Positions 1 to 64,000 of a stretch of 64,000 nucleotides of DNA are shown piece after piece. Position 1 is the stretch's first letter; the number at the start of each line of letters is the position of its first letter. A model generated the notes under the pieces. It searched no databases and had not been told where the DNA came from. It worked only from the letters and a program-made list of their open reading frames with translations. The DNA lies in contig NC_091999.1 of the NCBI RefSeq assembly GCF_044704955.1, forward strand, positions 65,658,001 through 65,722,000. The letters run 5' to 3'. Origin of the DNA: Pristiophorus japonicus. Its lineage: Eukaryota. The translations under genes were made by a program, and so were the position numbers.

Positions 1-232
1 TAACTGGGTCCTTAAGTGCAATGGCATTGACTTTTTGCAACACTGCTTCTGCTGCCCCCTTCGCTTTGGGGCTATGTTGATGTCAGTGATGGAACTGTTT
101 AGACGGTGGTCTGCCCAGTACTCGTCAGCTCCTGTTTTGGCATGAATGATGCGCACTTCCTTGCGATCGCTGGCTCGGACCATGGAATAGTCGAGCAGTT
201 GCTAGTGTTTGGAGCGAGGGTGTTTCGATGCT
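1..232 (-). mobile_element. RTE-clade LINE fragment (C-terminal part of the APE endonuclease)
   Basis: Minus strand reads HPRSKH*QLLDYSMVRASDRKEVRII...GADEYWADHRL, matching the RTE APE motif HPRSKHWHLLDYVIVR...DCWTDHRL. Confidence 0.75.
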
Positions 233-271
233 ATGAGACGGGAATTGGCTTGAATAGACTGGCGAGTGATA

Positions 272-2020
272 CTTAATCGGCTGACGGTGGATAGGCAATG
301 TCAAACATTTAAAGATCGCATGGATGAACTTCAACAATTGTACATCCCTGTCTCGAGTAAAAATAAAACGGGGAAGGTGGCTCTGTGAATGTTTAAAAAT
401 GAAAAGAGACATTGAAGTTGAGAACGTGGGAATTGTATAGGGACAGTCTAAGCTAACAAAGAATTCATGGAGGAATAGCCATGACATCTCAGACTCGAGA
501 CTGCGAAATGTTACAACACTGACACATATTGATACAAAACCCACAGCTTGCAGAAAAACCTCAAGGTCTTATTAAATCATGTTATTAACCTGAAACATTA
601 ACAAAAGGTCTTTATTTAAAATCAGACAATACTTAGGTCGGCTTATGAGTGGACAAAGGGAAAGAGGGATCAAAAGCAATAGGTTGAACTAGGATGTCAC
701 TCAAGACCTATCTTGTTATCTTTTGCCGAAAATGTATAACCGTCGTCCCTTTACAATGTAACGTCACCTTGTCCGTAGAAAGTGAGTGCGTTTTATCAGA
801 ATTGCATTCCTTCTGTCTGATAAGGTCCCCGATCGGGATTTGATTTTAAATAAAAGCTTGCTTTGTTTAAAGCACAAACGGTATTCGTTTCAGTAATTTT
901 GCTGAACCAGATTGAGGGAAAACAATCCACATTTACAGCTCAACCGTGGCTAACAAGGGAAATTAAGGATTGTGTTAAATCCAAGGAAGAGGCAAATAAA
1001 TTGGCCAGAAAAAACACCAAAACTGAGGACTGGCAGAATTTTATAATACTGCAGAGGAGGACAAAGGGTTTAATTACGATGGGGAAATAGAGTATGAGTG
1101 GAAGCTTTCTGGGAACATAAAAACTGAATGCAACAGCTTCTATAGATGTGAAGAAAAAAAGATCAGTGAGACAAACGTAGGTCCCTTTCAATCAGATTCA
1201 GGTGAATTTATAATACGGAACAAAGAAATGGTGGACCAGTTAAACAAATACTTTGGTTCTGTATTCACGAAAGAAGAGACAAATAACCTTCCAGAAATAT
1301 TAAGGAACAGAGGATACAGTGAGAAGAAGGAAATTAAGAAAATCCTTATTAGGTGGGAAATTTCGTTAGGAAAGTCCAATAAATCCCTGGAGCCGAATAG
1401 TCTGCATCCCAGCGTACTTTCGGAAGTGACCCTAGATATAGTGGATGCATTGGTGACCATTTTCCAACAGTCTATCGACTCTGGATCGGTTCCTGTGGAC
1501 TGGAGTGTAGTAAACGTAACACCACTTTTTAAGAAGGAGGGAGAGGGAGGCAGGTAATTATAGACCAGTTAGCCAGACATTAGTATTGGGGAAAATGTTG
1601 AAAGCACTTATTAAAGATGAAATAGCAGCACATTTGGAAAGCAGTGACGGGATCGGTCAAAGTTAGCATGGATTTATGAAAAGGAAATCCTGCTTGACTA
1701 ACCTTCTAGAATTTTTTGAGGATGTAACTGGTAGAGTGGACCAGGAATAACCGGTGCATGTGCTGTATTTTGACAAAATTAAAGAATATGATATTGCGGG
1801 TAATGTACTGACGTGGATAGAGAATTGGTTGGCAGAGAGGAAGCAGAAAGTCGGGATAAACGGGTCCTTTTCAGAATGGCAGGCAGTGAGTAGTGCCGTG
1901 CCGCAGGGCTGAGTGCTGGGACGCCAGCTATTTACAATATACATTATTGATTTGGATGAGGGAATTACGTTTAATATCTTCAAGTTTGCAGATGACATTA
2001 AGCTGGGTGGCGGTTTGAGG
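272..2020 (+). mobile_element. CR1-clade LINE ORF2 fragment, split by a solo LTR
   Basis: Peptides AQPWLTREIKD, LNKYFGSVFTKEE, HPSVLSEV, HGFMKRKSCLTNLLEFFEDV and KFADDIKLGG; frameshifted. Confidence 0.95.
384..937 (+). mobile_element. Solo LTR (TG...CA, 4-bp target-site duplication) inserted in CR1
   Basis: Begins TGTGAATG and ends CATTTACA (imperfect inverted termini), flanked by GCTC at 380-383 and 938-941. The CR1 sequence ggtggctc|aaccgtggc rejoins across it. AATAAA near 849. Confidence 0.8.
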
Positions 2021-2266
2021 CTTGTACGGGGCACTTGTTAAAAACTTGCATCTCAAGCAAAATTCAACTAAATATACGTCAATAAGTTCCAAAGATGTTA
2101 AAAATGTTGTGCATTATTTTTTGCTTTTTTGTGCGGGTGTCATGAAGCTCATATTTTTAATAATGCAAATATTAATGGGACACATTGACTATAAGAATGT
2201 CTTTACTTCTAACATTAATAAGAAAGTGACAGAGAAAGAAGGGGCGGAAAAGACAAAGCTTGGAAA

Positions 2267-2269
<3 letters not shown>

Positions 2270-2319
<50 letters not shown>
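2270..2319. repeat. (GA)n microsatellite
   Basis: Pure GA run. Confidence 0.99.
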
Positions 2320-2322
<3 letters not shown>

Positions 2323-2574
2323 TGACACAGATAAGCAGCTCAAGTTAAATTGACACAATGACATACAGGCAGGCAAACAAAGAGTTTGGAGAGATCCTGC
2401 AGTAATTGGATACGAATAACACTCATTGTTGCAAAACTGAAGACAATACTGTCCCTGGGAAACGCCCCTCAGTTACTTAATAAGTGAAGCCTGCCCCTGA
2501 TCTGGATTTAACCTTTAATATCACAAAATGTTTAAACATTCTGTTCTGTTCAATCGAAATCAAAACCAGGCACC

Positions 2575-2971
2575 ATGTGCATCCCGCGTTCCATACTCTT
2601 AATAATGGTCGTGCTGCCCGCTGAGTCTATGTTTAAATGCTCAGTGTCTGTTCATGGGCTATATTTATTCCCAGATATTGTAAACACTTTTATTTTGTTA
2701 CAGGAACGAGTGGCAAAGATTCAGTTTTCTGGATCCGTCTGAACTAAACGTTAAGGAGGAACAGACCACAATACTGAACTGCAGTTCCTCCACATCCGAT
2801 AGATTGCTCTACCTCTTCTGGTTCATCCAGTACCCCGAGGATGCTCAGAGATATTTACTGAGGAGATACAGCAAGGAACTGGGATTCGGCTCAAAGCATG
2901 AAAACGGTTGCTTTAAATGTGTCCGGGACTCCTGTGTCTGATTCTGCCGTGCATCAGTGTGCGCTTCCCTC
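2575..2971 (+). pseudogene. T-cell receptor alpha/delta-type V segment pseudogene 1 (leader 2575-2620, V exon 2704-2971)
   Basis: caccATG leader MCIPRSILLIMVVLP-G with a mutated donor (CTGAGT); acceptor ttgttacag at 2703, phase 1. V exon GTSGKDSV/fs/DPSELNVKEEQTTILNCSSSTSDRLLYLFWFIQYPEDAQRYLLRRY.../fs/KTVALNVSGTPVSDSAVHQCALP retains the first Cys, the Trp and a DSAxxxCAL motif. Followed by an RSS. Confidence 0.88.
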
Positions 2972-3010
2972 CACATTATTACAGGGGAACACACAATCTG
3001 TCCAAAAACC
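2972..3010 (+). other. 23-bp-spacer recombination signal sequence of V1
   Basis: Heptamer CACATTA 2972-2978, exactly 23 nt spacer, nonamer CCAAAAACC 3002-3010. Confidence 0.85.
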
Positions 3011-3370
3011 AGAAAAAGGCTCTCACTCACTCTCATTGAATCAGATCTGTGAACTGGATTGTGAACTGATAATGGATAAAAAAAATAGCATGAAATCTAG
3101 TTTGGCCAAATGACAAATTTCTTTGATGTAACTTCTGTGAAATTCTATGTAATATCGCCTTGATATCAGCTGGTTCTAATGGTCAGTGAGCTGTTCTTTT
3201 AGTGGAAGCCTCTGGCACTGATACCAGAACAACATTAACTACTTCCATTCACTGTCCGACCCGTACATACTGATCCTATTATTGGGCCAACATTTATATT
3301 AATCCCTATGCATTTTGCTGCTGTGAAAACAATGTCACTGCTTTCCCTGTTCCCCGCCCTGATTTCTTGA

Positions 3371-3564
3371 ATTGGAGAACAAAGGATCCGTGAGCTGATT
3401 GGAAGAATTTCAGAAAAAACGGTAGTGAGCTGATTGAATTGGCGAACAATGGAACTGTGAACTGATTGGATGAATTGGAGAAAAAAAAAACCGTTAACTA
3501 ATTGGATGTCACTTGCTGACTCCGACTAGAAAGAACCAATCGGCAGAGAGGCATCTTTCCCAAT
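3371..3564 (+). promoter_or_regulatory. Putative promoter of V2 with clustered CCAAT/Y-box motifs
   Basis: ATTGG at 3371, 3398, 3438, 3465, 3474 and 3501 (CTGATTGG at 3395 and 3462), CCAAT at 3536 and 3560, and a CRE-half-like GATGTCA near 3505, just upstream of the leader ATG at 3628. Confidence 0.4.
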
Positions 3565-3627
3565 CTTGACCAAAACAATACAGGTTCAAACCATTCTGTT
3601 AAAATGTGCCTACAGCTCTCTGCAAAT

Positions 3628-4508
3628 ATGTTCGCTGCGACTTTGTATTTGTTCGTCACAGCTGTAGCTCCATTAACGGGTAGCTTTGCAAGTTAAATAA
3701 CACCGTGTTGAACATCTATACCATACATTTAATCTGTCAATTCCATGAGCACAGAAAGATCAACAGATTGAACTGAAATAAAGAAACCCTTCTGCATCCA
3801 ACTTGACTCAACACTGAGCTCAGCTTTGGGAAACTCGACAAACTCCCAAAGTGTATGTGAGCGGATGGTCTGAGAAGCGATTCAAGCGAATGGCAGAGAG
3901 ACCCGCCCCACACCGCCGGGGCAATGGTGGACTTTGAAAGACACAGGTGTCTTAAAGCCTCGTCACAAGAAGTGACGGTCATGAATTGATCCCGCTGGAA
4001 GGTGCTCATTGTTAATTAACTGAACTTTTAATCAGTTCGTCCACCGCATTCCCATTGCAGCTGTGAGGAAATTCTCTTTAATTTCTGATTAACCGCCCAG
4101 AGTTACATCTCAGACAAGTGTTAGGGGTGACGGGCTGATTGTGGACGATAGACACAATGAAGTGACATTGTTTCATTTAGTATCGCTCTGGGCTCTTCCA
4201 GGGCATGGTCGTGGAAACTCCGTTTCTCAGGTACTGGCTGTAACCACATTAAGTAAAGGAAACGATGTTCATTTGCACAGTAATTATACAACTACAAGCT
4301 TGGTGACGGTTTACCTATTCTGTTACCGCCAGTATTGCAATTGTTCTATGGAATATCTGCTGCATAGAAACAAATACAGAGAGAACTGAGTGAGATTAAA
4401 AGCGGACCGTATTTCCGCGAACTTCAATGATTCGAGTGGAAGCATCCCGCTGAAGTCGTCTGAAAAACAACTGCGAGACTCCGCGATGTATTACAGCGCA
4501 CTGAGTCC
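3628..4508 (+). pseudogene. T-cell receptor alpha/delta-type V segment pseudogene 2 (leader 3628-3679, V exon 4202-4508)
   Basis: Leader MFAATLYLFVTAVAPLT-G|GT; acceptor tcttccag at 4201, phase 1. Single-frame V exon GHGRGNSVSQVLAVTTLSKGNDVHLHSNYTTTSLVTVYLFCYRQY...EYLLHRNKYREN*VRLKADRISANFNDSSGSIPLKSSEKQLRDSAMYYSALSP. Both Cys are Ser, Trp is Cys, one stop at 4387. Followed by an RSS. Confidence 0.9.
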
Positions 4509-4547
4509 CACAGAGGTACAGAGCTTGGCTGGAATGGTACAAGAACG
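4509..4547 (+). other. 23-bp-spacer recombination signal sequence of V2
   Basis: Heptamer CACAGAG 4509-4515, 23-nt spacer 4516-4538, nonamer ACAAGAACG 4539-4547. Confidence 0.88.
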
Positions 4548-4713
4548 GTCATAGCATCGCTCAACATTCCAATACTTTTGTGGAACATTGTGATCAGGGG
4601 CGCGGCTGAGCTGGCTCCTGTATATATGATCAGACCTTGTAATGTTAATTCTAATATATATTCACTTTCATGAATAATAACCAGATAATCAAAAGCACAA
4701 ATGTAGTTAAATT

Positions 4714-5031
4714 AGAAAAAAAAGGTATTGATACAGCGGCTTTCACGACATCTTAAAGTGGTTAACATACAATGAAGTACTTTTGGAGGGTAGTCACATT
4801 GTAATGTAGGGAACGCAGTAGCGATTTTTTGAACAGCAAAATCTCTCAAACAGAAATGTGATAATGACCAGATAGTCTGCTTTCGCAAGTTTTTTTGAGT
4901 AGTAAATATTGACCAGGATAACAGGACAATTCCCCTGTTCTTTTTCGAAATATCGCCATCCATTACATCCTCCATAGTTTCAAACAATTCCTCAGTTTAA
5001 CAGCGCATCCGAAAGGCGACACCTCCGACGT
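4714..5031 (-). mobile_element. Deu-domain SINE (SacSINE1/AmnSINE1-like), 3' part
   Basis: Reverse complement contains GTCGGAGGTGTCGCCTTTCGGATG..GTTAAACTGAGG, CTGGTCATTATCACATT and CCTACATTACAA..GTGACTAC..AAAAGTACTTCATTG, typical of Deu SINEs. Confidence 0.8.
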
Positions 5032-8000
5032 TCCGCTCTATGTGTAGTAGCTCTATCTGATCTTTCCATTCCACTCTGGTACAGTAATTATTTTTGATCT
5101 GTCCATTCCGCTCCCCTCTGCGTGCAGTCGTTCTACTTGTTCAGTCCATTCTTCTCTATCTACAGTAGTTCTATCTGATCTGTCCATTCCCCTCTGTTTG
5201 CAGTAATTCTATCTGATCTATGCAATGCAGAGAGTAGTTCTATCTGATCTGTCCATTCAGCTCTGTGTACAATAATTATATCTAACCTGTCCATTCCACT
5301 CTGTTTACAGTCGTTCGATCTGACCTCTACATTCAGCTCTCTGTATAGTAGTTCTATCTGAGCTGTCCATTCCCCGCTGTGTGTAGTACTTCTATCTGAG
5401 CTGCCCATTCCCCTATGAGTAAAGCATTTCTACCTGACCTGTACATTCCCTTCTGTGTGTAGTACTTTTATCTGAGCTGCCCATTCCCCTCTGAGACTAT
5501 CATTTTAACCTGACCTGTCCATTCCCCTCTTTGTGTTGTACTTCTATCTGAGTTGCCATTCCCCTCTGAGTACAGCATTTCTACCTGACCTGTCCATTCC
5601 CTTCTACGTACAATGGTTCTACCTGACATGTCCATTCCCCTCGGTGTTCATTAAATCTATCTGATTTGTCCAATGCGTACAGTTGTTCTATCTGATCTAT
5701 CCATTGAGCTCTGTGTACAATAGTTCTATCTGACCTGTCCATTCCCCTCTGTGCGTAGTACTTCTATCTGAGCTGCCCATTCCCCTCCGAGTATAGCATT
5801 TCTACCTGACATTTCAATTCCCCTCTGTGTACATTAAATCCATCTGATCTGTGCAATGCGTAAAGTAGTCCTATCTGATCTGTCCATTCAACTCTGTGTA
5901 CAGTAGTTATATCTGACATGTCCATTCCCCTCTGTTTACAGTCGTTCTATCTGATCTGTCCATTCCCCTCTGTGTACAGTAATGCAAACGTATCTGCACA
6001 TTCCTCTCTGTGTACAGTAGTTCTATCTGACCTGTCCATTCCTCGCTCTGTTCAGTACTTCTATCTGAGCTGCCATTCCCCTATATGTATAGTATTTCTA
6101 TCTGATCTCTTCATTTTCCTCTGTGTGTATTAATTCTATCTAATCTCTGCATTTACCTCTGTGTTCACTAGTTCTATTTGCTCTGTCGAATCCCTTACTT
6201 GTACAGTAGTTCTGTCAGAACTCTCCATTACTTTCTGTGTACAGTAGTTCTATCTGATCTGTCGGTTCACGTCCCCTATCTGTGCAGTGGTTCTCTGTGA
6301 TCTATCGATTCCCCCCACCCTCTCTGTACATGAATTCCACCTGAACTCTCTATTCAAATCTATGTGCAGTAGTTCTATCTGATCTGTCCATTCCCCTCCG
6401 TGTACAGTAGTCCTAGCATATCTATCCATTACTCACTGAGTGCACTAGTTCTATCTAATCTGAGCATTCCCCTTTGAGTACAGTAGTTCTGTTTGATATG
6501 TGCATCCCTCTCTGTGTGCAGTAATTATCTTGATCGCTCCATTCCCCTTTGCGTAGAGTAGATTTTTCTGACCTGTTCGTTCCCCTGTATTTAGTAGTTT
6601 TATCTGATCTGCCCATTTCCCTCTATGTGCAGTAGTTATCTAGTCGTGGCCCCCCGACCTGCGAGAGAACAGCTCCGCAGGTTGGGCTACAACAGAGCTG
6701 GAGCTGCGGTCCTGGAACATCTTGGCCTCCGAACTGTGAGAGAACAGCTCTGCAGGTCGCGCTATAAAATAGCTGGATTGGCAGGCCTGGGACATCGTGG
6801 CCCCCCTGACCTGCGGCAAAATAGCTATAAAAGAGCTATTAAAGAGCTGCAGCATACCACTTCAACCTCCAGCACGAGCTGCTTCAAGTGTGCACTGATT
6901 TTGAGATGGACGACTCCGTTTTAGAGCATGGGGATGAACATCGGCTGGGCCCAGTTACAGAGGAGTGGAAAGGTCGGGGCTGATGAGCGGTGATAGATCG
7001 TGCCAGACGTGTGACAGATGAGGGTACGGATCCTAGAAGAGCCGATGGCCCAGGAGCAGTACGGACCAGCCCACACTGCGAAATGTGTGCGCACTAGGAC
7101 CATAGAGCAGAGCAGGACTCCAGTCGTTTTGGTTAATTCTTGCCACTGGACCATGACTTAGCTCTGTCAAGCCCACGGTGGCTGGCGTGCAACGGTCACC
7201 ACACGTTAACAAAATTTCACGCCGAGGCATCTTAAGCCACCTCAATTGGAGTTCAGTACTGGATCATTGGGTCCTTCATCGAAACACCTGTGAACTAGTG
7301 GGAGCAAGTCAGCTTTGTTCGAGGTACCGCCTATGATGATGGTGAATAGTTATATGTGATCAATACATTCTCCTGTATGTACATTACTTCTAGCTGATCT
7401 ATATATTTCCATCTATGTATACTTCTATCTGATCTGACCATTGCCTTCTGTGTGCAGGTGTATCTGATCCGTCCATTCCACTCTATGTACAGTAATTGAA
7501 AAAGATCAACCCATTCCCCTCTATATACACTATTTGTGTCTAATCAGCCCTTTCCACTCTGTGTGCAGTAGTCCCACCTGATCGGTCCCCTCCCATCGAT
7601 GTACAGTAGTTCTAACTCATCTGTTCTATGTGATCTGTCCATTCTCCTCTGTGCGTAGAAGTCCTATCTGATCTCTCCATTCCCGTCTGCATACAGTAGT
7701 GCTATCAGATTGGTACATTCTGTGTACAACCGCTCTATATGATCTGTCAATTCTCGTCTGTGTGCATTCGTTCTATTTTATCTCTCAGTTCACGATCACT
7801 CTGTGTGCAGTGATTCTATCTGATTTGTCCATTGAACTATGTTTTCCGTCGTTCTATCCGTTCTCTCCATTCATCTCCCTTCTGTGTGCATTCTTTCTAA
7901 CTGATCTGCCCATCCACCTTTGTGTACAGTAGTTATTGTTGATATCTCCATTCCGCTCCCCTCTGTGTGCAGTAGTTCTATCTATTCTGAGCATTCCCCT

Positions 8001-8898
8001 CCGTGTGTAGTAATTGTATCTAATTTGCCTATTCCCCTTTGTGTGTAGTAGTTCTATCTGATCTCTACAACCCCTACTGCTTGCAATAGTTCTATCTGAT
8101 CTGGCCGTTCCGCTTCCCTACGTGTGCAGTAGTTCTTTCTGATCTGTCCATTTCCGTCAGTGTACAGGAATTCATTCTGGTCTGTCCATTCCCATCTGTG
8201 TGCGTTAATTCTATCTGGTCTTTCCATTCCCCTCCGTGTGCAGTGGTCCTTTCTGTTCTGTCCATTCCCCTCTGTGTAAAGGAGGTCAGTCTGGTCTGTC
8301 CATTTTCATCTGTGTGCATGAATTCTATCTGGGCTGTTCATTTCCCTCCCGTCTGTGTCAATAGTTCGATCTGATCTGAGCCTTCCCGACTCTGTGCAAT
8401 AGTTCTATCTGACCTGTCCGTTCGCCTGTGTGTAGTAGATCTGTCGTATCTGTCCATTCCCCTTTCTGTACAATAGTTTATCTGATCAGTCCAAATTCCT
8501 CTTTGTAGAGTAATTCTATCCGATCAGCCCATTCACTTCTGTGTGCAGTAATTCTAATTGATCTGTCCATTCCCCTCTCTGTACATTAGTTCAATCTGAT
8601 CTATTCATTTCCCTCTGTTACATTAGCTCTATCTGATCTGTCCATGCCCATACGTGCACAATATTTCTATCTGATCTGTCCATGCCCCTCCCCTCTGTAG
8701 ACAGTAGTTCCATCTGATCTCTCCATTCACCACTGTGTATCGTCTTTCTACCTGAACTTTATTTCCCCTCCCTGTTTTCAGTAATTATATCTAAATCCTC
8801 CATTCCTTCTGTGGGCAGTAGTTCTAAATGATCCATGCATTCCACTCCCCTCTACGTCCAATACATCTATCTGATCTGTCCATTCTCCTCTATGTGCA
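5032..8898. repeat. Degenerate 38-bp minisatellite array
   Basis: Unit approximately CTCTGTGTACAGTAGTTCTATCTGATCTGTCCATTCCC (period 38, e.g. 5171/5209); interrupted at 6643-7343. Confidence 0.97.
6643..7343 (+). mobile_element. Non-autonomous element with an RTE-type 3' tail
   Basis: Ends GAGCAAGTC..TTCGAGGTACCGCCTATGATGATG, like the RTE tails at about 27000 and 56170. Body is homologous to 17237-17827 and to 25775-26085 (reverse). Confidence 0.75.
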
Positions 8899-9860
8899 TG
8901 ACCCTCCCAATCTCACAGTCTCCCGCCCCGCTGTCTCCACACCATGACCAAACCCCAACCACCACTCTCACAGTCTCTCGCCCCGCTGTCCCCACACCAT
9001 GACCACACTACCACCCAATCTCACAGTCTCCTGCCCCGCTGTTGCCACACCATGACCAGCCCCCACACACCCAATCTCACAGTCTCCCGTCCGCTGTCCC
9101 CACGCCATGAGCAGCCCCCCACCCAATCTGACAGTCTCCAGCCCCGCTGTCCCCACACCATGACCACACCGACCCCACCCAATCTCACAGTCTCCCGCCC
9201 CGCTCTCCCCACATCATGGCCGCCTCCAAGCGCACCATTCCCGCCCTGCTGTCTCCGCACCATGACAACCCTGCCTCCTAATCGCACAGTCTCCTGCCCC
9301 GCTGTCCCCACAGTATGACCACCCTGCCACCCAATCGCAAAGTCACCCGCTCCGCTCACCCCACACCATGAACCCCACCAATGTCACAGTCTTCTGCGCG
9401 CTCTACCATACCATGATCCCCCCCACCAATCTCACAGTCTCCCACCCCGCTGTCCCCACACCATGACCTGTCCCCAACTCAATCTCACATTCTCCTGCCC
9501 GCTACCCCCACACCATGACCACACCGCCCCCACCCAATCTCACAGTCTCCCGCCCCGCTCTCCCCACACCATGGCCGCCTCCAATCACACAGTCTCCCGC
9601 CCTGCTGTCTCCGCACCATGACAACCCTGCCTCCCAATCGCACAGTGTCCTGCCCCGCTATCCCCAAACTATGGCCACCCTGCCACCCAATCGCAAAGTC
9701 TCCCGCCCCACTCACCCCACACCATGAACCCCACCAATGTCACAGTCTGCTGCCCGCAATCCCATACCATGAGCTCCCCAACCAATCTCACAGTCTCCCG
9801 CCCCGCTGTCACCACACAATGACCACCTGACTCCCGTCCCCACCCAATCGCACAGTCTCT
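8899..9860. repeat. C-rich ~52-56-bp minisatellite
   Basis: Unit approximately CCAATCTCACAGTCTCCCGCCCCGCTGTCCCCACACCATGACC..., with a higher-order duplication of about 356 bp (near 9180 versus 9536). Confidence 0.95.
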
Positions 9861-10949
9861 TGCACCACTGTGTTCGTTCTGTCCGGTTTTATCGGTTCTG
9901 GTCAATAATTACAACTGCTGTTTGGATTGTTTTTATCCGCTTACATCATTGTGATTTTCGATAGCGGCGCCATTATATTGGATATTCAGGCGGAGCGGAC
10001 CCTGCACACTTCATTGTACCTGTTAATCTGTATTGGCAACGTTTGTTATTTGTTACTTCACAGTCAGTATACGGAATACATTACCGAACATGGTGTTACA
10101 TCACAGTCAGTGTACGGAATATATAAGCGAACATAGTGTTACCAGCAAAAACCATTTCGTATGGAAGCTGCATTAATCAAATGTTCGTCGTCTACAATCG
10201 TCTGGAAGGTGACTTTATAATATTATCTAACATCGTTCATGATCGAAATGTTTTTCTTTGCAACCCACTGCGATATTCAACCATGATCGCAACATCAAAT
10301 CTGATAAAGACTCACCTCGTTCTCTGAGCGATAAACTACTCCGTCGTCTTAGTCTACCTTTGCCTCAGCCTGCGGCTGCCCTTTTGCAGCTGCGAGGTCA
10401 TTTAGATAATAGTCTGCAACTACATGTCCGTGGCCAAGTTTTCCTTCGGAGACATCTCAAGGAATAGCATGTTCTGGAAGTGTGAGATGCTCACTGTCTC
10501 CTTATTGTTATCTGTTTCATTAGCTTCCGTTATTGTAAGATCGGCTTTGCTATTTTCAAGAATAATTCACAGGCGGTGCGGCAGAAGGCGATCCAGAGTT
10601 GTGCCTCCCACCTGTCTGTTTTCTGTATAAATGTTGTGTCTATTTGTCTCATTATTCTACCTTACAGAATTAAATCCATGCCGCCAATTCCCGCAATGTG
10701 ATGATGGCTGTGACGGCATTACATGCTCCGCTCTCAGATCGTGTCACTTACTTTTGGAGAACAAAGCAGGTCGTCTGGTGGGGCGGGGCATGCTTCAAGG
10801 GTCCGCAGAAAACTCGAGTTGGAAACACAACCAGAGTTTCTGTCATTACCTAATGTCAGTTGGTATGAATCACGGAGTAGTTTCTTGCTAACTGTTCAAT
10901 GGCCATATGAACGGCATAAATTGCATGCAGCATATGTAAGATAGATTTA

Positions 10950-11521
10950 CATACACACAGACACGAACTGACAGACTCACTCTCTCTCGCTCTCTCTCTC
11001 ACACAAACACACACAGTGGCACTCTCACACACACCCACTCCCTTTCACACTCTCTCTCACATCCACACTCGCTTTCATACACGCACACACTCACGCTCTC
11101 AAACACACTTACTTACACACCCACTCTCTCTCACAAACACTCACAATTTCACATGCACTGACTCACTACTCTCACACTCTCTCTCTCACATCCACACTGG
11201 CTTTCATACATGCACATATTCACGCTCTCATACACACTTACTCACACGCCCACTCTCTCTCACAAACACTTACACATAGACAAACACACCCACGCACACA
11301 CAGTTTCTCTCTCACACAAACATTGACTCTCTCTCTCTCAAAGACACACATACAGTCACACCCTTACACACGCTAATTCACGTATACACTTTCCCTCACA
11401 AACGCACATAATCTCTCTCTCCACACAGAGACACACACACTCTCACACAAACTGACTCGCACTCACTGACTCTATATCACACGCACACACACACTTTCTC
11501 CCCCACACAAACATACACACA
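10950..11521. repeat. CA/CT low-complexity tract
   Basis: Imperfect (CA)n/(CT)n with internal duplication. Confidence 0.95.
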
Positions 11522-12799
11522 AAATTCAAATATTACTTCTTACTCTCATGTGGGTCAGAAACACAGTCACATTCACCAAGGGAAGTCACAACCATAACTG
11601 CATGTTGAAAGTTGCTGCAATCAATGTTTGGCCTTCATCATTCGCTGATATTGTTGATCCCAGATCGTGTCCAGCCTCCGAATACGTTTACTGCAGGCCG
11701 CGCTTTCATTATTTACTGCATGTAAACGTGCGAAGCTCCACATGTTTTGTTTATCATTTACTACCAATAAACTGTGAGCACCGACTCAGTAATAACTTTG
11801 CAATGAAACGCACAAATCTGATTCTCCATCCGAAACGTATGTTGCCCAATATCTGACTGCTTATATTCAGTTGCATTAAGTAATTGGTGGCTGTCGACAA
11901 ACTTCAAACTTCAAATGGTAGTATTTCAAATATTATTTTTATAGTGTAATTCCCGATGTTGCCGCTTGGATTAATTTCCTTATATTTTAGATATAAACGT
12001 CGATTCGGCTTATTATTGTCCGCAGCATTTTAAACTGACACAATAATGTGCTGACACTTTAATGCCTGTGTAAACATCATGCCTATGCGTAATGTGCGGT
12101 CAATGGGCCAACTACAGAGTAGGGGTGTTTATCTACGCTGCATTACCGAGTTACCTACTGGTATCATATCTCCTCTGAGAAACGAATGTGTCGTGTGCAA
12201 TTTACCCGTACAATCAGGAAAATCACAGATTCGCGCTGTTATTGTGGTTATAAAGCAGCGCCGTTATCAAGTTGAGTTATCAGCCAATATAATTTGTTTT
12301 GTGCTTAAGCAATATATTGATAATAGCAAATGCAATCATTGTATTAAACTAATGTAATCGACACAGTTCTGTGTTGTAGGTTATGAAACAATGTGCAGCA
12401 GAATGCTTAGCTGGAAATACAAGTCGAATACTGATCACTTCTGTGTGTCTGTGTCACATCATAAATCTAATCGCTGTAAAATATGAATCCAAAATTCATC
12501 TAAAATATTGCTGCACCTAATGGACCGATTTTAACAAATACAAAGCAGTTACCAGCTTCTAACCCTCTTGGACACAGCTCCTCATGTCAGATCTGGACCC
12601 TATTGTTCCTGCGCCCGGAAATTAAATATCGGGAAACTAATTAATGCATCGCAGTGATTGACTTCAACAGATGTCGGTTCATCTTGAAAGATCTCACGCT
12701 GTTTGAGAGATGGCGGGTGGAGAATTAGACTGTAGTCTATTCATAGAATATTGGAGAGGTAAGATTTATCATACTCAGAAAAGGGTCAAACATAAGGAA

Positions 12800-13310
12800 C
12801 CATATGGAGGTTCGGCTCAAACGGGAGTATTGTGTACAATTCTGGGCACTGTATATTAGGAAGTAAGTGAAGGCATTAGAGAGGGTGGAGAAAAAATAAT
12901 GGATATTATATCAGGAATGAGGGAGTTCAGTTACATTGATAGACTGGAGAAGCAGGGGTTATTCTCCTTCGAGCAGAGAAGATTGAGAGGAGATTTGATA
13001 GAGGAGGGATCTGGACAAGTAGATAACCTATTCGGATTTGCAGGAGTGTCTAGATGCAGAGGATACAAATTTAAGGTGTTTGGCCAAAGGCGATGTAAGA
13101 AAACACCTTTTTACAGAGCGAGTGATTAAGATCTGGAATGCACAGCCTGAAAGGGTGGTGGAGACAGACACTATCTTATCTTTAAAAAAGGAAGTTGAAT
13201 AAGTATCTGAAGGAAAAAAAAAGGGCTTCGGCAAAAGGGAGGGGTAGTAGGACCAGCTGAGAGTCGGCACGGGCTCGATGGGCCGAATGACCTTCTTCCG
13301 TGCTCTGTAG
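12800..13310 (+). mobile_element. CR1 LINE 3' fragment
   Basis: EYCVQFWA, MREFSYIDRLEKQGLFSFEQRRLRGDLIE and a CR1-type 3' UTR. Confidence 0.9.
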
Positions 13311-14035
13311 AATTGTATAATAATGAGAAAACTTTAAAACTAACTGTAAATAACAGAACATGAAGAAATCTCTTGCACTGAACTATAAATCGATCTCAAT
13401 ATTGATAATTAGAATCGTCTACACTTGAAAGAGGGAAATTGTGAATTCATCGACCTCATCCGACGTTATTGCAGTTGATCGTATGAAAGCCAAGGAGATA
13501 CTAATGGCCGTAAACTATCTAAGCTTGTCACACATTATTGAGGAAGATATACATTACAAACTACAACACAATTCGATAAATGCATGTTTAATGGAGAAAT
13601 TGCGCCATTCTCAGACCATGATGGTTAGCAATTCAGTTTGTTAGTACCACCCATTAGCGCGTTGGTGGTGTGCTAATGGGTTTCCGCAGCGCACACAATT
13701 TTTGCGCCGCTTGCAAATTTCAGTTGAATTTTAGCTGAGGCAGTTAGAGCTGTGCCCTTTAGCGCAAGGAAGATCGTGACATCAGCACGAGTTCAATGCC
13801 ACGCTAGCGCCCCAGACACGACCTTCATTTTTTTTGCCTCAATATCACCTGGCGCGAAAGTCACCAGAGAAAGCAGGCGCTCCATCCTGTGTTTGGCGCT
13901 ATTTAAAGGGATGAACAACCGGGTCACTGAGAGGTCAGAGTGAGTGCCATGTGTGATGGCCGCACAATGTGTTGCTCTTTATTTCTTTAGCTAAGCAAAT
14001 GCCTACACTTTCATCTCATTCTTTGATACGTAGAT

Positions 14036-14450
14036 TTGGCAATGCTGACCTTTCACCTTTGCCGATGGAAGCGACTACGTAAGCTCCTGCACCATCTGCA
14101 GATGCAGAATAAGGCCAACGTGGGCCGAGGCCTGAGGAGTAGGCGTCGAGGTCGGTACAGAAGGCCTTATCCCCTGTCCACTACACCAAGGTTTATCGGA
14201 AGCAATTCTCCTGCATTATTATTTTGGAGGAGCAGTGCCGAATAAGATTTAGCTTCAGTAAGGAGGTGTTCACACAGCTATGCCACCTTCTGCTGACAGG
14301 CCACCAGCTGCACTTCAGGACCAGGATTTCGGACAAGCTCAGATCAGTAGTGCTCAGCTTAGATGACACCAGCTCCTTCCACGCACCAGCAGAGGATACT
14401 CAAACATCTCCAAATTTGGTGTTTGTTGCTGAATCCTGGACGTCTCACGT
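14036..14450 (+). pseudogene. Harbinger transposase (HARBI1-like) N-terminal remnant
   Basis: RRRGRYRRPYP ... EEQCRIRFSFSKEVFTQLCHLL; the catalytic C-terminal half is not seen. Confidence 0.7.
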
Positions 14451-15099
14451 GCCTACACCGCAAGAGAATGGATTGCACCAACTGTGACACAGAGACTTCA
14501 GATGTCCTAGAAGTACGCACTCGACGAACACTAGCTCTGCAAGGCTTCGCTGCAGACTGCAGCACCTCAGCATGGGCGGCAGCCGTTTTGCATGGCTGAG
14601 GTGCGGACAGTGGCAGGAGCATTGGTGAGTGGCATATGTGGGCGCCCGAATGTTGTCGTCTGCCATTGACTGGGTCAGTGGCTCAACATCCAGAGCAATC
14701 TGCTCGCGCACAGATTGCTGGCCTGCTTCAGCGTTATACTGCTGTGGACCCAGAGACGGTGGCAGCAGTCAGCGCTTGCGTGGCATCAAAGTGAGTCTGC
14801 ATGAGAGCACACTGAGGATTGATGACACCATGCAATGACTCCATTACAGCACGTAGGCTTTGCGTTGTTTTGGTCTATGCTGCAGTGGCTGCTGTACATC
14901 GAGTCCAATATCCGTTGGAAAGTGGCAAGAATAGGGTCGATGGGCTGTGAAGCCACGGCCAAAGCTTGAGGTGGTTTCCCACAACCTCAGATCAAGTGCA
15001 TCGAAGCTCTTGGGCACCCTTACCAATGCACGCAGACGATGGCTGTGTATCTGCAATGATTTTCCGGCCACAACGTCCACATCTGGGTTCCCATCCATG

Positions 15100-16326
15100 T
15101 CATGCTGAGCAGCACTCACGCACGCACTCACTGCGGGAGATTCCCTTTGCACGTGGTGTTTCTGCATCGTGACGTGGCCGGAGCATCACGCAAATCAGAC
15201 CCCTCAAACATGGCCTCGTCCACCAATGTACTGTCCCCACTGCCAGAGGCCGCAGGCTCAACTGATACAGGCACTGAAATATCATCCATCTCGTCCCCGT
15301 CCAACCCCTTGGCTGAACTGGAGAGCTCAAGGACAGGCACCGGGCCTTCCGCGCTCATCATCTGAAAGCACAAAGCCATAAAAGTATGGTTCAGTACAGG
15401 GGAGGGGAGAGGAGTTTGGAGACGAAAGTTACACTAAATTGGGAAAGCATTGTAATGTCAGGGGAAAGTGGTGCAATGGAAGCTGAAAATGGAATGAACA
15501 TAACGACACTCTCCCCAGGGCGGTCGGCTCATCCAAGGCAACAACTCGCAATTGAGCGCCCATGATGGTGGACACTCGCTCCTCCAGGTCCGTTCGTGGC
15601 TGCAGCTTTGTGTCCCCTCCACAAGTGCACAGCTGATCCCCGCGGTTAAGCGCCAGCTTCGGCTGAAAGAAGAATCAGAACGGGCGAGTAAGTGTTGATC
15701 AGTCCATTTGTGAGATATTCCTCACATAGTTCAATATCTGGTATGCTGTGGAATGGCGGCAGATGTGCATGAAACTGTGAATAGCTTCGAAGAGCTGCTG
15801 TGTTAGTGCTGGGATTGGGGGCCAAGAACTTATCGTACATATGCTGCAAACTTTGTGTGTATGCATATAAACAGTAAAATCAGACTATAAGGAGAGGTGG
15901 GGCTGATTTGCATGCAGGCAGAGGGTGTGGCTGACTTAGCAAACGATTACTTTGCATAGGTCTTCACCAAAGAGGAGGGATGCTCTCATGGACATATTGA
16001 AAGAGGTAGTACAGAAAATAAAGTGTGTGAGACAGTGAAGTTCAAATGGTGTCATGGTAAGGTTAATGAAGAAGGTGGTCTTCCTCACGACCTGAATTTT
16101 TTGCGTCATTGCTTTGCAGTTCGGGGCAACATGCACCTATGGACATGTGGGCGGCCACATCCCTCCACTTTCGCCTGAAAAGATTGGGTGATGGCCTCCT
16201 ACCAGTGTTGGGGTGGATGATATCTCTCACTTCTCCTCCGCTTCCAGCAGTGGCTCTAGGGCGGGCTCGGAAAACGATTGACATGCTGCCTTTATTTTGC
16301 GGCTGCCACGTTCTTCTGTAACTCAC
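15100..16326 (-). pseudogene. Harbinger Myb/SANT-like DNA-binding protein remnant (spliced)
   Basis: RDIIHPNTGRRPSPNLFRRKWRDVAAH..PRTAKQ*RKKF, then a second exon KLALNRGDQLCTCGGDTKLQPRTDLEERVSTIMG. A small CR1 piece (NDYFA*VFTKEE, ~15935-16030) sits in the intron. Confidence 0.72.
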
Positions 16327-16929
16327 TCCACAGGCTGCATTCCTGGGAATGGGGCAGTGCCATTAAGAAGCGCTTGGCCTAAGTATGTCTGATGAGGATT
16401 ACCTGACCTCATTAATACTGCGATGTTAGCACCATGCATGTCGGCGTTAGCACCGTAAGAAAAGTGTGCACTGCTTGATTAACGCTCCACTTGCCAAGGG
16501 GCAATAAAAGTGAATATCGCTGTCGCCGATACTTATTAACGCCAAATGCTCAATTTAATGACCAGGAGCTGTTCCACCTCAAAAAGGGCGATATCGACTT
16601 TTCCGCCCATGGCCCAGAAATTTACATCGGGCGGTAGCGCAAATCAGGTGGTATCGGATTGACAGCCCACTATATGCAGCGGTTGATATTCAGTTCCGTT
16701 GAATGCTACAGGCCTTTCTTGCCATTGTGCGCTGGTCTCCTGCATCAGAAAAGGCACGTCCTGTACCACACTGTATCTGTGATCTGACAAGAAAGCAATT
16801 ATAAGCAGGTAAAAAGCATTTGGAGCAAGGATAATAAAATATCCCGCAAACCATAGCACTGAAACCCCATCACAAACGCTCAGCCCTTGAATAATTAACA
16901 TACCGGTACATATACACTTTGTTGAATTG

Positions 16930-18810
16930 AACAAGTACTGGACCAGTTCGATAGATGTTTGGACTCGTGGAGAATCAAAAGATTTTCTGAACGAATGTGA
17001 AAGTTTTGAGGTGGAAGATCAGCTATGATCTTATTGAATGGTGGAGTAGCCTCATGATGTCTTAAGGCCGACTCGTCCTCCGAATTCATGTGTTCTTCAG
17101 AGGTTGTTATAAAGTGTTATGGTTCATGCGATTGGATGTAATATATTATTACAGATTGAGGATTGTTTCATGGACAGACAACATCAAGTAACAAAGAGCG
17201 AGTCTTCTTCGAGATGGCAGGGTGCTACTACTGGAGCGCTTATATGCCGGTGCCACTGGAGGGAGAAACGTGCGGCAGCCTGGCCCTGGGGTCGGGGAGG
17301 TCCCGGCTTGCTGGACATCAGCGAGCCGGGGCCTTTGTTAGGCGCAACTTGTGGTGGCGTACCACTGCAGGAAGTTGCCCGTTGCTGCTGCAGGAGGGCG
17401 ACGGCTGTGAAGAGGGCGACTGGATTTGATATCACCTTAATCCAGGTCGCTGATTGTAGTTTGGGCAGGTACAGCAGGAGCAGCGATTTCGGGTCAAAGG
17501 AGCGGCAAGAGTTCATAGAGAGTTGTGATCGTTGCCCAGGAGAGGCGAGAGTTCAGGGCCCAGTGGAGGCGAGGACCCAGTGGCAGCACGGACCAACCCA
17601 CACTGCGATATGTTTGCACACTCGGTCCGTGCAGCAGAGCTGGTCTCCAGTCGTATTGATTAATCCTTGCCACTGGACTACGACCTAGCTCTGTCAAGCC
17701 TTCCACCCTTCAATATGTAGTTCATGACCTGGAATATTGGTCGTTCATTGAAACACTTGTGCATTCATCTCATTTTAGCGAGGAAACAAGTTATCCTAGT
17801 TTCGAGGGACTGCCTATGATTATGATGGATTTTTGGATCAGCGCATTTGCCTCAGCAATTTAAAACCAATGTCAGTTATATTAATGAGGGTACCGAGTAT
17901 AATATTTCCAAATTTGCTGATGGTACAAAGTAAAGTGGGGGAGTACGCTGTAAGGACGATGCAAAGGGGCAGTTAATTGATATTGGCACGCTAAGTGATT
18001 GGGCAAGGAGACCGTTCATGAAGTATAATGTACATATAATTCCACTTTGTTTTGGAGAAATGGAAAAGTAGAATATTTTGCAAACGGTGAGAGATTACTA
18101 AATGTTGATATTCAGAGGGGTTTGGGTGTCCGTGTACACGAATCACGGAAAGTTAACATGCAGGTCAGCAAACAATTACGAAGGCAAATGCTATGTTAGC
18201 TTTGATTGCATGGGGGTTGAGTAACGAGGTCTAGATGCAATTATAAAAGGTTTTTGTGAGATAACGCCTTGCATAGTGTATACCATTTTATTCTCCTTAT
18301 CTAAAGAAGACTATAGCGCATATGCAGTGACGTTTCACTGCATTGATTCCTGGCATGAGAGAGTTGTCCTCTGGTGAGTGATTGGGTAGAATGGGCCTAA
18401 ATTCTCTGGAGCTTAGAAGAATCAGACGTGATTTCATGGAAACGCATACAATTCTTATAGGGCTAGCCAGGCTTGATGTTCAGAGTGTGTTTCCCTTGGC
18501 TGGACTGTTTAGAACTAAAGATCACAATCGCAGGATAAGGAGGTGGCCATTTAGCGCTAAGATAAGAAATGTCTTCACTCAGACGATTGCGAATATGTGC
18601 AATTCTGTACACTAGATGATTTGGATGGTCATTCGATTAGTATATTTAAGACAGAGTGCGATATCATTTTGGGCACTAAGGCAATGAAACGATATTGGGT
18701 AGAACGGCACACTGGAACTGATATAGAATATCATACCCAGATCTGATTGAATATCAGAGTCGGCTCGATGGTCAAAATGGCCACTACTGTTCTTTTTCCT
18801 TTTCTTCTCA
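16930..18810 (+). mobile_element. Old CR1 LINE fragments
   Basis: HAIGCNILLQIEDCFMDRQHQV, ISKFADGTK and MGLNSLELRRIRRDFMET, with CR1 tails. Confidence 0.9.
17237..17827 (+). mobile_element. Non-autonomous RTE-tailed element nested in CR1
   Basis: Homologous to 6643-7343; ends TCGAGGGACTGCCTATGATTATGATG; the CR1 sequence resumes on both sides. Confidence 0.75.
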
Positions 18811-19299
18811 ATCTGCCTTTTAACACTTCAAGCACCTCGTTCAAATCACCCCTAAAATTCCCATACTCACTGAAATAGAATGCAATTTTATGGATAACCT
18901 ATGTAACCTGCCCACATAATTTAACCTACGATGGCCCGGTAAGAATCTGGTGAATCCTTGGTCCAGCCCCTCTGATGGCCAATATATCCATCCTAAGGTG
19001 AGATGCCCAAATCTGAACTTAGTTTACCATGTACAAAGGTCTAACCAGAATGACACTAGAGCCGGAGAGGGGAATGGAGGTGGTGGTGATGATGCAGCGA
19101 ATATGGCGGGCAATGAAAAAGATAGTTTAATTCTTCCCAACCCTTCACTGTATTAAATTGTGGCTCATCAAAGACTGATCACAGAGGCAGTGCAGGTGGA
19201 GATAAATCAGAGGAGTTAAGGCTGAAGTGGGCAAGTTCTACACTGAGTTTCATCATGCGAAATTGTATGTAATTGCGCTGAATTGGACTTCTCCACATG

Positions 19300-19750
19300 G
19301 AAAGTAATTTTGTACAACTACACCTCCCGACACTAAAGATATCCGTGCTCAACTGGACCTGTCCATACTTTGTATTACCTTCTTTAACTGGACCTGTCCA
19401 CACTGAATGCAACTGTGTAGACCGGAACTGCCCACGCTTAGTATAACCTAGCTGAATGGAACCGGCCCACACTGAGTGTAGCCGTGCTGAACTGAATCTA
19501 TCCACACTGAGTGTAACCGTGCTGAATTGGACCGTCCACACTGAATGAACCGTGCTGAAGGGACCTGCCCATGCTGAGAGTAAGCGTGCTGAATGGAACC
19601 GGTCCACACTGAATATAACTGTGCTGAATTGAACCGGTCCACACATCGTGTAACCGTTCTGAACTGGACCTATCACATTGAGTGTAACCATGCTGACCTG
19701 GACCTATCACACTGAGTGTAACCGTGCTGAACTGGACCTGTCCACATTGA
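19300..19750. repeat. 35-bp minisatellite
   Basis: Unit CACACTGAGTGTAACCGTGCTGAACTGGACCTGTC (period 35, 19468/19503). Confidence 0.95.
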
Positions 19751-20144
19751 ATTTATAGACGCTTGGGTGAAAGTGGAGGTACAGTCGAGGGTGGATATGG
19801 ACACGTGCTTACCTGGAGACGGGCTGGATAATGATACGAGCGGGAACCTGGCTGCGTTTTTCGTCTGCAGGACGAGAGTTTCTCTGGTCAATTACACGTT
19901 TCGCTGAAACCTATTAACTCAGCATTAATGGGTTTAACCACACGAATTCATCGTGTACAAGGTTCACTCTCACTATGACAATCACATATTTAGCTTTTTG
20001 TTGTAGTTTCGAAGAAATGTCATACTGTAATCTGTGGGTGTTTCACTTTATCCCGTTTCAGAGCTGTTTATAGACATTCCATACCACCAAACCATAAACA
20101 CGATCTTGGCAGCGGCTGCATTAATCTGTTTCTTTCAATTACTG

Positions 20145-20205
20145 TAATTAATATAAAAGGCAGGCGATGTGAGGATGTCCCTGGAGCCTGACATCAGGTA
20201 TAAAT
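20145..20205 (+). promoter_or_regulatory. Putative core promoter of GPCR copy 1
   Basis: TATAAAA at 20152-20158 and TATAAAT near 20199, 50-100 bp before the ATG at 20255. Confidence 0.45.
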
Positions 20206-20999
20206 ATGACAATCTGTGATTGTATGCAGAGCACGCGTAGAGCTTCTGAAAGAAATGCATGGGTCACCAAAAGGGCTGGTGTTTGCCCTTTACTATCCTG
20301 CCATTGCAACCATCGGCGTTGCAGGTAAAGTATTTCAGATAATTATTAGTTACAGGAAACATTAGTTAACTGTATCACTGCTCCTATTTGCCAGCAATGC
20401 TTCTCATCTTTAACTCTCTCACTTCTGACGATTCAAACGATGTAACAGAATTATTTTTCATTCTCAACGGAATGACTGCCTAATGTGAGTGTCTGATTCT
20501 CCAATTTTTGTTTTAATGTGTTTTCCAGATAGTCGCATCAGTTTATTTGCTCAGAGGGATATTTTATTGAAATTGAACAATATATGTCACTGTACTGTGA
20601 GTGGTATTACATTCTTATTCCCGTGCACAGATATTTCATATTGTGTCATAGTTATTTGTCTTGTGCGTGGTATCACACCAATATAACTGTGTGGATATAT
20701 TTGATATTGTGTTATTGGTATTTATTCGTCTTCCGAGGCAGTCCCTCGAATCGAGGATGGCTTAATTGTTATTTCATTGTGAATGTTATTATCACACTAG
20801 TAAAATGTACATATATTTCTTATTGTGTTATTAATATTTCACTATGACTGGTATTATTATCCTATTATAACTGTGTATGTATATGTTCTATGGTTTTATT
20901 GGTATTTCACTGTGAGTGGTAATATCGCGCATTTATAACTATGCCCATTTATTTGCTGGTAGTTCTTGTAATTCAGTATACTGCATTCGATGTTCACAT

Positions 21000-22290
21000 G
21001 TGATTTTGTTTATATTAGGGAGACCAATCGCTGGTTAGGTGATCGCTTTTACCTTCATTCAGTCGTAAATGTGACCCTGAGTTCCTGGTCATCTGTTATT
21101 TTAATTCCCCACCCCACTCCCACTCTGAGCTCGCTGTCCTCGGCCTCCTGCATTGTTGTAATGAAGTTCAAAGGAAAGTCGAGGAACAGCACATCGTCTT
21201 TCGATTCGGTGATTTACAACCTTCCGGACTCAAAATTGAATTCAATAACTTCAGATCATAACCAACATTTTTTCGGACACCACCTGTTGGTAATGATTCT
21301 GCTCTTTCCATTTCATCATCATAGGCAGTCCCTCAGAATAGAGGAAGACTTGCTTCCACTCCTAAAGTGAGTACTTTTAATGACAGAACAGTCCAATACG
21401 AGAGCCACAGATCTTGTCACAGGTGGGAGAGACATTTGTTGAGGGAAGCAGTGGATGGTGGAACTGATTTGCCGCATGCTCCTTCTGTTGCCTGCGCCTA
21501 ACCTCTTCGCGCTTGTGGCATTGAGATGCGAAGAGCTTAACGCCCTCACGGATGCACTTTCTCCACCTAGGGCGGACTTCGGTCAGTAAGTTCTAGGTGG
21601 CAGTGGTGATGCCGCACTTTACCAGGGAGGATTTGTGGGTGTCCTTGTAACGTTTCCGCTGTCCACCTTCGGCTCCATATAGAGCAATTACTTAGGGAAT
21701 CTCGTGTCTGACATGCGAACTATGTGGCCTGCCGGGCGAAGCTGATCGAGTGTGGTCAGTGCTTCCATGCTGGGGATGTTAGCTTGGGCGAGGATTCTGA
21801 TGTTGGTGCGCCTGTCCTCCCAGGGGATTTGCATGATCTAGCCGAGACATCGTTGTTCACATATTTCCAGCGACTTGCGGTGCCTTCTGTACATCGCCCA
21901 TGCCTCTGATACATACAGGAGGACGGGTATTACTGCAGTCCTGTAGACCATGAGCTTGATTTTCCTCAGGCGGCTGCTGGACACCTTTTGTTTCTTTACT
22001 TGTCGCATTAGCATCCCTTTTTCTCTTACGCCATTAACCTTTTTGTCATTTAACCAATGCTGCCATCTACCCATTCACTGACCTTCCCTTTTGTTCTTTC
22101 CTCCCCTCGGCCCCTTTCGCTGCCTCTGCACTTGTGTCTCTTATATGTATCCAATTGTGCCGAAAGATCATCGAACTGAAATGTTAACTCTGTTTCTCTC
22201 TCCACAGTTGCTGACTGATCTGCTGATTATTTCCAGCGTTTTTTGATTTTATTTCAGATTTCCAGCAACCGCAGTGTTTTGCTTTTGTAT
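21000..22290 (+). mobile_element. Penelope-like retroelement 3' remnant (GIY-YIG endonuclease plus tail), split by an RTE
   Basis: YIRETNRWLGDRF..YFNSPPHSHSELAVLGLLHCCNEVQRKVEEQHIVFRFGDLQPSGLKIEFNNFRS*; tail TGAAATGTTAACTCTGTTTCTCTCTCCACAG. Confidence 0.85.
21313..21985 (-). mobile_element. RTE LINE 3' fragment
   Basis: KLMVYRTAVIPVLLYVSEAWAMYRRH..QRCL; tail (reverse) CATCATCATAGGCAGTCCCTC. Confidence 0.9.
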
Positions 22291-22339
22291 ATATCTTTGC
22301 TATTACGGTAATGTTGCTGAACTGGGAGTCATATTGTCA

Positions 22340-23430
22340 ACAGTAACAACCTGCATTTATACAGCTCCTTAAAATAGTTAAATTGTTCACAGGAGCGTTG
22401 TGAAACATATTTTAACACATAGCCGCTTACAGAGATATATGCTCAGCAGAGGTATTAAGAAGCTTCTGAAGGAAGAGGTCGTGGCAATGCGCTCGGAGTG
22501 ATGCAAGATTGGAGGAAATAACATAGATAAGAAGGGGTGAAGCTATGACGGGATTTTCAAACAATGTTGAGAATGTTTAATTCGTAGTGATGCTAGACCA
22601 GGATTTAACGTTTGTCAGCGAGCACAGATGTGATGGCTGAACGGGACTCTGTTCGTTTTACGATCAGGGCAGCAGATTTTTTATAAATGCTCAAGTTTTT
22701 GGAGGTTGGCAGGTCGGAAGCCAGACGGGAACGTATTCGAATAGTCAGCCTAGAGGTAACAAGATCTTGGATGAGCGTTTCAACAGCAGATGAGCTGGGA
22801 CAGGGGCAGAGAAGTGTGATGTTATGGAAGTGCAAATAGATGGTCGTGGTGATAGAGCGAATATGTGGTTAGAAACTCAATGTAAGATCAAATAGCATAC
22901 TAAATTTGCCTACAATCTGGCCAGACTCAGACGGTTGTCAGGCATTGGGATGGAGTCAGTGGCCAAGTAACGGGGTTGGTGGAAGGAAGGAAGACAATGG
23001 TTTTGGTCTTCCCAATATTTAGTTGGAGAAAATATATGCTCATCTAGTACGAGATGGTCGGACAATCAGGCTGACAAAGAAAAGAGTCGAGGTAGACCTG
23101 ACTCTCATCAGAATAGATATGGAACCTGATACTGTGCTTTCTTAAGATATCGTGTAGTGTCATCGTGTCGATGAGAAATTGGAGGGCACCAATTACAATT
23201 CCATCAGGGAATCCAGAGAGAATGGATTGCGAGCGGGAGGAGAAGCAATTGTAGGTGATTCTCTGGCTGCAAGGGCCGTTCTACCCATCTGGTCGACGGA
23301 GAAGAGGCGTTGTTGGTGGCTTGTGTGGTCAGCCATGACAAAGGCTGCATACGTTTAGAGAAGGATGAGGAAAGAGAGTTTAACATGGTTACAGATACAT
23401 GGGATGTAACTGGCGATCCTTATAAGAGCT
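22340..23430 (-). mobile_element. L2-clade LINE fragment
   Basis: HFHNITLLCPCPSSSAVETLIQDLVTSRL...SAALIVKRTESRSAITSVLAD, an L2 ORF2 C-terminal motif. Confidence 0.85.
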
Positions 23431-23504
23431 GTTTCAGCGCTATCATAACGGTGTGCACATTTTTCCCATCTTATTATTGGTATTTTGCTGTGGGTAAATG
23501 ATGA

Positions 23505-25600
23505 TTGTGGATGGGCAATAGCAGACATTTAGAGACCGCATGGATGAATTACAACAATTGTACATTCCTGTCTGGCGTAAAAATAAAAAAGGGAAGGTGG
23601 CTCAACCGTGGCTATCGAGGGAAATCAGGGATAGTATTAAAGCCAAGGAAGTGGCATACAAATTGGCCAGAAATAGCAGCGACCCTGGGAACTGGGAGAA
23701 ATTTAGAACTCAGCAGAGGAGACAAAGGGTTTGATTAGGGCAGGGAAAATGGAGTACGAGAAGAAGCTTGCAGGGAACATTAAGGCGGATTGCAAAAGTT
23801 TCTATAGGTATGCAAAGAGAAAAAGGTTAGTAAAGACAAACGTAGGTCCCCGGCATCAGAATCAGGGTAAGTCATAACGGGGAACAAAAAATGGCAGACG
23901 AATTGAACAAGTACTTTGGTTCGGTATTCACTAAGGAGGATACAAACAACGTTCCGGATATAAAAGGGGTCAGAGGGTCTAGTAAGGAGGGGGTACTGAG
24001 GGAAATCTTTATTAGTCGGGAAATTGTGTTGGGGAAATTGATGCGATTGAAGGCCGATAAATCCCCAGGGCCTGATGGACTGCATCCCAGAGTGCTTAAG
24101 GAGGTGGCCTTGGAAATAGCGGATGCGTTGACAGTCATTTTCCAACATTCCATTGACTCTGGATCAGTTCCTATGGAGTGGAGGGAGAGAGAAAAGAGGG
24201 AATTATAGACCGGTCAGCCTGACCTCAGTAGTGGGTAAAATGATGGAATCAATTATTAAGGATGTCATAAGAGTGCATCTGGAAAATGGTGACATGATAG
24301 GTCCAAGTCAGCATGGATTTGTGAAAGGGAAATCATGCTTGACAAATCTTCTGGAATTTTTTGAGGATGTTTCCAGTAAAGTGGAAAAGGAGAACCAGTT
24401 GATGTGGTATATTTGGACTTTCAGAAGGCTTTCGACAAGGTCCCACACGAGAGATTATTGTGCAAAGTTAAAGCACATGGGATTGGGGTTAGTGTGCTGA
24501 CGTGGATTGAGAACTGCTTGTCAGACAGGAAGCAAAGAGTAGGAGTAAACGGGTAATTTTCAGAATGGCATGCAATGTCTAGTGGGGTGCCGGAAGGTTC
24601 TGTGCTGGGACCCCAGCTGTTTACATTGTACATTAATGATTTAGACGAGGGGATTAAATACAGTATCTCCAAATTTGCGGATGACACTAAGTTGGGTGGC
24701 AGTGTGAGCTGCGAGGAGGATGCTAGTAGGCTGCAGACTGACTTGGATAGGTTAGGTGAGTGGGCAAATGCATGGCAGATGAAGTATAATGTGGATAAAT
24801 GTGAGGTTATCCACTTTGGTGGTCAAACAGAGAGACAGACTATTATCTGAATGGTGACAGATTAGGAAAAGGAAAGGTGCAACGAGACCTGGGTGTCATG
24901 GTACATCAGTCATTGAAGGTTAGCATACAGGTACAGCAGGCGGTTAAGAAAGCAAATGGCATGTTGGCCTTCATAGCGAGGGGATTTGAATACAGGGGCA
25001 GGGAGGTTTTGCTACAGTTGTACAGGGCCTTGGTGAGGCCACACCTGGAGTATTGTGTCGAGATTTGGTCTCCTAACTTGAGGAAGGACATTCTTGCTAT
25101 TGAGGGAGTGCAGCGAAGATTAATCAGACTGATTCCCGGGATGGCGGGACTGACCTATCAAGAAAGAGTGGATCAACTGGGCTTGTATTCACTGGAGTTC
25201 AGAAGAATGAGAGGGGACCTCATAGAAACGTTAAAAATTCTGACGGGTTTAGATAGGTTAGATGCAGGAAGAATGTTCCCAATGTTGGGGAAGTCCAGAC
25301 CCAGGGGTCACAGTCTGAGGATTAGGGGTAAGCCATTTAGGACCGAGATGAGGAGAAACTTCTTCACCCAGAGAGTGGTGAACCTGTGGAATTCTGTACC
25401 ACAGAAAGTAGTTGAGGCCAATTCACTAAATATATTCAAAAGGGAGTTAGATGAAGTCCTTACTACTCGGGGGATCAAGGGTTATGGCGAGAAAACAGGA
25501 AGGGGGTACGGAAGTTTCATGTTCAGCCATGAACTCATTGAATGGCGGTGCAGGCTAGAAGGGCTGTATGACCTGCTCCTGCACCTATTTTCTATGTTTC
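23505..25600 (+). mobile_element. CR1 LINE, 5'-truncated, relatively young
   Basis: RT motifs KSPGPDGLHPRVLKE, NYRPVSLTS, GVPEGSVLGP and KFADDTKLGG; a 279-aa C-terminal ORF; TTCTATG tail. Confidence 0.97.
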
Positions 25601-26410
25601 TAAGTTTACATTGTTATGAAGTGTACATAACATTCTATTGTGTTACTGATACTGCCAATGTGGGTGAATTATCACACTGTTATTATGGTGTACATGCAGT
25701 TCTGATGGATTACTGACACTCTCACTGTCGGTGAATTATCACACTGTTATCCCTGTGTACATGTAGTCCTCTTCTCTTCTCAGGCAGTCTCTCGATTCGA
25801 GAATTATTTTCTTCCACGCAAAAAGTTCCCAGGTGTTTCAATGAAGGCCCTAATATTGCAGGTCCTGAACAGCGTATTGAAGGGTGTAAGATGCCTGTTC
25901 GTGGATTTTGTTGACATGTTGTGGCCGTTACACGCTAGCCACAACATAGGCTTGTCAGAGCTAGGTGTTGGTCAAGAGGCAAGAGTTAGCCAAGAGGACT
26001 GGAGATCAAACTCTGCTGCACGGACCTAGTGGGCACACATGTCGCAGTGTTGATTGGACCTTGCTGCCCTTGGGCCCACGCCTCTTCCATTTTACTTCTA
26101 GTTTGTTATTGACACTTTCAATGTGGGTGAATTAACATACTGTTGTCATTGTGTAATTTCCATTTGTATAATTGGTATTTTACTGTGCGTAAATTATTAC
26201 ACTGTTATGACGGTGGACTTGGAATTCTATTGTGTTTCTGACATTATCACTGTGGGTGAATTAACGCACTATAATCATTGTGTACATTTAATTCTATTTG
26301 GTTAACGTCACTCTCACTGTGGTAGAATTTTCACGCTGTTATCATTGTGTACACGTAATTCTATTGGGATAATGACACTGTCTCTATGGTTGAATTATCA
26401 CACTGTGTAC
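25600..26410. repeat. Degenerate ~65-68-bp tandem repeat in the GPCR intron (related copies at ~20580-20940 and ~23440-23500)
   Basis: Recurrent CACTGTGGGTGAATTATCACACTGTTATC..TGTGTACAT (25662/25730). Confidence 0.7.
25775..26085 (-). mobile_element. Non-autonomous RTE-tailed element (partial)
   Basis: Reverse-complement homology to 7030-7343 and 17570-17827. Confidence 0.7.
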
Positions 26411-27005
26411 ATATGCAGCAGGCAACTTAGCAGCTTGGCGAAGTACCACCAGCTCTTCCTCCGCAAGATCCTGCAAATCCATTGGCAGGACAGCCGCACC
26501 AACGTCATTATTCTCGCTCAGACCAACATACCCAGCATCGAAGCATTGACCACGCTGGATCAAATCTGATGGACAGGCCACCTTGTCCGTATGCACGACA
26601 CGAGACTCCCAAAGCATGCACTCTATGCGGAGCTTCGACAAGGCAAGCGAGACCTAGGTGGGCAGAGGAAACGCTTCAAGGAAAACCTCAAAGTCTCCTT
26701 GATAGAATGCAACATCCCCACAAACTGCTGGGAACTCCTTGATCACGACCGCCCTATGTGGAGAAAGATCATCCAGCAGAGCGCTGAGCACCTCGAGTCC
26801 CATTGCCGAGAACAAGCAGAAACCAAGTGTATCTACCGGAAGGAGCATCCATCAAGCCAGGCTTCCCACCCATCCTTCTCTTCAAGCACTGTTTGCCCCA
26901 CCTGTAACAGAGACTGTATGTTCTGCAATCACCCGAGAGCTCACTTTTAGAGTGGAAGCAAGTTATCCTCGACTCAGAGGGACTGCCTATGAAGATGATG
27001 AGGAT
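26405..27005 (+). mobile_element. RTE LINE 3' fragment
   Basis: LRKILQIHWQDSRTN..MHDTRLPKHALYAELRQGKR..QRKRFKENLK; tail GAGGGACTGCCTATGAAGATGATG. Confidence 0.92.
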
Positions 27006-29429
27006 GTCGTTCCATTGTGTTGTTGATATTAGCAGTTGCTGGCTCAGTTCTACAATTTGTTCATTAATTCCGATTATTTGCTAATGAAATTTAATTAATT
27101 AACTTGTTGAATATACATTATTTTGTGGTGAATTGTTGACATAAATATATTCAGTGCAATATGTGGCCGTTTTCAGCATGAATGTATATTTGCCAAAAAC
27201 TTACACAGCAAGCGTTACTGCTCTCCAACTCTGACTCTCACTGGTTCAGGCCGGCTCTTCTCTTCCACATTCGCAGCTGCTGCGAGTTCGAAAGCGACCG
27301 CTGCTGTGACTGGGAGTGCCTTATGGTCATAACACCTGGCAATGTCCCGGATTGTCCGCGTTTTCAAACTTTTCGAGACATGGACTGACGCCGCATAACT
27401 GGTTACATCTCTGGTATCTGAGTCACAAAGTTTAACGTTCAATATCCACACTCGGACTAAGCCAATTATTTATCTTGACAGCGCAGTACTGAACAAGTAT
27501 TGCATTGTTGGAGGGGCCTTTTACTGATCAGCTCCTCCTCACCTGCCAGTTCCAATGGGTCAGATTGACACCGACGATCCAAGGTGATCATCAGCAGAAG
27601 AGTTCGGAGTTTGCACCTCGCTGTTTGGGAATATGTTTGCGCAAGTTGACTGCTGAATTTTCCAATAGTGAATCATTTTACAGTAATTAATCAGATTAGG
27701 GTCTTTACGGTCAGCCGCAAGCCACAATCCGTTTTTATGCATTCTTCCTTTTTTCTTGTTACTTCTTCTTAATAACCTCTCAAATATCTTCTGTAAGCGC
27801 TTCTGAAATGTTAGTTTTGTTGACAATCTGATGACTCCATGTTGGTTTCCAGGTTTGCCGATGAGTTACTTTTCTCCATTATCATTCTTTACTTTATTTT
27901 ACATTACGATGTCATTGGCCTGTCAAATGTTTTATCCGGATCATTAATAAATCATGTGGTCAAAGTTTTAAATTTCACACATTATCCTGCCAAATGGATG
28001 ATTTTGCCTGGAGTCGGACCAGTAATATTACTGTTCTCGATCAATCACACACATTCACTCGCTCTGTCCCTTTCTCACAGATATTCACTCGCTTCCTCTC
28101 TGTCTCACACATTCTCTCTCTGTTACAGCTAAATTAGCAGTCATTGTGATCCTGCGTCGAGGAAGGTGCGGTCTCTCCAGATGTGTCACTCGGTATCTGG
28201 TGGCCATGGCCGTAACGGATCTGCTCGTCATTTTCGCCGCTGCTATATTAAACCGGATTGTAGGTATTTATTTCCCATTTAGCTTCCTGTCCATCACTCC
28301 GGTCTGTCGTTTCCATGTCGCCGTAATCTATGCAACCATAGACTGTTCTGCCTGGTTAACGGTCGCTTTCACCTTTGATCGATATGTGGCCATTTGTTGC
28401 CAGCAGCAGAAAGCAAAATATTGCACCGACAAAACCGTAGTAGTGGTTATTAGCAAGGTCTGTTCAATGAGTTGCTTAAAGAATACCGCATTGTATTTTA
28501 TATATGTACCTTTGTACACAGTTAACAACATACCCTGGTTCTGCAGCATAAGAAAAACATTTTATACATCAACAGCTTGGGTCGCATATGACTGGATTTT
28601 CCACATTTTAACTCCATGTCTCCCATTCATTCTGATTTTACTGCTCAATGCACTGACCGTCAGGCACATTTTAGCGGCCAGTTGACCCCGTAGGAGACTC
28701 CGGGCAAACAGCAATGGAGAGAATCCACACGATCCAGAGATGCAGAAGCGGAGAAATTCCATTGTTTCACTCTTCTGTATCTCGGGCAGTTTCAGCATGT
28801 TAAATGTTTTATTACTTAGAACTTTCATCTATGTCCAGATTGGGAGAATTATCTATTTCTCAGGTTCCACTGTCAATGAATCAAATATTATCCTGGAGGA
28901 ATGTGGATATATGCTTCATCTTTTGAGTTCCTGCATCAACCCGTTTATTTATGCAGGACCCAGAATAAATTCAGAGAGGAGGTAAAGAATGGGGTGAAAT
29001 ATCCACTGAGTCTCACTGTTAAATTATTTCAATTCTAAACAGAGTAAAGTATATAATGAATTGTACCTTGCTGTGCTCTCCTTTCCCGTGTCAGACGGGG
29101 CCTCCGCTCTCAGGTACACAGTCACTCGCTGTAAGATCCATACCCAATGTGAAATTAAGGAGATACGAGCAACAGTGATTCAGCGCACAATTCAGTGCTG
29201 TAACCCATTCTCAGTAAGTTTCCATTTATTTTTTCGGTACGGACTAAGGCCGTGGATTATTTCTACATTTAAGCCGGAAACCGATAGTGCGACCTTGGAC
29301 ATGTGATGGGAGATCAAGTTTAACATTTTAATCAAATGACCCAATATCCCCGCTGGGAATGATTTCTTTCTTCAGGGTCGGGCATGCTCTTACCAGGGAG
29401 GTGGCTTTTTCTGCAAACAATGTTTCTCG

Positions 29430-32400
29430 TTCTCTGGGCAATAGGAGCCTGCACTGCGCCCACACATTGTTCACACTCAATGGGCAATGGGAGGCCGCAC
29501 TGTTCCCACACATTGTTCACAGTCAATTGGCAATGGGAGCCCGCACTGTCCCCAAACATTGTTCACATTCACTGGCAATGGGAGCCCGCACTGTTCCCAA
29601 ACATTGTTGCCACTCACTGGGCAATGGGTACCCGCACTGTCCGCAGACATTGTTCACATTCACTGGGCAATGAGAGCCCGCACTGTCTCTGCACATTGTT
29701 CCCCACTCACTCGGCTATCGGAGCACGCACTGTCCCCAGACATTGTTCACATTCACTGGGCAATGAGAGCCCGCACTGTCTCTGCACATTGTTCCCGATT
29801 CACTGGGTAATGGGAGCCTGCACTGTCCCCAAACATTGTTCACATTCACTGGGCAATGGGAGCCCGCACTGTCCCCAAACATTGTTCCCCACTCACTGGG
29901 CAATGGGAGCCCGCACTGTCCCCAAACATTGTGCACATTCAGTGGGCAATGGGAGCCCGCACTGTCCCCACACATTGTTGCCACTCACTGGGCAATCGGA
30001 GCACGCACTGTCCCCAGACATTGTTCACATTCACTGGGCAATGAGAGCCCGCACTGTCCCCACACATTGTTGCCACTCACTGGGCAATCGGAGCACGCAC
30101 TTTCCCCAGACATTGTTCACATTCACTGGGCAATGGGTACCCGCACTGTCCGCAGACATTTTTCACATTCACTGGGCAATGAGAGCCCGCACTGTCTCTG
30201 CACATTGTTCCCCACTCACTGGGTAATGGGAGCCCGCACTGTCCCCAAGCATTGTTCACATTCACTGGGCAATGAGAGCCCGCACTGTCTCTGCACATTG
30301 TTCCCGACTCACTGGGTAATGGGAGCCTGCACTGTCCCCAAACTTTGTTCACATTCACTGGGCAATGGGAGCCCGCACTGTCCCCAAACATTGTGCACAT
30401 TCAGTGGGCAATGGGAGCCCGCACTCTCCCCAAACATTGTTGCCACTCACTCGGCAATCGGAGCACGCACTGTCCCCAGACATTGTTCACATTCACTGGG
30501 CAATGAGAGCCCGCACTGTCCCTACACATTGTTCCCCACTCACTGGGCAATGGGAGCCCGCACTGTCCCTACACATTGTTCCCCACTCACTGGGCAATGG
30601 GAGCCCCCACTGTCCCTACACATTGTTCCCCACTCACTGGGCAATGGGAGCCCGCACTGTCCCTACACATTGTTCCCCACTCACTGGGCAATGGGAGCAC
30701 GAACTATCACCACACATTGTTCACACTCACTGGGCAATGGGAGCACGAACTATCCCCACACATTGTTCCCACTCACTGGGCAATGGGAGCCCGCAATGTC
30801 CCCACACATTGTTCCCACTGACTGGGCAATAGGAGCCCGCACTGACCCCACACATTGTTCCCACTCATTTGGCAATGACCGCACTGTCTCCACACATTGT
30901 TCCCACTCAGTGGGCAAGGGGAGCCCGCTCTGTCCCCAAACATTGTTCGCCATTCACTGCACAATGGGAGCACGCAATGTCATAGAAACATAGAACAAAG
31001 TTGCAGGATCAGGCCATTCCGCCCTTCGAGCCTACACCGCCATTCAATATGGTCATGGCTTATCATGCAACTTCAGTGCACCAACTCCCGTCTTCTCTCC
31101 ATACCTCCTGATCCCCTTAGATGTGAGGGCGACATCTAACTCCCTCTTGAATATATCCAACGAACTGGACTCAGCAACTTTCTGTGGTAGAGAATTCCAC
31201 AGGTTCTCCACTCTCTGGTTGAAAAAGTGTCTCCTCATCTCGGTCCCTTATGGCTTACCCCTTATCCTTAGACTTTGACCCCTAGTTCTGGACTTCCCCA
31301 ACATCGGGAACATTCTTCCTGCATCTAACCTGTCCAGTCCGGTCAGAATTTTATGTTGCTATGAGATCCCCTCTCATTCTTCTAAATTCCTGTGCGTATA
31401 ACACTAGCCGATCCGGTCTTTCTTCATATGTCAGTACTGCCAACCCTGGAATTAGTCTGGTGAACCATCGCTGCACTCCCTCAATAGCAAGCACGGCCTT
31501 CCTCAGATTAAGAGACCAAAACTGCACACAATACTCATGGTGTGGTCTCACTAAGGACCTGTACAGTTGTAGTAAGACCTTCCTACTCCTATACTGAAAT
31601 CCTCTCGTTATGAAGGTCAACATGCCATTTGCTTTCTTTACAGCCTGCTGTCACTGCATGCCTACCTTCAGTGATTGCTGTAGCATGATACCTAAGTCTA
31701 TTTGCACCTATCTTTTTATTATTCTGTCACCATTCAGATAATAATATGCCTTCCTGAATTTTCCACCAAAGTGGATAACCTCACATTTATCCACATTATA
31801 TTGCTTCTGCCATGCATTTGCCCGTTTACCTAATCTGACCAAATCAATCTGCAGCCCCATCGCATCATTCTCACAGCTCACACTGCCACCACGTTTAGTT
31901 TCATCTGCAAAGTTTGAGATATTAGGTTAAATTCCTTCGTCTAAATCATTAATGTATATTGTAAATAGCTGGGGTCCCAGCACTGAACATTGCGACACCC
32001 CACTAGTCACTGACTGCCATTCTGAAAATGAACCGTTTATTCCCACTCTTTGCTTCCTGTCCGCCAACTAGTTCTCTATCCACGTCAATACGTTACTCCC
32101 AATACCATGTGCCTTAATTTTGTACACTAATCTCTTGTCTGGGACCTTGTAAAAAGCTTTTTGATAGTCCAAATACACCACATCCACGGGTTCTCCCTTA
32201 TCCATTCTACTAGTTACATCCTCAAAAAACCATAGAAGATTTGTCAAGCATGATTTGCCTTTTGTAAACCCATGCTGACTTCGCCCGATCCTTTCACTGC
32301 TTTCCAAATGCGCTGCTATTACATCTTTAGTAATTGATTCCAGCATTTTCCCCGCTATCAATGTCAGGCTAACTGTTCTATAATTCCCTGTTTCCTCTCT

Positions 32401-33575
32401 CCCTGTTTTTTTATTAAAGTGCGGTTACACGAGCTACCCTCAAATCCATTGGTACTGATCCAGATTCCATGGAATTTTGGAAAATATCCAACAATGCATC
32501 TACTATTTCTAGCACCACTTCCTCAAGTACTCTGGGATGCAGACTATCAGGCCCTGGGGATTTATCGGCCTTTAGTCCCATCAACGTCCTTACACCATTT
32601 CCTGACAAAAAAGGATTTCCCTCAGTTGCTCCTTCCTGCATGACCCTCAGTCTGTACTACTTTCTAGAGTTTATTCTTGACTTCCTTGGAGACTGCAAGG
32701 GACCTACATTAGCTTTCATTAATCATATTCTCTTCACATATATAAAGAAGCTTATGCAGTCAGTTTTTATGTTCGCTGCATGCTTCCTCTAATACTCTAT
32801 TTTCCCCTTGCTAATTAAACCCTTAGTCCTCCTCTGCTGAATTCTAAATTTCTCCCAGTCTCAGGTTTGCTGCTTTTTCTGGCCAATGTATCTGCTTCTT
32901 TCTTGGATTTCACACTATCGCTAATTGCCCTTGTTAGCAACGGTTGAGCTACCTTTCCTGTTTTGTTTTTACGCCAGACAGGGGTGTACAATAGTTGTAA
33001 TTCATCCATGTGATTTTTTCCCCAAACTTTGTTGCCACTCATTGGACAATCACCGTACTCTCCCCACACATTGTTCCTAATCAATGGGCAATGGGAGTCC
33101 GCACTTACTCCACACATTGTTCCCAATCACTGGGCAATGGGAGCCAGCAATGCCCCCACACATTTTTCCCAATCACTGGGCAATGGGAGCACGCACTATC
33201 CCCATACATTGTTCCCACTCACTGCGCAATGGAAGCCCGCACTGTCCCCAAACATTGTTCGTAAGCACTGGGCAATGACTGCTCTGTCCCCACACATAGT
33301 TCGCCACTTATTGCGCAATAGAAGCCCGCACTGTCCCCACAAATTGTTCCCCACTCACTGGACAATGGGGGCCCATAATTTCCCCACACATTGTTCCCCA
33401 CTCACTGTGCGAAGGCAGGCCGCCCAATCCCCACGCAATCTTTTCTTTCACTGGGCAATGGGATCCCGCACTGTCCCCTCACATTGTTCAACACTCACTG
33501 GGCAATGGTAGTTCTCATTATCCCCACACATTGTTCCCCACTCAGTGGACAATGAACGTACTGTCCCCACACATT
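29430..33575. repeat. 47-bp minisatellite array split by CR1
   Basis: Unit CACATTGTTCCCCACTCACTGGGCAATGGGAGCCCGCACTGTCCCCA (period 47, 30524/30571) at 29430-30980 and 33015-33575. Confidence 0.97.
30981..33012 (-). mobile_element. CR1 LINE inserted in the minisatellite
   Basis: KSPGPDSLHPRVL, HGFTKGKSCLTNLL and LYRSLVRPHHEYCVQFW; tail (reverse) CATAGAAACATAGAA. Confidence 0.96.
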
Positions 33576-33619
33576 TACTTCGCTGCCCGTTCCCAATAAA
33601 CCTTCACTTACATATCGCT

Positions 33620-34382
33620 CAAAAAATTCGTCACGTCAATCCATCCTCCTCAGGATTCAACAGAAAGAAACTGCCTCGAAGGCAATTATATCCCTCCTTA
33701 TATAAGTAGACCAAAACTATGCAATACTCGACGTGTGTCTCAACAGTACCTGTACAATGTAGCTGAACGTATCTGCTTTTATACTCCATCTTACTTAAAA
33801 TAAAGGCCAATAATCCATTTGCCTTCGTGATACCCTTTTGTGTATCAGGCACAAGATCGCCTGAGCCCTCTGAACTGCATCATTTTGTAATTATTCACCA
33901 TTGAAATAATAATTTGCTCTTTATATTTTCTGCTTAAGTGGATAATCTCACACTTTCCCACCGTATATTCGATCTACCAAATATTTGCCCACTCACTTAG
34001 TCTGTCTATTTCCCTCTGCAGATGTATTGTGTCCTCTTCTCAACTTGCTTACCAACCCATCTTTGTATAATCAGCAAATTTTACTGCATTACACACACCT
34101 TTTATCCAAATCATTAATATAGATTGTAATAGTTATGTCCGCACCAACGATCCATGTGACACCCCATAGTTACTATTTCCCAAACGGAAAGTGACCCATT
34201 TATAGCGACTCTCCGCTTTCTGTTGGTTAGCCAATTCTCTATTCATGTTTACACTGTGAACGTTTATCTTGTGCAGAACCTTTTATTTGGCTCATTATCG
34301 AATGCCTTCTGGAAATCCAAATGCACCACATTCAATGGTTCCACCTTATCCACCCAGCACATTACATTCTCAAAGAACTCCA
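33620..34382 (-). mobile_element. CR1 LINE fragment
   Basis: KANGLLAFI..MEYKSR and DFQKAFD motifs on the minus strand. Confidence 0.88.
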
Positions 34383-34954
34383 GTTGTTGTACGTTCAAAG
34401 CAATTCATCTCTATCAACTAGTTTACAATAGACCCATACATGAGCTGAAATAATCCCAGTGGGGGAGAGCTTAAGGACTCATAGGACCAAAGTGACCAGT
34501 TCCTCACAACATGCTACGCATACAACATATCATGTCTCAAATTACTTAAATAGTGTGCCCCGAAAGATTATTTTCAGAAATAAATCTATAAATTTGCATT
34601 CAACTGAATAAATACTGACTGTTCCCACGGTATGTCTAGGGAGATTGACCACTCGCCCAGTTAAATAATATGTTCTCAGAATATTTTTGAATGTACCCCC
34701 TTCAAGCACAGACCCTGCTTTTCTGGACAAGGTGATAAACATCGTTGCATGTGGTAGTATTGCCAAAGTGGCCGTTTTGTTTCTGATTGGCTCTCCAACT
34801 TCCCTGCACCTGTTGATGATTGGTCCCCTTTGGAGGACCAGCAATTGAGGGAACGAGATAATATTTCACATGGAGAGACTGTGGACACCGTCGCTTTCGT
34901 GTGCCCTCAATGATATCGCAGTCACTGTTGATTGGGATGAATTTATATTTTGCA

Positions 34955-35215
34955 GTCAGGGTTTAGGTTCGAACTTAATGTTTCAGGTGTTACTGTTTGG
35001 ATGTTTGCGGCTGGGGTTCGGGTGTTATGGTTAGAGTGCTGGAGTTAGGGTTAGGATTAAGGTGTTTGTGTTACCGTTTGGGGCTTTGCGGTTGGTGTTA
35101 GGGTGTTATGGTTAGGATGTTAGGGTTAGGAATAGGATAAAGGGGTTAGGGTTAGGTTTGATGTTTAACGTATGACTCAAACGTGTTAGGTTTAACAGAT
35201 TTGGTTATGGATACC
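34955..35215 (+). repeat. Degenerate interstitial telomere-like (TTAGGG)n tract
   Basis: TTAGGGTTAGG at ~35045, ~35120 and ~35146 among GGTTT/TTATGG variants. Confidence 0.7.
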
Positions 35216-35751
35216 AAGTTTTGAAGTTACACTCTGTAACGCATGGGGTGCTTAGCCTCCTAGAATAATTTCCATTGCAGGTTTGCGATGAATTGAAACT
35301 TTATATTAATCTATTCATCAGAAACTCAATGGCACTTATACTTGCCGTGGATGCTCAACGTTACAGAATAAGTCCTCCTAAAAATAGTTCAGCACGTTTA
35401 TTCCTGGAGAGTGTCTGTCCAAAGATGATGAAGTGCTGGCCGTTGGCTGCTCTTTGGAGGAGGGAGAGAGGAGGCGAGACCTGGACAGGTAGGAGAGGAC
35501 GGGGAGAAGTAGGGTAATAAAAAAAACAGGAAGATTGTATAAACACGGGATGCTGCCATCGGCACCAATAGCAGCCCACGGGACCAAAGCATCTTCAGCA
35601 GGACGGCAGCTCCGGGTCTTTCTCTCTGGTAACAAACCTGGTTTCTCATGGTAACCGAAAGCTCAGTTCAGTTTCAGATTCAACACCGAGGTTGCGAAAC
35701 TGCTGGATCAACGTCACATAGTGGCCAGAGAGGGAGTTAGTTTCGAGGTAA

Positions 35752-36195
35752 TGGAGCTTTACTCTGTATCGAACCCCATGCTTTACCTGCCCTGGGAGTG
35801 TTTGATGGGACAGTGTAGAGTGAGCTTTAGTCTTTTTTCTAACCCGTGTCTTACCTGCGTTGGAAGTGTTTGATGGGGCATTGTAGAATGAGCTTTAGGC
35901 TTTATCTAATCCGTGCTGTACCTGCCATGGGAGTGCTTGATGGGACAGTGCAGAGGGAGCTTTAGACTATATCTAACCCGTGCTGTACCTGCCCTGGGAG
36001 TGTTTTGTGGGCGAGTGTAGAGGGAGCGTTACACTCTATCTTACCCGTGTTGTACATGCCCTTGGAGTGTTTGATGGGACAGTGGAGAGGGAGCTTTACT
36101 TTTTATCTAACCCGTGCTTACCTGCCCTGGGAGTGTTTTATGGGACAGTGTAGAGGGAGCGTTACCCTGTATCTAACCAGTGCTGTACCTACCCT
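35752..36195. repeat. 67-68-bp minisatellite
   Basis: Unit GGGAGTGTTTGATGGGACAGTGTAGAGGGAGCTTTACTCTGTATCTAACCCGTGCTGTACCTGCCCT. Confidence 0.95.
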
Positions 36196-36484
36196 GAGAA
36201 CTACGATAGGGTTAAGGCTTCCAGCGAATAAACAAAATAACTTCACAGAAGATGATACTGATATGGTAGCGGTATTGAACAGGTACCACTGAAGTTTCCA
36301 CTGAAGTGGGCAACAAAGAGGACATGGCACCAGTACAGCAGTTCAAGAATGATACTACAATAGTTGAGACAGAAGAATAGGAAATACTAAATCATAAATA
36401 CAAATTTAAGAACAACCAAGACATGAATTGCAACTGTGGGTACTCGTGAAGACTAGCAAATGGATGGCAGAAGCAACCGTACCC

Positions 36485-36491
36485 ATATATT

Positions 36492-36527
<36 letters not shown>

Positions 36528-36533
36528 TATATA
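36485..36533. repeat. (TA)n microsatellite
   Basis: Near-pure TA run. Confidence 0.97.
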
Positions 36534-36539
36534 AACTAT

Positions 36540-39500
36540 ATAGAAGGAAACAGTGACAAAGGAATGACGAACCGAAAATATGATGACTATTTTCAAAAAG
36601 AAAGTCACAGCAAGCCCATGGAACTATGGACCAGTTAGGTTAACGTCAATGGTAGGAAAGACATAGGAATCTTTGCTAAAAGATTAGTAACACCATATGT
36701 ATAATCAGAGAATATAATAACCATAATCAGCATGGATTGCTAAAAGGAATATCTTCTTCAATAAACCTCATTGAATTTCTTGATGACGTAACAGAAAGAA
36801 TATACGAGGTGAATACAGTGGATCTGTGTTACATGGACTTTCAAAACGATTTCTATACGATGCCGCATCAAAGATTCATGAAAAAAGTCAGGCCGTGTGG
36901 AGTGAGAAATCAAATGGCAGAAAGGGCTGAACGATGTCTAAACACAGCGGAAAAAACAGAAAAAAGCAACAGTTAAGGTACGTTTCACAGACTGAGAGAA
37001 AGTTGTGTGTGGTGTTCTGCAGGGACCCGTGCTGAGACGACCGTTGTTTACGTCATACATCAATGATTTGCACTTGATAAATCGAGGCATACTCGACATC
37101 TGCAGATAATAGCAAATTGAGAGATATGTTCAATCACGTTGAGCGCTGGACCAAAATAGATGAAGACATCAGATGGTTCATTTTCTAAGGATAAAGAAGA
37201 AAACCACTTGCTTCATGGAAGGTAAGAAACTATAAGGGTCTGTGCAAGATAGCGATATGGGAATAAGGATACAAAAATCACTGAAGCAACAACACTGATA
37301 GGACAATAAATGTATAACAAGTCCTGGCATTCATTTCGAGAGTAATGTAATACACAAGCAGGGATGAAATCTAAAAAATGTAACAACTTGGTTAGAGGAA
37401 ATTAATATTCAAGCAGGGAGGATATAAGAACATAAGAAGATAAGAAGGAGGAGCATGAGTAGGGAACTCGAGCGTGCTCCTCCAAGCAATGATATATTTA
37501 ATGGGTGTTTAACCCTCTGCTATTGTATGCCGAGGGTAGAGTGCTACCACAGAGCCACTGCTGACAACCTTATAAAAATAATAACTTTCGAAAGGCAATT
37601 GGAGATATACTGGAAAAGGAACTGTTTGCTGGGTTGTGGGGAAAGAGCAGGGGACGTGAACTAATTGGATACCTATCTCTAAGAGCCGGGAGATGCACGA
37701 TAGGTTCAATGGCCTCGCTGTGTGCTTTCTAATTATCTGATTCGAGACAGACCATTAATGTAAATGGAATAAAAGCTGAGAAAGCCCAGCCAATATTTTC
37801 TGATAAAGCACCCGCTGTGTGTGCGAGACTCCGGCAGTGCTACCTGTCTGGGAGATCACTGCGGTGGAGTAGAAAAGTAGAAAGTAGTTAGCAAATTATT
37901 AGCGAGTGTGGAATTAAAATGTACAGTACTCGTTAAAATAGCATAGGGGGCACCGTAGGTACACATTATTATGTCGAGAGCATAGTTAAAGATTATGAAA
38001 TAGCATTTTAATTATCCAACAAAACTAGCAGGACAGCAAAGGCCATTGGTAAATATTCGGAGCAGAACAAAAGTTAATTACTGAGGAGTGTTTGTAAGAG
38101 CGGCAGCGATTAAGGAGTTGTTAAATGTGCTAACCATGTTAAACCACATAAAATGGGAATCAGGAATGCAGTGGAAGAGATAGATAAGAACATACGAATA
38201 CAAGAACGAGGAGCAGGATAAGTCCATCGGCCCCCGAGCCTGCTCCGTCATTCAAAATGATCATGGATGACCTTTCACGTCAACTCCACTTGCCTGCACT
38301 ATCCCCATATCCCTTGGTACCTGCAATATTTGAAATCTACAGATCTCTGTCTAGAATATACTCAATGACTGAGCATCCACAGACCTTCGTGGCAGAGAAT
38401 TCCAAAGATTCACCACGCTATGAGTGAAGAAATTTGTCCTCATCTCAGTCCGAAGGGGCCGACCACTTATTCTGAATCTGTGACTCCTGGTTCTAGCCAC
38501 CCGTGTCGCTAGAGAAAGGAATGGGGAGTGACATGACTGATGATATACTGACACGGTTGTAAATGTCCTCTTTTGAAAAGTTTCCATGAGGATCCGCCAA
38601 TGGCTGTAATAATCCCAGTCTTTAACATAAGATCTGGAGAGATCGAGTTAGTGAGCTCCTTGGAAAGTAGCAATGTAAAAGTGAATTATTTTGGTTTACG
38701 CGACGATGTGTCATCTTTATCTAACCTGCTGGAATTTCTGACAGACCTCATTGGGCTTTGGCGCAGAGGGAATGCAGTTCGAATGCTACAGGCAGATTTT
38801 AACGAAGCAGCGGGCAAGTTTCCATATCAACAAACGGTGAGAATTGTTGGATGGCATGGGAAACTTGGCACTACACGGACACATACTCAACAAATGAGAG
38901 CAGGCTATTGACAAGTGGGTCCTTTTCGAAGGAAAGGAATAGGTGGCTGTTGGATAAAGGGATCTGACTGGTTAATAGCTTCTTTTTAATGTATTTTTAA
39001 TAGAATCTCAACGGGATGCGGATAGCTTGGAAACAAAAAATGAAAATGATAGCAACCTGGTTAAAACATAAATCTATAGACATTTACTGGACGAGAGTAG
39101 GTCATTTGAATCTTCATATATAAACTGGTTTCCTCGTTACAACAATAAAAACAATCCACACTGTTTTCTCTCTCTCCACAGACATTCATTTACCATGATT
39201 AAAATATTCATCTAATATCCCCTTTACTATTCTCTGAGGTTAAAATATTCCATGATCCATCAGCCCTTTGCACAAATAATTTTCTACTAACCCTCCACTC
39301 ATTCCCTTTTTGACTTTTTTTTGAGAAGGTGACCTGTTCTCGTTGTCATACCAACTGGAAGCAATAATCTCGACCTCTTCACTCAGTAGAAACTGTTCAG
39401 AATTTTTAAAAAAACTCCATTAAGTTTCCTTTAAGATTTCGCTGCTGCAGTGCCAATGGTCCCAATATCTTGTCCCTCATCATCAATATAGTTCAGATCC

Positions 39501-41175
39501 ATGGCACCATTGTGGTACAGATGCAGTGTCCGTTGTCGTTGGATTTAATGTCCTTTCCACTATGAGCAGACCGAAGCTGCATCCAATGTTCTATAGGTGG
39601 CCTTATCAGCGTATTGTAATGAATTATCATCACTTATTGTTTTTGTGATCTATGCCCATTTCTATAAAGCACACAATTATTTTGGTTTTACTACGGAATT
39701 AACCACATGTAAACACAGTTTGTAGGAATTTAGTATTTCGTCCCCAAAGCTCGCTGCGCATCCACACCATTCAGTTTCTTTAAATTGATAGTCTGATCCC
39801 ATTCCTTGGCGTTCCGAGCAGAAGGAAGCAGGAACACCGCTGAACAACTTATAGCTGATTCAATGTTGCTGGTATTTTTAAAATATTATTTGGAACTACG
39901 TGCAACCGCATAATAAGTCAGTAATTACAAAGTATAATTTCTGAAAGTCTGAAGTTGTTCGCCAAACAAATAAACAGAAGAGATAGCAGGAGCAGGTCAT
40001 TTGGCACTTCGAGCCTGCTCTGCAATTCAATACGGTAATTAATGATCTGATCTAGGCATCAACTCCACTTCCTTGTCCGTTCTCCATAACCCTTGCCTCG
40101 CTTATCGTTCACCTATCTGTCTATCTCCACCTTAAATATATTCATTGAACCAGCTTCCACCACTCTCTGTGGGAGTAAATTCCACTGAATCACGACCCTA
40201 TGAAAAGTTATGTTTCTCCACCTCAATTTCAAAGGGACGACCCCAGATTCGGAAGCTATGCCCACTAGTTCTAGATATGTCCCACGAGGGGAAACATCCT
40301 CTGTGCATCTACCCATTAAAAGCCCCCTCATAATCGTATATGATTCAACAAGAAAACCTCTCATTTATAGAATCAGCAATTAGTATAGATCCAACCTGCT
40401 CAATCTTTCTTTAAACGACAACGCGTTCATCTCAGGAATCAACCCAGTGAACCTTCTCTGAACTCCCTCCATTCCAGATATATTCCTCCTTAATTAACTA
40501 AACCAAATGTGTACACAATACTTCAGGTGTGGTCTCATCAATGCACTGTACAGTTGTCGTAGGATTTCCCTACTTTAATGTTCCATCATTTTTAAATCAA
40601 AAAGAGAGTTGTTATTTAAATGGGGAAAGATTGCAAGGTGCTGCAGTACAGCGGGACCTGGGGGTACTTGTGCATGAAACACAAAGGTTTAGCATGCAAA
40701 TGGAGCAAGTGATCAGGAAGACCAATGGATTGTTGGCCTTTATTGCAAACGGGACGGAGTACAAAAGCAGTGACGTTTGGCTACTGTTATATCGGGTTCT
40801 ACTGAGGCCACATATGGAATACTGCGTGCAGTGTTGCCTTCCATATTTTGGAAAGGATATACTTGATTTTGAGGCAGTTCAGAGAAGGTTCACAAGGTTA
40901 ATTCCAGAGATGAGCGGGTTGACTTATGAGGAAAGGTTGAATATGTTGGGCCTCTACTCATTGGAATTCTGCAGAATGGGAGGTGATCTTATCAACACGT
41001 TTAAGATTATGAGGGGGCATGACAAGATGACTGCAGAGACACTGCTTTCACTGATAGTGGAGACTAGAACTAGAAGGCATAATCTTATAATAATGGCCCT
41101 CCCATTAATCACTGAGATGAGGAGAAATTTCTTCTCTCAGAGGGATGTGGATCTGTGGAATTCGCTGCCTCAAGA
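36540..41175. mobile_element. Mosaic of old CR1 fragments on both strands
   Basis: + 36540-37745 (INLIEFLDDV, YMDFQ); - 38185-38500; + 38640-38930 (SNLLEFL); - 39070-39800; - 39975-40575; + 40585-41175 (QRDLGVLVHET, RPHMEYCVQ). Confidence 0.85.
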
Positions 41176-42529
41176 GCTGGCTCTGCTTCACTATATTGTG
41201 ATTTTCCAAATGACCTGCTTCTATTTCCTCAATAGTGGACTCCAGTATTTGCCCAATGAAAGATGTTAGCCTAACTGGTGTATAGTTTTCTGCTTTCTTT
41301 CTCCCTCCGTTGTTAAATAGTGCCGCTTTATTTGCGGTTCTACAGTCCCGTGGGACCTCTCCAGAATCCAGGGGTTTTGGTAGATTGCAAGCAATGCATC
41401 CACTATCTCTGCAGCTTTTTATTTTAAGATCTCAGAATGCAGGCCGTCAGGTTCAGGGAATTGTACACCATGAGTCCCATTATGTTTCCGAGTCCTTTTT
41501 CTCCAGTGATAGAGATTGCTTTAATTCTCCATCCCTATAGCCTCTTGATTATTTATTATTAGGATGCTTTTAGTGTCTTCTAGCGTGAATATCGATAAAA
41601 ATATTTATTGAAAGTCTCTCCCATTTCCCCGTTTCCAATTATTTAATACAGAATACTTAATGTCAGTTTGATTTTACCTGGATTTCTGGTTTTGTTTTTG
41701 CAGATACCGTGCAACAATTTTAAGAGTTTATTAAATCTATGACAAAACGTTGTCCCTTTATTATTTCGTTTGGCAAACTGATTAATTTAGGACAGCAATA
41801 AAATTATTCAAGATTATTTTATTCAACGCACAAAAAAGACAGAATCCATCGTTTTGCTGAGTTAGAAACACCAGTCAGTGTAAAATCTGTATTGTAAGGA
41901 AGTAACCGGTAGGGAAGAGGTGAAGGGTCACAACGATGAGCCAAGTTCCGACTGTTTATCCATTCTAACACATAGCACATTTCAAGAGCCAGACGAATGG
42001 CGTCCAATTGAGAGACCCGCACATGCAATATTCACACCAAACTTCCAGGAATGTTACCAATATTGGCGATCGCAAGTTCTTTGGTTGTTTTGGCAAAGAA
42101 CGCAGCTTTAATGATGATTTTAAATGGGCGCACCCGATCCCAGCAGCTGTATTGTAATGTGGATTCCTCTGTTGCCCATTCGTCCGCCTCCTCTACTAAA
42201 CCTCATCATTATTACATTTCATCTCCGCACTTGAAATGTGCTGAATTTGCTGGGATAGATTAAGTTTACTCCACACAATATGCGTGAAAATGGAAAGTAT
42301 AACAGAGAGTGGGAACAGAAATGTGTCTCGGGTGATTGCGCAAATCAGGCCGCTGTTATAAGGAGTGGTTATGAATAAAGAAATACGTGGATTATATAGC
42401 GCCTTTCACGTCCACCAGCACTTTACAGCGAATTAAGTAACTTTGGAGTGCAGTCACTGCTATGTGTCAACTATTCTGTATACCAGGCGCTCGTGTAATG
42501 GGGGGGAGGGTGGGGGGAGGAGCGATATT

Positions 42530-43505
42530 CTATAATTATCGACTTGGAAGAAGGGACTGAGTGTAAAGTAGCCAAGTTTGCTGACGATACAATGATGGGA
42601 GGAAAAGCAATGTGTGAGGAGAACAAAAAAAATCTGCAAAACGACTTAGACAAGCTAAGTGAGTGGACAACAATTTGGCAGATGGACGATAATGTTGAAA
42701 ATTGTGAGGTCATGCACCTTGGCAGAAAAAAAATCAAAGAGCAAGTTATTATTTAAATGGAGAAAGATTGCAAAGTGCTGCAGTACAGCGGGACCTGGGC
42801 TTACTTGTGCATGAAACACAGAATGTTAGTATGCAGGTACAGCAAGTGATCAGGAAGGCCAATAGTATCTCGGCCTTTATTGCAAAGGGATGTAGTCTAA
42901 AAGCAGGAAAGTCTTACTACAATTATATAAGAGATTGGTGAGGCCACACACGAATACTGCGTGCAGTTTTGGTTTCCATATTTTAAAAAGGTTATACTTG
43001 CTTTGGACGGAGTTCGGAGAAGTTTCACGAGATTGATTCCGGAGATGAGGGGGTTCACTTTTAAGGAAAGGTTCGCCTCTACTCATTGGAATTCAGAAGA
43101 ATGTGAGCTGATCTTATCGAAACGTATAAGATTATGAGGGGGCTTTACAATGTGGATGCAGAGAGGCTGTTTCCACTGATGGGGGAGACTTGAACTCGAG
43201 GGCACGATGTTGGAATAACGGGCCGCCCATTTAAAACAGAGATGAGGAGAAATTACTTCTCTCACAGAGTTGTAAATCTGTGGAACTCGCTGCCTCAGAG
43301 AGCTGGGGAAGCTGGGATATTGAATAAATTTAAGACAGAACTAGACAGTGTCTTAAACGATAAGGAGATAAGGGGTTATGGGGAGCTGGCGAGGCAGTGG
43401 AGCTGAGTCCATGATCAGATCAGGCATGATCTTACTGAATGATGGAGCAGACTCGAGGGGCCGTATGGCCTTCTCCTGTTCCTATTTCTTATGCTCTTAT
43501 GTTTT
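42530..43505 (+). mobile_element. CR1 3' fragment (duplicated at 49610-50590 and 59475-60462)
   Basis: EEGTECKVAKFADDTMMGGK..; the same 5' truncation point in all three units. Confidence 0.93.
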
Positions 43506-43677
43506 ATGACACCATCCAAAACGAATTTCCAGCATTGCGTTTGCTACGAAATGGATGAAATGTTCACAAATGAACACAACCAGTTTTAACATTACCAGAA
43601 TAAAGAAAATTAAACAATGCAACGGAGTTCAAATTGAGATTTATTTACAAAAAGCTTTTCATTCGACTTGATTCTTG

Positions 43678-45097
43678 TTATCTGCATTTCCTGTCTAATC
43701 TCAGAATGAGTGCCCAGAGAGATTTCACATAATTCTTCAGCACTGTTCTGAATTTCCCCTGGGTGGCTGCGTAAATGCACGGGTTTTGAATGCTACTCAA
43801 AAACTTCAATAGAGTTCCGGTTTCCATGGTGATATATCCAGGGACTGTGCGGTTGCCTCGGTAATAAGTGGTCTTTGGCAGACTGGTAGTAACAAAGCTC
43901 ATGGCAGATGTCAACCACATCTGTACAAAACTGTGCGATATAGTGAACAGAAAATGATGGATTTCCTTCGGTTCTGCATCTCTGTTTCGCTATGATTCTC
44001 ATTCCTGAGACGCCGCAGTCCCCTGCGAGGTCTATTGGCCACTAATACATGATGGATAGTTAATGAATTAAACAGGACAATTAAAGTAAAATGAAGCCGA
44101 ACAACCCAAGCGCAATCAAATCAGACGTACACTGCACCTAATGGTCAGTGAAAAAACGCCGATCTTGACTGGCAGCCCCAAAGCACATTGTTGATCTTTT
44201 GCTGAGGTTCATATGCAAACAAAAGACGAATATCCTTGAAACAACTCAAAACAAAAAATGTTGTTATAACCGCAGCCGCAGATTGCACAGTCCAATATCT
44301 TGATTAAATTTATGGTAACAGAGAGCTACATATCGCTCAAATGTGAAGAAGATGGTGAACCAAACAGACAAATCAAAGGTGACCGTTGTCATGTAAATAA
44401 TTAGCCGACACTAGGAAGTATGGGACAGCAATGAAAATTGAAAGTGGTAACTGAAAATATCATACACTGTTACATTGATCATGACCAGTAGATCCGCTGC
44501 TGCCATTGCCATCATGCAGACCGAGATACACTTGCAAAGGCCGCACTTTCCTCGGCAGAGAATCACAATTGTCAACAAGTTCGCTGTAAGAAAGAGAGAG
44601 GAGATAAATAATGTTGTAGTGTTTGAATGAAATAGACACGGAGATACCTGTTGAGAACATTCCACTCCATTCAGTGTGATTATCAACATTAAGCAGTGTA
44701 AGAACACGATTATTAGTGCAGCCATTGCCTGGGTATAATCCCCAAACATTTAATGAGCCACTGCAGCACTCATGATGCACAGTGTAAAAAGAACGGCTGG
44801 AAATCCGCTAAAAATCTAAGCGTTGACCTTCAAAATTCATTGTGATCGCTAAGATTATCGGATTTTAAGGAATGTGGTCAGTGCAGACATGCAGTTGACG
44901 ACCTTGTTCCGGTCACTACCGAATGTGTGACGCTGACATCCTGGAAACACATTAACTTATCCAACGGGCTGTAAGATGATGGAAACAACTAAAAGAGATT
45001 AACAACAAACAGGTTACATTGGCTCATCGGGAATACCGAGGGCTGCGAGAATCGGGTAGTAAATCTGTTTAGTCATAACAATAATCGGTCGCCCCAT
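43678..45097 (-). pseudogene. GPR139/GPR142-like GPCR pseudogene, copy 2 (exon 1 45028-45097, exon 2 43678-44583)
   Basis: Exon 1 MGRPIIVMTKQIYYPILAALGIP with the donor mutated to AT; exon 2 ANLLTIVILCRGKCGL..AMAAADLLV..FTFERYVALC..QNPCIYAATQGKFR; TAG at 44411 and frameshifts. Confidence 0.92.
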
Positions 45098-45529
45098 TTT
45101 CCGTGAGAATGGATAAATTCCGCAGCAGTGGAAAGCTTCTGACTGGCGCACTGCTGAAGCAATGGAAAGTGAACCTTTATTGATCTACACATCAATGCAT
45201 CAGGGAATCAATTGAGTTTAACATTAGTCTCAGTCACGTAATAAATACACGAATGTAATTAGCAGTGTTTTCTCTGATACCTCTTTTTAAAAAAACATTT
45301 TGACATTGCTCCAGGACAATAAAAAGAAACACAATTAAAATATTTTTTACAAGTGTAAAGTGAACTGTCCCAGCACTGGTTCTGACCCTATTCCTACCAT
45401 TGTGAGGAGAGTCTGCCCAGCAAAAATCGCGGAAACCCTGCCTTGCTACACGACTGGTGCAAGAACTCCTTCACATCAGTGGTGAAATAAATCATGTAAT
45501 ACATGTGATGACAAAGGTACTGTAGCTTT

Positions 45530-46225
45530 AAAAGTGTCCGTATCTCTCCAGTATTAGTGGCACCTACACATACAGTAGAGGTGACCGAGTTCCTCTGTTA
45601 CTTGTTGAACCTACACATACACTAGAGGTGACCATATCCCTCCTGTACTTGTAATACCCTACACATACACGAGAGGTGACCGTATCGCTCCTGTACTAGA
45701 GGTACCTACACTTACACTAGAGGTGACCATATCCTTCCTGTCCTAGTGGTACCTACACTTACACTAGAGGTGATCGTGTCCCTCTTGTACTATTGGTACC
45801 TACACATACACTAGAGGTGACCGTATCCCTACTGTATTTGTAGTACCTACACTTACACTAGAGGTGACTGAGATCCTACAGTACTAGTGGTTACTATACT
45901 TACACCAGAGGTGACCATATCCCTCCTTTACTTGTAATACCAACACATACACGACAGGTGACTGTATCGCTCCTGTGCTAGAGGTATCTACACTTACACT
46001 CGAGGTGATCGTGTCTCTCCTGTACTATTGGTACCTACACTTACACTCGAGGTGACCGTATCCCTCCTGTCTTTGTGTTTCCTTTACATACACTAGATGT
46101 GATCGTATCTCTCCAGTTTTAGTCATACATGCACTTATACTACAAGTGACTATGCTCCTCTGTTACTAGTTTTAACTACACTTACCCGGAATGACCTTGT
46201 CTCTCCGTTACTATTGGTACCTAGA
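45530..46225. repeat. 47-bp VNTR upstream of GPCR copy 2 (about 15 units)
   Basis: Unit TACACTTACACTAGAGGTGACCGTATCCCTCCTGTACTAGTGGTACC (period 47, 45673/45720). Confidence 0.96.
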
Positions 46226-47163
46226 GTTGCATTAGAGGCAACTGTGCTACCTCGGTGCTTTTAGAGGTAATGGAATTACTCCTGCCTTTATCCCAGAGAA
46301 GAAATTAATCCTCCTTTCCATTTCACATGGGCGACGCCTTATTCTGAAACTATTCTGCCTAGTTGTAGATACATCCTCTCTGCAACTAGACTGGCAAGCC
46401 CCCGCAGAGTTTTATAAGATTCAATGTGGTTACCTCTCATTCTTCCAAACTCCAATGAGTATACGCCCAACGTGTTGAACCTTTTTTCATACGACAATCG
46501 CTTCACCTCATGAAGCAAACTAGTGAAACTTCGCTGAATTGTCTCCAATGTAAATACATCCCTCCTTAAATAAGGAGACCAAACTATATCCAGTACTCCA
46601 GGTGTGGTCTCACCAAACAGTTGTAGCAGGATTTCCCGACTTTTCCACACCATCCCGCTTGCAATCACTTAGCCCATCGACATCGCTTTGCAGATTCTTT
46701 ATATCCGCCTCAAAACTTTCTTTCCCACCTATCTTTGTAGCCTCAGCAAATATGTTTCATTACACTCGATCCCTTCATGCAAATCATTAATATAAATTGT
46801 AAATGCTTGTGGCCCCAGTATTGATCGCTGCGCCACCACACTAGTTAGTTTGCCAACCTGAAAATGACCCATTTATCCAGACACTATGTTAGATAGCCAG
46901 TCCTCTCTCCATGCTAATATATATTACAGCCAAATTCATTGTCTTTTATATTGTATCGTGACACTTTATGTTGCACCTTATCGAATGCCTTCTGGAAATA
47001 CAAATACAAGACATCTACCGGTTCCTCTGTATCCACCCTGCTCGTTAACTATTCAATTAACTCCCGCAAATGTGACAAACATGATTTATTTCCATACAAC
47101 GATGCTGACTCTGCTTGTCTGTGTGATGATTTCCTCAGTGTCCTCTTGCTACTTCCTTAATAA

Positions 47164-47665
47164 CACTCTCTTCCGCAGGCAACCGAAGGCTGCACAGATG
47201 CAATGGAGGTGGAGTTGGGCCTCGTTATAGATGTCTGCCCTTGCTGAGTTTCGGCTCCCGAGCATGTAAAGGTGTCTACTTTGTGCAAGGCCAAGCCATG
47301 TACTATGATGACTTGGGGGCAGTGCTTTGTGCCGGGGTTAGTTTGATGGATGACCTTTGCCTTACTGATGGTTAGTCTAACTCCAATGCTTTCGTAAACC
47401 TCGGTGAAGATGTCGACAATATTTTGGAGTTCAGTTTCTGAATGTGCGCAGAAACATTCATCGTCAGTGTACTGTAGTTCGATGAGACAGCATGGGAAAG
47501 GAGTGCCCTCCTAACTGGCTCAGAGACGGGGACCACACAACAGTAGACGCCTCAAATTGCTGGAGATATATTACCAACTCTGTCTCCAGAAGAACCTGCA
47601 AATCCCCTCAGAGGATAGATGCACCAATGTTAGTGTTCTCGATCAGGCCAAAACCCGCATCAGCG
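47164..47665. mobile_element. 5'-inverted RTE insertion, truncated duplicate
   Basis: Same inverted/forward junction as 55217-56190, cut at ~47665 by a CR1 (47665-48395). Confidence 0.8.
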
Positions 47666-50600
47666 AGACCTGTGTGTCATGCTACATCAGTCATTGAAGG
47701 CTGGCATGCAGTTAAAGCAGGCGGGTAAGAAAACAAATGGCATGTTGGCATTCATAGCGAGGGGATTTGAGTACGGGGCTGGGAGGTGTTACTACAGTTG
47801 TATAGGGCCTTGGTGAGGCCACAACTGGAGTATTGTGTACAGTTTTGGTCTCCTAACGTGAGGAAGGACATTCTTGCTATTGAGGGAGTGCATCGATGGT
47901 TCACTAGACTGATTCCCGGGATGGCGGACTGATATATCAAGAAAGACTGTGTCAACTGGGCTTGTATTCACTGGAGTTCAGAAGAATGAGAGGGGATATC
48001 TTAGAAACGTTAAAACATTCTGACGGGTTTAGACAGGTTAGATGCAGGAAGAATGTTCCCAATGTTGGGGAAGTCCAGAACCAGGGGTCACAGTCTAAGG
48101 ATAATGGGGAAGCCATTTAGGACCGAGATGAGGAAAAACTTGTTCTCGCAGAGAGTGGGGAACGTGTTAAATTCTCTAACACAGAACATTTTTGAGGCAA
48201 ATTCACCAAATATATTCAAAAAGGAGTTGATGTATTCCTAATTACTAGTGGGATCAAGGTTTATAGTGGAAAAAGCAGGAATGGGGTACTGAAATTGCAC
48301 GTTCAGCCATGAACTCATTGAATGAAGATGCCGGCTCGAAGAGTCGAATGGCCTCCTCCTGCACCTATTTTCTATGTCTATGTCTCTATGTTTTCTAAAT
48401 AAACTACATCGAATGGTACCACATTTATCCACCTTACTCTTTATATTCTCAATGAACTCCAGCAAATTGTCAAACATGATTTCTCTTTCATAAAATCATG
48501 CTGACTCTGCTTGACTATATTCTGATATTCTAAATGACCAGATTCTATTCCTTAATAGTGGTCTCCTGTATTTGCCCAATCACAGCTGTTAGTCTAACTG
48601 GTCTATAGTTTTCTGCTTTCTTTCTCCCTCTATTCTTAAATAGTGCCACTTTATTTGTGGTTTTACAATCCCGTGCGACCTCTCCAGAATGCAGGGGTTT
48701 TGGTAGATTGCAGCAAGGCATCCACTATCGCTCCAGCTATTTATTTTAAGATGTCAGAATGCAGGCCATCAGATTCAGGGAATTGTACACCATGAGTCAA
48801 ATTATGTTACCGTGTCCTTTTTCTCCAGTGATAGAGATTGTTTTAATTCTCCCTCCCTATAGCCTCTTGATTATTTATTATGAGGATGCTTTTAGTGTCT
48901 TCCAGCGTGAAGACAGATAAAAATATTTATTGAAAATCTCTCCCATTTCCCCATTTCCAATTATTTAATACAGAATACTTAATGTCAGTTTGATTTTAAA
49001 TGGATTTCTGATCGTGTTTTTTGCAGATAACTTGCAACAGTTTTAAGAGTTTATTAAATTATGACAAAACGTTAATTTTGATGTCCCTTTATTATTTCGT
49101 TTGGCAAACTGATTAATTTAGGACAGCAATAATATTATTCAAGAGTGGTTATTGAACGCACAAAAAAGATAGAATCCATCGTTTTGCTAAGTTAGAAACA
49201 CCCGTCAGTGTACAATCTATATTGTAAGGAAGTAACTGGGAGAGAAGAGGTGAAAAGTCACATCGCTCAGCCTAGGTCCGACTGTTTATTCCATTGTAAC
49301 ACATAGCACATTTCAAGAGCCCGAGGAATGGTGTGTGATGGAGAGACACGCACAGACAATTTTCACACCAATCTTCTAGAATGTTACCAATATTGGTGAT
49401 TGCAAGTTCAGTGGTTGTTTTGGCAATGAATGCCGCTTGTTATAAGGAGTGGTTATAAATAAAGAATTACGCAGATTTATATAGCGCCTTTCACGTCCAC
49501 CAGCACTTTACAGCCAAATAAGTAAGTTTGGAGTGTAGTCACTGTTATGAGTCTAGTATTCTGAATACCAGGTGCTCCTATAACGGGGGATGTGGGGGTG
49601 AGGGCGATGTCCTATATTAGCGACCTGGAAGAAGGGATTGAGTGTAACGTAGCCAAGTTTGCTGATGATACAATGCTGGGAGGAAAAGCAATGTGTGAGG
49701 AGGACAGAGAAAAACTGTAAAAGGACATTAGACAGGCGAAGTGAGGTGGCAAATGTTTGGCAGATGGACTATAATGTTGGAATGTGTGAGGTCATGCACT
49801 TAGGCAGAAAAAATCAAAGAGCAAGTTATGATTTGAATGGAGAAAGATTGCAAAATGCTGCTGTACAGTGGGACCTGGGGTCCCTTGTGCATGAAACACA
49901 AAAGGATAGTATGCAGGTGCAGCAAGTGATAGGAAGGCCTATGGTATCTTGGCCTTTATTCCAAAGGGCTGGAGTATAAAAGCAGGAAATTCTTACTTCA
50001 GCTATATACGATATTGGTGTGGCCACACACGGAATACTGCGTGCAGTTTTGGTTTTCATATTTAAAAAAGGATATACTTGCTTTGGAGGCATTTCGGAGA
50101 ATATTTACAAAGTTGATTCCGGAGATGACAGGCTTGTCTTATGAGGAAAGCTGACGGATTTTGGCTCTCTACTCATTGGAGTTCAGAAGAATGTGAGGTG
50201 ATCTTATCGAATCGTATAAGATTATGAGGGGGCTTGACAACGTCAATGCAGAGAGGATGTTTCTATTGATGGGTGAGATTGGAACTAGTGTGCACGATTT
50301 TAGAATAAGGGTCCGCTTATTTAAAACAAAATTGTGGATTAATTTCTTCTCTCAGAGGATTGTAAATCTGTGGAATTCGCTGCCTCAAAGAACTGTGGAA
50401 GCTGGAACATTGAATAACTTTAAGACAGAAATAGACAGATTCTCAAAGGATAGGTGGATAAGAGGTTATGGGGAGCAGGCAGCGACGTGGAGCTGACACC
50501 ATGATCAGATCAGCCTTGATCTTACTGAGTGACGGAACAGGCTTGAGGCAGCGTATGGCCTTCTGTCCTGATTTCCTATGTTGTTATGATCTTTTGACAC

Positions 50601-50764
50601 CATCCAAGACGAATTTCCAGCATTGCGTTTGTTACGAAATAGATTACATTTTGACAAATGAACACACCCAGTTTTAACATTAGACGAAAAAGCAACATTC
50701 GACAACGTAACGGAGTTCAAATTGAGATTTATTTAAAAAAGCTTTTCATTCGACTTGATTCTTG

Positions 50765-52185
50765 TTAATCGCATTTTCTGACTAATCTCAGAATAATTCT
50801 CAGAGAGATTTCACGGAATTCTTCAGCTCTGATCTGAATTTCCCCGAGGTTGCTGTATAAAGGCACGGGTTTTGAATGCAACTCAAAAACTTCAATAAAA
50901 TCCCGATTTCCGTGGCGATATACCAAGGTGCTATGCGGTCGGCTCGTTAATAAGTGTTGTTTGTCAGTCTAGTAGTTACAAAGCTCACGGCAGCAGTCAG
51001 CCTCAACAGTATGAAACTGCCCGATTAATGAACAGCAAAATGATGGATTTCCTTCGGTCCTGCATCTCTGTTTCGCTATGATTCTCATGCCTGTGACCCC
51101 GCAATCCCCTGCGGGCTCTATTGGCCACTAAAATAGGATGGATAGTTAATGAATTAAACAGGACATTTAAAGTAAAAGGAAGCCAAACAACCCATGCACT
51201 GTGAAACCAGACGTACGCTGCACCTAAAGGTGAGTGAAAAAAAGCCGCTCTTGACTGGCAGCCCCAAAGCACATTGTTGATTATTTGCTGAGGTTCATAT
51301 GCAAACAAAAGAAGAATATCCTTGAAACAACTCAAAACAAAAAATGTTGTTCTAACCACAGCCGCAGATTGCACGGTCCAATATCTAGATTTAAATATCT
51401 GGTAACAGAGAGCACCATATCGATCAAATGTGAAAGAGTCGGTGAACCAAACAGACAAATCAAAGGTGACACTTGTCATGTATATAATTAGTCTCCACAC
51501 AGAAGTGTGGGACAGCAATGAAAATAGAAAGTGATAACTGAAAATATGCTACACTCCTACATTGATAATCATGACCAGTAGATCCGCTGCTGCCATTGCT
51601 TTCATGTAGACCGAGATACACTTGGAAAGGCCGCACTTTCCTTTGCAGAGAATCACAATTGTCACCAAGTTCGCTGTAAGAAAGAGAGAGGAGGGAAATA
51701 CTGTTGCAGTGTTTGATTGAAATAGATAGGGAGATACCTGTTGAGAGCATTCCACTCCATTCAGTGTGATGACCAACATGAAGCAGTATGAGAACAGGAT
51801 TATTAGTGAAGCTATTACCTGGGTAACATCCCCTGCATTTAACGAGCCACTGCAGCGCTCATGATGCAAGGGGTAAAAAGAAGATCTGGAAATCCGCTAA
51901 AAATCCATGTGTTGACCTGCCAAATTCATTGTGACCGCTAAGATTATAGGATTTTAAGGAATGCGGTAAGCGCAGACATGCAGTTCATGACCTTGTTCCA
52001 GTACTACCGACTGTGTGACGCTGACATCCTGGAAATACATTAACTTATCCAACTGACTGCAAGATCAAAGAGACACTAAAAACCGATTAACAACAAACAG
52101 GTTACAATGGCTCACCGGGGACACCGAAGGCTGTGAGAACCGGATAGTAAATCTCTTTGATCAGAACAATAATCAGTCGCCCCAT
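50765..52185 (-). pseudogene. GPR139/GPR142-like GPCR pseudogene, copy 3 (exon 1 52116-52185, exon 2 50765-51673)
   Basis: Exon 1 MGRLIIVLIKEIYYPVLTAFGVP-G|GTGAG; exon 2 ANLVTIVILCKGKCGLSKC..DLLVMIINVGV*HIF..FTFDRYGALC..WLPF; in-frame TAG at 51549 and a frameshift near 51025. Confidence 0.93.
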
Positions 52186-52630
52186 TTTCTGTGAGAATGG
52201 ATGAATTCCGCTGCAGTGGAAAGCCTCTGACTGTCGCACTGCTGAAGCAATGGAAAGTGAACCTGTATTTATCTACACATCAATGCATCAGGGAGTCAAT
52301 TAAGTTCAATCATAATTAACATTAGTTTCAATCACGTAATAAATATACTCATGTAATTAGCAATTTTTTCTCTGATACATCTGTTTAAAAAAACATTTTA
52401 ACATTGCTCCAGGACAATTAAAACAAACACAATGCAAATATTGTTTACAAGTGAAAAGTGAACTGTCGCAGCAATGGTGCTGATCCGATTCCAATAATTA
52501 TGAGGATAGCCTGCCTTGCAAAAATCGCCGAGACCATGCACTTGCCTCAGTACTGTTGCAAGAACTCCTTCACATCAAGTGGTGAAATAAATCCTGTAAT
52601 ACATGTGATGACAACATACTGCAGCATTAA

Positions 52631-54075
52631 AAGTGACCGTATCACTCCAGTATTAGTGGTACCTACAAATACACGAGATGTGATCGAGCTCCTCCGGTAC
52701 TTGTAGTACCTACACATACACTAAATGTGACCGTATCCCTCCTGTACTAGTGGTACCTACACTTACACGAGAAGTGACCGAGCTCCTATAGTACCAATGG
52801 TAACTACACTTACACTAGAAGTGACCGAGCTCCTACAGTACTAGTGGTATCTACACTTACCCTAGGGGTCATCGTATCCCTCCTGTGCTTGTGGTACCTA
52901 CACTTACACTAGAGGTGACCATATCCCTCCTGTACTGGTAGTAGCTCCAGTTATACCAGAGTGACCGAGCTCCTCCAGTACTTGTAGTACCGACACTTAC
53001 ATTAGAGGTGACCGAGGTCCTACAGTACAAGTGGTGCCTACACATACACGAGCAGTGACCAAGCTCCTCCGGTACATGAAGTACTTGCAATTACTGTCGA
53101 GGTGACCGAGGTCCTACAGTACTAGTGGTACCTACACATACACTAGAACTGAACGTATCCTTCCTGTACTAGTGGTAGCTACACTTACACGAAAGGTGAC
53201 CATATCCCTCCTGTTCTAGTGGTACCTACAGTTAAACTAGATGTGTCTGTATTCCTCCTGTACTAATGGTACCTACAGTCACACCAGATGTGTCCCTATC
53301 CCTAAAGTCTTTTAGTACAAACAGTTACACTAAATGTGTCCGTATCCCTCCTGTACTAGTGGTACCTACAGTTACACCAGATGTGTCCATGCCCCTCCGG
53401 TATTTGTAGTAACTACGCATACACTACAGGTGACCGAGATGCTGCAGTACTAGTGGTACCTACACTTACACTGGAGGTAACCGCGATCTTACAGTACCAG
53501 TGTAAACTACACTTATACTAGAGGTGACCGTATCACTCCTGTACTAGTGGTACCTTTACTTACACGAGAGGTGACGTATCCCTCCTGCATTTGTGGTCCC
53601 TACACTTACACTATAGGTGACCGAGAAACTGCAGTACTATTGGTATGTACACTTACACTAGAGGTGACCGTATCCCTCCTGTACGTGTAACTTGTAGTTC
53701 CTACACATATATTAGAGATGACCGTATCCCTCCTGTACTAGTGGTACCTACACTTACACTAGAGGAACTGAGATCCTGCAGGACGAGTGGTAACTGCACT
53801 TACACTAGAAGTGACCATATCCCTCCTGTACTATGGGACCTAAACCTACACGAGAGATGACTGTATCCCTCCTGTATTTGTGGTATCTACACTTGGATGA
53901 GAGCTGACTGTATCCCTCCTGTACTAGTGTTACATATACGTACACTAGATGTGATCTTATCTCCCCAGTTTCAGTTATATTTACAGTTACACTACAAGTG
54001 ACCATGCTCCTCATTTATTGTTTTTAAGTAGACTTACACGGAGATGACCTTGTCCCTCCGTTACTTTGGTACTTA
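52631..54075. repeat. 47-bp VNTR upstream of GPCR copy 3 (about 31 units)
   Basis: Same unit as 45530-46225. Confidence 0.96.
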
Positions 54076-55216
54076 CAGTTACATTAGAGGCAACTGTGTT
54101 ACCTCGGTGCTTTTAGAGGTAATGGAATTACTCCTGCCTTGCTAAAAGAGAAGGCAGTGTATGTTCAATCATAATGTAACTCCAACAGTTAAAAAGGATG
54201 GCTTTGCGACTCCGATATTAATGGTACCCTGAACATACACTGGGATTTCCCATGCTCTTATATTACTGATGAACACCTACTCTTACACTTGAGGTGACCG
54301 TGTTCCTCCAGTGCAAGGAGTACCTACAACCACCCCAGCGGGTAGAGCAGCCCTCCAGTGCTAGTAAGTTCTACACTTACACTCGAGGTGACCGTGCTCC
54401 TCCAGTACTAGTGGAGCATACACAAGTACATAAGAACACAAGAAATAGTAGCAGGAGGAGGCAATTTGGCGCCTCGAGCCTACTCCGCCATTCAATATGA
54501 TAACAGCTGACCTGATCTTGCCCTCAACTCCATTTCGCTGTCTGCTCCCCATAACCCTGACTGCCTTACTTTTCAAAAAATTAGCACCACCTTAAATATA
54601 TTCAATGACCCAGCGACCGCAATTCGCTGGGGTAGTGAATTCCAAACATTCACGACCAACTGAGAGACAAAATTCATCCTCCTTTCCATTTCATATGGGC
54701 GACCACTTATTCTGAAACTATTCTGCCCAGTTTCAGAAACATCCTCTCTGTAACTACACTGGCAACCCCCTCAAAACGTTATAAGTTTCATTATAATTAT
54801 CTCACATTCTTCCAAACTCCAATGAGTGTCGGCCCAACCTGCTGAACCATTCTTCTTCAGAAAATACCAGCACTGCTCAATGCAGCACCACTCTCGTTAG
54901 TTTGCCAACCTGAAAATGACCCATTTATCCCGACACCATGTCAGTTATCCAGTCTTCTCTCAATGCTAATATATATTACAGCCAACTTTGTGAGCTTTCA
55001 TATTGTATAGTAACATTTTATGTTGAACGTTATCGAATTCCTTCTGGAAATACAAATACAAGGCATCTAACGGTTTCTCTTTATCCACCCAGCTCGGTAA
55101 ATACTCTATTAACTCCCGCAAATGTGTCAACCATTATTTCCCTTCCATACAGCCATGCTGAAACTGCTCGTCTGCATGATAATTTCCTAAATCTCCTCCT
55201 GCTACTTCCTTAATAG

Positions 55217-56190
55217 CACTCTCTTCCGCAGGCGACCGAAGGCTTCACAGATGCAATGGAGGCCGTGTTGGACCTCGTCATAGATGTCTGCCCTTGCTGA
55301 GAGTAGCCTCACGACGTCTGAAAAAGTGTCTACGTTGTGCAAGACCGAGCCATGTATTTTGATGACTGGGGGGCAGTGCTGTGTGGCGGAGTTAGTTTGG
55401 TGGAAGACCTTTGCCTTACAGATGGTAATTCTACGGCCTATGCTTTCGTACACTTCGGTGAAGATGTTGACAACATTTGGGAGTTCAGCCTCGGAATGTG
55501 TGCAGACACATTCATCGTCAGCATGCTGTGGTTCGATGACAGAGCATGGGAAAGGACTGCCCTCCTATATGGCTCAGAGAAGGGGACCAGATAACAGTAG
55601 ACACCTCAAATCGCTGGAGATTTATTACCAACGCTGTCTCCAGAACATCCTGCAAATCCCCTCGGAGGATAGATGCACCAACGTCGGTGTTCTCGATCAG
55701 GCCAAAATCTGCAGCAGCGAAGTATTGACAATACTCGACCAGCTCCGTTGGGCGGGTAACATCGTCCACATGCCCGACACAAGACTCCAAAAGCAAGCGC
55801 TCTATTTGGAACTCCTACATGACAAGCGAACCCCGTTGGGCAGAGGAAATCTTTCAAAGACACTCTCAAATTTTCCTTGAGAAAATGGAACATTCCCACT
55901 GACACCTGTTTAACCTTAGTGCAAGACCACCATAACTGGAGGAAGAACATGCGGGAGGGCGGTGAGCACCTCGAGTCTAGTTGCTAAGAGCAAGCCGGAA
56001 GCAAGCAGATGCAGCGGAAGGAGTGTGTGACAAACCAGGCTCCCCACCCATGCTTTCCATCAATGCATGTTGTCCCACCTGTGACAGAGACTGTCATTCC
56101 CATATTGAACTGTATAGACACTTGAGACCTCACTTTTAGAGTGGAAGCAAGTCTTCCTCATATTAGAGGGACTGCATGTGATAATGTAGA
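55217..56190. mobile_element. RTE LINE insertion with an inverted 5' segment and TSD
   Basis: Minus segment 55217-55545 (QHADDECVC..AFGRLRKRV), plus segment ~55557-56185 (ALLYGSE..tail). TTCCTTAAT flanks both sides within a host CR1. Confidence 0.85.
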
Positions 56191-56264
56191 TAATTATTCC
56201 TTAATTATGGACTCCAGCATTTTCCCAACGACAGCGATTACACTGACTGTTCTATGGTTTGCTG

Positions 56265-57852
56265 ATTTAGGAAAATTGATTGGATTGAAGGCCGAGAAAT
56301 CTCTGGGGCCTGATGGACTTCATCCCAGAGTACTTAAAGAAGTGTCCCTAGAAATAGTGGATGCATTGATGATCATTTTCCAACAGTCTATCGACTCTGG
56401 ATCAGTCCTTATGGACTGGAGGGCAGCTAATGTAACACCACTTTTTAAAAAGGGAAGGAGAGAGAAAGCGGGCAATTATAGTCCGGTTAGCCTGGCATCT
56501 GTAGTGGGGAAAATGTTGGAATCAATTATTAAGGATGAAATAGCAGTGCATTTGGAAAGCAGTGACATAATCGGTCCAAGTCAGCATGGATTTATGAAGG
56601 GGAAAGCAGGCTTGACAAATCTTCTGGAATTTTCGAGGATATATCTAGTAGTGCGTACAAGGGAGAACCAGTGGATGTGCTGTATTTGGACTTTCAAAAG
56701 GTCCCACACAAGAGATTGGTGTGCAAATTCAAAGCACATGGTATTGAGAGTAATATATTGACGTGGATAGAGTACTGGTTGGCAGACAGGAAGTCGAGAG
56801 TCGGGATAAACGGGTCCTTTTCAGAATGGCAGTCAGTGTCTAGTGGAGTGCCACAGGACTCAGTGCTGGGACCGCAGCTCTTTACAATATCTTTCAGTGA
56901 TTTGAATGAAGGAATTCAGTGTAATATTTCCAAGTTTGCAGATGACGCTAAACTGGGTAGCAGTGTGAGCTTTGATGGGGACGCCAGGAGTTTGCAGGTT
57001 TATTTGGACAAGTTAGGTGAGTAGGCAAATGCATGGCAGATGCAGTATAATGTGGATAAATGTGAGGTTATCCACTTTGGGGCCAAAAACACGAAGACAG
57101 AATATTATCTGAATGGCAGCAGATTAGGAAAAGGGGAGGTGCAACGAAACCTGGGTGTCATGGTTCATCAGTCATTGAAAGTTGGCATACAGATGCACAG
57201 GCGGTGAAGAAGACAAATGGTATGTTGGCCTTCACTGCTGGGGGATTTGAGTATAGGAGCAGGGATGTCTTACTGCAGTTGTACAGGGCTTTGGTGAGGC
57301 CTCACCTGGAATATTGTGTTCAGTTTTGGTCTCCTAATCTGCGGAAGGACGTTCTTGATATTGAGGGAGTGCAGCGAAGGATCACAGACTGATTCCAGGA
57401 ATGGCTGGGGAGACTGGATCAACTGGACCTTTATGAATTGGGGATTAGAAGGATGAGAGGCGATCACGTAGAAAAGTATACCATTCTCATGGGACGGGAC
57501 AGGTTAGATGCGGGTACAATGTTACCGATGTTGGGGAAGTCCAGAACAGGGGGACAAATATTCGGATAATGGGTAGGCCATTTAGGACGGAGATGAGGAG
57601 AAACTGCTTCACTCAGAGAGTTATTAACCTGTGGAATTCCCTGCCTCAGAGAGTTGTTTATTTCAATTAATTGGATATATTCAAGAGGGAGTTAGATATG
57701 GCCCTTAAGGCTAATGGGATCAAGGGATATGGAGAGAAAGTAGGAAAGGGGTACTGAGGGAATGATCAGCCATGATCTTATTGAATGGTGGAGCAGGCTC
57801 GACGGGCCGAATGGCCTACTTCTGCCTCTATTTCTTGTGTTCTTTTGTTCTT
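56265..57852 (+). mobile_element. CR1 LINE, 5'-truncated
   Basis: GPDGLHPRVLKEV, GVPQDSVLGP, KFADDAKLG and LVRPHLEYCVQFW, plus tail. Confidence 0.96.
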
Positions 57853-60632
57853 ATTATCCTGCATTGCAATGAATTCAAACATTACACGTGCCTTCCTACT
57901 TCCTATCAATGTGGATAACCTCACTTTTTCCCAAGTTATAATCCATCTGCTAAATTTTTGCCCTCTCAGCCTGTCGCCTGTCCTCCTCACAACATACTTT
58001 AGTATCATCAGCAAATGTGCCTACATTACACTCGGTCCCTTCATCCAAGGCATTAATCTAGCTTGGAAATAGTGGAGGCCACAACACTGATCCTTGTGGC
58101 ACCCCACTCGCGTCAGTTTGACTGTCTGAAAATGAACGATTTATCCCAATTCTCTGTTTTCTGTTGGTTAGCCAATCTTCTATCCTTGCTGGTATATTAT
58201 CCCAAACCCGTGAGCACTTGTCTTGTGCAGTAACATTTTGCATGGTATCTTGTCTAATGTCTTCCTGAAATCCAAGTACACGAAATCTAATGGTACCGCA
58301 TTTATCACGCCGACTCGTTATATCATCAAAGAACTCCAGCAAATTGTCAAACATGATTTCTCTTTCATAAAATCATGCTGACTCTGCTTGGCTGTATTGT
58401 GATTTTCTAAATGGCCTGATTCTATTTCCTTAATATTGGTCTCCAGTATTTGCCCAATGACAGATATTCGGCGAACTGATCTATAGTTTTCTGCTTTCTT
58501 TCTCCCTCCGTTCTTGAATAGTGCCGATTTATTTGTGGTTTTACAATCCCGTGGGACCTCTCCAGAATCCAGGGGTTTTGGTAGATTGCAAGCAATGCAT
58601 CCACTATCTCTGCAGCTATTTATTTTAATATCTCAGAATGCAGGACGTCAGGTTCATGGAATTGTACACCATGAGTCCCAGTATGTTACCGAGTCCTTTT
58701 TCTCCAATGATAGAGATTGTTTTAATTCTCCCTCCCTATAGCGTCTTGATTATTTATTATTAGGATGCTTTTAGTGTCTTCTAGCGTGAAGACCGATAAA
58801 GATATTTATTGAAAATCTCTCCCAATTTTCCGTTTCCAATTATTTAACACAGAATACTTAATGTCAGTTTGATTTTATCTGGATTTCTGATTGTGTTTTT
58901 AACAGATAACTTGCAACAATTTTAAAAGTTTATTAAATCAATGACAAATGATAATTTTGAAGTCCCTTTATTATTTCGTTTGGCAAACTGATTAATTTAT
59001 GACAGCAATAATATTATTCAAGATTCTTTTATTGAAAGGACACAAAAGATAGAATCCATCGTTTTGCTGAGTTCAAAACACCAATCAGTGTACAATCTCT
59101 ATTATAAGTGTATAACCTGGAGAGAAGAGTTGAAGAGTCACATCGGTGAGCCACGTTCCGACTGTCTATTCTATTCTAACACATAGCACATTTCAAGAGC
59201 CCGAGGAATGGTGTCCGATAGAGAGACCCACACATAAAATAATCACACCAAACTTCCAGGAATGTTACCAATATTGGTGATCGCAAGTTCTTTGGTTGTT
59301 TTGGCAACTAATGCCGGTTGTTGTAAGGAGTGGTTATAAATGAAGAACTACGTAGAATTATTTAGCGCCTTTCACGTCCACCAGCACTTTACAGCCAATT
59401 AAGTAAGTTTGAAGTGTAGTCACTGTTATGAGTCAACTATTCTGAATACCAGGTGCTCCTTTAACACGGGGGTCGATGTTCTATATTAACGACATGGAAG
59501 AAGGGACTGAGTGTAACGTTGCCAATGTTGCTGTCGATACAATGATGGGAGGAAAAGCAATGTGTGAGGAGGACACAAAAAATCTGCAAAATTACATAGA
59601 CAGGCTAAGTGAGTGCCTAAAATTTGGCAGATGGATTATAATGTTGGAAAGTGTGAGGTCATGCACTTATGCAGAAAAACATCAAAGAGCAAGTTATTAT
59701 TTAAATGGAGAAAAATGCAAAATGCTGCAGTACAGTGGGACCTGGGGTCACTTGTGTATGAAACACAAAAGGATAGTATGCAGGTACAGCAAGTCATCAG
59801 GAAGCCAATGGTACATTGGCTTTAATGTGAAGGGGATGGAATATAAAAGCAGGAAGGTCTTACTACAGCTATATAAAATATCGGCGAGGCCACACATGGA
59901 ATACTGCATGCAATTTTGGTTTTCATATTTAAAAAAGGATATACTTGTTTTGGAGGCGGTTCAGAGAAGGATTGCAAGGTTGATTCCGGAGATAAGAGGC
60001 TTGTCTTATGAGGAAAGCTTGCGTAGGTTGGGCCTCTAATCATTGGAGTTCAGAACAATGTGAGGTGATCTTATCCAAATTTATAAGATTATGAGGAGAC
60101 TTAACAACGTGGATGCAGAGAGGATGTTTCCATTGATGGGGGAGTCTCGAACTTGAGGCACGATTTTAGAATAAGTGGCCGCTTATTTAAAACAGAGATG
60201 AGGAGAAATGTCTTCTCTCAGAGGATTGTAAATCCGTGGAATTCGCTGTCTCTGAATATTGTGGAAGATGGGACATTGAATAAATTTAAGACAGAAATAG
60301 AGAGTTTCTTAAATGACAAGGGGATAAGGGGTTATGGGGAGCGGACTGCGCAGTGCAGCTAAGTCCATGATCAGATCAGGCATGATCGTACTGAATGATG
60401 GAGCAGGGTCGACGGGCAGTATGGCCTTCTCCTATTCTTTTTGTTATGTTCTTATGTTCTTATGACACCATCCGAGACGTATTTCCAGCACTGCGTTTGC
60501 TACGAAATGGATGACATTTTCACAAACGAACACACCCAGTTTTAACATTACCAGAACAAAGAATATTATACAATGCAACGGAGTTCAATTCATATTTATT
60601 TACAAAAAGCTTTTCATTCGACTTGATTCTTG

Positions 60633-62052
60633 TTATCCGCATTTTCTGTCTAATCTCAGAATGAGTGTCCAGAGCGATTTCACGGAATTCTTCAACTCTG
60701 CTCTGAATTTCCCCTGGTTTGCTGTATAAATTCACGGATTTTGAATGCAACTCAAAAACTTCAATAAAGTTCCAGATTTCGTGGCGATATAGCCGGGACT
60801 ATCCTGTCGCCTCAGTAATAAGTGGTGTTTGTCAGTCTGGTAGCTATAAAGCTCACGGCAGCACTCAGCCGCAACAGTATAAAACTGTCCGAAATAATGA
60901 ACAGCAAAATGATGGATTCCCTTCGATTCTGCATCTGTGTTTCGCTATGATTCTCACTCCTGTGACCCTGCAGTCCCCTGCGAGCTCTATTGGCCACTAA
61001 AATACGATGTATAGTTAATGAATTAAACAGGACAATTGAAGTAAAAGGAAGCCAACCAACCCCTGCTCTGTGAAGTCAGACGTACGCTGCACCTAAAGGT
61101 GAGTGAAAAAAAGCCGCTCTTGACTGGCAGCCCCAAAGCACATTGTTGATTATTTGCTGAGGTTCATATGCAAACAAAAGAGGAATATCCTTGAAGCAAC
61201 TTAAAATAAAAATGTTGTTATAACCGCAGCCGCAGATTGCGCGGTCCAATATCATGATTAAATTTCTGGTAACAGAGAGCTACATATCGATCAAATATGA
61301 AGGAGACAGTGAACCAAACAGACAAATCAAAGATGACAGTTGGCATGTATATAATTAGCCTACCTTCGGAAATGTGGGACAGAAATGAAAATGAAAAATG
61401 ATAACTGAAAATATGATACACTGTTACATTGATGATCATGACCAGTAGATCAGCTGCTGCCATTGCAAGCATGTAGACTGAGATACACTTGGATAAGCCG
61501 CACTTTCCTCGGCAGAGAATCAGAATTTTCACCAGTTCGCTGTAAGAAAGACAGAGAGGAGAAATAATGTTTGCAGTGTTTGATTGAAATTGACACGGTT
61601 ATACCTGTTGAGAGCATTCCACTCAATTCAGTGCGATTATCTACATGAAGCATTGTGAGAACAGAATTATTAATGCAGCCATTTCCTGGACAACATCCCC
61701 AAACATTTAATGAGCCACTGCAGCGCACATGATGCACGGGGTAAAAAGAAGGTCTGGAAATTCGCAGAAATCTATGAGTCGTCCTTCAAAAATCATTGTT
61801 ATCGCTGAGAGTGTCGGATTTTAAGGAATGCGGTAAGTACAGACATGCCCTTCACGACCTTATTCCAGTCACTACCGACTGTGTGACACTGACATCCTGG
61901 AAACATATTAACTTATTCAGCAGGTTGTAAGATCAAGGAGAAAATAAAAACCGATTAAGAACGAAAAGGTTACAACGCTTACCAGTGACACTGAAGGCTG
62001 CGAGAATCGGGTAGTAACCCTCTTTTATCAGAACAATAATCGCTCGCCCCAT
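60633..62052 (-). pseudogene. GPR139/GPR142-like GPCR pseudogene, copy 4 (exon 1 61983-62052, exon 2 60633-61539)
   Basis: Exon 1 MGRAIIVLIKEGYYPILAAFSVT-G|GTAAG; exon 2 is frameshifted right after AN, then ILCRGKCGLSKC..AMAAADLLV..FIFDRYVALC; a second frameshift near 61260 and further stops. Confidence 0.92.
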
Positions 62053-62477
62053 TTTCTCTGAGAATAGATTAATTCCGCTGCAGTGGAAAGCCTCTGACTG
62101 GCGCACTGCTGTAGCAATAGAAAGTGAACCTGTATTTATCTACACATCAATGCATCAGGGAGACAATTAAGTTCAATCATAATTAACATTACTTTCAGTC
62201 ACGTATTAAATACACTCATGTAATTAGCAATTTTTTCTCTGATACATCAGTTTAGAAAAATATTTTAACGTTGTTACTGTACAATTAAAAACAACACAAT
62301 TAAAATATTGTTTACAAGTGGAAACTGGTGCTGATTCAATTCCTAACATTGTGAGAAGAGCTTGCCTTGCAAAAATCACCAAGACCCTGTGCTCACTACT
62401 GGTGCAAGAACTCCCTCAGATCAGGTGGTGAAATAAATCCTGTAATAGATGTGAAGACAATAGCATTGCAGCATTAT

Positions 62478-63470
62478 AAGTGACCATATCTCTCCAGTAT
62501 TAGTGGTATCTACACATACACGAAAGGTGACCGAGCTCCTCTGGTACTTGTAGTACTTATACATATACAAGAGGTGATTGCATCACTCATGTACCAGTGG
62601 TACCTACACTTACATTAGAGGTGACCTTATCCCTCCTGTACTAGTGATATCCACACTGACACTAGAAGTGACCGAGATCCTTCACTACTAGTGGTAACTA
62701 AACTTACACTAGAAGTGAACGTATCCTTCATGTTCTATTGGCACCTAGACTTATACTAGAGGTGATCGTATCCCTCCGGTACTCGTGGTATATACAGTTA
62801 CACTAGATGGGAACGTATCCCTCTGGTACTTGCAATAACTACACTTACACAAGTGGTGACCGAGATCCTGCAGTACTAGGAGTACCTGCACATACACGAG
62901 AGGTCACCGTATCACTCCTGTACTTGTAGTACCTACATATACACTACAGGTGACCTTATCCCTCCTGTACGAGTGGTAACTATACTTTTACTTGAGGTGA
63001 CTGAGACCCTGCAATACTAGTGGTAACTACACTTAGAGTTGACCATATCCCTTCTGCACTATGGTACCTACACAGACACGAGAGGTGACCGGATCCCTCG
63101 TGTATTAGTTTACCTATACATACACGAGAGGTGACCATATCCCTCCTGTACTTGTGGTACCTGAACATACACTAGAGATGATCGAGATCCTACAGTACTA
63201 GTGGTACCTAAACATACACGAGATGACCGTATCCCTCCTATACTTGTGGTGCCTGCACATACACTAGAGGTGATCGAGATCCTACAGTACTAGTGGTACG
63301 TACACTTAGATTAGAGGTGACCGTATCCCTCCTGTACTAGTGGTACCTACACATTCACTAGATGTGATCGTATCTCTCCAGTTTTAGTCATACATTCACT
63401 TACACTACACGTGATCATGCTCCTCTGTAACTAGTTTTAACTACACTTATCCGGAGATGACCTTACCCCC
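62478..63470. repeat. 47-bp VNTR upstream of GPCR copy 4 (about 21 units)
   Basis: Same unit as 45530-46225. Confidence 0.96.
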
Positions 63471-64000
63471 CCCCCCCCGTTAGGATTGTTACTTACAGTT
63501 ACATTAGAGGCAACTGTGCTACCTCGGTAAGTTAGAGTTAATGGAATTACTCCTGCCTTTATACCAGAGAAGGCAATGTATGTTCAATAGTAATGTAACT
63601 CCTACTGTTAAAAAAGAAGGTGGCCATACGACTCTGATATTATTGGTACCCTGAACATACACTGGAATTTCCGATGGTCTTCTATTACTGATGTTCACAT
63701 ACACTTACACGGGAGATGACCGTGTTCCTCCAGTGCAAGTGCTAACTACAGCCACTCCAGCGGGTACAGTAGCCTTCCAGTGCTAATAATATCTACACTT
63801 ACACTTGAGGTGACCGTGCTCCTCCAGTACTAGTGGTGCACACACAATTACATAAGATCACAAGAAATAATAGTAGGATTAGGCCATTTGGAACCTCGAG
63901 CAAACTCCGCCATTCAATATGATCACAGCTGATCTGATCTTGCACTCAACTCCATTTTCCTGCCTCCTCCCCACAACCCTGACTGCCTTACCATTCACAA

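What the first reader, a model, noticed from the sequence alone, without database searches (positions are those of the whole stretch)
2575..4547. Two hidden TCR alpha/delta-type V segments with intact 23-RSS spacing, pointing into a GPCR array
Seen: two tandem + strand units of leader exon, phase-1 intron, Ig V exon and heptamer-23-nonamer, both coding-dead, which the ORF track only shows as fragments. Established: 23-spacer RSS and DSAxYYCAL ends are typical of TRAV/TRDV. I found no D, J (12-RSS plus FGxG) or C segment in the 59 kb downstream. Inference: either the GPCR cluster and the fossil gene lie inside or at the edge of a shark TRA/TRD V array, or these V segments are orphons copied to a repeat-rich site. 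In the first case, any deletional V-to-J joining from upstream V segments would excise the GPCRs in T cells.
Basis: partly seen in the sequence, partly recalled or inferred. Interest (0 to 1): 0.8.

Follow-up and report, generated by a model that had tools for sequence, protein, structure and literature searches.

The report
Two dead sawshark TCR V segments
Two broken T-cell-receptor variable gene segments, each still followed by its recombination signal, lie beside equally broken smell-receptor-type genes on a Japanese sawshark chromosome; they are ordinary relics of a layout already reported for sharks.

Summary
Two + strand V gene segments (V exons 2704-2971 and 4202-4508) each end in ...CAL/SAL and abut a heptamer, an exactly 23-base spacer and a nonamer. 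Their best named matches are TCR alpha and delta V domains.

Both are dead. Unit 1 has a G>C splice-donor change, at least two frame changes and a 36-letter gap in FR3. Unit 2 has a TGA stop, has lost both cysteines and the tryptophan, and has a wrecked leader.

I found no J, D, constant-domain exon or further V in the window. All four GPR139-like GPCR copies downstream are broken, and so is an olfactory-receptor fossil at 9.9-10.8 kb. Nothing functional would therefore be excised.

An annotated sawshark protein matches the window exactly, so the genome is Pristiophorus japonicus. Contigs from DNA runs show that the two-V block also exists elsewhere in this genome at about 90-95% identity, with intact letters where this copy is broken.

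TCR alpha/delta-type V exons scattered on the shark antigen-receptor chromosome were published in 2025. This scan had already noted similar dead V segments elsewhere on the same chromosome. Whether this pair lies inside the TRA/TRD array or is an orphon cannot be settled from one window. Interest is low.

The parts
2575..2620 (+). Unit 1 leader exon (L-part1), 46 nt, phase 1, hydrophobic MCIPRSILLIMVVLPA
   Evidence: tblastn of bamboo-shark V model P0021 also reaches the leader.
2621..2703 (+). Unit 1 leader intron (83 nt). The donor reads CT instead of GT. The acceptor AG is at 2702-2703.
   Evidence: In one search, look-alike contigs of the same genome read G at 2621 (10 contigs in each of X1 and X3), which gives a canonical GTGAGT donor.
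2704..2971 (+). Unit 1 V exon, a TRAV/TRDV-type pseudogene. It has a frame change near 2726-2733, one or more frame changes near 2870-2900, and a 36-letter gap at 2883/2884 relative to look-alike contigs. The YYC motif reads HQC.
   Evidence: Pfam V-set E 6e-5 on the 63-aa piece. PDB: 50 of the 60 listed hits are TCR alpha constructs, best E 5e-5. 60 proteins at E<=1e-3 in the representative library. Frames. Look-alike contigs.
2972..3010 (+). Unit 1 recombination signal: CACATTA, 23-base spacer, CCAAAAACC (3 mismatches to consensus)
3981..4062 (+). Candidate wrecked leader exon of unit 2 (weak). ATG 3981, stop at codon 3, GTGAGG donor at 4063, 82 nt so phase 1 by length.
   Evidence: Read from the sequence. 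No protein match. Inference only.
4202..4508 (+). Unit 2 V exon, a TRAV/TRDV-type pseudogene of a different subgroup. It has TGA at 4387-4389, Cys23>Ser, Trp41>Cys and Cys104>Ser.
   Evidence: PDB: 29 of 30 hits are TCR alpha for piece 4198-4386, all weak (best E 0.021). 40 of 44 hits are TCR alpha or delta for piece 4390-4503, best E 0.007. tblastn E 2e-14. Exact contigs with 0 differences cover 4182-4356 and 4343-4550. It shares 41% identity over 27 aa with unit 1.
4509..4547 (+). Unit 2 recombination signal: CACAGAG, 23-base spacer, ACAAGAACG (3 mismatches)
9909..10780 (+). Context: olfactory-receptor-type (7tm_4) pseudogene 5.4 kb behind unit 2, with at least 3 frame changes and stops
   Evidence: Gene model P0181 of Pristiophorus japonicus is built from it.
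28113..29035 (+). Context: GPR139-like GPCR pseudogene. It has an in-frame stop at 28683-28685 and a second stop plus a frame change near the 3' end.
43696..44605 (-). Context: GPR139-like GPCR pseudogene (stops and frame changes)
50809..51692 (-). Context: GPR139-like GPCR pseudogene (stops and a frame change)
60651..61526 (-). Context: GPR139-like GPCR pseudogene (stops and frame changes)

Best explanation
[quoted passage not shown] They sit head-to-tail on the Japanese sawshark chromosome that carries the antigen-receptor complex.

Each once worked as an ordinary V: leader exon, phase-1 intron, V exon and 23-spacer signal for RAG-mediated joining to a 12-signal J or D. Both have since lost the ability to encode a chain, and only the signals remain recognisable.

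The two-V block, spacer included, was copied as a unit by segmental duplication. Sister copies elsewhere in the genome keep the letters that are broken here.

Shown: the identity as alpha/delta-type V, the signals, the lesions, the existence of look-alike copies, and the absence of J, D or C partners in the window. Inferred: that the pair is no longer used, and that it belongs to the scattered TCR-type V population of the shark antigen-receptor chromosome and not to the working TRA/TRD array.
For: V type: Pfam V-set. TCR alpha and delta V dominate the PDB matches for three separate pieces. There are 60 library hits at E<=1e-3. 20 were looked up by name: one is a named TCR alpha V region and three are shark or skate V models.

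Signals: both are exact 23-spacer signals abutting the V ends, against 0.2 expected per strand.

Lesions. Unit 2's lesions lie in contigs identical to the window.

Look-alike copies: of 139 X1 contigs laid, 82 are 90-95% alike, and they cover both the exons and the spacer. They read G at 2621, carry 36 extra letters at 2883/2884 and an extra A behind 2730, and differ where unit 2 has its stop.

Partners: no J (0 of 16 motifs), no D, no C1-set domain and no other V.

Neighbours: all are dead.

Against: Use was not tested. No RNA or thymus run of this species holds the stretch, and the two small runs of unknown kind that were laid gave nothing.

The window's own letters in about 2785-2940 of unit 1 were not seen in the listed contigs. 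Only look-alike contigs were laid there. Unit 1's internal lesions therefore rest on the assembly alone.

Both signals keep the critical CAC and most of the nonamer, so RAG cutting is not excluded.

The location relative to the TRA/TRD J-C region rests on unchecked notes of this scan.
Confidence: 0.85

Rival explanations
1. The pair lies inside or at the edge of the working TRA/TRD V array. V-to-J joining from V segments further upstream would then delete this whole stretch, GPCR relics included, in T cells.
For: Both V segments are co-oriented and keep usable-looking 23-signals. Unchecked scan notes report TCR-type V segments about 0.51 Mb before the window and a V array about 0.52 Mb beyond it. 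In mammals, olfactory-receptor genes sit among the first TRAV genes (PMC4574546), and an olfactory-receptor fossil lies 5.4 kb behind unit 2.
Against: There is no J, D or C in the 59 kb downstream. The notes put the NAR-TCR/TRD parts 54-56 Mb upstream, the side these V segments point away from. The same notes describe the other V groups on this chromosome as dead relics beside dead IgM genes. Every gene in the window is broken.
Confidence: 0.1
2. The segments are intact in the animal and look dead only through assembly errors.
For: The window's own letters in about 2785-2940 were not confirmed by the listed contigs.
Against: Unit 2's stop and all three lost key residues lie in contigs identical to the window (X1 records 6 and 7, X3 record 16), though these are probably from the same animal. 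Unit 1 has five or more independent lesions, including a 36-letter gap, which is not a typical sequencing error.
Confidence: 0.03
3. They are V domains of non-rearranging IgSF receptors, such as the germline-joined VJ receptor families noted elsewhere in this genome, and the recombination signals are chance look-alikes.
For: Signal-like sites with up to 4 mismatches are common, about 10 per window per class.
Against: Both exons stop right after CAL/SAL with no J-like FGxG. At the stricter setting two signals at the two V ends have a chance of about 5e-10. The best named matches are rearranging TCR alpha or delta V domains.
Confidence: 0.02

Closest known systems
TCR alpha/delta-type V exons scattered among IgH clusters in the elasmobranch antigen-receptor complex (Flajnik et al. 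2025, PMC12227049)
   Same: A shark, TCR alpha/delta-type V exons outside an obvious V-J-C unit, and (by unchecked scan notes) the same chromosome as IgM relics and the TRA/TRD parts.
   Different: No Ig cluster is visible in this window. The neighbours are GPR139-like and olfactory-receptor pseudogenes. The species is not among the four mapped in that paper. Its table S1 (coordinates) was not seen, because supplements were closed.
V pseudogenes of TRA/TRD loci (IMGT functionality class 'pseudogene': stops, frameshifts, lost conserved Cys or Trp, defective splice site; class definitions recalled, not from a call)
   Same: L-part1, intron, V exon and 23-signal layout. The same kinds of lesions.
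   Different: Membership of the TRA/TRD locus proper is not shown.
Orphons (IG or TR V genes outside the main locus; concept recalled)
   Same: Non-functional V segments with no J or C partner nearby, in repeat-rich DNA.
   Different: They appear to be on the same chromosome as the main locus, and V groups are reported 0.5 Mb to either side, so 'outside the locus' is not established.
Olfactory-receptor genes interspersed with the first TRAV genes of mammals (human OR10G2 and OR4E2, mouse Olfr1507-1509; PMC4574546)
   Same: Rhodopsin-type GPCR genes, including one of olfactory-receptor type, lie next to TRAV-type V segments.
   Different: Here everything is a pseudogene. Orthology of the shark fossil to those mammalian genes is untested. 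Most of the GPCRs belong to the shark-expanded GPR139-like family and are not olfactory receptors.

Membership tests
TRAV/TRDV germline V gene segment | Leader exon, phase-1 intron and V exon | tested here: met
   Unit 1 meets it: 2575-2620, 2621-2703 and 2704-2971. Unit 2 has the acceptor and an L-part2-like start at 4202, but its leader is only a wrecked candidate at 3981-4062.
TRAV/TRDV germline V gene segment | V-set fold markers Cys23, Trp41 and Cys104 | tested here: inconclusive
   Unit 1 keeps all three. Unit 2 has lost all three by single-base changes to Ser, Cys and Ser. This fits a decayed member.
TRAV/TRDV germline V gene segment | Sequence closer to TCR alpha or delta V than to other V classes | tested here: met
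   PDB: 50 of 60 listed, 29 of 30 (all weak, E>=0.021) and 40 of 44 including 11 labelled delta. The remaining named hits in these lists are antibody light chains or scFv constructs, except one unrelated protein. In one search one of the 40 TCR hits carries a beta label and one hit has no informative name. No shark TCR reference set was available, so alpha and delta cannot be told apart.
TRAV/TRDV germline V gene segment | 23-spacer recombination signal directly after the V exon | tested here: met
   Both spacers are exactly 23 bases, with 3 mismatches each in heptamer plus nonamer. No RIC score could be computed.
TRAV/TRDV germline V gene segment | Open reading frame (functional V) | tested here: not met
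   Unit 1 has a CT donor, at least 2 frame changes and a 36-letter gap. Unit 2 has a TGA stop. Both are pseudogenes.
TRAV/TRDV germline V gene segment | Observed rearrangement or expression | not testable with these tools
   No RNA or lymphoid DNA run of the species holds the stretch.
TRAV/TRDV germline V gene segment | Position within the TRA/TRD locus, upstream of and co-oriented with TRAJ-TRAC | not testable with these tools
Only unchecked scan notes speak to this.
TCR-type V exons of the elasmobranch antigen-receptor complex (PMC12227049) | Lies between or beside IgH clusters on the TCR alpha-delta chromosome | not tested
   No Ig C1-set exon was found in the window. IgM relics 0.52 Mb beyond the window and 3.6-4 Mb before it are reported only in unchecked notes.
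Orphon | Located outside the main locus | not testable with these tools

The most novel reading that the evidence does not exclude
The order V, V, olfactory-receptor fossil, then GPR139-like copies is one copy of a large module repeatedly co-amplified along more than 50 Mb of the sawshark antigen-receptor chromosome. The module would hold an IgM cluster, TCR alpha/delta-type V segments, GPR139-like GPCRs and an olfactory-receptor gene. Its receptor-next-to-V adjacency would be a remnant of an ancestral jawed-vertebrate arrangement that survives as the olfactory-receptor genes among the first TRAV genes of mammals.
Probability: 0.12. Interest if true: 0.55.

Novelty: new member of a known kind. 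Interest (0 to 1): 0.15.

Why it matters
On its own it matters little. It adds two dead V segments to the known scatter of TCR-type V exons on the shark antigen-receptor chromosome.

It is useful as a marker. The lesions give diagnostic letters for telling this copy from its live sister copies in repertoire data. The look-alike contigs show that V blocks here spread by segmental duplication, spacer included.

The one thread worth a specialist's time is the repeated neighbourhood of TCR-type V segments with GPCR genes, including a rare shark olfactory-receptor fossil. This could be tested for shared ancestry with the olfactory-receptor/TRAV boundary of mammals.

Tried and rejected
Searches that gave nothing useful:
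- The search for homologous proteins with the 63-aa unit 1 piece found nothing. That tool only sees proteins of 35-110 aa for this query, so the blank says little.
- The search of earlier findings by sequence was blank.
- The names of 20 of the 60 library hits were mostly 'hypothetical' or 'Ig-like'. The V class therefore rests on the PDB names.
- No RNA run holds the stretch. The one read-laying run used DNA contigs and two small runs of unknown kind, and the latter gave nothing. It listed no joint at 2971/2972 or 4508/4509, but this is no test, because the tissue is unknown and contigs drop rare forms.

Features looked for and not found:
The best match has 6 mismatches of 15 within 150 bases behind each nonamer.
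- J segments: 0 of 16 [FW]GxG motifs have an upstream signal with fewer than 6 mismatches of 16.
- D segments: 0 pairs of facing signals.
- Constant exons: no C1-set, ig or I-set family among 147 of the 167 stop-free segments of 80 aa or more. The 20 inside the tandem repeat at 29332-33596 were dropped. None either among 106 shorter segments from 1-5000 and 8000-20000. Short broken Ig pieces in 20-64 kb were not scanned with Pfam.

Readings considered and rejected:
- Unit 2 as a leaderless NAR-TCR supporting V. It starts with an ordinary L-part2-like stretch and follows an ordinary V with its own signal, not a NAR V-D-J. This is inference.
- A recent tandem duplication giving units 1 and 2. 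They share only 41% identity over 27 aa and align poorly as DNA.
- The third strict signal-like site at 44778. It has no V in front of it, and 0.2 such sites are expected per strand, so I take it as chance.

Literature. Searches found the 2025 paper. One search (GPR139, shark, expansion) listed 4 papers, none on this topic by title or abstract. I therefore know of no paper on GPR139-like arrays beside shark TCR V segments, but this rests on that one search.
Full report
What is there.

Reading 2300-4800 and translating it in three frames shows two V gene segments on the + strand.

Unit 1 has an ATG at 2575 and a 46-nt hydrophobic leader exon (2575-2620). An 83-nt intron follows, ending in AG at 2702-2703. 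The V exon (2704-2971) keeps Cys23, Trp41 and Cys104 and ends ...DSAVHQCALP. It is followed at once by CACATTA, 23 bases, CCAAAAACC (2972-3010).

Unit 2 has an acceptor AG at 4200-4201. Its V exon (4202-4508) starts with an L-part2-like G-H-G-R-G then NSVSQ, and ends ...DSAMYYSALS. It is followed at once by CACAGAG, 23 bases, ACAAGAACG (4509-4547).

Loose signal look-alikes (up to 4 mismatches) are common, about 10 per window per spacer class in shuffles. At the stricter setting that both real sites meet (CAC start, at most 3 mismatches, spacer exactly 23), only 0.2 are expected per strand. Three occur on the + strand, and two of them sit exactly at the two V ends. The chance of that is about 5e-10. 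The third, at 44778, has no V in front of it.

What kind of V.

I never joined them, nor leader to V exon.
- The 63-aa core of unit 1 matches Pfam V-set (E 6e-5, just under the curated cut-off).
- In the PDB, 50 of its 60 listed hits are TCR alpha constructs (best E 5e-5). The other 10 are antibody light chains or scFv constructs.
- Unit 2's first piece gives 29 TCR alpha hits among 30, all individually weak (best E 0.021).
- Unit 2's FR3 piece gives 40 TCR hits among 44, 11 of them labelled delta (best E 0.007).

A search of 1.84 billion representative proteins with the unit 1 core found 60 proteins at E<=1e-3. I looked up 20 of them by name. One is a 'T-cell receptor alpha chain V region' and three are shark or skate gene models. 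Most of the rest are unnamed Ig-like models from other vertebrates.

The two units share only 41% identity over 27 residues. They are therefore different V subgroups, not a recent tandem pair. Alpha and delta V cannot be told apart, as is usual for this shared V pool (established knowledge, recalled).

Both are dead.

Unit 1:
- The start of the V exon (GTSGKDSV) reads in one frame, FR1 to CDR2 in a second, and the FR3 end (KTVALNVSGTPVSDSAVHQCAL) in the first again. There are thus at least two frame changes.
- The splice donor reads CT.
- The usual YYC reads HQC.

Unit 2:
- It has TGA at 4387-4389.
- By the PDB alignment, single-base changes have turned Cys23 to Ser, Trp41 to Cys and Cys104 to Ser.
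- Its only leader candidate (ATG 3981, GTGAGG donor at 4063) has a stop at codon 3.

What the reads add.

Four DNA runs of one sample hold the stretch. No RNA run does. Contigs identical to the window cover 3563-3968, 4182-4356 and 4343-4550. Unit 2's lesions are therefore in the reads, though probably of the same animal.

Between about 2785 and 2940 only look-alike contigs were laid. Unit 1's internal lesions thus rest on the assembly alone.

Most laid contigs are look-alikes: in X1, 82 of 139 are 90-95% alike. They cover the spacer between the V segments as well as the exons. Examples are 2979-3211, 3197-3482, 3471-3653, 3821-3968 and 4120-4378, each about 91-92% alike. The whole two-V block therefore exists elsewhere in this genome as diverged copies.

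These copies are informative at the points where the window is broken:
- Ten contigs per run read G at 2621, which gives a canonical GTGAGT donor.
- One contig has an extra A behind 2730, where unit 1 changes frame.
- Two contig variants in X3 carry 36 extra letters at 2883/2884. By my own reading, not a tool's, these encode the Asp-Phe...Arg-Phe-Ser stretch that bamboo-shark V models P0003 and P0021 have at that point of FR3.
- Contigs that leave the window at 4383 read, by eye, a sense codon where the window has its stop.

This is the pattern expected of pseudogene copies of V families that have better-preserved members elsewhere.

No partners, and dead neighbours.
- tblastn of all 60 V-type hits finds only these two V loci. 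All other matches have E>=0.005.
- None of the 16 [FW]GxG motifs in six frames has a signal upstream with fewer than 6 mismatches of 16.
- No pair of facing signals marks a D.
- Pfam on 147 of the 167 stop-free segments of 80 aa or more found RVT_1 four times, 7tm_1 four times and V-set once, with no constant-type Ig domain. The 20 segments in the tandem repeat at 29332-33596 were left out.
- The four 7tm_1 loci belong to the large shark family annotated 'probable G-protein coupled receptor 139': 1082 relatives at E<=1e-5, the best 84% identical, from Pristiophorus japonicus. All four carry stops and frame changes when laid against that relative.
- A scan of shorter segments turned up an olfactory-receptor-type (7tm_4) pseudogene at about 9909-10780 on the + strand, 5.4 kb behind unit 2. 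It is in at least three frames. All 13 of its PDB hits are olfactory receptors.
- A 100-aa UniRef entry of P. japonicus, 'olfactory receptor 1D2-like', is a gene model made from exactly this locus by skipping the frame change. This also fixes the species.

Where this sits.

Notes of this scan, which I did not check, place several features on the same chromosome piece:
- a TCR V 0.51 Mb before the window;
- an IgM relic with a TCR-type V array 0.52 Mb beyond it;
- further dead V segments beside dead IgM genes 3.6, 4.0, 17.6 and 42 Mb before it;
- NAR-TCR parts and the main V array 54-56 Mb before it;
- GPR139-like genes mixed with IgM and TCR segments at several places;
- another olfactory-receptor pseudogene beside TCR V segments 46 Mb before the window.

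Flajnik et al. 2025 (PMC12227049; outline, section 6 and term look-ups read) mapped all IgH isotypes near TCR alpha-delta in three sharks and a ray. They state that some TCR alpha-delta-type V exons lie between the IgH clusters. The present pair fits that picture as two more decayed members.

If the TRD parts really lie upstream, these + strand V segments point away from them. Deletional joining would then be impossible and inversional joining over tens of Mb implausible.

GPCR genes among TRAV genes are known. Human OR10G2 and OR4E2, and mouse Olfr1507-1509, lie among the first TRAV genes (PMC4574546, Background passages read). Excision of such genes by upstream V-to-J joining is therefore not a new concept. 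Here it would remove only pseudogenes. The dichotomy 'array edge or orphon' stays open. I put about 0.1 on the working-array reading.

What remains mildly interesting.

Sharks have very few olfactory-receptor genes: 8 in catshark and 7 in elephant shark (PMC6368271, passages read). A fossil of one beside TRAV-type V segments, possibly twice on this chromosome, invites a test of whether this adjacency is ancestral to jawed vertebrates. It also raises the question of whether IgM clusters, TCR-type V segments and GPR139-like genes were amplified together. I could not test either. The olfactory-receptor pieces match class I and class II receptors about equally, and the automatic cluster names are not orthology.

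Verdict.

The V-type call is right. Both segments are pseudogenes in a stretch where every gene is dead. The layout is a further example of a published arrangement that this scan had already met elsewhere on the same chromosome. Interest is low.

Noticed in passing
window 9909-10780 (+): An olfactory-receptor-type (Pfam 7tm_4) pseudogene lies 5.4 kb behind V unit 2, in at least three frames with stops. The public P. japonicus entry 'olfactory receptor 1D2-like' (100 aa, P0181) is a gene model built from it by skipping the frame change. Sharks have only about 7-8 such genes, and in mammals they sit among the first TRAV genes.
   Followed up: partly
window 28113-29035 (+), 43696-44605 (-), 50809-51692 (-), 60651-61526 (-); also 20255-20347 (+): Four copies of the shark-expanded 'GPR139-like' GPCR family are present, all with stops and frame changes. 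A separate 31-aa match to the N-terminus of the same family lies about 7.8 kb before the first copy, with reverse-transcriptase (LINE-like) fragments at about 24.1-25.7 kb between them.
   Followed up: partly
window 2400-4700 (from DNA-run contigs): The two-V block, including its non-coding spacer, has diverged copies (about 90-95% alike) elsewhere in the same genome. The leader and donor region is the most multi-copy part, with 10 look-alike contigs per run.
   Followed up: partly
window about 5035-8000: A long tandem array of a 38-bp unit (41-52 copies found, about 60-89% alike) starts about 500 bp behind unit 2's signal.
   Followed up: no
window 29332-33596 (+): A tandem repeat gives long open frames (up to 385 aa) of a recurring HCSHSLGNGSPHC-like peptide. 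It has no credible Pfam family and looks like a satellite, not a gene.
   Followed up: no
window 8900-9900 and 10900-11900: Proline/Thr/Ser-rich repeat frames and TC/CA-rich simple repeats flank the olfactory-receptor fossil on both sides.
   Followed up: no
window 1027-2040, 24132-25713, 40502-41266, 56126-57021, 59446-60036 (+): Reverse-transcriptase (LINE-like) fragments are scattered through the window. One ends about 500 bp before unit 1's leader, followed by a (GA)n run at about 2270-2320.
   Followed up: no
window 44778 (+): A perfect heptamer CACAGTG is followed after 23 bases by a weak nonamer, just outside the start of a GPR139-like pseudogene. There is no V in front of it, so I take it as chance.
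   Followed up: yes

Follow-up and report, generated by a model that had tools for sequence, protein, structure and literature searches.

A GPR139-Related Receptor Family Expanded in Sharks and Rays and Diversified at its Predicted Ligand Pocket

Judged by homology and phylogeny, four receptor genes in a 64-kb stretch of the Pristiophorus japonicus genome (contig NC_091999.1, positions 65,658,001 to 65,722,000; this whole stretch is referred to here as the window) belong to one clade of elasmobranch class A G-protein-coupled receptors (GPCRs), whose members have been named automatically as "probable GPR139". The predicted ligand pocket of these receptors changes quickly among paralogues, whereas it changes slowly in single-copy relatives, and this combination is the signature of a putative ligand-diversified repertoire. 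The reading preferred here, which we rate at about even chances, is that the family constitutes a repertoire of chemosensory type: new receptor copies would arise by tandem duplication, the predicted pocket would be retuned among the copies, and surplus copies would decay into pseudogenes, with the intact paralogues presumably binding different ligands and feeding one common G-protein output. The window's own four genes no longer function, and their value lies solely in documenting such turnover.

Receptor Copies and Repeats in the Window

Exactly four receptor loci were located within the window by tblastn, one of type A and three of type B:

20255..20324, + strand: copy A, coding exon 1; 70 nt, encoding the N-terminus and most of TM1
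28129..29038, + strand: copy A, exon 2; from the end of TM1 to the C-terminus, with a TGA at 28683-28685 and a frameshift near 28959
43678..44583, - strand: copy B1, exon 2; three stops, two frameshifts and one 3-nt deletion
45028..45097, - strand: copy B1, coding exon 1; donor site changed from GT to AT
50760..51673, - strand: copy B2, exon 2; 3' end approximate; two stops and two frameshifts
52116..52185, - strand: copy B2, coding exon 1
60630..61539, - strand: copy B3, exon 2; 3' end approximate; three stops and four frameshifts
61983..62052, - strand: copy B3, coding exon 1

The original prediction of four two-exon paralogues, each with a 70-nt coding exon 1 and a phase-1 intron in TM1, was borne out at these positions; the phase-1 intron of copy A spans 7804 nt, and those of B1, B2 and B3, in the same layout, span 444, 442 and 443 nt, respectively. 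The approximately 12 residues expected ahead of the YYP motif number exactly 12 in all four copies. The RG(K/R)CGL motif, located in intracellular loop 1 (ICL1) and originally described as conserved, is exact in three of the four copies, but B2 carries KGKCGL and the exact motif occurs in only 123 of 297 family proteins. Similarly, the supposedly conserved TM1 motif is degraded in copy A (GVA|AK) and B3 (SVT|AN). Pfam 7tm_1 was recognised in four of five receptor fragments; these came from A, B2 and B3, and a short B1 fragment had no match. The closest proteins in the database belong to the sawshark Pristiophorus japonicus, and exon 2 of copy A shares 88% identity with P0001, a Pristiophorus protein.

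All four copies are pseudogenes, as originally claimed, each with stops, frameshifts or splice lesions. Assembly error was considered as a cause of the three stops of B3 and was ruled out for those stops, which are covered by short-read contigs (records 14 and 30) that differ from the window at 0 letters and stem from one sample, possibly the one from which the window itself comes. Pairwise dN/dS among B1-B3 is 0.53-0.59, and these copies therefore had a past under selection. B1 and B3 have in common a 1-nt deletion that shifts the frame and one TGA, while the closest exon pair is B2-B3 (11.7% vs 13.2% different), a discrepancy that could be explained by gene conversion or by duplication of a copy that had already died. 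Because of the common frameshift and stop, some of the local copies may have arisen when a gene that no longer functioned was duplicated or converted. Summed short-read contig depth was approximately 90-490 in exon-2 bins and 6-44 in most unique flanks, a depth that does not equate to copy number.

The window is also rich in LINE remnants and minisatellites, two features of which bear on the receptor copies:

19343..19752, no strand: 35-bp minisatellite, ending 503 nt upstream of the ATG of copy A
42340..63414, no strand: tandem units of B1-B3, roughly 7-10 kb each, consisting of LINE fragments, a receptor gene and a 47-bp minisatellite

By self-BLAST, the units of B1-B3 are 82-84% identical over blocks of 3.9-5.2 kb, and the 47-bp array lies 428-448 nt upstream of the B copies. 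The 35-bp array preceding copy A was also compared with the 47-bp arrays of the B copies; homology of the two was rejected, with five of six comparisons falling within shuffled controls and unrelated arrays scoring as high.

Family Size, Distribution and Conserved Features

Queries with copies A and B2 recovered 1246 and 695 proteins, respectively (90% clusters, E ≤ 0.001), of which the best 120 each were examined; the remainder may include distant non-members. All of the best 240 are elasmobranch, with 109 from horn shark, 36 from Pristiophorus, 30 from Heptranchias, 20 from whale shark and 45 from eight other species. Horn shark possesses at least 109 distinct family proteins, and family counts in general, derived from the proteins of other species, are minimums. 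When 1.84 billion representatives were searched with a 19-member profile, 139 matches were obtained at E ≤ 1e-30. Eighteen of 19 further in-clade representatives that were checked are from named sharks, skates or rays; the other (P0291) carries no species name, and we take its accession prefix to be that of the elephant shark.

The A and B types share 48% identity. With contigs told apart by their length, horn-shark members are found on nine, seven of them at least 19 Mb long, and those of the small-spotted catshark on at least three. A- and B-type proteins come from contigs of equal length in Heptranchias (8228298) and in whale shark (4160643), and mixed A/B clusters therefore probably occur elsewhere. 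This elasmobranch clade, together with the tandem units and pseudogenes described above, agrees with the original prediction of a GPCR repertoire that is akin to GPR139, expanded in one lineage and subject to birth-and-death turnover.

The family matches Pfam PF00001, as expected of class A (rhodopsin-like) receptors, and a predicted model of the intact relative P0001 contains seven TM helices plus helix 8 (mean pLDDT 74.8), with class A receptors as its fold matches. C3.25, the ECL2 cysteine, D2.50, R3.50, N7.49 and Y7.53 are each retained in 287-295 of 297 family proteins (D2.50 in 292, R3.50 in 295, both cysteines in 291 and Y7.53 in 288), and the CGL core of the ICL1 motif is retained in 273. 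P6.50 is mostly absent, occurring in 21 of 297. The RefSeq and UniRef names of these proteins are automatic and inconsistent, and also include "GPR15-like", "capa receptor-like" and "FMRFamide receptor-like".

Relatives and Phylogeny

The next full-length matches outside the family are vertebrate orphans that are likewise automatically named GPR139. A search with six such orphans yielded two groups with approximately one protein per named species: G1 (the P0339/P0487 group), found in sharks, bony fishes, coelacanth, amphibians and reptiles, and G2 (the P0331 group), found in amphibians. Sharks possess a separate G1 gene beside the expansion. For phylogeny, 481 sequences were aligned, 56 with core coverage below 85% were dropped, and the resulting 425 rows were used for a FastTree phylogeny, from which 47 rows were picked for IQ-TREE. 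In both trees the shark family forms one clade and joins amphibian G2, with support in the 47-row tree of 96/95 and 99/96, respectively, and the single-copy amphibian orphan G2 is thus shown as sister of the shark family in trees built without true GPR139/142 proteins. Raw identity to the family does not separate G1 from G2 (30.4% vs 29.6%). It is conceivable that the two groups correspond to "GPR210A/B", orphans named beside GPR139/142 in gar, coelacanth and fishes in the accessible part of PMC6504862.

Both groups resemble the family in their short N-terminus and related ICL1, and at ~30% identity they are its nearest relatives by profile and tree, but they differ from it in having about one copy per species and near-invariant predicted pockets. 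With N-termini of 12-14 residues in G2 and mostly 13-15 in G1, these single-copy relatives share the short N-terminus of the family, which undoes the original suggestion that a minimal N-terminus is a hallmark of chemoreceptors.

The best PDB sequence match of the family is human GPR139, and it is a weak one (E 5.7e-9, 39 bits for P0001). With a family profile, the match to GPR139 reaches E 1.6e-16 and 63 bits, vs 54 bits for the prolactin-releasing peptide receptor; members of G1 and G2 match GPR139 slightly better than the family does. The fold search with the P0001 model did not single out GPR139, which ranked sixth among near-equal class A matches. Human and zebrafish GPR139, a two-exon gene, are 70% identical (PMC7318219). 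The possibility that the family is itself a GPR139/142 orthologue was rejected, given the E 5.7e-9 match vs ~70% for fish orthologues and an agonist pocket that is mostly lost.

Rates of Change at the Predicted Pocket

Class A anchors in P0001 provided the position numbering, and 30 pocket positions, taken from a class A consensus and not from a structure of this family, were compared with 177 other TM positions. Site rates were estimated with IQ-TREE and scaled to the TM mean for the A paralogues of horn shark (78), the B type (70 of 119 proteins), G1 (70 of 90) and G2 (all 24); these are protein rates and so not dN/dS. Among the horn-shark A paralogues the predicted pocket evolves at 1.57 vs 0.90 for other TM positions (p 2e-4), and among the B paralogues at 1.40 vs 0.93 (p 3e-4). 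In the single-copy relatives the relationship is reversed, with 0.59 vs 1.07 in G1 (p 0.007) and 0.26 vs 1.12 in G2 (p 3e-7). Tree lengths of the A, B and G1 sets are similar (10.7-11.9). Under a stricter control, the other positions of the extracellular TM half, the predicted pocket is modestly faster (A, p 0.035; B, p 0.11); the contrast between family and single-copy relatives gives p ≤ 4e-5 in each of the four comparisons. The signalling face of the family is conserved, with low rates in ICL1, ICL2 and helix 8 (0.44-0.88) and slow DR and NxxxY motifs.

Sister pairs with support of at least 0.9 point in the same direction. In 33 same-species pairs the pocket/other ratio is 1.46 and the pocket exceeds other positions in 22 (p 0.002), vs a ratio of 0.81 and 7 pairs among 15 cross-species pairs, which are presumed orthologues (permutation p 0.0026 for the two ratios); the pocket was not significantly slower than the rest in those 15 pairs (p 0.33). 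Clustering hides pairs that are more than 90% identical. Distinct pocket strings of eight sites number 91 in 109 horn-shark proteins, 24 in 90 G1 proteins and one in 24 G2 proteins. Pocket diversification, a check that accompanied the original prediction, is thus upheld by protein rates, not by dN/dS; rates at the protein level do not establish positive selection at the putative pocket.

A neutral or near-neutral process could conceivably have produced the amplification, with the genes as passengers of repeat-rich tandem units and a pocket that merely lost constraint. Such a process would fit the death of all four copies in the window, the LINEs and minisatellites that flank the units, the lesions common to B1 and B3, and the weak excess of the B pocket over other extracellular-half positions. 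It is nevertheless improbable, as hundreds of full-length proteins keep the key class A residues (287-295 of 297), the predicted pocket changes faster than other TM sites between paralogues though not between the members of cross-species pairs, and dN/dS stays below 0.6 even among pseudogenes.

T-Cell Receptor V Segments and a Possible Immune Role

Approximately 16 kb from copy A, the window contains two T-cell receptor (TCR) V segments:

2575..3010, + strand: TCR Valpha/delta-like pseudogene 1, comprising a leader, a V exon that carries a deletion/frameshift, and a recombination signal sequence (RSS) at 2972-3010 with a 23-nt spacer
4210..4547, + strand: TCR Valpha/delta-like pseudogene 2, with an approximate start, an internal stop, loss of the second Cys, and an RSS at 4509-4547 with a 23-nt spacer

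With E-values of 5.9e-5 and 2.5e-5, both find their best PDB matches among TCR alpha/delta chains. The original prediction of TCR V genes as neighbours therefore stands insofar as two Valpha/delta-like segments are present, but both are broken. Its broader proposal, a family-wide parallel to the linkage of olfactory receptor (OR) and TRAV genes, is not supported by the distribution of members over horn-shark and catshark contigs given above. Because the family is so dispersed, a tie to the TCR locus is weakly evidenced by one cluster, and the adjacency is likely a local accident of that cluster. In mammals, OR genes lie among TRAV segments (PMC2275272, in part), and such linkage therefore does not imply immune function. 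The cluster does adjoin immune gene segments, an observation that runs against a chemosensory reading.

Alternatively, the receptors might serve immune or barrier cells (leukocytes, skin, gut) as a ligand-diversified repertoire that detects microbial or tissue peptides in the manner of mammalian FPR or MRGPR, a role that would be consistent with the same predicted-pocket diversification and with the 16-kb distance to the Valpha/delta-like segments. The reported relationship of the GPR139 group to invertebrate peptide receptors (PMC12208981, in part) and the Atlas look-alikes, which are FMRFamide-receptor-like clusters, also favour it. With members spread over many chromosomes, however, the TCR adjacency carries little weight, and mammalian OR genes occupy comparable positions; an immune repertoire is rated as a rather unlikely alternative.

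Chemosensory Repertoires and Novelty

The chemosensory-type reading is preferred because of the size and pattern of the family and because few olfactory genes are known from cartilaginous fishes. Like the OR, TAAR, V1R/ORA and T2R repertoires, the family has tandem clusters, many pseudogenes and a short N-terminus, but it differs from them in ancestry and in having an intron in TM1. In ORs, too, divergence among paralogues is biased to the pocket. Only 7tm_1 was matched in the family when the OR, V1R and TAS2R Pfam models were applied, and none of the best 240 homologues bears an OR, TAAR, V1R or T2R name. Cartilaginous fishes have been reported to possess 20-62 olfactory genes (mean 43.8), the smallest number in any vertebrate group, despite many sensory neurons (PMC10869828, in part), and the accessible part of PMC11979771 gives eight OR-type, three ORA, three TAAR and two TARL genes for catshark. 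The "brain and olfactory epithelium" top-50 list in that same part contains no GPCR, which counts against a chemosensory role, although the known V2Rs of catshark are likewise missing from it.

A stronger version, in which sharks and rays independently recruited a GPR139-related orphan as a chemoreceptor family larger than OR, TAAR, V1R and V2R combined and expressed sparsely in olfactory or other sensory cells, is tentatively entertained, and is somewhat less probable than not. If true, this new vertebrate chemoreceptor family would overturn the idea that olfaction in cartilaginous fishes relies on no more than 20-62 receptors. Whether sensory or immune, more than 100 pocket-diversified and misnamed members in one shark would change the picture of olfaction and of the paucity of GPCRs noted for cartilaginous fishes in the accessible part of PMC8455134.

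Proteins of the family are already known from the RefSeq and UniRef gene catalogues under their automatic names. A paper describing the family was not found in the open literature, a coverage that leaves most subscription journals outside. The family had no match in the eight supplement files of PMC13188829, nor in the files searched from PMC8455134 (those other than 13-24) and PMC10322711 (those other than 12-19), and the accessible main text of PMC10620051 makes no mention of GPCRs. The analysis newly contributes a pocket test with controls, identifies single-copy groups that act as sister and controls, documents that agonist residues of GPR139 are lost, and downgrades the TCR linkage.

Agonist Residues and Candidate Ligands

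GPR139 and GPR142, orphan receptors of class A that L-Trp and L-Phe activate, resemble the family in their two exons, in TM1 and in the partial retention of H5x43 and W6.48, but they are single-copy, whereas the shark family is multi-copy with most agonist-binding residues replaced. In GPR139, contacts with Trp/Phe have been assigned to F109(3x33), H187(5x43), W241(6x48) and N271(7x38) by mutagenesis and to R244(6x51) by modelling (PMC5430874, in part). When these residues were mapped onto the family through the profile alignment with GPR139, F3.33 was found in 36 of 297 proteins, H5x43 in 143, W6.48 in 191 and N7.39 in 9. R6.51 is kept in 5 of 120 A-type proteins, its site being among the fastest, and in all 90 G1 proteins. 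Three of the five determinants co-occur in seven of 297 family proteins and more than three in none, so that the amino-acid sensing originally proposed by analogy with GPR139 is unsupported.

This bears on the proposal of an aromatic-amino-acid-sensing repertoire tied functionally or evolutionarily to the TRA/TRD locus. In its favour are the rank of GPR139 as best PDB sequence match by profile, the retention of H5x43 and W6.48 in many members, and the two V pseudogenes adjoining the receptors. The loss of F3.33, N7.39 and R6.51, the small margin over other peptide receptors (63 vs 54 bits), the fold search in which GPR139 did not come first and the spread of the family over at least nine horn-shark contigs all weigh against it, and it is the least probable of the explanations considered, and very improbable as such.

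E7.36 is kept in 229 of 297 proteins and D3.37 in 82% of 240; with Arg6.51 lost and acidic residues kept at 3.37 and 7.36, cationic ligands, whether amines or peptides, would be more likely than free aromatic amino acids. The single-copy amphibian sister G2 offers a route to the ancestral ligand.

Lesions and upstream arrays of the receptor pseudogenes

Two of the three minus-strand receptor pseudogenes, B1 and B3, have in common a 1-nt deletion (44306 and 61260, respectively) and a Trp>TGA stop (44123 and 61078), both absent from the middle copy, B2. Despite these common lesions, B2 and B3 are the closest exon pair. Duplication of an already-dead gene is one possible explanation, and gene conversion is another.

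In all four receptor genes of the window, including A on the plus strand, a minisatellite array ends 428–503 nt upstream of the ATG. The similarity between the 35-bp unit of A and the 47-bp unit of the B genes is not significant, and minisatellite arrays make up 15.6% of the window, so that it holds only two independent cases of an array upstream of a gene.

Minisatellite arrays in the window
5031-9828, dense, 38-bp unit
19343-19752, 35-bp unit, upstream of A
29434-30981, dense, 53-bp unit
33053-33575, dense, 46-bp unit
35753-36196, dense, 67-bp unit
45534-46185, 47-bp unit, upstream of B1
52633-54012, 47-bp unit, upstream of B2
62480-63414, 47-bp unit, upstream of B3

Single-copy relatives

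The sister of the shark expansion, the multi-copy elasmobranch family containing these pseudogenes, is a single-copy amphibian orphan GPCR (P0331/P0418 group), whose predicted pocket is invariant (the same 8-site string in 24/24); the 120 matches listed include no teleost or amniote member. A second orphan (P0487, P0415, P0470, P0339 and P0505), wrongly named GPR139/142 in databases, ranges from sharks to reptiles with ~1 copy in each species. Arg6.51, a modelled GPR139 agonist-pocket residue, is retained in 90/90 of the group. It makes this orphan a better candidate for a conserved sensor of an amino acid or peptide.

Other elements of the window

Two TCR V segments (2575-4547), both pseudogenes with a near-canonical 23-nt RSS, may represent the edge of a TRA/TRD locus or orphons; motif scans of the other 59 kb found no further V segments. 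ORF fragments at ~14100-16400 are putatively PIF/Harbinger transposon-like (transposase plus a Myb/SANT-like gene), with no Pfam support in four fragments. LINE remnants are numerous, and among them is an RVT_1 match (56566-57021).
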